Part shown: positions 1 to 64,000 of the stretch, one piece after another
How the letters are laid out: each line of letters opens with the position of its first letter
How positions within the stretch are numbered: the stretch's first letter is position 1
Assembly: GCA_050575255.1 (NCBI GenBank)
Contig: JBNZDD010013568.1
Location: 1,171,243-1,235,242, forward strand
DNA: 64,000 bases
DNA from: Harriotta raleighana
Taxonomy: Eukaryota
Direction of reading: 5' to 3'
The notes under the pieces: model-generated
What the model was told of the DNA's origin: nothing
What the model saw: only the letters and a program-made list of their open reading frames with translations
The model's database searches: none
Program-made: the position numbers and the translations under genes

Positions 1-12926: not shown

Positions 12927-13287
12927 GGAGTCTGTAGTTCAGTGGTTAGAGCATTCGCCGATCTAGCGAGAGACCTTGGGTTCTATTCCCGGCAGGGTGA
13001 AATGTGGGCAAGTTTCCTTACTCCACACGCATCTGCTTACCTATCAGTAAGTAGGAATCCAGTAGTTAGCCGATTGGGGCATTGCTTTTCTGGGCATAAT
13101 AATCCCTCAAAAAGAAAAATTTGGATCGCTATATCCCCGACTGTTTGTGGGACATTGCTGTGAGCAATTGGTTGCCACATTTTGCACAAAAATACACAGT
13201 CAATTAACTTTACAGTATATTCTGTGAAGTACTTTGAGACGTCTAGAAGAGGTGAGAAGCCCTCTATCAAATGTAAGGATTGTTATT
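12927..13287 (+). mobile_element. SINE family A, long variant
   Basis: A box tagttcagtgg, degenerate B box gggttctattcc, an extra ~60 bp at about 13030-13095, Deu-like segment and L2 tail. Confidence 0.85.
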
Positions 13288-14184
13288 TAAAAGATTGGTG
13301 CGCATTGCGGGATTCATTTCAGCAAAACAATCCATTGCACAATACAAGTATTCTACACAACCATGTACCACGATTTTCCATTATCCACTTCTACCTCTTT
13401 CTCCCCACCTCCACCCAGAGTTAACTGCACACTATCCTTCCCACATGCCCTCAATACATACATGTTGACATTTTCTTTCTTCGTGTAACTTGGATCTGCA
13501 TCACAGGGAGTGTATCTATTTGATAGGGTACCATCAAAAATCAGAGCCACCGCCATTTTTTCGTGTGATATATCAGCCGCATTTCAGGGCAGAGCGATTC
13601 TTGGAGTTGAAATTCGGACAGCAGCCATGGAATTAACTGGTCAGCTGTACCCTACGTAACATTAAAACATCAATAGCCCATTGTACCCCAATAAAATAGA
13701 CAGGATTTAAAGTAGCTTTTCAATTTTCTCCGTATTCTCAGCGAGCTTTGATAGGTTACTGAGATCTTCAGAATGAAAACAAACTATTAGAACTTGGACT
13801 GTTGGGAGGGAGATGATGGAGGGGAAGAAAATGCAATTCAGGCAATCTCCAAGTTTCATACAATGGAAATAATGTGCAGAAACTATAATAATTCAAGGAG
13901 CACTCATCATTTTCTATAGGTTCCACTTTGTACTGGAGTTACAAATCTCTCCCCTGTTCTGAGAAGAAGTGTTCTAATAATAAAAGAATGAATCACTACC
14001 ACAGTACAATGCTTTTCAGTACTTAATACAGAATGAGCGAGAGGCACAGATTAAACCATATCTCTGACTCAGAGTCTTACAGCTCCCAGTAGAACTTGCT
14101 ATTTATTAATGTTGTAGCCAGCAAAGCAAAATAAAAAAAGCTTTATTTCAAATGTCTCATATTGCCAGTGCTCCTTGTGTTCAA

Positions 14185-14198
14185 CCAGGAGATGGCAG
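14185..14198 (+). promoter_or_regulatory. Candidate CTCF site
   Basis: CCAGGAGATGGCAG matches 13/14 positions of CCASYAGRKGGCRS; motif match only. Confidence 0.35.
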
Positions 14199-16036
14199 CC
14201 TCAGTCTGAGCAGCTCCTCATACTGACCACACACACTGAAATCTCAATACACCACCGTGTGAAGAGGATTTCCTGCAATTTTGGCTACAGCTGTTAGCTA
14301 GAAAGCTGTGTGGGGTGGGGAGAGTAATCTACAGACTGTGTGTGTTAGTCTATATGCCTAACCACTTTGGGGGTTTATTTAATTGAAAATAATGGAAAAT
14401 AACAGCTGGCACTAGGCAAAATTCAGGTTTTAGAAAGGTACCTTGTTCCCCCTTCCCTGACACGCAATCCCTAACCGTTCCATCTTGTAGAATTGCTTTC
14501 AGACCACTTGAACGTATATTGGAGTACAATGCGATGAAACCAGTAGTCAGGCTCCTCAGGTCATTAGATGAAGGCAGTAAAAATGGCACTGGCTTGTTGG
14601 GAGCATTGGCACACTGTGGTACGTGCGCCTGTCGGGCCGATGGAGGAAAGCCCAGAGTGTAGAGCCGGCCACTTCTCACAGGGAGGCATTTAGGAGCCAA
14701 TTACACTGGGCGACTCTCACACAGCTCCTCACGGGCACAGTTGGCAGAGGTCTGTCTGAGAGTGCACCTGGTTGTCTACCCTTTCACGTAGCGAATGCTG
14801 TGTGATGCAGTCGTTAAACATTCCAAGACAAATAAGAATTGTTCTTTAGACAAGTCTCATGAGTCACCTGCTGGGCGCAGGCAAATTGCCAAAAAGAAAT
14901 TCTTCAAACACTTCCCACAGCCAACCAACACACAACAGTTCTACAAACAACTTGTGATATCAAAAGGCAAGTTTGTTTTTCCATTGTTATCCTTTTGCTG
15001 GGAAGATTCAATTTCCACTCAAGTACCGCCCTGAAAGGCTACGGATGTTTTAAATATTTACTCTTTATCAGTCTTGTAGTGAAGGCAAAACACTACCACA
15101 GAACTCACATTCAGGGTCACAAGAGAGCAGCAACATATGACTAGATTGGATCTAGAAAGCTGTCGGAATGCTTCACTCTGCAGCAAATGGAAAGCTGCAA
15201 ATCCCTCTGAACCTTAACCTTCTGCTGAAAGCCGAGCTCCCCTGAGACATGCTGAAAAGCTGTAACAATTCATGTTACTGTCTCCTCCAGCCCGGTTCAT
15301 ATATGATACAATAATATTTATTGGGGGAAAACAGCTTCCTTATTGATGACATTTTTTTTTCAGCACAAGTCTGTGCAGCTGACATCTGAACGGTGCCTAT
15401 TATGGGGAATGAAGTATGGTCTTAAATTATTCAAGGTGAACTCATCCATAACAAACACAAGGCCATGTCTAATCTGCTCCAGTAAGTGGCGCTACTGCAC
15501 CACAATACATCAAACAATCTCATCTTTCACTGGACCCGCTCAGATAGATTGTTATCTCTAACGTATCTCAGGTACTGAAGCTATTTCATTTTGTTCATCT
15601 TCAGCTCGAAGGAGAAGGTCGATAGAAACCGCACAAAACAATCCGACCAAAAGAATTCAAGAGGAAGCTTATCAAACCTGCAACCTTCACGTGGTTTTCC
15701 AAATCCAATCTAATAATGTGCAAGTCATTGAGTCCATTCAACACCGGACTGGGAACATTTTCTGGAACAAAATACAGCCCTATGAGGCAAACCGCTCTTT
15801 TCATAGAAGAGTCCACCAAGGCTGGCACCAAACTGACTCCAATTCTGTGAGGTGTAAGGTTGTTGGTTTATCTTAAATCTACTCTCCCCCCCCCCCCACT
15901 GACACTTTTGCTTCACTAAGTCCCGTTGAGGAGGCAGGCCGGCTACTTATATATAAGCGGTGCCCTGTGGACCTGCCTGTCTCATCGATGCAGAACATTG
16001 ACTCAGCTCTGCTCTCCTTTACCAGTCATGTCACCA

Positions 16037-19000
16037 TGGACCCAATTTGGCTGAACAAAACCCTCGCCATCTCCCCCAAATAGCACAACGGCTTTTACTA
16101 GAAATCCAAATGCGAAACCACAGCACATCACAATATCGCTTCATATAATGCAGTCTGCGGGAGCCGCAAAGCAGTAGAATTTGGGGAACTCAAGCACATA
16201 ATAGAAAGCCACCATCATCAGCTTGGAAGCCACTGGTGCTCAGCTGATGAGATGCAGTAATGGAAGTGTTGTAAACCTTACTGAAGAATGATGGCAACAA
16301 TAAGCAAGCAGAAAATTTGACATCACCCACCAGGAGTAAACCACTATAATCCTCCCTCTTATAACCATCAAAAAGCTTTAACAACAGAAAAGTGCAGTCA
16401 AGCTAAACAAATAAACAGCTTATGCGTGGGAGCAGGCTCCCTCCTGCTGGTCAGTACCAAAGCACCACATCGCTACATACAGAAAGCTGCCCTTTACGCA
16501 CAAAAAGAATCTTATGAGCAGCTTTACCTTTCCTAAATAAGCCGGTCGCCCTGTGACAACATGCAGCTGTTCATCAAATTAGTTACTGTTGTGAGTGCTG
16601 CTTAACCCTGACCCAAGTACTGCGGGATACGAACATAAGGTTCAAAGCCGGCTACAACTTGTGCCCGATTAAAACCTATTAATCTTAGCAGCTGCCGTAG
16701 AATGAAAGAAAAGGAGGGAGTTTCAAGGCAGTAACACAATCAGGGGTTCATATTGTGCCACCAACTGCTATAGCTAGCGTGTGCTCTGAACTCTTGACAC
16801 TGTGTTACTGACACGCTTGCCCCCTCTGCCAAATCGGACTGCTAATACCTCTCACCACCACCTCCAATCTACAGCAGCAAGTTCAAATAGATTTGCGATC
16901 GATTTTACAATCGTGACAGGTAGGTCTGACATCTCTGGCCATTGGCCCATGATTTGGGTTTGAATTCTGTACATTATTTTATTGGTCAAAGGATCAAAAT
17001 GTCATATGATGTACCTCAAAACTAACCAAGATTCATAGAATCTTACGGCACAGAAGGAGGCCATTCGGTCCGTCGCGTCTATGCCGACTCTTTAAAAAGA
17101 GCAATTTAATCCCACTCCTCAGATCTTTCCCCATAACTTCGCAAACCTGTCCTCCCCAAATAAATGTCTACCTCTCTTTTAAATCAGACAATCACAGACC
17201 ATGATTCAGCTCAAAACAATTACAGACCATGCACGATTGGGGAAACAAGTTGTTTGGCTGATGGCAGAGCTCAGGGTCACAGAATTTGTGTTCTTTTAAA
17301 ATATTTACGAGAAGCTGCATCCTCAAGTAAAGGTCGCACACACCAAGTGCCATGTGCTCTGCCACTGACAGTCAGATGTCAGTGTGTACCGTTGCTGTAG
17401 AGTCAATGTGACTTTTTCACACAAGTGTGAAATCCCAATCATTTATGCCATTTCCTTAATCTGTAACAACTGTGCATTCATGGGCATTTATTGCTGTTTA
17501 TAGCAGATTACAAATACATTTCTTTGCAATGAGACACGTTNTGGACCCAATTTGGCTGAACAAAACCCTCGCCATCTCCCCCAAATAGCACAACGGCTTT
17601 TACTAGAAATCCAAATGCGAAACCACAGCACATCACAATATCGCTTCATATAATGCAGTCTGCGGGAGCCGCAAAGCAGTAGAATTTGGGGAACTCAAGC
17701 ACATAATAGAAAGCCACCATCATCAGCTTGGAAGCCACTGGTGCTCAGCTGATGAGATGCAGTAATGGAAGTGTTGTAAACCTTACTGAAGAATGATGGC
17801 AACAATAAGCAAGCAGAAAATTTGACATCACCCACCAGGAGTAAACCACTATAATCCTCCCTCTTATAACCATCAAAAAGCTTTAACAACAGAAAAGTGC
17901 AGTCAAGCTAAACAAATAAACAGCTTATGCGTGGGAGCAGGCTCCCTCCTGCTGGTCAGTACCAAAGCACCACATCGCTACATACAGAAAGCTGCCCTTT
18001 ACGCACAAAAAGAATCTTATGAGCAGCTTTACCTTTCCTAAATAAGCCGGTCGCCCTGTGACAACATGCAGCTGTTCATCAAATTAGTTACTGTTGTGAG
18101 TGCTGCTTAACCCTGACCCAAGTACTGCGGGATACGAACATAAGGTTCAAAGCCGGCTACAACTTGTGCCCGATTAAAACCTATTAATCTTAGCAGCTGC
18201 CGTAGAATGAAAGAAAAGGAGGGAGTTTCAAGGCAGTAACACAATCAGGGGTTCATATTGTGCCACCAACTGCTATAGCTAGCGTGTGCTCTGAACTCTT
18301 GACACTGTGTTACTGACACGCTTGCCCCCTCTGCCAAATCGGACTGCTAATACCTCTCACCACCACCTCCAATCTACAGCAGCAATTTCAAATAGATTTG
18401 CGATCGATTTTACAATCGTGACAGGTAGGTCTGACATCTCTGGCCATTGGCCCATGATTTGGGTTTGAATTCTGTACATTATTTTATTGGTCAAAGGATC
18501 AAAATGTCATATGATGTACCTCAAAACTAACCAAGATTCATAGAATCTTACGGCACAGAAGGAGGCCATTCGGTCCGTCGCGTCTATGCCGACTCTTTAA
18601 AAAGAGCAATTTAATCCCACTCCTCAGATCTTTCCCCATAACTTCGCAAACCTGTCCTCCCCAAATAAATGTCTACCTCTCTTTTAAATCAGACAATCAC
18701 AGACCATGATTCAGCTCAAAACAATTACAGACCATGCACGATTGGGGAAACAAGTTGTTTGGCTGATGGCAGAGCTCAGGGTCACAGAATTTGTGTTCTT
18801 TTAAAATATTTACGAGAAGCTGCATCCTCAAGTAAAGGTCGCACACACCAAGTGCCATGTGCTCTGCCACTGACAGTCAGATGTCAGTGTGTACCGTTGC
18901 TGTAGAGTCAATGTGACTTTTTCACACAAGTGTGAAATCCCAATCATTTATGCCATTTCCTTAATCTGTAACAACTGTGCATTCATGGGCATTTATTGCT

Positions 19001-19045
19001 GTTTATAGCAGATTACAAATACATTTCTTTGCAATGAGACACGTT
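16037..19045. repeat. 1504-bp tandem duplication joined by a single N (likely assembly artefact)
   Basis: 16037-17540 is repeated at 17542-19045 with N at 17541; the one difference I noticed is g16881/t18386. Confidence 0.95.
17033..17183 (-). mobile_element. CR1 3' terminus (duplicated at 18538-18688)
   Basis: 'catagaatcttacggcacagaaggaggccattcggtcc' is the reverse complement of a typical CR1 3' stem-loop and tail. Confidence 0.75.
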
Positions 19046-20059
19046 AGCCACCCACTTATAATCCTAATCTGTGGGTTAGTAATCCAATAAGCATCGAGAT
19101 AAATCAGTGTACATTTTGCGGATTGAAATTAGGCAGATAATTATCCCCAGAATGGGCTGCTAATGTTTGCCAGGTAGCTGCTGAATGTAGACCTGCCACA
19201 GGGTACCTTTATATAACCCAGCCACCTCCCAGCGGCCAGCTGTACAGCCCTATCCATCTGTGCAGCAATTACATGTGAACATTGAGGACGGCTACGGTAT
19301 CTCTAGGTGGAGCCCTTATGGCATCATGCCTTCTGCTGCTGCCTCCTTCCCAATAGGTCAGAGGTTAATCAATGCCATTAGAAACAGCTTGGGTGCAGTG
19401 CAGATCAGACACACTACACTGTGGGGTACCTACCCATGATTACTCACACTGAGAATTCTACTCCAGCAGCAGAGCAGGTCCAGGAACATCATCCCCGATG
19501 GGAGGCGGGAGGGGAAGCGAGAAGAAATAGATAGCACTGGCAGATACACACAGCAATTAGCTAAGATAAGATAAGTGTTTCACTTGGCTGTGATATAGTG
19601 TAGGGAGACCTGAGAGAGAGATATATAGGAGAATGCATAAAATAACTTAGCAAGGAAAATAAACCACCAAGCCTTTTCAGGGCCATTTGAGAAATCTTGA
19701 ATCACTGACAAATAGTCTGCAGGGTAATAACTGTGCATTAATGGTTCATGAAAGTCAATTTCACAGCGTAAAGGAATATTTAAAATATGATCATCTTGAA
19801 TGGGATTAAGTGGTGTAGTTGGGAGCGAAACAGAAAGTACATCAAGGGACTTGTAGTGAGAATGTTTTAATGTTTAGAGCCTTATTTTGGCAAGCAGTCA
19901 GAATGAGTGCATGCAATACCGAACACTATAGTCCCGAGTTTCTATATCGCTTCCAGATTTTTAGTTTGCGACTGAATTTACTTTGATTTCACCCTTCTGA
20001 GGGCAGAGATTTGATCCAGCTTTTCAATAAAATCACTATCCATCAGTGCAAATTGCTTA

Positions 20060-20160
20060 ATACTACTAATAATGATCCTTTATTAGTATGTCTTTGATAT
20101 GTCTTTGAAACATCACAAAGCATTTCACAGAACATACTGTAAAGTAATTTGACTGTAATT
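20060..20160 (-). mobile_element. SINE family A tail
   Basis: 'aaagcatttcacagaacatactgtaaagtaatttgactgta'. Confidence 0.7.
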
Positions 20161-21194
20161 TGCAGCTGAGAGGCTGCGTCTAGCAACAAACACAAATTTG
20201 GTGTTGAAGATCATTCTGCACATGCACAGGCCCCAACTTCACAAATCACTTCAATTCACTTTCCCCACACTAAGAAAAGTGAGGCAATTCCCTGTGTGCC
20301 ATACGTTACTGGAGTAACAATGCTGGAGTTCACATGGTTTTCTATCAAAACAACCCAATAGAAGCTTCAAATATTCACTACCAATTCAAGGAGTTTCAGA
20401 ATCATCTCTGAAGTGTGAGGCGTTTATGATGAAAGATCTGTGTGTGTCAGGACTGGAGAAGGGAATCTCAGAAACCGACAGGTGTTAACCCCTGCCCTGC
20501 CTCGCACTTCTTTCCAATCTGAGAACTAAAGGCGCCAAGAGAGGAGAACATCAGCACTGGAAAGGAACAGCAAGACTTGGGTCTTTAAAGTCCCAATAGA
20601 AATTAAGTCTTTTCTCAAAGATCACATTTCTATTATACGATCACTACACTTTACAGAAATCTTGTGAAGTACAATCAGACATTCTTGTCATTTCAGCTAA
20701 AGCCAATTCAAGAAATATTCCTGAATGTAATCTCTAGTGATTTAGGTACTTCAATTTGCACTATAAATTATTCCGTTCATTTGCAATACAGTTCAGATCA
20801 GCCCAGAGAATCTATTTCTCACTCTGCTGCACAATAAGCTTGCAAACAATTTTGATGCTGCCCATTGTGACCTACAACAGGGAAGTGGTTTCAAGCCTTA
20901 AATACAGTCGACCACAAATCATATATAAAGTAACGGATGTCCTGAAAATACACCCCTTGCTTCCCATCAACATGTGTTTTGCAATTTACACCCAGCAAAC
21001 TGTCTCGGATGGACAAGATATTACAGGCAACAATGTTCACTGGTGATGAGTAAATACATTAAACGTGGTGCTGTACAGTCAATAACTTGATTGGGATCAT
21101 TGAAGGCTATACTTTCAACCCTGTCCTAAATCACCCATAAGATAAAAGTACAGGTTATAATCAATCTATGATAAATCAGTATGTTGCCAGACAG

Positions 21195-21424
21195 AACGCA
21201 AAAAAGTACAGATGCTGAAAATCTGAAACAAAAACAGAAATCGCTCGGAATACTCAGCAGGTCAGGCAGCATCTATGGAGAAAGGAAAGTGGGTCCATGA
21301 CACTTTGTTAGCACAAGGGAACTTCGTTCTGACGAAGTGTCTGAACCTGAAATATTGAATCACTCTCCTTTCTCCACAGATGCTTCCTGACCTTCTGAGC
21401 AATCCCTGGGGATTTCTGTTTTTT
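21195..21424. mobile_element. Palindromic hammerhead-core element (Penelope-like-derived, non-autonomous)
   Basis: Arms 'aaacagaaatcgc...caggtcaggcagcatctatggagaaagga' and 'tcctttctccacagatgcttcctgacc...atttctgtttt'; decayed core CTGACGA at 21329 and GAAA at 21349; central mini-palindrome acttcgt/acgaagt. Confidence 0.8.
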
Positions 21425-23388
21425 ATGCCAGACGGAGATTGGTTGGTCCAAACATATTTCCCTTCACCAGGAAAATTCTCACCTCATAAGAAGGGGACAT
21501 TGTCAGCACACTCCTTAAATCTCACAGAATCCTCCTGAGTCAGTTTTTGCTGTGTCGCCATGAAGACCACACTCATTCAGGATCAAGATCACCTAAATCA
21601 AATGGGATCTCCTGGGGTTTGAGCGTACCGCTGTCCATTACCAGCCCACGCAGAGTTTTTATTAGGAAACAGCAAGAGATGGGTATCAGGCGTTGATAGA
21701 GCCTTGTGCCAACCTCCCACGAGGCAGCTCAGGTCAACTGAGATGTCAAACTGTCACTCACAGCTACCAATGGAATATGCAACTCTAGCAATATTTATAA
21801 ATCCAAGACAAACATACATATGCAGCTGTAACTAACTGACAGTTGGGTTGGGTCTTAAACTAGCAGTTGGTGTTATACCAACTGATCTCTTTGTTTACAG
21901 ACATTATTACAGAGACCATAATCAGAATTAGATCTCTGGATGAGGATGGACAGTACTCCAGCATTTCTCTACCAACTGGATTTAGGGCAGAGAAGGAATT
22001 GAATTTTAAAAATTTACAATCACAGGAATTCATTAGATCTCGGGTTTCCTGGGATCCTGGAGTGCTATATAGGGACAGATTACAAGGTTGGGCCTCCAGA
22101 TGCCTTTTTTTCAATTCTTCTCCAAACTCCTGTGATTTTACTCAACATCAGATAGTAAAATGGAAACACACCCCAAAGGAAAGCATTCTGCCCACAGGAT
22201 TCACTATAAGACTCTACAATATAAAACTTTTATTTACTGTCCACACACTGAGTCAAAAGAAACAGTCGCTTATGAAAGTTTGAAAGGCTTCCAACATTCA
22301 GGAAGGTGTAATCCTCTAACATGAAACACACTATACAAATGTAAATTGTTGTTGTTGTAATTCTAGAGTGTTCAAAGGTGCAAAGTACACATTACTTCTG
22401 CTGTTTCATTAGATGAAACTTGGACAGATTAGACCCAGACGTCAGTTTGGCTGACAGAACAAGGGGTTATTAAAAATAAATTGAAGTTAGCTGACGTGGT
22501 TCTCAGAACTGCAACTATCTATGCAGTTTCTGCTTTGTATCTCACTGACACACAATCTAAGCCTGCATTAATCTTCTGGATGTTTGATTCAGGCTTTCTA
22601 TAACCTAAGATATTGCATGCAACAGCTATCATAAAACTAACAGGTCTGACATTATCAGGACTAACATGTAAATTACATTTTATTGCAACAATATATTTTT
22701 AAAAATCAGCATACTGCTTAGCAAGTGCACTGTAAAAGTGTGTCTCTCACACACAGATATTTAAGTTTAGAAACTACACTGACCAATATTGGGGAGTCAT
22801 TTCCTGGTTTGTTTATTTGAACATTAAACCGCTGAAGACAATCTCTCACAAAACAATTTCAACAAATTGAAGGGTAATATCTGGACATACACCACGACCA
22901 AACTAGTGACCTCATCACATCTGAGCAGCTTCAGAAAGATCCATTCAACCCTATTTTCCCAGTTTCCGGCACATGACAGATATGCACAGCCCCGCGATCC
23001 CGAGAGTACCTCAGCCAAACTCTAGGTATCTGAATAAGTGGCAACTGCAGCACAGTACCCAGGAGCTGTCACTCAGTAAGACTGACTTCCGAACAGATTG
23101 TCATAGTATCACACATTTTTGATTATTGCAAGAATAAATCCTGATTCTTAACTGAAGAAATATTGCAATGGCAAGCAAAATGCCTGGACTGACCTTCAAA
23201 GAACTCTTACACAAATTCAAAAAGAAGTCAAGGATGAAGGTCAGGTTAGTAGACATTTCAATATAGATCAGTGGAAAAACAGGATATGCTGAAGGACATT
23301 TTTTCTTTTCTGCCATTAACAATACCACTGGGACTCATTGAAAATGAAGGCAAGTAATACTAGTTACAGAGAACTCTAACCTGGCTCC

Positions 23389-24616
23389 ATTAATGGACTT
23401 GAATTAATGCGCTTCAAGACATTTTCCTTGAAAGATGCTAAATACGGGCAGGTTGTTGTTAAATTACATGACTCCTTTCAAAGAAATACAGCAACATAAT
23501 CTGTTTTCCTCTCCCTCCTCCTCCTCCTCCGGTCCCCCNTCAAAGAAATACAGCAACATAATCTGTTTTCCTCTCCCTCCTCCTCCTCCGGTCCCCTTCA
23601 CATTTTTCATAAACTATTTACATGGCAATAATTCAGACTATCATCTCAGTGATTCAAACAGACCCAAGAACTTAATTCCTGTTAATCCTCATCTTGCAGC
23701 TCCCCTTAGTGCTCCACAAGAGGCATACTTGTCCCCATCGAAATCCCACAAAAATAAGAGGCTCAAGTTGTTAAACAGGATTTTATTTTTCGGTCCAAAG
23801 CAGTGTGGTTCTTCCAGATACTGTCTCCCTAGTCACTGGACTATTCAGCTCGTTCACTTCTGAGATGGACTGTCCTAGATTACGCCATGAGATACATCAG
23901 GCTATCCTTGTTATTTCAATAGGTTTTGTCGGTGAGCTTCTGAACTCACTCAATTATAGTGCAACATTCATTTCTTAAAAAGGATCTGAATAGATTAACC
24001 TAAGCTTCAATTCAACAAGGACATTGGGGCAGTAGCCCATTCGTTCAGTAATATATTGCAATGGAGAGCACCAAGACCTAGAATCGCAGCCGCTATTCAA
24101 CCCATACAAGGATAACAGTTTCAGAGAAACAGGGATTGTTGATGTTCTTGTTGCACGTTCAATGAAAGCAGAATGAAAAGTGTCCCTCATCTCAAGCCTT
24201 TGGCTAAGACGGAGGTTTGATGAATTGACCATGTGCACTGTGACAAGGTCAGGGAGTCAGTAACGTGATAAGGAAGTGCAATCGGCAACTTGCAGCTGTC
24301 AGTTTCAAATGCCAACTGCATAGAAGTCAGAGGAATGAGTTTTGTTCAGCAAGATTCGAGAAGTCTCTTCAGCTTTCTCCTCATTTTAGATTCCCCTCAG
24401 CAAGAATACAAATAATCAGTAGAAATACATGGGCAGTGCTCGAAGGAAATATCTTGCTTTGAAAGTGTTTTATTAATGGACTTGAATTAATGCGCTTCAA
24501 GACATTTTCCTGAAAGGTGCTAAATACGGGTAGTTTGTTGTTAAATTACATGTCTCTTTTTGAAGAAATACAGCAGCATAATCTGTTTTCCTCTCCCTCC
24601 TCCTCTGGTCCCCTTC
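23389..24616. repeat. Diverged ~145-bp direct repeat pair (23389-23599 and 24472-24616)
   Basis: Both copies begin 'attaatggacttgaattaatgcgcttcaagacattttcct' and end 'ggtccccttc', with scattered substitutions; the first copy contains an N-joined ~60-bp duplication. Confidence 0.9.
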
Positions 24617-24624
24617 TGTTAATA

Positions 24625-24750
24625 GCCCCGCAGTAAGAGCTCTGCCCAGTGCATTACTACACCATGGGACTAGGAAGAGCACAGATTCCATCTCTTAGTT
24701 ATGTTGCGTTTGCTGATCTAAGCAAGGTGCTATAATTGGTCTCAGTATCA
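24625..24750 (+). mobile_element. LF-SINE-like 5' fragment
   Basis: 'gactaggaagagcacagattccatc...gtttgctgatctaagc...gtgctataattggtctcag' is colinear with the LF-SINE consensus as recalled and with the 60688 copy. Confidence 0.6.
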
Positions 24751-27261
24751 GGAGACTGTTCAATTTGTGTGAGTGTGTGTTTTCATTTGCATTGGTAATC
24801 TTGAATACTGCATTTTGCTCAGGTTTTTTTTGCTGATAAACATCTGCAAAATGAAATGATAGTCATCTTTTCAGACTTCTGTGCATTAACAACAATAACA
24901 ACTTTGATTTATATAGCGCCCTCCATGGCGGACGGCATCTCAGAGTGCTTAAACACAGGACACTTAGGTACACACAATGGGGCCATAGCTATACCTTTAT
25001 TTGCCAACAATCCACTTTAATCATGTGGTATGGGCAACTTCAGCTTTAGTCAGGTCTCAGGACTTCTCTATTGTGAAAATTTAAAACTAGTTGGGGCAGG
25101 AGCCACATAAGGAAATAGGACTCAAGTGTTTAAACAATTTAAAAATACAATATGAGGAATAGCAACTGAGCAAAATGACTCACTGAGGCAATCCCTCGGA
25201 TTAAAGCATACAAGCATTCACTGCATCATCAGTTTTAAACACTGTGGTTCTACAGTGGGTTCAGTGAAATCAGAAAGGAACTTTCTTTTTATAGCAGCAT
25301 ATCAAATTGAAAAGTCTCTGGATATTTCACAGGTAATTATAGGCAAAGGAATGACTATTTTTGTTGGCAAACTATGTGGCCATTTGTGCCTGCAAAGTCC
25401 CCAAGCTTCACTTATGCCATGAGGTGAATGACTTTGGAAGTAAATATTACTCTCCCAGGAGCTTGGAGACCAGATCTGAAATAGAACACAGTCTGGTCTT
25501 CATTGTGTCTGTATTTCTTTATAAGCAGATCAAACTTCTGCTGCACTTGTGTGACAGCCTGATGACACGAGAGATTAAAGAGTCTGTTTCAGAGAACATG
25601 AACTGGAGACTTAACATGCATAGAAGCTTTTGCATCCCAAAGTGAAAAGCGCTCTATAAATGTAATTTTGTTGTTGCATCAGTCAAATAGTACCTAGACC
25701 AAAGGCTGGGGAGAGTCCCACAGGAGCCAGACAGCCTGCCAATAGAGAAGGGCCTCCGCCAGCAATGTTGCCTTAACAGGTAGAAACTACCTCTGGTTGT
25801 ATCTCTGTCCCTGCAAGAGCACCAGCACTGCCTCATTCACCATATGGTGTTTCCAGCAGCTGGGATTGCTATGTCTGTCCATTATGGCGATTAATGACAG
25901 CTTTCCAGTACATTTCAAGCAGGGAACATAAAAACAACAATAAAATAGACAGGCACAGAAAGTTTCAAATTGAATGTTTCAATGCAAACTGAAAAGTGCC
26001 TTTTCCTTTAATCAATCTTTTGAAGATGAACTCAGATTTAGTGTGAAATTGAACCCTTTTCTGTTGTCTGCAGTTATTTGGATAAGAACTGATTTACCTT
26101 TCTGGGATGAATAAAATAAGGAAGAGGGTTCATACACTGCGATGACTCCAGGAGTTTAAAAAACAGAAGTGTTTTCATTCCTGGGCATATTATGCTTTTT
26201 AAAAAATCATTAAAAAGGCACAGTGGGTGCATTCTCCCCTCACCAAGGCTTCTGGAACTGAGTTGGCTGGCATGGTTTCAGTACTTAAAACAGCAGTGCA
26301 ATTCATAAAACATTTCGCTAATGACAGTAAATTAAACCACCCAGTGATTCCAACATAAAACATCTGCCAGCCTCTGTGCTGTGCCTTTCCTGCCTGTGGC
26401 ACAGTGTGACTCGGTGAAAAACAACAATTTCCTTGCCAAAAAGTTTTTATTTATTTAATGATGCATGACCACTGGGGGTTATTGGATTACAAAAATGTAG
26501 TCCTTACAATTTGGTTAATGTGTAGTCTCTGGCATCTATTCGTCCCTTAGAACTCTCATTACTGCTCCAACTACTCCCAACAGCCCTGTGCTGCACATTC
26601 TGCACAGTGGCGGATTGTTTGGCTATCAGCTGATATATCCTTTCATTAACATCGAGGTGGAGAAATGGCTAACAGTAATTGACAGCCAAAGCCAAGATTC
26701 ACTGTTAGAATCTGTGATGGAAAGTCACTCCACATCCACAGGTAGGAATTTTCCCTGACGGATCAGCAGTGGCTCTGGGGAAGGATGGAGGAAGCTGCTG
26801 GCAAGCTGATACATGGGCTAGGAAGAAGTCTAGTTAATATCAGCTGTTTTGTACTTTGTTACACATTGGGAGATTTCCAACAAGTCAGTTTGCTATGGAG
26901 TTTTGCACAGATTAATCCACTTAGGAGCTGCTTTGGTTTCTTCCAAAATGAGTGAATTCCTCTTCAGAACAAGCTGTTCCCTATAATAATGCCCCTGAGC
27001 CCCAGCCTCTCTAGCCTGGCCCATGTGTTATCACACTGATTGTGCAGCTTTCTGCTTCATTTGAAGCTCCACTTCAGATGTTTCTGATCTCGTTGAATAA
27101 AACTCGTCAATGGAGCATTAGATTTAGTGAAACATACTTTCCCCCGCGCCCCCCAAAAACTGCACTGGGTATACTGAATAAAGGGATTATTATCTTTAAA
27201 CGCTGATTTCACTCCCCATGTAATGAGAGGCTGACAAAACACTACCCTTTCAGTTGGGCAA

Positions 27262-30200
27262 TACTATCTACTTTTAAAAGAAGTGAATCAAACTTCCATG
27301 AAGGGTGGGGGAAACTCGTCTTTGGAATGATTTCAAGTATCCATCTTGCACTCCACTGACTCAGGCTCCAAAGCATATCCAATAGAAGTGGAGTCTGGAT
27401 TTAAAGTTGATCCAGGGTCATATGGTCTGGTTTATAAACAGCTTTTTACGACTATAATAATAATCTTAAGATTTAATATAGTATCTCATTACTATAATGC
27501 AGGTCTCAACCCCACCATGGTTGAGTTGTTGCTAACCTCACATTGGAGAGAAGCAAACACAGGAAACCTCAAAGAACATTCAGTAATCAGATTTCTTTCT
27601 CCTTTTTGTATCAGCATCTTGTGAAATTACAATCCTGCAACTCAAACATATTCATTAAACTGCAGATAATTAAGTCTCATGCCTGGTCTCATTAGATGCT
27701 TACAGGCTGTCACAAACAACTGCAGCTGTGCTGACTCACTGTTATTTAGGTTGAACCAACCCATCGCATGTGTGGAATCTGAACAATACAATTGTCATCT
27801 TAGTGAAAAGGCAATTTATCATGTAAAAACCTTACAAGAAATGTCCCTGTGAATGATTTTAGCTTTTCCAGCATCTAGAATCTTACAACCTAAGAGCCAC
27901 TGAAGATGATTCCCCTTTGGGAATGAAAACATGTAACAGCTAGGACTAACTAGGCAAATGTTAACAACCCACCTTTAGTGGCTCAAAATCCCAATGAGAA
28001 TGGAAAGACATGACAATCTGCCTCGATCGGTCAGCTTCAATAGAAAATCAATAGAAAACCTTCAGAAATGTAATGCATATTTGATTGTATCCAAGATCTT
28101 TCCGTCTTGTTTCATTATATAAAACAATCCACAAACATTGTAAAACCAGCAGAACTTCAAACGGACACTTCCTGACTGGTCAGACACAAGCTATGAGCAC
28201 ACTCAATACTCCACAGCCTAAAAATCTCACAGCAACCAATCATCCACAACATTCCAAGGAACACACCGCTTCCTCACCTATCCCTACTTGACGCTATCCT
28301 ATTCTTTATTTAATGCAACTACAACAATAAAATTACAATTGTAGAGCACCTTTCACATTGGGAGGATGCCCCCAAATAACTTCAAAATAAGATTCAAACC
28401 AGCAAAATAAAATTATGGGAACAAACTAGACTCCAACATAGCCATCCTTCTATAGTCTTCTTCCTAAATTGCTTTTCATGTTAAAATCATCAGAAACATG
28501 TTTTTTTTACTGAGCTGAGTTATAAAGCATACAGGTTCCTCTGAAATCGAACACAGCTTTAAAATAATCAACCAATACCTTGTTTCCTTCCCTGTTGTTG
28601 GTCTGATCAACAAACCCTTTGCATCATAGGCTGACATGGGATCCAATTCACTTCACTCACTTCAAAAAAGGGGTTCGGGAGAGGCACCAACACAGTATCA
28701 ATGGCTGAGAAATTCCTCAATGTGGGAGAAACAAGGCTCCCAAGTGTCCAACAAGTACAGTGGGCCGTTTGGAGGGTAATGATGCAAAGAATTTCAAAAT
28801 GTCTCTTTCAATAATGTTATCAGCATTTTATNTACTATCTACTTTTAAAAGAAGTGAATCAAACTTCCATGAAGGGTGGGGGAAACTCGTCTTTGGAATG
28901 ATTTCAAGTATCCATCTTGCACTCCACTGACTCAGGCTCCAAAGCATATCCAATAGAAGTGGAGTCTGGATTTAAAGTTGATCCAGGGTCATATGGTCTG
29001 GTTTATAAACAGCTTTTTACGACTATAATAATAATCTTAAGATTTAATATAGTATCTCATTACTATAATGCAGGTCTCAACCCCACCATGGTTGAGTTGT
29101 TGCTAACCTCACATTGGAGAGAAGCAAACACAGGAAACCTCAAAGAACATTCAGTAATCAGATTTCTTTCTCCTTTTTGTATCAGCATCTTGTGAAATTA
29201 CAATCCTGCAACTCAAACATATTCATTAAACTGCAGATAATTAAGTCTCATGCCTGGTCTCATTAGATGCTTACAGGCTGTCACAAACAACTGCAGCTGT
29301 GCTGACTCACTGTTATTTAGGTTGAACCAACCCATCGCATGTGTGGAATCTGAACAATACAATTGTCATCTTAGTGAAAAGGCAATTTATCATGTAAAAA
29401 CCTTACAAGAAATGTCCCTGTGAATGATTTTAGCTTTTCCAGCATCTAGAATCTTACAACCTAAGAGCCACTGAAGATGATTCCCCTTTGGGAATGAAAA
29501 CATGTAACAGCTAGGACTAACTAGGCAAATGTTAACAACCCACCTTTAGTGGCTCAAAATCCCAATGAGAATGGAAAGACATGACAATCTGCCTCGATCG
29601 GTCAGCTTCAATAGAAAATCAATAGAAAACCTTCAGAAATGTAATGCATATTTGATTGTATCCAAGATCTTTCCGTCTTGTTTCATTATATAAAACAATC
29701 CACAAACATTGTAAAACCAGCAGAACTTCAAACGGACACTTCCTGACTGGTCAGACACAAGCTATGAGCACACTCAATACTCCACAGCCTAAAAATCTCA
29801 CAGCAACCAATCATCCACAACATTCCAAGGAACACACCGCTTCCTCACCTATCCCTACTTGACGCTATCCTATTCTTTATTTAATGCAACTACAACAATA
29901 AAATTACAATTGTAGAGCACCTTTCACATTGGGAGGATGCCCTCAAATAACTTCAAAATAAGATTCAAACCAGCAAAATAAAATTATGGGAACAAACTAG
30001 ACTCCAACATAGCCATCCTTCTATAGTCTTCTTCCTAAATTGCTTTTCATGTTAAAATCATCAGAAACATGTTTTTTTTACTGAGCTGAGTTATAAAGCA
30101 TACAGGTTCCTCTGAAATCGAACACAGCTTTAAAATAATCAACCAATACCTTGTTTCCTTCCCTGTTGTTGGTCTGATCAACAAACCCTTTGCATCATAG

Positions 30201-30402
30201 GCTGACATGGGATCCAATTCACTTCACTCACTTCAAAAAAGGGGTTCGGGAGAGGCACCAACACAGTATCAATGGCTGAGAAATTCCTCAATGTGGGAGA
30301 AACAAGGCTCCCAAGTGTCCAACAAGTACAGTGGGCCGTTTGGAGGGTAATGATGCAAAGAATTTCAAAATGTCTCTTTCAATAATGTTATCAGCATTTT
30401 AT
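27262..30402. repeat. 1570-bp tandem duplication joined by a single N (likely assembly artefact)
   Basis: 27262-28831 is repeated at 28833-30402 with N at 28832; the one difference I noticed is c28372/t29943. Confidence 0.95.
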
Positions 30403-30977
30403 CAGGCTTCTGTCCTTATCTAAACCAAACAATCACTAGAACAGCAGCTGATAAGCTGCTATGGTATGGCAGTTATACCAATTAAATGTGGCAATAATAG
30501 AAGCCTGTGAGAATTTATGAGCTTTACAATCTTACCTCTGCCCTGAATGTTTTGATCCAACCATAAAGCCAGTGCTTACCTGTACAAGCTACTCCCATTC
30601 ACATGGCACTGGGCCCAAGTCCTAACTCATTATCTATTAACTACTGCTTCACCTATTCTATTTATTAGTTGATCTTCCTATTTTAATAATTCAATTTAAA
30701 ATAAACTTACCTTTACCTTCAAATGGCCTTTTGCACACTATTTCTTTAGCTTCCAATTGTTATAGTAGTATTCAAGCGGTGCAGTGATCACCCCAATTAC
30801 ATGTAAAAACTCAACAATAATTAAACAGCCAACTCCAGTAATCGCCTTGTGACCAACCTTCTTTCCTTCGCATGATGTTGACAATTAAAACAAGCTCAGT
30901 TCAATATGTTTGTTTTGTAACTTAAGAATCCAAGTCAATCTTGTCAAATGCATCAATGCTTTTCTGAGGATAGGGTG

Positions 30978-31493
30978 CCTCGCCTTTGTCACCTCTCGGC
31001 TGGACTATTGCAATGCCCTCCTCTCCGGTCTCCCCTCCTCCACAATCCACAGAGTCCAGCTTATCCAGAACTCTGCCGCTCGCGTTCTCACCCGCACCAA
31101 ACTTCGCTCCCCCATTACCCCAGTCCTTGCCAGACTTCACTGGCTCCCTATCCCAGAGAGGATAGATTTTAATCCCTCATCTTCAAATCCCTCCAATCCT
31201 CTGCACCCCCCTCCTCTCTCTTCAAACCGGTACCTGTTGCCTTTGCTCCACTGGGTCTGGCTTCCTCCGCTCCACCCATTATGCCCCGAGGCTCTGGAAT
31301 TTCCTTCCTCACTTCCTCCGCCTCGCCCCCTCTTTTCCCAGGTTCAGGTCCCAGCTGAAGACCTTTCTCTTCAACCGCACCTTTGGTCACCTTTCTACCC
31401 CGGCCCCTGGCTCGGTCCCGGGATCCACTATTGTGAAGCGCTCTGAGACTCTGTCTGGTGTGGAGGGCGCTATATAAATCCAAGTTGTTGTTG
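30978..31493 (+). mobile_element. L2 LINE 3' end with ORF2 C-terminus
   Basis: [18 protein letters not shown]...[34 protein letters not shown], then frameshifts; tail 'gggcgctatataaatccaag' followed by (ttg)n. Confidence 0.95.
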
Positions 31494-31694
31494 CCAAAAT
31501 CACCCACTATATCCCCAATAAAGCCTGACTCATAGAAGGTTAAAATAACTTATTTTTCCTTAGAACAAACAGCAAAGGATATAGTTTAGCTTCAAGAAGA
31601 TGACACAAACATTAAAAGTAGACATTTAAGCCGATATGTGACTGAGGGAGCGAGCGGTAGAGTCAGGTTGGAGAGGATCAAAGAGATAAGGGAA

Positions 31695-31760
31695 TACAGT
31701 AAAACCTCAATAATCTGACATTCTGAAAGCCAGCAAGTCTCTAAAACCGGTGAGATTTTT
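31695..31760 (+). mobile_element. Possible pogo/Tigger-like terminal inverted repeat remnant
   Basis: TA followed by CAGTAAAACCTCAATAATC, a typical Tc1/mariner-pogo terminus. Confidence 0.4.
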
Positions 31761-31802
31761 AAAATATTTTTTTCCCGATAGCCGGCAAAATTCCCCCAAA
31801 TT

Positions 31803-31964
31803 TAACGTTTCGGGTCAGAAGTACCTAGAACTGACGAAGGGTCTTTGACCCGAAATGTTGACTCCATTTTCTTTTCTCCATAGATGCTGCCTGACCTGCT
31901 GAGTGTTCCTGGCAATTTCTGTTTTTGTTTCAGATTTCCAGCATCTGCAGTATGTTGCGTTTTT
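31803..31964 (+). mobile_element. Palindromic hammerhead-core element (right arm plus remnant of left arm)
   Basis: CTGACGA(31831)-A-GGGTC ttt GACCC-GAAA(31852)-TGTT, then the arm 'tctccatagatgctgcctgacctgctgag...ttgcgttttt'. Confidence 0.85.
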
Positions 31965-32000
31965 TCCCCCCCAGTTTATTAACATTCTAACAATGTTTTA

Positions 32001-32041
32001 TAGTCCTGTCCAGTCCCCACAAAAGGGACTGGACAGGACTA
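32001..32041. repeat. Perfect 17-bp inverted repeat with a 7-nt loop
   Basis: tagtcctgtccagtccc-cacaaaa-gggactggacaggacta. Confidence 0.95.
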
Positions 32042-33714
32042 GTTTGGGAATATAGGAATACAGATCTTGTCCAAATGTTTGTGGTTTTCTTACTGTCCTT
32101 CTCATTCCTTTTATATTGACTCAAATGATGAACAATGGCCATTAATGTTAGATCCAGCAGCAAAAAGGTGCACAAATTGAATCTTAAGTCTCACATGACA
32201 TTGCATAGCAAACAGGTGCAAAATAGCAAGTACATGATTTATCCAGCCTATCAGTCCGATACCTTTTATTAGACTGATCATTTACAACAGGTCGTCAAAG
32301 ATACTTTTATCACAGTAACACCCAGTAATACTGCCCCGTGAGCAATACTTCCCCTACAATTTCAACCATTAGACAGACAAACAGACAACTTAATCTTATC
32401 AAAAGATCTGGAATTTTACCAAGGAAATTGCTGTAATCTTCTTGCTATAAAATGGTTCAATAAAATAAAAGCAGCTGAATCAGCCCCAGAAAATAATTAT
32501 TGGGTGCGACCAAATCCAGCTCCACATTGTGAACGCTGTGACATTGTGAGGGCAGACCATAGAAGCCTCCACGTACGTACAAGAACTAGGAAAATAATGT
32601 GCACCGTAGACGTGTGAGAAGGCTCTCGGTGATAGAGAGCAGCACATTTACAACAAATGTGGCTCTTGACTTAAGACAACATTTCTTCACAGCAGTCAAC
32701 CATCCTTCCTCACATGTATTCATTCTACACAATTACAATGAAGTAAACTGGAAAGCTAGTCAATGATTGCTCTCCAGTGTTGAAGTCTATTGGTTTGTTT
32801 TTACGGAATTATTTCAATAATGTCAGTGCATTCCTATTTACCGACTACAGCAGAAATTAGTCATTAAGAACTGAAACAATGGGGAGAAATAAGCTTATAT
32901 CCACACTAGGTTACAACAAGGCAGGCTTGTGGTCTGTGCATTTCAAACTGGAACGCAGCAATTCAGAGCACATGTAGCAACATTGGTGCGAATCGGTGTG
33001 TTGAAGTACAAAGTTTGGAGAAGAAAAACAGCTGAAAGACAATGTCTTAGTAAAGTCTAAGTAAACTGTAAATCCATTAAAATCTTAGTACAGTACTTCA
33101 GGCCAGTTGTACAGTACAGGGTGTAAGCTGAATCCATGCACTTTATCACCCTGACGTGCTATTCCTGAGTGGAGATAATCGCTGCTTTAATAAACATTCA
33201 TGAGCTTATAACTTTACCAACTGATAATGACAGGACCTGCATAAAAATAAACCAATAAAGATATTTTATTGCGGCTGTGATAATTCAGTTCCGTATCATT
33301 GTACTGTATCTGCTTTCTTACCAAAATGTTTTTACTGCACAAAATTGTGCTCATCAAGAACACAGAGGGCATTTATAGGATGTTTGGACCAAGTCTGCCG
33401 CAGTCTCATTTATTACCCACTGGATTTCACATTCTGCTGCAACATGACTAAACAAGAAATATGATCAACACTCAAGACATTCCGAATGAGACTTGTGGAA
33501 ATCATTCAAAAACAGTCAAAATGTCACACAAAAGATGCTAGTAGATTCCTGTTTTTGAAATTATGGAATTGGGTGATATTACAACAAATCTAGCACTTGC
33601 ACATTGTTAAGCGACTTGGCACATCCTCCCGACGTGAAAAGCGCTCTATAAATGTAATTCTGTTTTGTTGTTGTTAACCGATAAAGGATTTAGCTGCTTG
33701 TGTTTCCCAGCAGG

Positions 33715-33908
33715 ATAATGCTCTCTGCGCTTTCAGTTACTATGGCCTGAAACTCTGGAACTCTCTCTCTCACTCCGCAAGGTCACACTTGAAAACACTC
33801 CCCTTCGACCATGCCTTCCCCCTCCCTGGCCTGGTGCTCCACCACTATCACACACTCTGGGACACTACCCCGTGTGAGGGGCACTATAAAAATGCAAGTT
33901 GCTGTTGA
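33715..33908 (+). mobile_element. L2 3' end
   Basis: AFSYYGLKLWNSL motif, followed by the tail 'gtgaggggcactataaaaatgcaagttg'. Confidence 0.8.
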
Positions 33909-36900
33909 CTATTTGATATGGAACTTTGCTGACTTCATGGCTTTGAAATCACAGCCTTTTTGAAGCACAGTTTGTACAGGCAGGTTGTACAGGGCTGCAA
34001 AAAAGGTCTCTACATCACATTATCCTGCAAAGTGGAAACATACTGCAATATATTAAAATTCCTGTAGGTTTACATTACAGGACAAAATGAGTGGGGCGTG
34101 TCACAGAAAAGATTTGCTCATCTGATTAAATGTAAGGGTAGAAGATTTTCAAAGCAAAAGGCACAGCTTTAAGCTCTCCTCAGTTAGACCAGTGAGATGG
34201 CCAATTTGGAGCAAAATACCCAAATCTCTCCAACCAGGAAATTGATCACTCAATCACTCCAACCATTAAAAATAAGATTCTTACTGGCAGCAGCAACACA
34301 ACAAATGTCAGTTTTATAACGCCTTTCACATGGGGAGGCAAAGAGCAAGGTGGGAAAATTAGGGCATAAATATTCACGTATATTCAAACTCGATTCTTGG
34401 CTTTTCATTGGACGGAGGAGGGTTAATGTATGTAATAAAATAGATGTTATTTTCCTACTCTCAATCTTGTGATGAATTCAAGCAAACAAACCAAAACAAC
34501 TTAACCTGTTACAACATGTTGAGACACAAACTCACTGCCACTGCATCATGTTCCTGTCAGTTTAGCAAATCCCTCTGTTCTCTCTACCTGCTATTGTGTA
34601 CGTCTAGGATTTTAAAAGCTTACTATTTGTTAAGATGCATAAATCACAGATTCTATTAGCAGCTGATATGAAAATTATGGCACTGTTTAATGGATATGCC
34701 TGAAGATTGTATAACCACCAGCATTATGGAAGAAACCACCATGTCACAAGCAACTGAATACTTTATAATCTGCTGACCAGTGTTATCGCAACCTGAACTT
34801 TGAGTTTATGGCGGTTCTGCTCCTAAAATTATACTTTTAATTTGGTTCAATACACTTCATCAATCTGCAAGCGTATAAATTATTATACAACTGGCAACTG
34901 ACAAGTTATTGAAAAGCAAAAAGCACACATATTAGTAACACTGATAAGTGATAAGACTAAAGAAAACCCAGCAACATTGTTATTATGGATCTTATCAAGC
35001 AGTGGTAGATTATTAACCAGGATGATTCATCGATTGACTACAGAACTCTTTCATTTCATTCACATCTTCTATTGGTATAAATATTAATTTCCTGTTGCTG
35101 AGTACCCTATACAATAGAAAGTACATTATTCTAAAACAATAACAACAATCTTTGGATTAGATATAGCGCAGTTCACGTCTTCTAGATGTCTCAAAGCACT
35201 TTAGATCACTACTGTATATCAAGTGGAAAAATAATCACTGGATACATGGGCATGGGGAGGGCGAGAGAGAAACATTTAAAATGCATAGCTAATAACTTTA
35301 CAGAAAATCCGTGCAGCTCTTTGACAAACATAAGGCACCATTTCAAATACGAGGATTATCAACAGAGAGATTCATACAAAAAAGGTCCTCAACATGGTAG
35401 TGGATCTCAATTCACAGCTCAAAAGAACTGAAATGTGTATATCTATCTCACTGTGTGAAGCCTACGATTTCACAGTATTTTCTCAGAGTGAACTCTCAGC
35501 CACCTGAATGTTGTGGCTATAAGGGTAAACCTCTGAACAAAGATCACAGAAACTGCACAGAGGAAAGATGAGGAGCGCAATCTTAAGGCATCGCTTCCTC
35601 AGTTACTCCGTGTAAAAGCTGCTCAAGGTGGTGTGGAGGGAGAAGAACGGACTGGATAATTAGAACAGAACTGTTTCACTACAATTTTGAGTACATTTGT
35701 CCTTTAATCAGACATATTCTGTCATATTATTTTACCTGGGTGAGAAATGGGACCTATAGCTGCTTTATTCCAAAATGTTGATAAGGCCTTTCGGAAACCC
35801 AGCTGTTCAATGTTCTCAATTAAGTTGTGGTCAGGCACTGAAGACACAACCTGCCCTGGATTTTAATGAGCAGACATTTGACCCACAGCAGCTTCTCAAA
35901 ATGATTAGTGCAGCCAAACACATTTGACTGCCAACCACGATTCACAAATGCCTTGGCTTCATTTCAGAGCTGAGGTTTAACTGTATGTCAATTCGGTGAA
36001 CATGACTCATTCATACAGGAATTCAACGTATCATCAAATGAAATAATCAAACACAATCCTCTCCAAGGCTAGAAATCAATGATCTTCCAACTGCTTAAAA
36101 ACCTCACAAGATGAGGCACAGAAGCCGGTGTTAATAACCAGCTTCTCCATTGATAAAGCTCACAATAAATAATATCGTTTACATATTCAACCATTCTGGG
36201 TAACTCAGCCCATTGACGTTGGTCATGGTTGGTCAACTTAGACTTGCAATGGGTCTCCTTCACTTTCTGAGGTGGCAATCTGGCAACCTGCACCATTCAC
36301 AAAGCATAAGGTTGTACTAGCGACAGGATGTCACACACAATTCCCCTCAGTGTGAATCTCAGCCATTAGGCAAACATTAGGGGGAAGGTAATGAGAGGAT
36401 GGTATATATGAGTGCAGATGACACTGTGACAACAACAACAAAGTTACATTTGTTTCTCGCCTTTCACATCAGGACAACTTCCCAAGACGCTGGACAATTA
36501 CTGCTTCAGACCCGAGCTGAGGACCTTTTGTGAGCACTGCAACCCCAAAAGCTCCAAAGCAATTCCAAAGTGAAGAAGAATTCCTTAATAAAATGAACAG
36601 GAATTATGGCAAAAACAAGACACTGGCATGGGAGCCTTCAGTTTCTATTCGTAAAAGGCAGCCAAGTCCACAGGAGGAAACTTTTGAACAAATTTCATTA
36701 AATTTAGTTCAAAATCATGAGACTGAGGCAAAAGCAATTTAGTGTCAGCAGCTCCCAATACAAATAAAATGCAGCTCCTTCCTCTGAGCAATCAGGTTAA
36801 TTATAACCATTCAGAAGACCAATTAAAGCGCTGCTTGTCAGTTACAGGAGAGAGAGAATTTAAGCATTTCTTGGGTGTTCCAAGTAGTCTACAATTAAAT

Positions 36901-37463
36901 GAACCACATCCATTAAGTGACACTTCTCTGCATTTTACCATGCTCCAATTACGCTTAATCAGTCCCTCAGAGTCTCTTCTTAAGTAGAAAACATCACTGT
37001 ATAAACGAATGGTGTAATTTGAGCCTCAGTGAAGCTATCACCTTCCTGCAAAACCAAGTATTTCATTTGAAGTTACAATCCTCATTTGCTCATCTGTCAG
37101 ATGAGGGCAAGGTGATCTAATGGCTGATATGTACAGTGTGATCAAGTCAATTAGAAATCGTGCAGAATAATGGAAATAATGGAAATGCATTGTGCTAATC
37201 ATTAACCCCTCATGTCAAATAGTGCTTTTATTTTTTTCCTTTAAAATCAAATTATACTTAAACTCAACAGAGTATGCCTCAACACCTGCTTTGCAGTTTT
37301 TGGAAAGGATGAGATTGTAACCTTTGCAATCCCAGTGGTAACACAGCTCTCAAAATGCTCACTATTAAGATCTTGACATTCTCCTTCTGATAACATGGTC
37401 ACTCACATTAAGGCTATTACACATACATTTCCTGCTTGATATGTAAACAAATATTTTTTATTT

Positions 37464-37512
37464 TTTTATTTATTTTATTTATATATTATATTTATAAATA
37501 AAATAAATAAAA
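37464..37512. repeat. Pure-AT 20-bp perfect inverted repeat with a 9-nt spacer
   Basis: ttttatttattttatttata / tataaataaaataaataaaa. Confidence 0.85.
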
Positions 37513-40353
37513 TAGTTACTACATTGCAAGCCATTCACTACTGAAGTGCTTTCAGAAAGATGCTTTGTTGTTATAAGCAATATTAAACATAAGGTTTACT
37601 AGTTTACTAGTATTTTTAAAAAATGAATTTTCCAGCATTTTTTTCCCATGTTGTAAATGTTTGATGGGTCCCAGAGATGATGTCATCTAAATAAGCACAA
37701 CAAAAACTTGCAGTTGAATGAATTTGATGTTATGAAACTGAAATTAATTTGACTATTCATTTAAATTGGGCATAATTAAAATCAACCACGCTATATGAAT
37801 CTTACTTTGATATCTAAAAGGGCACAAGAGTTTAAATCTTATATTCCTTATGGCAATCCTGCCCACACTAAGTATTCTGTACTGCAATCGCAGCCCATCA
37901 CAGAACAATCCTACGGCGCTTTTATTGCAAGCTTCAGTAAGACTTGCTGAGACAGGCTACACTGACCTTATAGCCTTCTTCTCTACGTGACATTCCACTC
38001 TTAGCAACCGCAGCCACTAATCTACGATGGAGAGATACTCATACTACCACTCAGATCCCAACAGCATCCCAAACTCACAAGCAGTATAATCAAACCTCCC
38101 TGCAGTACCAGATACAAACAATTGTGCACGTAGTTCTTTGCAAAGGGCAGGCTAACATAACCTTATTTGGACTTGAGGTCTGGTGGTTTCTCTCCACTGG
38201 GAACAACAGGCGACCAAGTCTGCCAATCTTCTTGACTTTTTCCCCATTTAATCCATTACCCCGGTTGCATGGCTGCATGTTTTTTCCTCCCTATCTTCTC
38301 CGCTCTCCTCATTAAAACGAGAAACCCATTGGTATTACTGATTTCCACGGTAGGCTACTAGTTTCTGAATTAGTCTATTGCTTTTCTATTATAGCTACAG
38401 TTTAGCACATTAAAACATGCCACAAATTGGTAGCTTGCTCTCACAATAAGCTTATCAAGAGTTCCCATAGAACTGTGGTTAAACAAGATGATAGCAAATT
38501 TGACAAGCCAGTAACAGAAATATAAACATAGCAAATTTAGATAAAGTCTTTCATGTTAGGACGACTCAAAGCACATCATCAGCTCTCTCTTGAAATAGGG
38601 GGTTGTGGGGAGGCTCAGAGGGAGAAATGCACTGATAGAAAGACAACACCTCCACATTATCAGTAAATGCTATTTTGAAATTCTCTTACATTATACAGCA
38701 TTACAGTCAATCACACTGTGCAAATTATATTTTGGTTTAATTGTGAACAAAATATTTCTGTTTCAAAACTGGAAATGTGATTTTGCAGAGATTCAGAGTC
38801 TAATGAATGGAAATCTGGTCTTTCTTTCTCCATCTGCCACTGAAGCCTTTTACAATGATAAAGAATTAGGCCCCATAAAGTATCTTACATTTAAGTTTAG
38901 AGACACTCGAGTGCAGCCACTCTGTTTACATAAAAGCATGTAATACAATTAATCAAATGATGTTTTTTTTGAGTAATAAAAATGCGTTGAAGTTTCAGGT
39001 CAGATAACAATAAAGGGAGTCACACTGATTTGCTGAGAAATCAGGATCAAGGCTAGAATGAGGAAGGTCATAGCCCAAGAGGCGTGGAGAAAAGCTTCAA
39101 AAAGGTGACCTGACATTTCAGTGTGTGATGCCCTGAACTGGTGGAAGGCATTTTTCTCTCTAATGGCCCAGATGGTGAAGTAAAATTCCAGGCTTGGCTT
39201 AGATGTGACTCCACTGGAATTGCAATCTCTCCTCTGCTCAAGAAGCATGGCATCGGCCTGGACAAGCCTATAGCTATCTAGCCACCAGGGCAGAACTGGC
39301 AAGTCCCCAAATTTTGCTCAGAGAACAATCAAATCCAATTAATGATAGCCACGGATATACACAGAGAATTAAACATTTAACTGTGACAAAGTAAAGCCAG
39401 TTTTAGCATCATCATTTTATATTAATATAGGTGGCACCTGTATGATGGATAGTGTAGATTTCTGCTGTTGCTCACACAACTCATTTACTCAAATTCTAAC
39501 TGCATCATTTGCAAAACATGAATATTAGATACTTAATTAAATGGGAACATCAAAACACACTCTAATTGGATTGTCTTATGCACCAGCTCATTAGTTTGGG
39601 GAGAGGGAATTTCCAAAGAAGCCCATTTCCTTAATTCTCTCTGTTGGATTGTTTGTTCTCATTACACCTGAGACCTTGTTAGATAAAGTGAATACACATA
39701 AAAGACAGGAGTTTATAACATGAATGATGCTCCATTCTAACTAATGATGTACAATATAGCTCTGTTCATATGTATGGATGTCACTGTTCTTGTTCATGTT
39801 TAAAGTGAACAGCTAAATTCATTTATTCTCAGCTATCCCTTCTGCTCTAACATTTCAACAAGATGGAAGCCAATGAATGGTTGACTCTCTCTTGAATGGT
39901 ATTGGCGACACAGTTTCGCCTCAATCATCCTGATTACTCAGTGAATTCTGAGCACTGATATCCTTAACATTACCAGAGAATTCTGGTGCTTCCCCTCAGC
40001 CTTTTACTCATTCAAGAGCATCTGCTCAAAGTTTTACCTTGGGTAGAAAAAGTTGCTGAGAATCAAGCATCAACTCAAGCAGTAGCACACTTTCTTATGG
40101 GTAAGTTGCAGAGCAGCGTTGGAGCTTGCTGATTACAATGCAGTGATCCATCTTCCTCAGAGAAAGCAAAAGCTACGAAGGGGTTGGAAGTAGCATGAAT
40201 TTGGAGAGCGTCCATTAAAAAGAGGATAAATATACAATCTACTAAAATATATGTGCAGCGCTCCAAGAGAAAGCAGACATTTAAACGTTCAAGGCATGAA
40301 TGGGAAAAGAGTTTCAGAGTAGTATTTGCCAGCAATAAAGCATTCACTTGAGA

Positions 40354-40704
40354 TGTGGAGCTCCTGTGGCTCAGTGGTTAGAGCACTCGCCTTACATGCC
40401 TTACAAGCATGAGGCCTGTGTTCGAATCCAGGCAGATCAGGGCGAAACCTTGGGCAAGTTTCCTTACTCCACATGCCTAATAATAATCCCTCCAAAAAAA
40501 AAAAACTACAATAATAAAAAAAATTGGTCATTTCAATCCATGACTGTTTGTGGGACGCTGCTGTGCGCAATTGGCTGCCGCGTTTCGCCCACAAATATAC
40601 AGTCAATTCACTTTACAGTATACTCTGTGAAGCGCTTTGGGACGTTGATAAGATGTGAAAAGCGCTATATCAAATGCAAGGATTATTATTATTATTATTA
40701 TTAT
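40354..40704 (+). mobile_element. Full-length tRNA-SINE family A (young copy)
   Basis: A box TGGCTCAGTGG at 40367-40377, B box GTTCGAATCC at 40420-40429, CORE-like 'ccttgggcaagtt', Deu-like 'gtgggacgctgctgtgcgcaattggctgccgcgtttc', L2-type tail and (tta)n; CpGs retained. Confidence 0.95.
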
Positions 40705-41462
40705 GATTGATCTGTACAATTCAAAGCCAAAGAATGAGACAGAGATCATTTAGATTTAACAAAGTGATTGTGACTGGAGAAAATTGACAGACGTGAAATT
40801 GAAAACATTTAAACTCGATGGAAGGACGGAAGATGTAAGCGATATTGACAAAAAGTTTCATGTGAAAGATTCAATTTATCTGTAGTTATGTTTTAGTAGT
40901 CTCTCACATCTCACTTCAATTACTATTATATTTTGTTGACTTAAACTCTGATGCTACTGTTAATGCAAGAAAACTCAATAAATCTTATGTTTCGATTACA
41001 AAGTCTTCTATTTTACATTCAGCTGAGGATATTGGTCAAATTCTTAGACAACAGAATGAAGCGGAACACAAGCTGCAACTCGCTGAGTACACAGAAAAAA
41101 GCTAATAGATTATAACTATATATTTAAAATCTTTACATTTGACACAGTGCCTTATGTTGTTGAGAGATCACAAAGCTCTTCAGAGGATATACCAGAGGGC
41201 GGTGTTGCTATGTGTATTTTATGGACGATGGTATGAATACCATCTGATTTGTTGTGCATCAAAACGTAATTCCATGTAATACTTCTATATATACATATAT
41301 ATAACGTATATATGCAATAATGTTAAGGTTACATGGCAGAGAACTGTGAAGCACTTAATAATGTACAATGGAAAGAGAGATATAACTGATAGTAAATTTA
41401 CTCTGACAATGTCAGTCTAACTGAAGTGAGGGCAAATTTCAAATGCCTGGTGTTGTTTAAGA

Positions 41463-41502
<40 letters not shown>

Positions 41503-41503
41503 A
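41463..41503. repeat. (TC)n(AC)n compound microsatellite
   Basis: Seen directly. Confidence 0.95.
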
Positions 41504-42389
41504 TGCACGTAAGCACGCACGCGTAGCACATCCAGCTTACTTTCATTCCTTATCTCTGTATAAGCTGACAAGACAAAACAGTTGACATTTTCATTGCATC
41601 TTAAATAACAGCCCATCCCGGTAAAGGAAAATATATTTTTTGGAACCATATTATTCACTTATCAGGAATTTGCAGTGGTTAAGTTTCCTTGTTGGGGAAT
41701 TGCATCCCTAAATTGAGGTGGAATAGAAGATTTTCCAAACTGTAAACCTTTTACACAGTTACGCTTTAAACTGAATGAGCTGTCATTTGGTGGATTTCAA
41801 AAAGGAGATCAAACATATTATACCAAAAAGGATGCTGTCAAATTTGCACTGTAAATATGGGAAACCCTATAATCCAGTCAAAGAAAAATACACCAGCTGA
41901 GCAGCAGTTAACACGCCGGGTGCAACTGGAAAATCTTTTTGGATTTTCAATTTCTATTCACTCAACGTACAAATTGGACTCTGCAGGGCAGTGGGAAACT
42001 GTTCAGAGACAATTTTATACCAGCCTCCACTCAAATTGCATTCCTGTCACAATAGCACTGTACAGAAACTGCTGACTCTCCTCCCCTTTAACTAAACTGC
42101 CAGAGGAAAATAAATGCTACAAACAGCTACAATCACAGCCATTGCCCACCAAACACTTCAGCAGCACTTGTTCTTTACAAACTCAACCAGCATGAGAAAA
42201 ACACATACAGAGCTAATAGTGAATTGTCATGGGAAAAAAATAATTGTATATATCTATACTGATAGACAAAATGTTTGTCTGTCAAGAACGCTAGACTGAT
42301 TGACAAAGAGACATGATTTATACCTCATTGGAATGGTCTGGCATGGGGAGTGTCATGGGCATATGTTTTCAGGTTTCCTCCATAGTTCT

Positions 42390-42760
42390 GCTGATGACTC
42401 AGTTGGCTGTCACTGACTGGTGTGAAATTGTCAGTAAAAGTATATTAAGGATTGGGTGATGAATGGAGAGGCATCATCAATGTGGAATTTGAACACAGGA
42501 GCGGGAACAGAGTACTAGGGAACTCAGAGCTGATGGATAAAGAGTCAGAAAATGAGCCATCAACCACAGCTCAGAGTCATTCAAGAGGAAACAAGTTAAC
42601 TGTAATTATAACTTTGATGACAGATCCCGTAATAGGAACTGAAGGCTTTGGAAACATCCAAGGGAATGACAAAAGCATTAAACTATTCAAGAGGAGAGTT
42701 CCAGAAGTCCATAACAAACAAGATCAATGGAGTGAATGGTCATGCCAAAAAGCACTCTAG
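42390..42760 (-). mobile_element. Degraded L2-like RT fragment
   Basis: Minus strand 'gagttccctagtactctgttcccgctcctgtgttc' resembles GVPQGSVLGPxLF. Confidence 0.45.
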
Positions 42761-43314
42761 CATCTGTGGATTAATGGAGCATAGATAATTAATGTCACTT
42801 AACACTCCTCGGATATAAAGTATTTTGGAAAGAACTATGAAACTGAAGAACATCACATTCAGTCTAGGTCACCCTGACCCCAACTGAAATAACTTGGAAT
42901 ATTAAACTCCACTTCAACATCTATTTTTTTCTTCTTCTCTATCACAAGCATTTTTTTTTGGCTCCTCTCATTATAGCAGTGCTTTTCTTACAATTAATAA
43001 TACAATTCCCTATCCATTGCTTTTCTTGTTACTTTTTCGCTGGGATCATGCCTGAATTTATTTATACAAATCTCAGTTTCCCTTAATCTGCTTGACTGTC
43101 TATCTTTAGTTCTCCCAGTTGTGCACCCCAATCGATCTCTGGTTTCCATACTACTGTCTTTAATTGATTATTCACATTATCTTCTGCTCAGTTCCTTTTT
43201 CATTACATCTCTGTGCTTCTCATTGCAACAGTTAATAACATGACCACATTTCCATTATAACCTTGACTCTGGTAATCTGCGAACCTAAAATCCAGGAGTC
43301 TACTCCAGCCCAGG

Positions 43315-43764
43315 AGGTCAGTACACCTGCATACTCCCCTTTGGTGACATCATCCACAGACATGTCAATTTCCACGTGTAGATGACACCCAACTCTATCT
43401 CTCTGCCTCTACCCCGAATCCAGGATCACGGCTGTCCCAATAGACTGCCTGTCCTGGATGAGAGCTAACTTTTTACAATTGAATATCAACAAGACCGAGG
43501 CTCTCTCGATTAGCTCGCGCCAGCGCCTTTACCCATCAAGCACTGCTGCATCAACCTCAATGGTTGCACACACAACCTCACCAAGACAGTCTGGAATCTA
43601 GGTGTCTTGTTCGATCCTCAATTGTCTTTCTTTCCTCACAACCAAGCCATGATCCGCTCTAGCTTCCCTCACCTCCGCAATATTGCCTGACTCCGCTACT
43701 ACCTCATCACCTCAGGCTGCTGAAACCCTCATTCTTGCCTTCATCACATCCCAGTTCAACTACA
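43315..43764 (+). mobile_element. L2 ORF2 reverse-transcriptase fragment (frameshifted)
   Basis: DDTQLY, WMRANFLQLNINKTE, NLGVLFDPQLSF, HLRNIA*LR and AETLILAFITS motifs in the expected order; abuts a minus-strand L2 tail at 43764-43835. Confidence 0.9.
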
Positions 43765-44029
43765 ACAACAACAAAATTACATTTATAGAGCGCCTTTCAT
43801 GTCCTCTTGACGTGTAGGGCGCTATACAAGGGGGAGACAGTGAATTGTTAAGCACACTTATTTTAACATTCTTCTCGCCTGGCTCTACAAGAACTGTACA
43901 AGAAAAATTGAAAAACTAATGCTTACAGATTAAGTATTTAAAAATAATATTTTACAAGTAGTTGTAGATAGCTGAAAATGTGAAACAAAGCGAGTGAGTT
44001 GAAAACCACTGATATGCTACTAAACTCTA

Positions 44030-44850
44030 TATCTAACACTATTATTGTTGGACATGTCAAAGTAGAAGCACTAATGACGTATCAGAAAAACAACCTGGTT
44101 CAGTTACAGCACAAGTTGAGGTTTTGTTCAACTGAAACCAGATACATGGCAACATTTGAGCAGGACACTGAAGACAGTCTAGTGTATACGTCCAACAAAA
44201 TCATCACTGTAAACTTTAAGCATACAGCTTTATCATTGGATAAATATTTGGTGCAGTTACATCAAAGATTATTGAAGTTATGGGAGTTTCTGAAATACAT
44301 TGTTCATTAATTGAAGAAAGAGTTTAGAGTGTGCTGGAGATCAGAACAGCAACATACCCAGATGATGATAGATTGAATAGGAAGGTGCATGGAATTAGCC
44401 AAGGCCTTAACTCAACATCTTTCTAAATAATATGCAGACCAGCACCACCTGCTTTCCATTGATCCACAGTCAGAAATGTAGAAAGTGTTTTCATTTGTTT
44501 GTATGAAGGAATCGTCTGACAGTCATTTACAGCAAGTCTCTTTGATGTGTGCGTCTTGAAGGAGAAGTCATTTTGAACCAGCTGGAAACACTGTCTTGTG
44601 CATTGATATGACATTCATGGTGGGATCTGTTGTAATATTTATGGTAAAGTAATGTGTGTTGAAAGCACTGAGAGATAGATGTCACTGTGGCAGATGGAGT
44701 GTCGCACCAGAATTTGATCTTTAAATGGCAAAGGCCGTTTAACAATATAAAATACAGTAGGAGCAAAAGGTGCTAAAATCAAGCGCCAATCTTCTAGCAG
44801 TCTGGCCTGCAGGTACATATACCTGTGCTGTTGATTCAATTAAGAGCTGC
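44030..44850 (+). pseudogene. Decayed Gypsy/GIN-Ginger-type integrase relic
   Basis: Colinear remnants: CWTCQ (44046), FGAVTSKII (44247), IRTATYP..RLNR, HLSK*YADQ, and LIFKWQRPF (44723; GPF/Y-like); stops and frameshifts. Confidence 0.45.
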
Positions 44851-45194
44851 CTTGGCGTCCGCTGTGAAGATATTCGCAATCTCCACTTTGGCTGATTGCG
44901 GAAGCATGACAGCAATTGTACAGATGGAGTAAATGTGAGATGAGAAAAGTAATTTGTGATTGTTTTCAGTAATACAACAGCAAGTGAAGAGGAGTAGGAC
45001 TGGAGGTTTTGGAGAAACTGTCACATGGCTTAAACCAAAATTATGTTCATGTCCTTTTTTTTTACTCAATTCACATAATCTGTCAGTTACTTGATGGTTA
45101 ATCTCTGTCTTCTCCCCCTCCTCTCAATCAACTTTGCCTCTCCAAAGCATGACTGTCTATCCCACTCTGATTAGTTAGCACATTAACCATCAAA

Positions 45195-45376
45195 ATAATA
45201 ATAAATTGGTTATTTCAATCCACGACTGTTTGTGAGACGCTGCTGTGCATAATTGACTGCCGAGTTTCGCCCACAAATACATAATCAATTCACTTTACAG
45301 TATATTCTGTGAAGCACTCTGAGTCATCTAAAAAATATGAAAAGCACTTTATCAAATGCAAGGATTATTATTATTC
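45195..45376 (+). mobile_element. SINE family A, 3' half
   Basis: Matches 40510-40700. Confidence 0.85.
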
Positions 45377-45467
45377 TACCATGAATTCAGAAGCTTCTTT
45401 TACACAAAGGAATCTTCACTTTTTCTACTATGCAGCGGTTGAATTACTAAAGGCCATTTAACCTTTA

Positions 45468-45498
45468 ACGCTTTATTGTATAAAATACAATAAAGCGT
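45468..45498. repeat. Perfect 14-bp inverted repeat with a 3-nt loop
   Basis: acgctttattgtat-aaa-atacaataaagcgt. Confidence 0.95.
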
Positions 45499-45551
45499 GA
45501 TCAATTTGTTTCTCTGACTGTGCTGTTCCATTGCTGCCCTCATCCAACAAT

Positions 45552-45728
45552 CCAAAGAGTTGATTCCTGATCTGTGCTGAGTTGATGAATCTCAGCAGGA
45601 GTACAGCTATGAGTGCTACAGAGATGAGAAGCCTGGATGCTGGCCACTATTTATTGCCATCTACAATCGAACAAGGTGCCAATATGTATTGTTTGGATTC
45701 GCATGTGAAGAATAGCCATTTTGGAAAG
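45552..45728 (+). mobile_element. LF-SINE-like, internally deleted
   Basis: 'ctgatctgtgctgagttgatgaatctcagc' and 'gcatgtgaagaatagccattttgg' match the 5' and 3' blocks of LF-SINE as recalled. Confidence 0.6.
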
Positions 45729-46950
45729 TTATACAGTTCTGAATGTAATATATCAGTGAGAATCATCGCTTGCTAGGAGAGAAATTATAGATTTTAAAGA
45801 AAGATGAATTATGTCAATCCCCCTTGTTACAATTTGATGAATTGCTGTTTCAGACCCAAACTTCCACACTGTTAACCTTGGGGTTTGGGGAAGCTGCGAC
45901 TGATTTGTATCAGATTCCAATTCTCTCTTACTCTCCATATAAACCATCCCCAGTTTTTTCATGAAGGCAATTTAGGGAAGAATCCATCTTACGCTTCATC
46001 GCAGCCTAAAATATTAACATCATGAATAAGTTCTTTTGTAGGATTATAAAACACGTATTTACACTAGGCAAGAAAATTCCCCCAATGATGACATTACAAC
46101 TCAGTGAAAACATTACAAGTATTTAATGATATCAACCATGTGAAGAAAGCATGTGGTGCATGAAAGCCATCAGCCAACTTGACCCATATAACAAATCTGC
46201 ACCAAAATGATCCGCTCGGCCACTCTTAAACCTCATTATCCTGCCTGAGCTCATTGAGGCACAAAGCATATGCTGCTTTCTATTTAATCTCCTCGTGCAA
46301 CACACTCATTTCATCAATCTACTGCACAAAACAATTTGTAATTTAAAAACATATCGCTCTCTGCAGACTAATGAAATCCATTTGATTCCCTCTCTGCATT
46401 ATACTTGAAATACGGCCTTTCCATAGTTTAGACCAGTACTGTATACACAAGCCTGATATTTTGCCTTGCCTTTACAATGCTGCAGCTTGATGTTGTAATC
46501 GAGTCTACTGCAGCAAGACAAGCATTGGTGACAGGCAGTCACACTGTCACACTTGTTCAGGCAACGTCACACTGTTTCTGATCTTTCTCCATATCTGTAG
46601 CAGTCACGACTAGTGAAAAATAATAGCTATTGTCACAACATCTAAGTATATGTTTGTGAGAGATTCTAGCAATCTCTCACCTCCGGGAAACAAATGGGCA
46701 GTGTTTCCACGGATGAACAGATGCTTTAGCAATGTAAGGGAGGAATTTCCACTTCATCATCCCAAATAACGTTTCCATCAAAATAATTTTTCATGACATT
46801 CTAATGCAGTGTATGACAATGCATAAAGCAAAATAATCTGGAACGAATGTGACATCTGTCCTAAAACCAGCAATCAGAAAACAATCACTTGGCCCAGCTC
46901 AAATCCTTCAGACCCTCTGCTAGGCACTCGGGTAACCCCGAACAATTTCA

Positions 46951-47178
46951 CAAGAACATAAGAACATAAGAATTAGGAGCAGGAGTAGGCCATTCGGCTC
47001 CTCGAGCCTGCCCCGCCATTCAATAAGATCATGGCTGATTTTCTGACCTAACTCTAATTACCTGCCCTATCACCATATTCCCCTAATCCCTCTATTTTTA
47101 AAACAAATTATCAGTCTCAGCCTTGAAAATGTTCAAGGACTGAGCATCCACAGCCGTCGGGGTAGTGAATTCCACAAC
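46951..47178 (-). mobile_element. CR1 3' terminus with 8-bp tandem tail
   Basis: (aagaacat)2 followed by 'aggagcaggagtaggccattcggctcctcgagcctg...gtgaattccacaac'. Confidence 0.9.
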
Positions 47179-48565
47179 TAAGTGCCTTCTCGCTTTCCAA
47201 AGTCACAGCTGAGTTTATGGCTGTGGCTACAGTGTTTTTTAAGTACAAGAATGCTGCAAAGATGGGAGTAACAGGAAAGCTGCGTGTGGCCAGACAGAAT
47301 GCCACCCACCTGAATAGTTATATCAATTCTCACAGTAGGAAACAGAATTAGGAAAATACGTGAAATCACAGAGGGTAGTCTAATTGATAATACACCACCA
47401 CATTTCTAAAGATTCAACAGACTCCTATAGCACTCCAAGCACTAAATTACGACTTTGATAGGTAAAGCTGCTTAAAAAATAATAAAAATCTGGTAACAGC
47501 AGTCTCTGGTTTAACTAATATGTCCAATGCAATTCTCCAAATTTAATAGAATGTAAAATCCTTTTCACTTTAGCCTATGTGTCCCATTACACTAATCTGT
47601 CAGGACATTTTTTCTTATTATTTCAAGATAAGCTTGTCTTCTCTATTTATCTTCGACCACACACTCATTGCTCCTTAGACCTCCAGCTGTGAGCTCAGAG
47701 GCAGCTTCTCAGAGGTCATGCAAGTGGAATAACACCCCCAACACATTTTCCTCCTCCCTCTGCAATTCCTTTGGATAAGTATTCACCAGGCTAATCGGAA
47801 GCATGTCCGTTGTATTTTGATAGCTTGTTATTCACTCAAAGAGAAAAACACTGTAATCCCATTATACCTTCAAGTCATTTAACATTTTATACATTAAAGT
47901 AACAACCAAGTTGTCAGTATTAATTATCACACTTGGAATGAATAAAGAATTGCATTTAGGAGAATCAAATCTAGGGCGACAAGTAATAGACGGTTGAAGT
48001 TGTAAAACAACCATGCTTCAGTTTAAACAGTAACAAGGGGAAAACCATTCTTGTTAGACTAAACCACTTTTATTCCAAATATCTTGGGCTCCAATCCCAT
48101 GTAGTATCATATCAACTTTCACCATTAGTCAAACTTCCAATGAAATCTGACCAATTTGACAAAAAGTTGTTTTAGTGAGCCAATGTTTGGAGCAGCTTAT
48201 CTCTCACTCCACATTAAGTTCAGAGTAATTAGAAACTAAAATACACCTAGTCTGTACAACGTGTAAATCTCTATCAGTTGGTAAATCTCTAATAGCTCTA
48301 GTTGGTAGCTTTAACAGTCACACAAAACTGAGGAATTTAAGCAACAAACAAGAATTCAATAAAAGAGAAAAATTGAAATATGTATTAATTCCTTTGCAAT
48401 TACACTGGCAGTTTTTGGGGAGGTGGTTCCCTATTCCAGACACAGTCTGTATTATTTAGTCTAGATTTGGCAATCAAACTAGATTTTTCTAAATTCTAAA
48501 ATGAATGAATGCACAATCTTGAATTGTTTCCAATGAGACAAATCATATCCTTTACTATCAGTTCA

Positions 48566-48725
48566 AATAATGATAATAATCCTTGCATTTGATATATATT
48601 CTAGACGTCTCAAAGCACATATACTGTAAAGTGAATTGACTGAATATTTGTAGGCGAAAAGAAGCGGCATTGCACAGCAGAGTGCCCAAAAACAGTTGTG
48701 GATTGAAATGACCAATTTATTGTTT
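48566..48725 (-). mobile_element. SINE family A, 3' half
   Basis: Reverse complement of the family tail and body. Confidence 0.8.
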
Positions 48726-50236
48726 TTATTAAGTGCGCATAAGTTACAATACTTTACTTTAACACAGCTTTACTTCAAATATACTGAAAATTCACTGCAA
48801 GGTCCTCAAAACAAAATATCAAATCAATTTGTTACAGCACAGCACTTACAAGTTTTATACATACAGATTTGTGACACAAATTGCACAATACTTGATCCGG
48901 ATCAAGTCCTACATTGGTTATTTAAATCTTCCTTGATAAGATGGCACCAATTAAATCTCCTCTCTTGAATGCTCTGTTACTGTATGCAAAGCCTGAGTGT
49001 AATGAGATTTTCCCAGCTTTTTAAAATGAGTCCTTTTGAAAGCTGACAAGTTCCTCTTTGATATACAGACTGATGTGGCAACTAATATTTCCACTCAAGC
49101 CGTAAATTACCCTCACAGGTTTCAAAACCATTTGCAGATTAAAAATAAATGGCATTTGCAGCTTTTAACATCCAAACTAGAAAAAACAGATTTTTACCTT
49201 ATCCACATATTGAAATTTGACAAAGAACCAGCTTGATTTGATCATAATTCCACGTTATGTCCAAGACCCACACTAGCCCAAACAATGTGGACCAGAAGCA
49301 TTTCTTTCCTGGGTTTCAGGCCCTATATTGCTTCTCACCTATATGATATTTAAACCTACTTTTCTGATCTGTTTATCCCAGGCCTGACAGATTGACTGGC
49401 TGTCCTGGAAGAGAGTCAGATATTGGACTAGGGTTACACTCATTAAAAATGGCACATGTCAGCACATTAGAGTACAGAAGCGGCGATTTCCCCAAGGGAA
49501 TGGACACAAGCTCACGACATGCTATGAATAATAAATATGGCTGACGTTAGCTCTCAGACCTTGCTGAGCTTACAAGCCACAGTACCCTACTGTTTTCTCT
49601 CCACACACACAGATGGAGCAAAAGTCTGTTCTGCTGCCAGAGTGTATAGCGAAGTAAAATCAATCTCGTTCTCTATCCTTTCAGGTTCATGGCTCTCACA
49701 AGAATAATGTTTAAGACGGTACTCACCACTTAACTGAACATGTAACTAATTTAAAAGCCCATTTATACTGCAAAGTACATGTTGTAGGGAATTCAATTCA
49801 GGCTCCAATGGAGGGAACTTTGCAGCTCAAATCCACTCGAGATATTGGAGTTAACATTCCAGTATAAAATTTCATCTCCTCCCTACTGGGTTTCGTATCA
49901 GTACGTCATCATATCACAGCACCACATCAGCACAGAGTTAACACAGCCAGAAAGTGAGGTCTGAATGTGTCTTTCACTCAGATCATTTCCAGGTAATGTA
50001 TGTTTCCAATGTGCGCTGGAACATTATCTGACTGTGCTGTTATCCATAATCTACTCTTTCATGTTTGGATTTAACATGTGCAGTAGTGGAATTTGCTTCA
50101 AGCGTTAGCCAACTGTGTGAATTATATACACAGTACAAATATAATAGCTGTCCTCGCAAACCTTGCATTATATAAAGAAATTGGTTACTTGCCCAGAAGT
50201 ACAACAGTTGCATTTGATATAAAAGCACTTCACACA

Positions 50237-50576
50237 ATAATAATAATAATAATAATAATCCTTGCATTTGATATAGCGCTTTTCACATCTTATCAACGTC
50301 CCAAAGCGCTTCACAGAATATACTGTAAAGTGAATTGACTGTATATTTATGGGTACAATGCGGCAGCCAATTGCGCACAGCAGCGTCGTCCCCCCCACAA
50401 ACAGTCATGGATTGAAATGACCAATTTTATTATTGTTGTATTTTTGGAGGGATTATTATTAGGCATGTGGAGTAAGGAAACTTGCCCAAGGTTTCGCCCT
50501 GATCTGCCGGGATTCGAACACAGGTCTCATGCTTATAAGACAAGTGCTCTAACCACTAAGCCACAGGAGCTCCACA
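50237..50576 (-). mobile_element. Full-length tRNA-SINE family A (young copy)
   Basis: Near-identical reverse complement of 40354-40704. Confidence 0.95.
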
Positions 50577-50636
50577 ATCAGTTACTATCAAATGCATGTG
50601 TAGTTACGAATGAATGGTATAGCTGATCTGCCAGAG

Positions 50637-50922
50637 ATAATAATAATAATAATTTGATATGGCGTTTTTCACATCTTCTAGACATCTCAAACCGCTTTGC
50701 AGAATGTATTGTAAATTAAATTTCCTGTATATTTTTAGGCAAAATGCGGCAATCAATATTGCGCACAGTAGAGTCGCACAAACAATCGTGGATTGAAATG
50801 ATCAATTTTTTTTTTTTCTTGAAGGTTTATTATCAGGCGTGTGGAGGAAGGAAACTTGCCCAAAGTTTCACCCTGCCTGGAAACGAACCCAGGCATCTTG
50901 CCTGTAAAGCGGGGTTAAACAC
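50637..50922 (-). mobile_element. SINE family A (older copy)
   Basis: Same architecture as the adjacent copy but more diverged. Confidence 0.85.
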
Positions 50923-52307
50923 CAAATTCAATCTGTATTTTTGGTTGTTGTGGGAGGAAACCTAGCCTAGATAGGTGGAGTAAATTCATTTTGAAGGAGT
51001 GTATTGCTGACCTTATAGCCAGAGGAACAGGCTGAGATTTTTACATCATTAGTATTTATGTTCAGAGAATGCTTGACTTCCGGCTGAGCTGCGACGTGTT
51101 AATCTAATTTTGCTACAACTGAGGTTCAGAATGTCAAGTTCAAGATTCAGCTTCCAGTTAAAACAGATTTTAATAAATGACAGATCTCAGGATTCTTCTC
51201 TCCCTCATTCCCCCCATCCCCCAGCCTCCCCCCCCACCCCAAAAAAAAATATCTTGATTTCCAACCAGCTAATGTTAGCATTATGGTAGCGTTAATGGTA
51301 ACTACTGGTAACCTCTACAGAATCGTTTCGCAAGGATAAAATGGAACTTTGTGAACTTGAAAGGAAAAATAAAAGTATGGTCTTGACATTCTTCATCTTT
51401 ACCCCTTCACAAGGCAGCACAAATCTGCTACAAGTCTGGCAGCTCGCCAACAAAAGGTTTCCAGGAAACCAGCCAACAACAACTTTGGCAAAAATGTCCT
51501 ATTTCCAGAGTCGCATTTAAATACTTTTCTTTGGTCAACAAAAAAGGAGTTATTTTAATTGATTTGTTCTTTCAAGCTTTCACATTTGTTGAGAACACTT
51601 CAATTCAGTTTCTAACCCAGCCTTCAGCAGAAAAACAAACCGAGCCTTTCACATATCTAACATCTGATGGTAACCGCTTCATTCAAGCGTATTGCTATAT
51701 GCCAAGGAATAAGATACTGCTGAGGCTTATTGAACTTTTTGCCTTTAGAATGAGCTGTTTTCAAAACATACTTTCAAGCATCCCAACTGAGAGCACCAAC
51801 AATGGCCTTCAGCAAATCCAAAGCTTCTCTCTGTACCATTCCCACAAAGTGAAAAGCTTCCATTCAGCCCATTTGTGATGGTTCAATTTTTGTCCATCCA
51901 CTCAACTAAACCACAACAAAGCTATCTTCCCAGGGCAAAAATAGGTGCAAATGAAATGATTTAATATCAAGGTAAATCACATGAAAACTTACACACACAT
52001 CCAAATACTCACAACACAAAATAATCGTCTTAGCAAACCATAACAGTTCTAAATTCAAATTTTAGATAATGGCTGAATTCCAACTATTGCTGGCATTGCC
52101 CAGACAAGGTGAACTGGCAATAAATGAAAAGGATGATCAAGTCTCTGAATGCAGACAGTAAAAAGTGAGATATAAAAAAATCAGTAGGGTAATCATCACA
52201 TATAAATTAAGTGAGCTGAAATGAACCTTAACCTGGATAATTGAGCTTTTAAACCAACTTGGCAGCCAGATAAGATTATCACAGCTGAATATATTGAGCA
52301 ACTCTTC

Positions 52308-52392
52308 ATGGAAAGTATGTGTGTGTCAAGACAGGATCAGGCTCAACGATTACCCTCTTCAAGATCAAACGGCCTGCTGGTTGCCACTCAGC
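52308..52392 (+). mobile_element. LF-SINE-like central fragment
   Basis: 'tggaaagtatgtgtgtg..gacaggatcaggctc...tcaaacggcctgc' matches the middle of LF-SINE as recalled. Confidence 0.55.
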
Positions 52393-52415
52393 AACTGAGC
52401 TCAAACAAGGAGAAT

Positions 52416-52570
52416 AAACGAAAGGCAAAATACTGCAGATCCTGGGAATCTGGTATAATCACAGAAGTCACTAAGAACATGCATCAGCTCAGGCGGTATC
52501 TATGAAGAGAGGAAAATTAGTTAACTGATGAAAGGTCATTGACCTGAAATGTTAACTTATTTTATATCTC
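52416..52570 (+). mobile_element. Palindromic hammerhead-core element (old copy)
   Basis: Left arm 'gcaaaatactgcagatcctgggaatctg...', then CTGATGA(52525)-A-AGGTC att GACCT-GAAA-TGTT. Confidence 0.75.
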
Positions 52571-53894
52571 ATGTTACTCTACTGCCAACATGAATTGCTG
52601 TGTTCAAGAGAGACGAGGAGAAGGAAAGTAGTTAGACATTAGCCCTAGACTTGTGTTCAGCCTTAAACATTATCTATTTCTGTGTCTTTAGACAGAGCTG
52701 TATTAGCACTCCATATCTCTTGAAAAAGTTGATATCCATCTATCCTTCAGAACAGGTCAGGCAATGTCAATTGAGTCTTTCCTTTTTCAAGGAGGTGCTT
52801 TCCAATTCGTAACAGGGAGGTTCCTACAAATCAATACAGAAGTCACGAGACTCCTCATATCTGTAAGAGCACACTGCTGTGTTTCATCACCTCTGGGACA
52901 CATCCTGGCCTAATGGGATATTGCCATACTCATGTTAAGAGGTTAGTAGTTTCCTCAACCACTATCTAAAGTGGAAATCCTTGAGTCTGTTGCACTTATA
53001 AAACAGTATTCACTCCACAATTAAGTGAATGCAACAAGATTTGAAGTCATAATTAATACATAAGCTGAGGTTGTGCTCTTTATTTTCATTTTCAGGACTG
53101 AGTATAACATACATGACCCTGGTACCAGAGCCCCAATATAAGAATGTGTCCAGGATGTACACTTCAAATTCAATTACATTCTTAGAATGTAAGAATCTGG
53201 TGGGCACTGGTGATCAGTTCCAGATGTTGACTGATGTATGATATATAACGTAAGAGGAATGTGAACATAGGCTCCTATGAATCTCATGCACAGAATGTCC
53301 TGCTGCACTTTCATAACTTTCCTCAGATGAGGCACTGGTGTTAAATATAGAAATAAATCAATATCAAAGAACCAGACTGGAGACTCAACATTTCAGTTTA
53401 CAATGTCAGTCTAATTAAGGAACAGTTTGACAGGGGACTGATTGGAGGATATGTCTCAAGCAATTTGTTGGCAACATCTGTGGGTATACATAAAATATGT
53501 GTTTAGTTATACAAAGAGAAAACTACAGTGAGGTGCAACAACCTCAAAGTAAAATGATTCAATTATTTGTCACTGTTTATGTTGATCTGATTGGGTTGTG
53601 TAACAGAGAACACAGGCAGAGTACGGAATGCGAGAATTGACTCGTTGAAATGTTTTCTGGAATGAAAATACAGCAATACTCAGCATACCAATCAATGTTC
53701 TTTACATTTTGCTAGTTTCAGATCATCAAACACAATTTTAACACTTTGATCACTGAATGTCCTGTGTAGGCTGTGTGTTCTGCTTTAGATTCATTTCTCA
53801 ATATGAAAAGGCTGAGCTCCAGAGAAATACATAAAATCAAACAATTTCTTGAAAAAATGCATCTTGTGGCACTAAAATTAAAAAAGTCTATCAG

Positions 53895-54200
53895 ACACGG
53901 TGGAGCACTGACCAGGAATTGCAGGTTCTGTGTCTGGTTTGTGCGGAGCTAACTGAATTCAAACAGGGACACTGGGAGAGGGAGGGAAGGTTTAAAAATA
54001 AGACAACATTCCTTCTCTGTATCATTGTCCCAACAGCCCTGATGGAACTTGTGTGGGTGTTGGATGAGAATAGAATAAGGCCTGATTCTGATGGCCTTCC
54101 ATGGCTGAACAGTCGCCAGCACTCACGGTCTGGGCTCACATGTACACTGCCACCTAAACAAGGTACCGAGGGCAGGGGGTGGCCAAACTCTATGGAAGGA
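53895..54200 (+). mobile_element. LF-SINE-like, near full-length
   Basis: 'gaccaggaa..caggttc..tctggtttgtgcggagctaactga', 'gcactcacggtctgggctcacatg' and 'aggtaccgagggc' occur in LF-SINE order. Confidence 0.7.
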
Positions 54201-54721
54201 ACTTTTCGAGAAATAATCTTAGTTGGTATCCTGACCCCAGTAGCTTAAAAAATTTCATATCAGGGTATCCCAGGGTAATAACTTTTTGCGTCCTGATTTT
54301 TTCTCCTCTTCTAACAAATTTTGGTAAATGGCATCTGCACAACCGAATCAGTGCAACAACCACCAATGATGGCCAGTCCCAACAACAACAACAAAATTAC
54401 TAATGAGGACCAGCAGGAAATAAAACCACAGTTGTAATTTGAAACTGGCTCATAAATACTACTGTAGTCTTTCACAGGCTGAGATCAGCAGAGCAAAAGT
54501 TGTATAAACTTACTGACTCTTTTAAAATCGGGGTACTCACAGGTCTGGAGAGGGTGTTAAGGGATTACAGATTGGTTTACATTGCACTCAGTGTTTTTTA
54601 ACAGACAATAGCACTGCCCAGATACATTTACATCACACAATTCCCAAGAGTTAACAGCTTAACCTAACAATCTTCACACAGCGGTGTTTGTCTTCTACAG
54701 CAAGAGCATTAGTTCACAAGG

Positions 54722-54932
54722 ACTGCAGAGAGCAGAAAATAAAAACAGAAATGGCTGGGAACACTCAGCAGGTCAGGCAGCATCTATAGAGAGAAAGGAA
54801 AAATAAGTCGACGTTTCGGGTCCACCACCCTTCGTCAGAACCCTCTCTCCATAGATGCTGCCTGACCCGCTGAGTATTCCCAGCGATTTCTGTTGTTTCA
54901 GATTTCTAGCGTCTGCAGTATTTTGCGTTTTT
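54722..54932. mobile_element. Palindromic hammerhead-core element with 51-bp arms
   Basis: Arms 54744-54794 and 54844-54894 are inverted repeats with 4 differences in 51 nt; 49-nt loop. Confidence 0.9.
54805..54843 (-). ncRNA. Minimal type I hammerhead ribozyme motif (short stem III variant)
   Basis: GGGUU-CUGACGA-A-GGGU-GGUGG-ACCC-GAAA-CG-UC/GACUU: complete core, 4-bp stem II, 5-bp stem I (with G-U pairs), palindromic ACGU in place of stem III; activity untested. Confidence 0.7.
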
Positions 54933-55389
54933 GAGTGAGCAGAAAGTGTCTGTTTCCATACAAGTGACAATAAATTGTAAAGTAGCAGTCATTTTTCCTG
55001 AATTCTCCACTGAGAGCATTTAATCTCCCAAGGCTCCGGATACAGAAGTGCCCACATGTGGGAATCACAGCTTTTGTAATTGAATCCTTCATTGGAGGTC
55101 AGCAGCAGATCCTGGTTTTATAGGAAGCTGTGGGTTATTGGGGGAGGCTCTCTGCTTACATTGATTTCATTTGAATTATGATCACTTCAAAAAATGTGTG
55201 AATGGCGGTGGTGACTTCAAGTTCAAAACATTATTGCAAACAGAAATTTGTTATCTTCACCATTGAAGACTCTGGTATAAAATACATCTGAAACCATAGC
55301 CCAATTAGTTGACCAAGATTTATTCAGGCGTGAAGTACAATTTCTTCATCTACCAAGAAGAGGATTCCCTGAGTTACAAGGAAACTTCT

Positions 55390-55403
55390 CCAGTAGGGGG
55401 CAC
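55390..55403 (+). promoter_or_regulatory. Candidate CTCF site
   Basis: CCAGTAGGGGGCAC is an exact match to CCASYAGRKGGCRS; motif match only. Confidence 0.5.
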
Positions 55404-56012
55404 TTTTGCATCACACAAGCAAACACAACCCCTGTTCCAATGCATTTCATTCCCACCCAGCACACAGCTGATGCACTCCCCTCATATTTCACTAGAAGTG
55501 TTTAATATGTGTTGTCAAACACTCGCTGTGCCAGTAGTACAAGCCCAAAGTGAGAGGTTGCAGTGCCTTCTGGGATTTTCTAGTTTGATACAAAGGAACT
55601 GAGGCCCATCCATCAATCCCCCCTCACCCCCATCTCCTTTTGCTCTCAGATTTCTTTGCAGAATGGTGAAGAATTGATCCCCTGAACAAAGGCTGAACAA
55701 TTTCCACCCAGGCATACTTGATCAAGGTTATGGTTTTATATTGGGAAACACGTCCACACCTTCCCCCATCCTGGCCCTATGTGGGACCTTGCTGTGCACA
55801 TTACTACATGTGGCAGCAATTACTATATAAAGTGCTGTGAGATGTTTAAACATTGAAGGCAGAATAAAAATACAAGTTATTTTAATTATTTTAGGTTTGT
55901 TTGGCTAGGAGGATCTGGAGGACAGCATCTTCAACAATGCAGCACACACTCAGCTCAACATTTGAATTAGTCATATTTAAACAAAGCATATGCAGGTAAG
56001 GTTTTAGATAGG

Positions 56013-56095
56013 AATAATAATAATCTTTACTTTGAATGTAGAGCCTTTCAGTTTGGGAGGACGTCTCAAAGCGCTTCACAGGATATAACTGTAAT
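56013..56095 (-). mobile_element. SINE/L2 tail; an older + strand Deu-like fragment lies at about 55778-55880
   Basis: 'aataataatctttac...gggaggacgtctcaaagcgcttcacagg'. Confidence 0.65.
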
Positions 56096-56620
56096 GTGGT
56101 GTGTGTGTGTAGCTAAAATATATTTCTCCAAGCTTATCCGATTCATTTAAAATTTATTATAATTGGGGTTTCAAGGTATTATTTAAATTTGACAAGTTCA
56201 TTCCTAGCGAAAGAGAAGCTTCACTTATACAATGAAAGAAAATGCTCTCCTGAAATTTTTACCAGCTTGTTAACACTGCAACACGAACATTGTGCACTGG
56301 ACTTCCATTCCTCGGTGTTTAACAATAACAGGGGTGATACCACAAAGCTTACAAGATGGAAAACACGAATAGGATTGCAAAGTATTAAGCAAATCTTCAT
56401 GTAGTATTAAATCAGATTAATAACCTGAATTCAACCTGAAGAACAACCTCAAAGCTCCTTATTCGTTCAAAAGGTCAGGTGCTGTGTATTAAAGTTCGCT
56501 ACACATATTTACACATTTTCCAGATAATTCTCAGCTCCACCAGGAACACAAAAGATTTATACAATGCAATAGATAATCCATGTACTGTACAAGTATAGAA
56601 AGTATACCAAGTAAATAGCT

Positions 56621-56726
56621 AGGGTTCTGACAAAGGGTCGTGCACCCGAAACGTTGACTCACTTTCCTCTCTCTATCGATGCTGCCTGACCTGAGTGTTC
56701 GCAGCGATTTCTGTTTTTGTTTCAGT
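56621..56726 (+). mobile_element. Hammerhead-core element (right arm only)
   Basis: GGGTT-CTGACAA(G8>A)-A-GGGT cgtgc ACCC-GAAA-CGTT-GACTC, then the arm 'gatgctgcctgacctgagtg...atttctgtttttgtttcag'. Confidence 0.85.
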
Positions 56727-59692
56727 TTGTGAGTGTGTGGCAGTATTAGATCAGCCGATTTCAGCAAGGCATCCTCATTAGTTTCACATGGTCACACTAA
56801 AGCATCGCCCGCCCAATGCAATGGCCCAATGCTTGGTTGCAAAGACAAATGAGTTCAGAATGTTGTGAAATTTCAAATTGTTTCTCCCTCTCTCTGCTGC
56901 AATGCAAAATCACAATTGTCATTTTACTGCGATTCCAATTTTATTTCAGCGGGATATTTTAGATGGTAAATACTGATAAAAAGGATAATGTTTTATAATA
57001 ACTGCATATGTTCACCCAATTGAAGACCACACACAATTATTAATGGTGACTACACAATGCAGCAAAGAAAGATTCCATTTATTCTGGAAAACAAGTTATC
57101 CATCGAGCGTTATCCATCGACAGGAACCAGTAATTTTGATTTCTGCGTGTTGGAAATATTGATCTCACGGCTAGCAAAATTACTAAGCACATCACATAAC
57201 TAATTGCTGGTTTGGGAGTATATTACACCGCTGCAACACAATCATCAGGTTCAGATAATGTCAACCTACAGGAGCAAAGCTCAAGTCATTTATAAAGTCA
57301 TTTGAACCATGGGACTGAGTGACAAACCCACAACAAACAACCTCACACTGACCATATTACTGTATTATCTCATTGTAGTGCAAACTGTGTGCAATGACCA
57401 GGAGCCTAAATCCATCAGAATTCTCGCACAGATCATACAGCACAATCCAGATTTATACAAGACTAGGACTCTCTACATGGCAAACTGCCATAGAAACTTG
57501 TCTGCCACTCTACACTATATTTGTCTAGTTTGACAGATTGTGTTAATCCTAGATATCCCTGGATGAATAAATGGAATTAGTATTACAGTTAAAATTTGTA
57601 TTGTTGACATCAGGTAGTCAGTTAGACAAGTCACTGAACTTCTAGGTTAGTAATGCAACTGTAAAAACAGAACAGTGACTGATACAGAAAGACTAATTTT
57701 TCAGAGGTTTCAGAAGTTCTCCTGACAGAACAGTCAGTTTGGCCTGTGCCATAGCTCCTTTGCATCACGTAAAATTTCACCCATGCAATTACAATGTCAG
57801 TTATTGCTATTTCGGCTACAACGCATGGAGAGCCCCCAAAATAAATCACCAATTAGTAAAACAACAATTAATCAATCAGCTCTTTGTGACACTATGGCAG
57901 GAAAACAGTACATTTACTTTAAGTAGTTAATGTAGTAAAATTAATCTATACCGTTTTACATACACATATTAAATATTCAGTTCAATTTAATTCTAATTAC
58001 TTTTCCTTGTACAGGCCTGTCAAGGCAAGCCTATTAATAATTTCACTGACAAGAGGGTCAATAAAATAAATCAAAATGGGCTCCAAAAGTGCTTACTGTA
58101 ATTGACACATCGTTCCTCAAAAATCTAATCTGAGAACTGGTCAATATCAGATCCAAGCATAGAACATGTCATAGAGTGCGTTTAAAAGGATTTCTCCTAA
58201 GAAATCCTAGGATTCAGTAAATCACCATTTTATGCTATCTTGTGATTACAGTTTCCTGCAGTTAAAATGTAAGAGGTGTAAAGTACATAATGGAGTGGGT
58301 GCCCTGCCTGATGGTATCCACACCACTGAGGCAACACAAAAACTGAGTACTGTACATGGAAACTCGGAAATGGTTTCAAATGGATGCTGAATTGTAACAT
58401 TACTGGACTGTTACTCCACACAAGCAATGAGTTAAAAGGTACAACCTGCACTGAAAGGCTGATTTCAGCAAGCCAATGTCAGGGTCAAAAACACTAGTGG
58501 GTATCATCAGAGGCAACAGAGATGAAGAATGCTTCTACACAGATGGAAAGGAACTCGCTTGCATAACTGCGCTTCTCCAACATACAAACTTTTGAAGTGG
58601 TCCAAGCTGAAGACAAAGTGACGCAGATTGCTTGAGTCCGGTGTGGGCTTGAAGTATTTTTTTATCTCAGTTTGTGTGGCGAAGAAATACCCTGGACAAG
58701 ACAGCACAATCTCATGCTAGCAGTCCTTCTGTGCTGCTGCTATCGGGATATATGTAATGGCAGACAATGCAGAGGATTGTATTATCTTTGTACAACACAC
58801 TGCCTATAAACAAGGTCTGTTTACAGAAGGTGGAAAGGCATAGCCACATGTCCTCAGTTGTCATGGTTTCGAGAGCCCAGACATTTGGGGACAAGGCCCA
58901 TGTTTCTTTTTGTCTATTTTATATTGCTATCAGTAGAATTACCATGTGCCACAAAGTTATGACACCCAGCTCCTTCCCTTTTATAGCTCCCATAAGATTT
59001 ACGGGGAGTTCCACCTGCAGATAAAATGCCATAAAAATCTACTGGTTTTAAATGATGCAGAGTTATTGCTCCACAACCAGAATAAAAGCAATTTAACAAG
59101 TCTATATTTCTTAAAGGAGAATCTACACTTCACGAGTAGCAAAAGATAAGAGAATATTCTTCCCCAAGCCTCGATAGCATTATATTGTTCAGACCTGAAC
59201 AAAAGCCCAATTAACTTTCAAAGTTAAATGTTGATGAATATATTTAAAACTGAAATGTTAGCAGATGTACTGCATCAGTCTACATTCCACTGTCACAAAC
59301 GTCTCCAAACAGCACGGAACTCAGTGAGAATGAAAAATGTGACAACCTCCTTGTCTGGCACCCTTTTTCATCGAGAAACGGAGTGATTTTGCACCACGTG
59401 TAAAACCTGTGTGAAAATATTTTTTTTTAACAAGGTGCCCTAAAATTATAAAGTTATTAAATTCATAATTATTAAATGCTTTTCGCTGATGGTAAGTTTC
59501 ACAATTAAGAGCAAAGTGCATAATGTTACACAGGCTCATCATACGGATCTATGCAATTGGCAACTGTTTGTTGCGGCAAAATATAGACATTTTAGTTTCC
59601 ACTGTATTCGATGAAGTGCTGAAACATGTTTAAAAAATGCAATAAGGCAGTGAATGAAATGCAAGCTTTATTATTATTCTTAAAATTATAAA

Positions 59693-59835
59693 TTGTTGTT
59701 GTTGTGTTTTCTATTGTTGTTGTTGTGTTTGTTTATTATTGTTGATTGTTATTTACTTTTTTGTTTATTATTGTTGATGTTGTTTGTTGTTGTTTAAACT
59801 CCCCCTGCCCCCTGATTTNTTGATTGATTGATTGA
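59693..59835. repeat. Degenerate (TTG)n and (TGAT)n flanking an N at 59819 (contig join)
   Basis: Seen directly; probably a low-quality contig end. Confidence 0.8.
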
Positions 59836-60687
59836 TACTCAACGAGATTACTTATTAGCTATTAATATGTTCCTCACAGAGATACTCTGAAGACAAATGA
59901 AGTACATCCAATGGCTTCAAACAATCAAAAAAAACAGAATAAGAGTGAATTGCAAATAATAATCCAGGTCATACACTCCATACCGTAAGTGAGAAGCAAT
60001 TAAATGTTGACCTGACCAAACATTTCTATGGACTATCACGTGATAGAACATCTTAAAGCAGCTACAGAATGAGAGTAATCAAATCAAAGTGATAAATAGG
60101 AAAAAGGCTCCAAACAACATGTGGAAAATTCATTAGATTTGGGAGAGGAAATGGGGGGAGCAGGCTTTCCTTCACTCCTGTTGAAATCAGGGGCAGAGGT
60201 GGCCTGAATTAATGGCTTGATTGGAAAAGGGCTGGCGATCTGGAAATAAACAATGAAATTTGCTGCACTTAAAAAGGAGAAAAATAAAAATAATTACAAA
60301 AAGATAAGGTAATTTCTGTGTGCTTTAATAGGGGTGGTTTTCCTGTGTTTTATAACAGTAATTAGTGTTGATGGCTCCTTAAAGTGTCAGTCACAACATT
60401 TGCTGCAGTAAATCGTATAAAGTTTATTGTTCAGCAGGGTTTCATTCATTCTCAAAGCCCTACAATAATAATAATAATGGTTTGAAATGTCGCACAGAAT
60501 GAGGATTATGTAGCCTTGACTTTTTGAAATTGTATTGGTTTGTCAAATAGAAAATGCCTTCAGCAAATATGACTTGTTAACAAGAAGTCCCATCTGTGTT
60601 GTAGCACAGTAATAATAGTATTGCAGGCTGCCAAGCTCACTTTGATGTAATGTACACTGTGAGGATAAACACCATTCACTGCTGCCA

Positions 60688-61092
60688 CAGTGACCTAGTG
60701 GGAATAGGAATCACCTTGTGTAGCATTAAACCATACAGATCAGAAGGCCACAGTTTCAATCTCTAATCTTTGCCGAGTTAGTTGATCTCAGTTGAAGTTG
60801 TTACCATCAGTCTTCATTTTTCTCAGTAAAGGGGGTTGGGGGTGATGGTGGGGGGGAGAAAAGGTGGAAAGAAAACATCAGTGCAGTTTATCTGATCCAT
60901 GCGGGAATATCTGCATGGTCAGCTGCTCAGATGAGAAGAAGGTGTGTCTTGGCTATCATAACTGACCAGTCTGCTGATACACACAGTCAAGGCTAGCACA
61001 TGAATAATGTCCACTGAGGTGGAAGGCTTGCTGATGCTCTTGGATGGTAACTCCAGTGAGAGTCAGGCCTCCAGCAGAGGAGGAAAGGAAAT
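60688..61092 (+). mobile_element. LF-SINE-like, full-length
   Basis: 'ccatacagatcagaagg..gccgagttagttgatctcag', 'ctgctgatacacacagtcaaggctagcacatgaataatgtccact' and 'gagtcaggcctccagcagaggagg' are colinear with the recalled consensus. Confidence 0.75.
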
Positions 61093-61159
61093 CGGCCCTG
61101 AATTATTATAGTCAAACATTCAGAAACATTCAGTGTGGATAATGTATCTGGCAACAAAC

Positions 61160-61523
61160 AGTCCAGGATGCAGCACTTTGTACAATTAAGTGATTGTTAA
61201 ACCAAGGTTCGGTCTGCCTGTTCAGGTGGATGTTAAAGACCCCATGGCCCAATTCAAAATCAGAATGGAGTTTTTCCTTCTTGGTGTCTTGGCCAACAAT
61301 CACCCAAATAAAATGGGACACTGCTGTCGCAAATTGGTTGTAGCATTTCACCCACAAAACACGGTCAATTCTCTTTACAACAACAACAAAAATGCATTTG
61401 TGTGGCGCCTTTGAGTGCCTTGGGAGGACGTCCCAAGGCGCTGAACAATAAATTCTGTGAAGTGCTTTGAGATGTCTCGATGACATGTTAAGGCGCTGTA
61501 TCAAACGCAAGGAATATTATTAT
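61160..61523 (+). mobile_element. DeuSINE with classical Deu domain; nested L2 tail (-) at about 61377-61447
   Basis: 'ttaaaccaaggttcggtctgcctgttcaggtggatgttaaagaccccatggc...ggtgtcttggccaa' followed by a family-A-type 3' end. Confidence 0.75.
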
Positions 61524-61873
61524 AGCACACTGTTATACATCTACAATGTTACATGCACTAAGCTCCTCATCAGATAAGGATCATTCAGATCACTTTTCCG
61601 TGCCTCTCTGTGGCTTAGTATAAATGCAAACTGGAAAGTTGTTCCCCCAACTGGGAACAAGATTTAATAATCCTTGCATTTGATATCAAAAGACAAAGTG
61701 CTTCACAGTATTTACTGTTGAGTTTAACAACTGAATATTTGAAGCAAATGATTGACCAGTTTGCTCACAACTAAGCATACAGTACAGAATGCAAACATTG
61801 GCAAGGAAAAGTTAAATCTGATCTGATTGTAGGTAGCTCTAAATTAATCTTTAAATACTGAAAATATGTTTGT

Positions 61874-62010
61874 GAACATAGGTGTGGAAATTAAAGCACA
61901 GAAGGAGGTCATTCATTCCATCATGCCTGTGCTGGCTCTATGAAGAGTATTAAGCCTAATCTCTTGTCTATTCCCCATACCCTATTGTGCTCTGTTCCAA
62001 ATGTTAAGTT
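61874..62010 (-). mobile_element. CR1 3' terminus
   Basis: 'gcacagaaggaggtcattcattccatcatgcctgtgctggctct', similar to the 17033 copy. Confidence 0.7.
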
Positions 62011-63777
62011 GTTTTTATGCCAACGTTTTAGGTACCCATTGTCATGCACAATGCTTGCACTCAGACCTGCTGCCAGGCATCAGTCACTGCTAAATAATGC
62101 ATAACAGCAACACAGGTCGTTCCAGCCTTGTATTTTCCCCCTTCTTAATCTCTCGTCTGAGAAATGACCCACTCACTCATACTTTTGTCTGTCTGCCAAC
62201 TTTCAGATTCTGGTGGCCACCATCTTGCAAGAACATTGACTCAGACATACAGCAAACAAAAGTTTTTATTGGTGAGCCTGGAGTCTGACACATGCTGAAA
62301 CCCATCACAGTGCTCAAGAGTAATCAAACCAAACAGAGAATCCCAACTACGCATGGAAATTCCAGAGATAGATAATTAGAATAGAATGTGCACTCCCTCT
62401 TCATACTTATTTCGGAAGAACCTGTATCTCCAAGTTTCATTGCAATAACATTTATCTCTACTTCCATAAAATATAATGCATAGCCAGAGTTATGAATATT
62501 AATGTAGACAGCTCAATTTCCAGGGCTTCACTTGGGAGTGCAATTTGACTGAGCACTCACATATGAGAACAATTAGTTTCAACTTCTGATATCCAACAAA
62601 GCAAGTCTATTGTAAACCGTTGAGCTACAATTCAACAGGCTCCACTTTCTTGCAAGGCATTGAACTTGTATTGATCTTGTAAGTACCTAGTTTCCGAAAC
62701 TGTGGCGGAGCTGATTAAAAATCTTGCTGGTAGCTGTGCAACAGTGACACTTCCTCCCAACGGAAAAGGCTTTTCTAAAAGCTAATTATTTAGACGGTCT
62801 TTCCCTTGTGGTATGACCACAAGTAATTGAAACAATCAAATGAAAATCTCCAACACTTGAAAATTCACTCCAGTGACTGAGGTCATCTTGACATTATTAG
62901 AATCCGGGTAGCAGCCCATCAGATCAGAAGTTAACGAGAAGCCAAATCAATTACTCAGTTAATCCATTTGGTTAGCTTGGGAGCCGGGGAGAGAGAGGCA
63001 GTCTGCCACAATTAACTTAAGAAGCATTCTTGATTTTAGAAAGCCAGGTATGTGATCATATACATTCCAGTAAAAATAGCAAATTTTAGGAATGGAAAAT
63101 GACTCTTTCTAATATCAAACAAGTGGGGGTTTCCAGCTTCATTGTGGACACTTTCAGCTTGATGTCAGTTGCGGCATGTTTTCTGGTGGTTGTGATGCAT
63201 GATCTACATTTGTTTTATTCAGTAAATTAAAGCGATCAGGAAGGCTGATTTGAATTCTGAAAATAAGCTTTTTTTGATGTAGTGACAAATTAGAGGTTGA
63301 GAGTGGTTCTCCACTTTGGATATCAGATGTTTTAATGTCCAAGCATTTCAGTCTCAGGTTCTGAGCAGTCAGTTTATACTGCAATACCAGCAATGCACAG
63401 TAATGCACTACTTAGAAGCCATCTCAATCAAAATTGTCAGGACAATCTTTTGGGCAATTCACTACATATGAGCAATGGAACATCAGTAATAAATGTGTAA
63501 AGAAAAATAAAAGTTCTCGTCTACAATAAAACAAATGAAAACTAAAAATGGATCTCCAACCCTTCTCCCCATTTTCAATCCTTTCATTCTTTTACAGCTG
63601 CTCCATGTGCACTTTTGTGGACAGATCCATTGAGAATTTTTCGGAACGATTAACCGTCAAATTGGCTGCCTAATGAGCAGCAGACACCTGGACAAGGGTG
63701 TTTATTCGTTTCTTGTCCCTTTCCATCTTCATGAGGAAGCAGTTGAACAGAAAACAGATTCCTGCACTATCTGATGT

Positions 63778-63915
63778 AACAATAATAAATTGTTCACTTT
63801 AATCCTCAACTGTTTATGGGACACTGCTGTCCGCAATTGGCTGCCGCGGTTCGCCCACAAATATGCAGTCAATTCACTTTACAGTGAAGTGCCTTGAGAC
63901 TTCAAGAAGATGTGA
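63778..63915 (+). mobile_element. SINE family A, 3' half
   Basis: 'tgggacactgctgtccgcaattggctgccgcggttcgcccacaaatatgcagtcaattcactttacag'. Confidence 0.85.
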
Positions 63916-64000
63916 ATTCAGTGTGACTTGATGTTGGACAGAGAAACTCGAGCAATATGTCTAAACTGGCAGCTTCTGGGACAACATTCTGGTCTAAGGC

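What the first reader, a model, noticed from the sequence alone, without database searches (positions are those of the whole stretch)
21195..56726. Family of five palindromic elements sharing a hammerhead core with conserved stem II pairing
Seen: copies at 21195, 31803, 52416, 54722 and 56621 share the arm 'gatgctgcctgacctgctgag' and the same central motif. Stem II stays paired while the loop varies: GGGTC/GACCC (loop ttt), AGGTC/GACCT (loop att; compensatory G-C to A-U), GGGT/ACCC (loops ggtgg and cgtgc). Five copies in 64 kb implies a very high genomic copy number. No ORF is attached. Inference: a ~250-bp foldback element made of two inverted ribozyme-bearing Penelope-type terminal repeats, so transcription from either strand would yield one hammerhead. 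It could be mobilised in trans by a Penelope RT/GIY-YIG protein.
Basis: partly seen in the sequence, partly recalled or inferred. Interest (0 to 1): 0.7.

Follow-up and report, generated by a model that had tools for sequence, protein, structure and literature searches.

The report
Short Penelope retroelement stubs with hammerhead
The five repeats are old, short leftovers of the ribozyme-bearing end of a Penelope-like jumping gene, some with a mirror-image second half, in a pattern already described for this class, so they are real but mostly ordinary.

Summary
All five loci are real and share one repeat arm. Each has a core matching the published Penelope-type minimal hammerhead consensus (CUGANGA, one extra A, stem II, GAAA, palindromic CG, UH).

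Only 2 of 5 loci are true foldbacks. Each locus has a whole core on one strand only. The stem II 'covariation' is one double change, no better than shuffles.

The two foldbacks have 11-12 nt target-site duplications (TSDs) and unequal ends: one arm carries a ~36-nt extension. That is the 'inverted pLTR plus 30-40 nt tail' of Penelope-like insertions, linked in print to two reverse-transcription start sites.

Same-species reads give at least ~7,000 arm copies per genome and an intact stem II consensus, with no dominant centre junction among those listed. A relative carries the arm at one orthologous site, so that insertion is old.

No Penelope ORF could be linked, so membership rests on ribozyme and insertion anatomy. 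Best reading: short Penelope insertions whose inverted half forms at integration (0.62); main rival: a fixed non-autonomous master (0.25). One open lead: no arm extends shared sequence past the ribozyme's 5' edge. New member of a known kind.

The parts
21185..21195 (+). Left target-site duplication of locus c21 (11 nt, 1 mismatch to the right copy)
   Evidence: chance 23 of 6000 random window pairs
21196..21311 (-). c21 inverted arm with the ~36-nt tail at its outer end; ribozyme relic lacking GAAA and the cleavage site (internal deletion)
21324..21425 (+). c21 ribozyme-bearing arm; decayed core 21329-21356; ends at the short end, no tail
21426..21436 (+). Right target-site duplication of c21
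31803..31819 (-). c31 inverted stub: ribozyme relic with most of the core and the 5' strand of stem II deleted (microhomology-type deletion, inferred)
31831..31963 (+). c31 arm: core 31831-31859 (stem II 5/5, stem I 2/5), body, tail 31927-31963; 31963 is a family-wide end; TSD uncertain
52421..52525 (-). c52 inverted arm with tail, most diverged copy (67-75% to the others); starts about at the cleavage site
52525..52570 (+). c52 core 52525-52553 with the A-U variant at stem II pair 1; rest of this arm lost or decayed; TSD not significant
54727..54738 (+). Left target-site duplication of c54 (12 nt, 1 mismatch)
   Evidence: chance 8 of 6000
54739..54843 (-). c54 ribozyme-bearing arm; core 54838-54810; only copy with all core positions, stem I 5/5 and stem II 4/5; short end, no tail
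54842..54933 (+). c54 second arm, no ribozyme, carries the tail
54934..54945 (+). Right target-site duplication of c54
56621..56746 (+). c56 solo arm: stem I 5/5, core 56627-56655 with G8 changed to A, decayed tail; not palindromic; no clear TSD

Best explanation
These are short, decayed insertions of the hammerhead-bearing pseudo-LTR of an endonuclease-bearing Penelope-like element (PLE). SHOWN HERE: one arm sequence, a PLE-type minimal hammerhead at its 5' end, two fixed 3' ends ~36 nt apart, head-to-head arms with element 3' ends facing outward, 11-12 nt TSDs at 2 loci, and thousands of copies. FROM THE LITERATURE: the PLE protein nicks and extends both target strands and starts reverse transcription inside an uncleaved RNA at two adjacent sites that bound the 'tail'. 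INFERRED: each nicked strand primes a short cDNA, one from each start site. The two cDNAs stop near the ribozyme and are joined at variable points, often by microhomology. This gives an asymmetric foldback with the tail on one side and a TSD from the staggered nicks. One-sided events give solo arms. Later deletions remodel the hairpins. The copies are now passive fossils; at most 1 of 5 has an intact ribozyme fold.
For: Core matches the consensus of PMC4209133 Fig. S3: CUGANGAH, G...C, GAAAN, palindrome, UH. That paper reports opposite-strand pairs ~100-700 bp apart and mostly solo motifs. Read consensus from 6,516 loose ends restores a 5-bp stem II and the GAAA-CG-UU core. TSDs p~0.004 and ~0.001. 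Tail at one end only in both TSD-bounded copies, as in PMC8557442 and PMC3846280. Long end at 31963 has heterogeneous flanks in 524 and 388 contigs of two relatives. Ends lie about +88 and +124 from stem II; the anole PLE starts RT at +111-118 from its ORF start at stem II. All four two-armed centres differ. Listed strand-change joints within the arm have at most 5 reads at ~13,000x depth. Both arms of c21 share a G-to-T change that breaks stem II, fitting one template and no need for cleavage.
Against: No PLE ORF was linked: no Pfam family above its cut-off in 299 of the 300 longest frames and no protein hit for the arm peptide (weak test). TSDs are significant at only 2 of 5 loci. c31 has its tail on the ribozyme arm, against the polarity of the other three two-armed loci. 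Copies are old (arms 67-93% alike), and the c31 site differs among three species, so centre differences may postdate insertion. Joint sensitivity is unknown and 358 joints were not shown. Random truncation of a 3-kb element does not explain why every arm stops at the ribozyme's 5' edge.
Confidence: 0.62

Rival explanations
1. A separate non-autonomous family derived from a PLE pLTR: a fixed short master (a ~135-nt single arm, or a head-to-head palindrome with two ribozymes), transcribed on its own and mobilised in trans. Present differences come from later deletions in unstable hairpins.
For: All arms stop at or inside the ribozyme's 5' edge; only ~6 nt upstream of the core are shared, at c54 and c56. 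Relics of a second ribozyme at c21 and c31. At least ~7,000 copies and no ORF nearby. The c31 site was remodelled in relatives. Non-autonomous PLE derivatives are known.
Against: Four of four centres differ. No dominant strand-change joint is listed. One solo arm. The one-sided tail is a product of integration in the published model. A single-arm master would still need the inversion step of the best explanation.
Confidence: 0.25
2. Dispersed monomers of a non-LTR retrozyme that replicates through self-cleaved circular RNA.
For: Type I hammerhead, no ORF, small size; retrozymes derive from pLTRs and leave monomers.
Against: No tandem array at any of the 5 loci (13 TRF rows, none overlapping). 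Arms are inverted, not head-to-tail. The ribozyme is whole at the 5' end, not split at the cleavage site as a cleaved monomer would be (inference). Helix III is minimal.
Confidence: 0.05
3. A DNA-transposon MITE or foldback element (long TIRs; Mutator-like TSDs of 9-11 nt, recalled) that happens to hold a hammerhead-like core.
For: Non-coding, inverted arms, TSD 11-12 nt, high copy number.
Against: The two ends are unequal by ~36 nt in both TSD-bounded copies. A solo arm exists. Centres vary. The core matches the PLE ribozyme consensus and is the majority sequence in thousands of reads.
Confidence: 0.04

Closest known systems
Insertions of canonical EN+ Penelope-like elements with inverted pLTR and tail (Arkhipova 2013 PMC3846280; Craig 2021 PMC8557442)
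   Same: Head-to-head inverted 5'-truncated copy, 30-40 nt tail at one end only, TSD of similar length (8-10 nt there, 11-12 here), solo pLTRs.
   Different: Here the whole insert is 127-230 nt with no ORF sequence, and no arm passes the ribozyme's 5' edge.
Minimal hammerheads of metazoan PLEs (Cervera and De la Pena 2014, PMC4209133)
   Same: CUGANGA plus one extra nucleotide, G-C closing stem II, GAAA, palindromic CG, UH, short stem I; thousands of solo copies; pairs on opposite strands.
   Different: No cartilaginous fish appears in the part of the alignment read or in a term search of the readable supplement. Activity was not tested here.
Poseidon element of the green anole, PAc (Frangieh 2024, PMC11167929)
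   Same: Ribozyme ~90-125 nt upstream of the element ends; two ends bounding a tail; uncleaved RNA as template fits whole ribozymes in the inserts.
   Different: PAc's ORF starts at stem II; no ATG there in these copies. No sequence comparison was possible (its GenBank-format supplement is unreadable here).
Animal non-LTR retrozymes (bioRxiv 10.64898/2026.07.22.740005; PMC7229834, listing only)
   Same: Non-coding, pLTR-related, type I hammerhead.
   Different: Retrozymes are head-to-tail tandem arrays; these are inverted or solo.

Membership tests
EN+ Penelope-like element (pLTR-derived insertion) | Minimal type I hammerhead with the PLE consensus in the pLTR | tested here: met
   read consensus. 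All core positions in 4 of 5 copies (c56 has G8 changed); core plus both stems in 1 of 5.
EN+ Penelope-like element (pLTR-derived insertion) | Inverted 5'-truncated copy joined head-to-head | tested here: met
   Clear in 2 of 5, partial in 2, absent in 1.
EN+ Penelope-like element (pLTR-derived insertion) | 30-40 nt tail at one end only | tested here: met
   ~36 nt, one-sided in c21 and c54; long end confirmed by loose ends in two relatives.
EN+ Penelope-like element (pLTR-derived insertion) | Target-site duplication | tested here: met
   2 of 5 significant (23 and 8 of 6000); c31 and c52 candidates weak (162 of 6000, 165 of 4000); none clear at c56. No clean empty site seen.
EN+ Penelope-like element (pLTR-derived insertion) | Same sequence flanks an RT plus GIY-YIG ORF elsewhere in the genome | not testable with these tools
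   No genome held. DNA scans empty or chance. Peptide search empty. No ORF in the window.
Hammerhead ribozyme | Covariation supporting stems I and II | tested here: inconclusive
   74.5% of cells paired against 12-46% for slid controls, but one double change and no excess over shuffles, 5 sequences. A relative's read consensus shows the A-U variant; linkage not shown.
Hammerhead ribozyme | Self-cleavage | not testable with these tools
   The monomer ribozyme fold is not the lowest-energy fold for c54 or c56, as expected for dimer- or protein-assisted PLE ribozymes.
Non-LTR retrozyme | Head-to-tail tandem units each with a hammerhead | tested here: not met
   no array at any of the five loci. 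Window only.
MITE (DNA transposon) | Symmetric terminal inverted repeats ending at equivalent positions | tested here: not met
   Ends differ by ~36 nt in both TSD-bounded copies; solo arm present.

The most novel reading that the evidence does not exclude
The stubs are run-off cDNAs, not random truncations. Reverse transcription starts at the two internal sites near the 5' end of the RNA and runs to an RNA end just upstream of hammerhead stem I, once from each nicked target strand. That would explain why no arm in the five loci passes that point and why the tail usually sits on the shorter arm (3 of 4). Thousands of such read-length inserts would then map the RNA 5' end and test how Penelope elements build the inverted pLTR and tail. 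A search for Penelope with twin priming listed 2 papers, neither on this subject by title or abstract.
Probability: 0.3. Interest if true: 0.55.

Novelty: new member of a known kind. Interest (0 to 1): 0.24.

Why it matters
As it stands this annotates an abundant repeat family and warns that such stubs can be mistaken for MITEs or microRNA hairpins (a sub-threshold Rfam MIR1507 hit falls on one). It would matter more if the shared 5' boundary and tail polarity hold genome-wide. How Penelope elements form inverted pLTRs after the first priming step is stated to be unvalidated (PMC11167929), and thousands of whole insertions short enough for one read would test it directly.

Tried and rejected
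Rfam: no hammerhead model matched at E up to 5; the MIR1507 hit (31 bits against cut-off 73) is only the foldback.

Own genome: none held.

DNA pattern scans: viral contigs 0 and 0; metagenomes 0 and 0; prokaryote genomes 2 hits that do not extend past the 22-mer, 0.27 expected by chance.

Protein link: a 41-residue frame (27 residues of arm, 14 of flank) found nothing among longer proteins, a weak test.

Pfam: 299 of the 300 longest stop-to-stop frames (57 aa or more; one with an N left out) gave three sub-threshold hits and no RT or GIY-YIG. It also missed an apparent LINE fragment, so sensitivity to decayed ORFs is low.

Expression: no RNA holder listed; no evidence either way.

Empty site: not obtained. 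At c31 one relative has the arm at the same right flank and another has 102 nt where the window has 201.

Assembly artefact: rejected; the N-linked duplications lie elsewhere.

Significant covariation: rejected at n = 5. The C-to-T half of the double change sits in a CpG and may be decay (inference).

Window-density extrapolation (~80,000 loci per Gb): not confirmed; reads give ~7,200 at 82% identity, a lower bound.

Literature searches for this family in print found no description; one search returned only hammerhead-shark papers. Repbase and Dfam were not available, so the family may already be catalogued.
Full report
OBSERVATION. The five loci exist at the stated places, and blastn and nhmmer with each copy find these five and no others in the window. 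The arm motif matches five arms at up to three mismatches and a core pattern matches four loci, each against zero in 100 shuffles. The fifth core, at 21329-21356, is decayed. The window has four single Ns; three have duplicated flanks that look like assembly artefacts, and none touches these loci. No hammerhead model in Rfam matched.

ANATOMY. I call the loci c21, c31, c52, c54 and c56. c21 (21196-21425) and c54 (54739-54933) are true foldbacks (z about -13); c31, c52 and c56 are weak or not at all (z -2.6, -1.3, +1.3). c21 and c54 are bounded by 11- and 12-nt duplications with one mismatch, met by chance in 23 and 8 of 6000 random window pairs. Candidates at c31 and c52 are weak (162 of 6000, 165 of 4000) and c56 has none that is clear. 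In c21 and c54 the arm with the ribozyme stops at a short end, and the other arm runs ~36 nt further to a long end. c52 also has the extension on the ribozyme-less arm. c31 has it on the ribozyme arm, and c56 is a solo arm with a decayed extension. So polarity holds in 3 of 4 two-armed loci. The four centres all differ. c21 and c31 keep deleted relics of a second, inverted ribozyme; c52 and c54 do not.

THE RIBOZYME. The core reads CUGANGA, one extra A, a 5-bp stem II, GAAA, CG, UH, with a 5-bp stem I whole in c54 and c56. This fits the published consensus for minimal hammerheads of metazoan Penelope-like elements, including the extra nucleotide and the palindromic positions 15.2-16.2 (PMC4209133: text parts 1-2 of 4 and part 2 of 3 of supplement file 2 read; file 1 not searchable). 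That paper already reports pairs on opposite strands 100-700 bp apart and thousands of solo motifs per genome. Pairing is 74.5% against 12-46% for slid controls, but there is one double change and no excess over shuffles. Only c54 keeps every core position and both stems; c56 has G8 changed. The ribozyme fold is not the lowest-energy monomer fold.

GENOME-WIDE EVIDENCE. Raw reads of the same species and contigs of this and two related species were laid on 31450-34250 at 82% likeness (4 of the 14 runs listed). Depth on the arm is 13,168x against 1.8x (s.e. 0.35) over 16 flank bins, giving about 7,200 arm copies as a lower bound and a genome near 1 Gb. The window's density would imply about ten times more; that is not confirmed. 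6,516 reads clipped at 31868 give a consensus with an intact 5-bp stem II and the GAAA-CG-UU core, so c54 and c56 each lost the fifth pair by one change. One relative's consensus has the A-U variant seen in c52. Contigs of two relatives end at 31963 with unrelated flanks (524 and 388 contigs), fixing the long end. Listed strand-change joints within the arm have at most 5 reads; 358 joints were not shown and sensitivity is unknown, so this weighs only moderately against a fixed-centre family. In relative X7 one contig joins the arm's short end (31926) to the c31 right flank, so that insertion predates a split with roughly 8-10% flank divergence. That contig lacks the tail, and about 530 nt upstream on it is not accounted for by the listed pieces. 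Relative X5 has 102 nt where the window has 201. The site has been remodelled, and I cannot order the events. The raw reads may come from the sample behind the window, so they are not independent for the locus itself.

WHAT IT IS. An inverted 5'-truncated copy, a 30-40 nt tail at one end and short TSDs are the described form of Penelope insertions (PMC8557442 passages; PMC3846280 passages and Discussion; PMC8969392 passages). In vitro, the anole Poseidon protein nicks and extends both strands, starts at two internal sites that bound the tail, and uses uncleaved RNA (PMC11167929, parts 1-2 of 4; its sequence supplement is unreadable here). Its start site lies 111-118 nt after stem II begins; the ends here lie about 88 and 124 nt after it. 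I infer that each nicked strand primed a short cDNA and that the two were joined at variable points. This step is inference. Arkhipova 2013 instead proposed self-priming on an antisense template, which these copies do not exclude.

WHAT IS MISSING. No Penelope ORF was linked. There is no genome to search, collection scans were empty or chance, and protein searches were blank. PLEs are reported in all vertebrate lineages studied (PMC4350176 passages). That the host is a cartilaginous fish is my recollection of similar repeats plus two earlier AI notes on sharks; it comes from no sequence match (one search found none).

RIVALS. A fixed non-autonomous master remains possible, because old hairpins lose their centres by deletion and no arm passes the ribozyme's 5' edge: only ~6 nt upstream of the core are shared, at c54 and c56. 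Retrozymes need tandem arrays, absent here (preprint 10.64898/2026.07.22.740005, part 1 of 5 and passages; its supplements are closed and may list related families). A MITE needs symmetric ends, which these lack.

VERDICT. A real, abundant and old family; a new member of a known kind. Seven searches found no description of this family, but repeat databases were not available. Two earlier notes of this scan report the same pattern in other genomes; my reading was recorded before I saw them. The one point worth more work is the common 5' boundary. Interest 0.24.

Noticed in passing
window 16037-19046, 23478-23589, 27262-30400 (Ns at 17541, 23539, 28832): Single Ns flanked by exact head-to-tail duplications (844, 50 and 1110 nt identical before the first difference); probably scaffolding artefacts.
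   Followed up: partly
window 7642-7713, 12928-13000, 50504-50566; bodies near 13106-13290, 40380-40710, 45191-45375, 50237-50545, 63775-63959: An abundant tRNA-headed repeat with AAT-rich tails, most likely a SINE family; its heads score as tRNA in Rfam and ARAGORN.
   Followed up: no
window 30889-31493: 185-aa open frame that resembles the C-terminal end of an L2/CR1-type RT (recalled; no Pfam hit). Reads show a high-copy 3' end at 31493 with a TTG-rich tail.
   Followed up: partly
window ~31640-31800 and 33518-33990: Mid-copy repeat (135-370x against 1.8x) directly left of c31 and a similar-depth one further on, with a very high-copy segment at 33610-33664 (~22,800x) ending in GTT repeats.
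   Followed up: no
window 31884-31964, 54855-54932, 21272-21193 (-): The arm holds two splice-acceptor-like tracts and an ATG-started frame of about 27 codons that is open in the three best tail-bearing arms. It may be the PLE ORF start, as in rotifer pLTRs; no protein hit.
   Followed up: partly
window 31768-31971: The c31 site has three states in three species: tail present here, absent in X7, about 100 nt shorter in X5. Both element ends follow a GTTTTT run, so a microhomology deletion could mimic the short end.
   Followed up: partly
window 21318-21340: A small snap-back hairpin at the c21 centre, complementary to the ribozyme core, suggests template switching at the junction.
   Followed up: no

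Follow-up and report, generated by a model that had tools for sequence, protein, structure and literature searches.

A hammerhead motif enclosed in the loop of a long hairpin raises the question of what kind of unit carries it: a self-cleaving element that is copied as a hairpin, a ribozyme at work in a host transcript, or a fragment of something larger. We examined such a hairpin in a 64-kb window (the whole stretch of DNA that was analysed, to which all coordinates refer). The 195-bp unit at 54739-54933 is very probably a head-to-head pair of short copies of the 3' end of an endonuclease-bearing Penelope-like element (PLE). It was likely inactive from the moment of insertion and has decayed since then.

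The hairpin loop holds a minimal type-I hammerhead motif

The hammerhead lies on the minus strand in a 49-nt loop between inverted arms of 51 nt (54744-54794 and 54844-54894). The arms differ at 4 of 51 positions, three of which form G-U pairs on the minus strand while the fourth is a C-C/G-G mismatch. These dimensions, and the three G-U pairs among four differences, had been given in an earlier note and came out the same on recomputation. Its claim that every core base is present on the minus strand, with a GUC triplet and the predicted cut given in Table 1, agrees with our position-by-position map (C3 = 54838, A9 = 54832, extra A = 54831, G12 = 54817, C17 = 54810; stem II formed by 54830-54827 and 54821-54818). 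The motif contains the core segments C3-A9, G12-A15.1 and U16.1-H17 together with stems I and II, as a minimal type-I hammerhead does. The earlier reading of stem I holds in part: GUU does come from the hammerhead-bearing arm, and the two G's before it are part of the opposite arm. Intact elements of the family read CCCCAG-TTCTGA at the hammerhead start.

The assignment to the PLE class of minimal type-I hammerheads, with an extra base after A9 and a palindromic stem III remnant, is borne out by the traits described in the available text of PMC4209133. Shared with that class are type I topology, a base between A9 and 10.1, the G10.1-C11.1 pair, a palindromic 15.2-16.2 and a short stem I; the motifs recorded there are mostly single and dispersed, with close opposite-strand pairs also noted. 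By comparison, the present family has GUU and a 5-bp stem II and the copy at 54739-54933 has GUC and 4 bp, all known here from sequence alone.

Chance is excluded as an explanation for the motif, since a tight family pattern gave 509 exact genome matches versus 0 for the reversed control. A looser hammerhead pattern brought the genome-wide count of core motifs to at least 1,425, and the arm pattern matched 1,094 times (reversed control 0 in both cases). An Rfam search of 52000-58000 at E<=10 gave no match to the hammerhead models; it returned hairpin-shaped miRNA models only, all under their gathering scores. Such sub-threshold matches are generic to hairpins.

Table 1. Features of the insertion and other family copies in the window.
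Feature	Coordinates	Strand	Remarks
Whole insertion, read as a head-to-head pair of 5'-truncated PLE 3' ends	54739..54933	.	195 bp; mapped on a natural long family copy
Left target-site duplication, AGAGAGCAGAAA	54727..54738	+	11/12 identical to the right one
Right target-site duplication, AGTGAGCAGAAA	54934..54945	+	Partner of 54727..54738
Tail-less arm, family positions -1 to about +101	54739..54841	-	Starts at the hammerhead's first base
Tail-bearing arm, family position +41 to end	54842..54933	+	Truncation falls short of the hammerhead
PLE tail, 34 nt	54900..54933	+	On the tail-bearing arm only
Minimal type-I hammerhead motif	54805..54841	-	Core intact; predicted cut between 54810 and 54809; GUC (family GUU); fifth pair of stem II broken
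Head-to-head pair, same PLE family	21195..21424	+	Hammerhead decayed
Single family copy with hammerhead and tail	31831..31964	+	
Older, diverged family copy	52421..52563	+	Inverted arm and hammerhead remnant
Single family copy	56621..56728	+	G8 to A

The hairpin is part of a larger insertion

The element had been placed at 54744-54894. The hairpin there is real, and the unit proved larger, extending over 54739-54933 with a one-sided tail between target-site duplications (Table 1). We found an inverted, 5'-truncated neighbour copy, a one-sided tail in the 30-40 bp range and a short target-site duplication, here 12 bp with one mismatch. The hairpin loop is the stretch over which the tail-less arm extends further 5' than the tail-bearing arm. 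Five family copies were found in the window, with the hammerhead on the minus strand at 54739-54933 only and on the plus strand in the other four. No direct repeat of the hammerhead unit was found beside 54739-54933, and the locus is a single inverted pair. Its fold junction occurs once in the 1.1-Gb genome; the hairpin therefore likely arose during insertion, which speaks against a retrozyme that replicates.

The available text of PMC3846280 and PMC8557442 describes complex insertions of endonuclease-positive PLEs with an inverted pLTR, a one-sided tail and duplications of 8-10 bp. The layout of 54739-54933 matches these insertions (adjacent inverted 5'-truncated pLTR, optional 30-40 bp tail, short target-site duplication), the difference being that both of its copies are truncated to about 100 nt, with no coding sequence left. 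The layout is thus already published and the locus itself is ordinary. Its weight is small; the family statistics below bear on the open question of how PLE inverted copies and one-sided tails originate.

The parent element carries endonuclease-like and RT frames

Long copies of the family reveal, going upstream of the hammerhead, a pyrimidine-rich tract ending in CCCCAG, an endonuclease-like frame and then RT frames. At locus L064, RT and GIY-YIG-like frames interrupted by stops and shifts lie upstream of the unit, and two of the frames carry C-x2-C-x2-C in the RT-EN linker. A CX2-5CxxC motif in this linker marks the Neptune/Nematis clades, according to the accessible part of PMC8557442. With the pLTR layout described below, the parent is an endonuclease-positive PLE whose linker is of the Neptune/Nematis type.

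The endonuclease frame of the family aligns with the homologue P0096 (E=1e-15, pairwise), in which Pfam puts GIY-YIG above the cut-off and RVT_1 just below it; both P0096 and a second homologue, P0117, carry RVT_1 and GIY-YIG. The family's own frames fall under the Pfam cut-offs (RVT_1 E=0.016 and 0.0023; GIY-YIG without a direct match), so the RT/GIY-YIG domain call leans on the homologues. The best protein relatives of the family RT come from sharks and rays, so the host may be a cartilaginous fish. A 2,393-aa frame at L100 was discarded as merely a run of N.

The hammerhead-arm-tail unit stands downstream of the frame in L064-L094 and upstream of it in L255 and L248, which is a pLTR layout, and the reading frame appears to begin downstream of the tail. 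In the Poseidon element of Anolis carolinensis (PAc), as described in the available part of PMC11167929, the hammerhead likewise lies about 100-135 nt upstream of two tail-defining end points, where insertions end. PAc differs in that its frame begins inside the hammerhead, while the family described here has the Neptune/Nematis-type cysteine motif in its RT-EN linker. The hammerhead at 54805-54841 is likely the ribozyme of the parent pLTR, carried in the 54739-54933 copy as a passive passenger; in the parent RNA it may act as a dimer with the help of protein.

Of nine long loci, seven contained the unit twice, in each case head to head with one tail and with kilobases between the ends, so that the design is common to long and short pairs. 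Head-to-head pairs 2.3-4 kb long, each with a single tail and remnants of RT and endonuclease, were seen at L064 (G000:C13268:127400-131050), L137, L138, L139, L140 and L143. An apparent tandem pLTR pair on C9829 is really a segmental duplication.

Paired copies mostly have a single tail and tend to share sequence marks

A 181-nt query against the 1.1-Gb genome gave 4,264 candidates, 40 of which were scored. In a set of 86 distinct pairs, the one at 54739-54933 included, obtained after removal of 18 duplicate loci and non-random in that 29 loci were picked for likeness to the 54739-54933 hairpin, one tail was present in 82, none in 4 and two in 0; with independent arms, some 20 pairs should have had two tails. 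Short pairs with a gap <=60 nt numbered 63, and their junctions differ from copy to copy. In a tally of 63 pairs, four rows of which stood for a place already listed, target-site duplications scoring >=10 were seen in 26, compared with 0% of 315 shuffled pairings. An inverted partner lay within 650 nt of only 22/86 arm-selected copies. Back-to-back hammerheads on opposite strands, with both arms reaching the hammerhead start, were also observed (G000:C13216:91078-91149, C13419:55087-55161, L054, L129, L169).

The two arms of an insertion also resemble each other. The subfamily mark at +52 was A/A in 56 insertions, G/G in 15 and A/G in 3; minor variants were common to both arms at 3.2%, compared with 1.3+-0.2% in random pairings; and arm-to-arm differences averaged 10.5% within insertions versus 14.1% for random pairs. 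These shared marks fit one template used twice, and equally fold-back self-priming or later conversion. The G-U bias toward the hammerhead strand to which the earlier note had drawn attention does not extend to the family (51 vs 45 in 28 hairpins, p=0.61).

How such a pair might arise is suggested by the anole PLE, whose protein cuts and extends both strands, with two internal start sites that define the tail, and which inserts without need for hammerhead cleavage, as the accessible text of PMC11167929 reports. By analogy with this in vitro study of another PLE clade, we infer two-strand priming at 54739-54933. The element's protein would cut the two DNA strands at points about 12 bp from each other and so prime two cDNAs, one from the tail end and the other about 34 nt further in. 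One of them would run to the hammerhead's first base, probably the 5' end of the RNA, and the other would stop at +41, after which the two would be joined at their truncated ends.

The same PLE identity could be reached by another route, put forward by Arkhipova and colleagues (available portions of PMC3846280 and PMC8557442), in which one cDNA or an antisense template folds back and primes itself and the tail results from endonuclease resolution of the intermediate. Conditional on the PLE identity, we consider this route possible rather than probable. The arms of one insertion share subfamily marks, as a copy of a copy would, but one RNA used twice accounts for the shared marks equally well. 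Against the fold-back route, either arm can extend further 5' (the tail-less arm in 37 pairs, the tail-bearing arm in 15, equal in 8), and the arms of long pairs both extend a great distance upstream, leaving kilobases between the pLTR ends.

The 5' ends cluster at the first base of the hammerhead

To locate 5' ends, 90 loci were chosen on the arm pattern and 86 used, after removal of three duplicates and one contig edge; positions were taken from local alignments and may be off by a few bases. The 5' end fell at the hammerhead's first base (-4..+3) in 31/86 copies and around the cut site (+28..+35) in 6/86. The idea that the hammerhead cut sets the 5' ends was rejected, as exactly +31 was seen in 2/86 only. 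L255, which continues into the frame, likewise starts at +3. A smaller cluster at +22..+24, the 3' foot of stem II, comprised 8/86 copies and may reflect RT pausing or an alignment effect at CpG.

The motif TTAAAA lies about 30 nt upstream of the pile-up of 5' ends and CCAGTTC spans the pile-up point, the two resembling the TATA and initiator consensus. The site also resembles a splice acceptor. In D. virilis an intron ends at helix I (PMC4209133) and the promoter is TATA-less (PMC2377424), as far as the available text of these papers describes. A cap-derived extra G at the 5' ends was not significant (10/21, p=0.07), and visual inspection of the listed upstream sequences revealed no common spliced first exon ahead of the stubs.

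With 0/86 two-tail pairs, shared arm marks, and 31/86 versus 6/86 ends within 8 nt of the hammerhead start and the cut site, respectively, the statistics fit an uncut RNA as template, as in vitro. We offer a full model tentatively, giving it somewhat short of even credence. The short stubs would be complete run-off cDNAs, rather than random truncations, of an RNA whose 5' end is the first base of the hammerhead; two internal start sites would give products of ~100 nt and ~135 nt; and every fold-back insertion would employ each site exactly once, with a different site for either DNA strand and a single uncut RNA as template. If this run-off model is true, the thousands of stubs document the PLE insertion reaction as it happens in vivo. 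A literature search covering few subscription papers returned no paper on this PLE family or its 5'-end pile-up; supplementary tables of hammerhead-bearing PLEs may list the family.

The hairpin is very probably not copied as a unit

The earlier note had suggested that the motif may belong to a self-cleaving, retrozyme-like non-autonomous element. An independent retrozyme-like or MITE-like palindrome that is transcribed as a hairpin, cleaves itself and is copied as a unit is a reading that we regard as very improbable. Short hairpin forms are indeed abundant, with the 63 pairs described above, and animal non-LTR retrozymes, which are argued to derive from PLE pLTRs, resemble the present unit in being non-coding, PLE-related and equipped with a type-I hammerhead (bioRxiv 10.64898/2026.07.22.740005, available part). 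Copying as a unit is largely refuted by the single occurrence of the 54739-54933 junction in 1.1 Gb and by junctions that vary among the short pairs, and the cut site shows no enrichment of 5' ends. There is also no tandem array, the defining trait in the available part of the same report: retrozymes are tandem units each with a hammerhead, whereas 54739-54933 is a one-off inverted pair. For genome scans this carries a caution, in that a PLE stub is what usually lies behind a hammerhead within a long hairpin in genomes of this kind.

Core bases of genomic copies decay at background rates, and the hairpin is predicted to disfavour stem I

The family triplet is GUU, with U in 41/41 copies and GUU in 127/130 other copies; the GUC at 54739-54933 is a rare variant of it. 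Stem II in the family comprises 5 bp with a 3-nt loop, and G at 10.5, the state of the 54739-54933 copy, was found in 1/86 copies.

Sequence decay was assessed in 42 copies chosen without regard to the hammerhead. Core changes affected G8 in 10/39 and G12 in 12/42 of them. Outside CpG sites, 11/367 core positions (3.0%) had changed, compared with 31/814 (3.8%) just downstream; at CpG sites the figures were 27% in the core and 29% in stem II. The core was kept in 15/42 copies, and the core with four stem pairs in 6/42. Genomic core bases thus decay at background rates, although dead genomic copies cannot reveal selection in the active lineage. That the 54739-54933 copy keeps every core base, like only 15/42 others, counts against its being a dead passenger. 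Double changes at the stem II pair 10.2-11.2 were in excess (21 vs 10.3 expected; odds ratio 2.0, p=0.007; counts 1,425, 132, 111 and 21), with Watson-Crick pairing regained in 14 of the 21. Selection acting on the stem in source elements may be the cause; mixed copy ages together with transition bias could give the same result.

Folding energies, which leave out tertiary contacts, gave -109.8 kcal/mol for the full hairpin, with a stem I pair probability of 0.04-0.11; a fold with stems I and II lay 7.5 kcal/mol above the minimum. In an isolated 40-mer, the GUC makes it possible for core G5-G8 to pair with the strand of the cut site (-12.4 vs -8.2). In a dimer co-fold the energy model, in which tertiary terms are absent, does not favour the hammerhead dimer, and the modelled structure is without stem I, so that we give this result no weight. 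Self-cleavage of the 54739-54933 copy appears doubtful: of the five family copies found in the window it alone has the hammerhead on the minus strand, and the hairpin disfavours stem I.

GUC is usually the best-cleaved hammerhead triplet. A domesticated ribozyme or long RNA hairpin that functions in a host transcript, which the intact core with GUC and the stability of the hairpin might suggest, is nonetheless the least credible reading and scarcely to be entertained, given arms that differ at 4/51 sites, near the family mean of 10.5%, the energetic cost of forming stems I and II together, the competing G5-G8 pairing allowed by GUC and the other family copies found in the window, none of which offers a partner on the same strand.

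The surrounding window

The earlier note had raised a possible sense orientation of the hammerhead within a host pre-mRNA. No host gene was found among the 44/69 frames >=85 aa that were scanned against Pfam, the single sub-threshold match being to NeuB (E=0.0035). Non-repetitive protein-like frames at 21864-22280, 42449-42757 and 14393-14659, all on the plus strand and without a Pfam match, could hold host exons. The frames at 30889-31443 and 5928-6254 resemble the C-terminal part of L2/CR1-type LINE proteins; a Pfam scan of these two gave no match. Tandem duplications with a spacing of about 1.5 kb occur at 16037 / 17542 and 27262 / 28833, with the listed 300-nt copies 100% identical, and are either recent or assembly artefacts. 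A second, very abundant short repeat family, SINE-like in appearance, is present on both strands (for example at 40394-40704, 50237-50545, 13106-13290 and 45191-45375).
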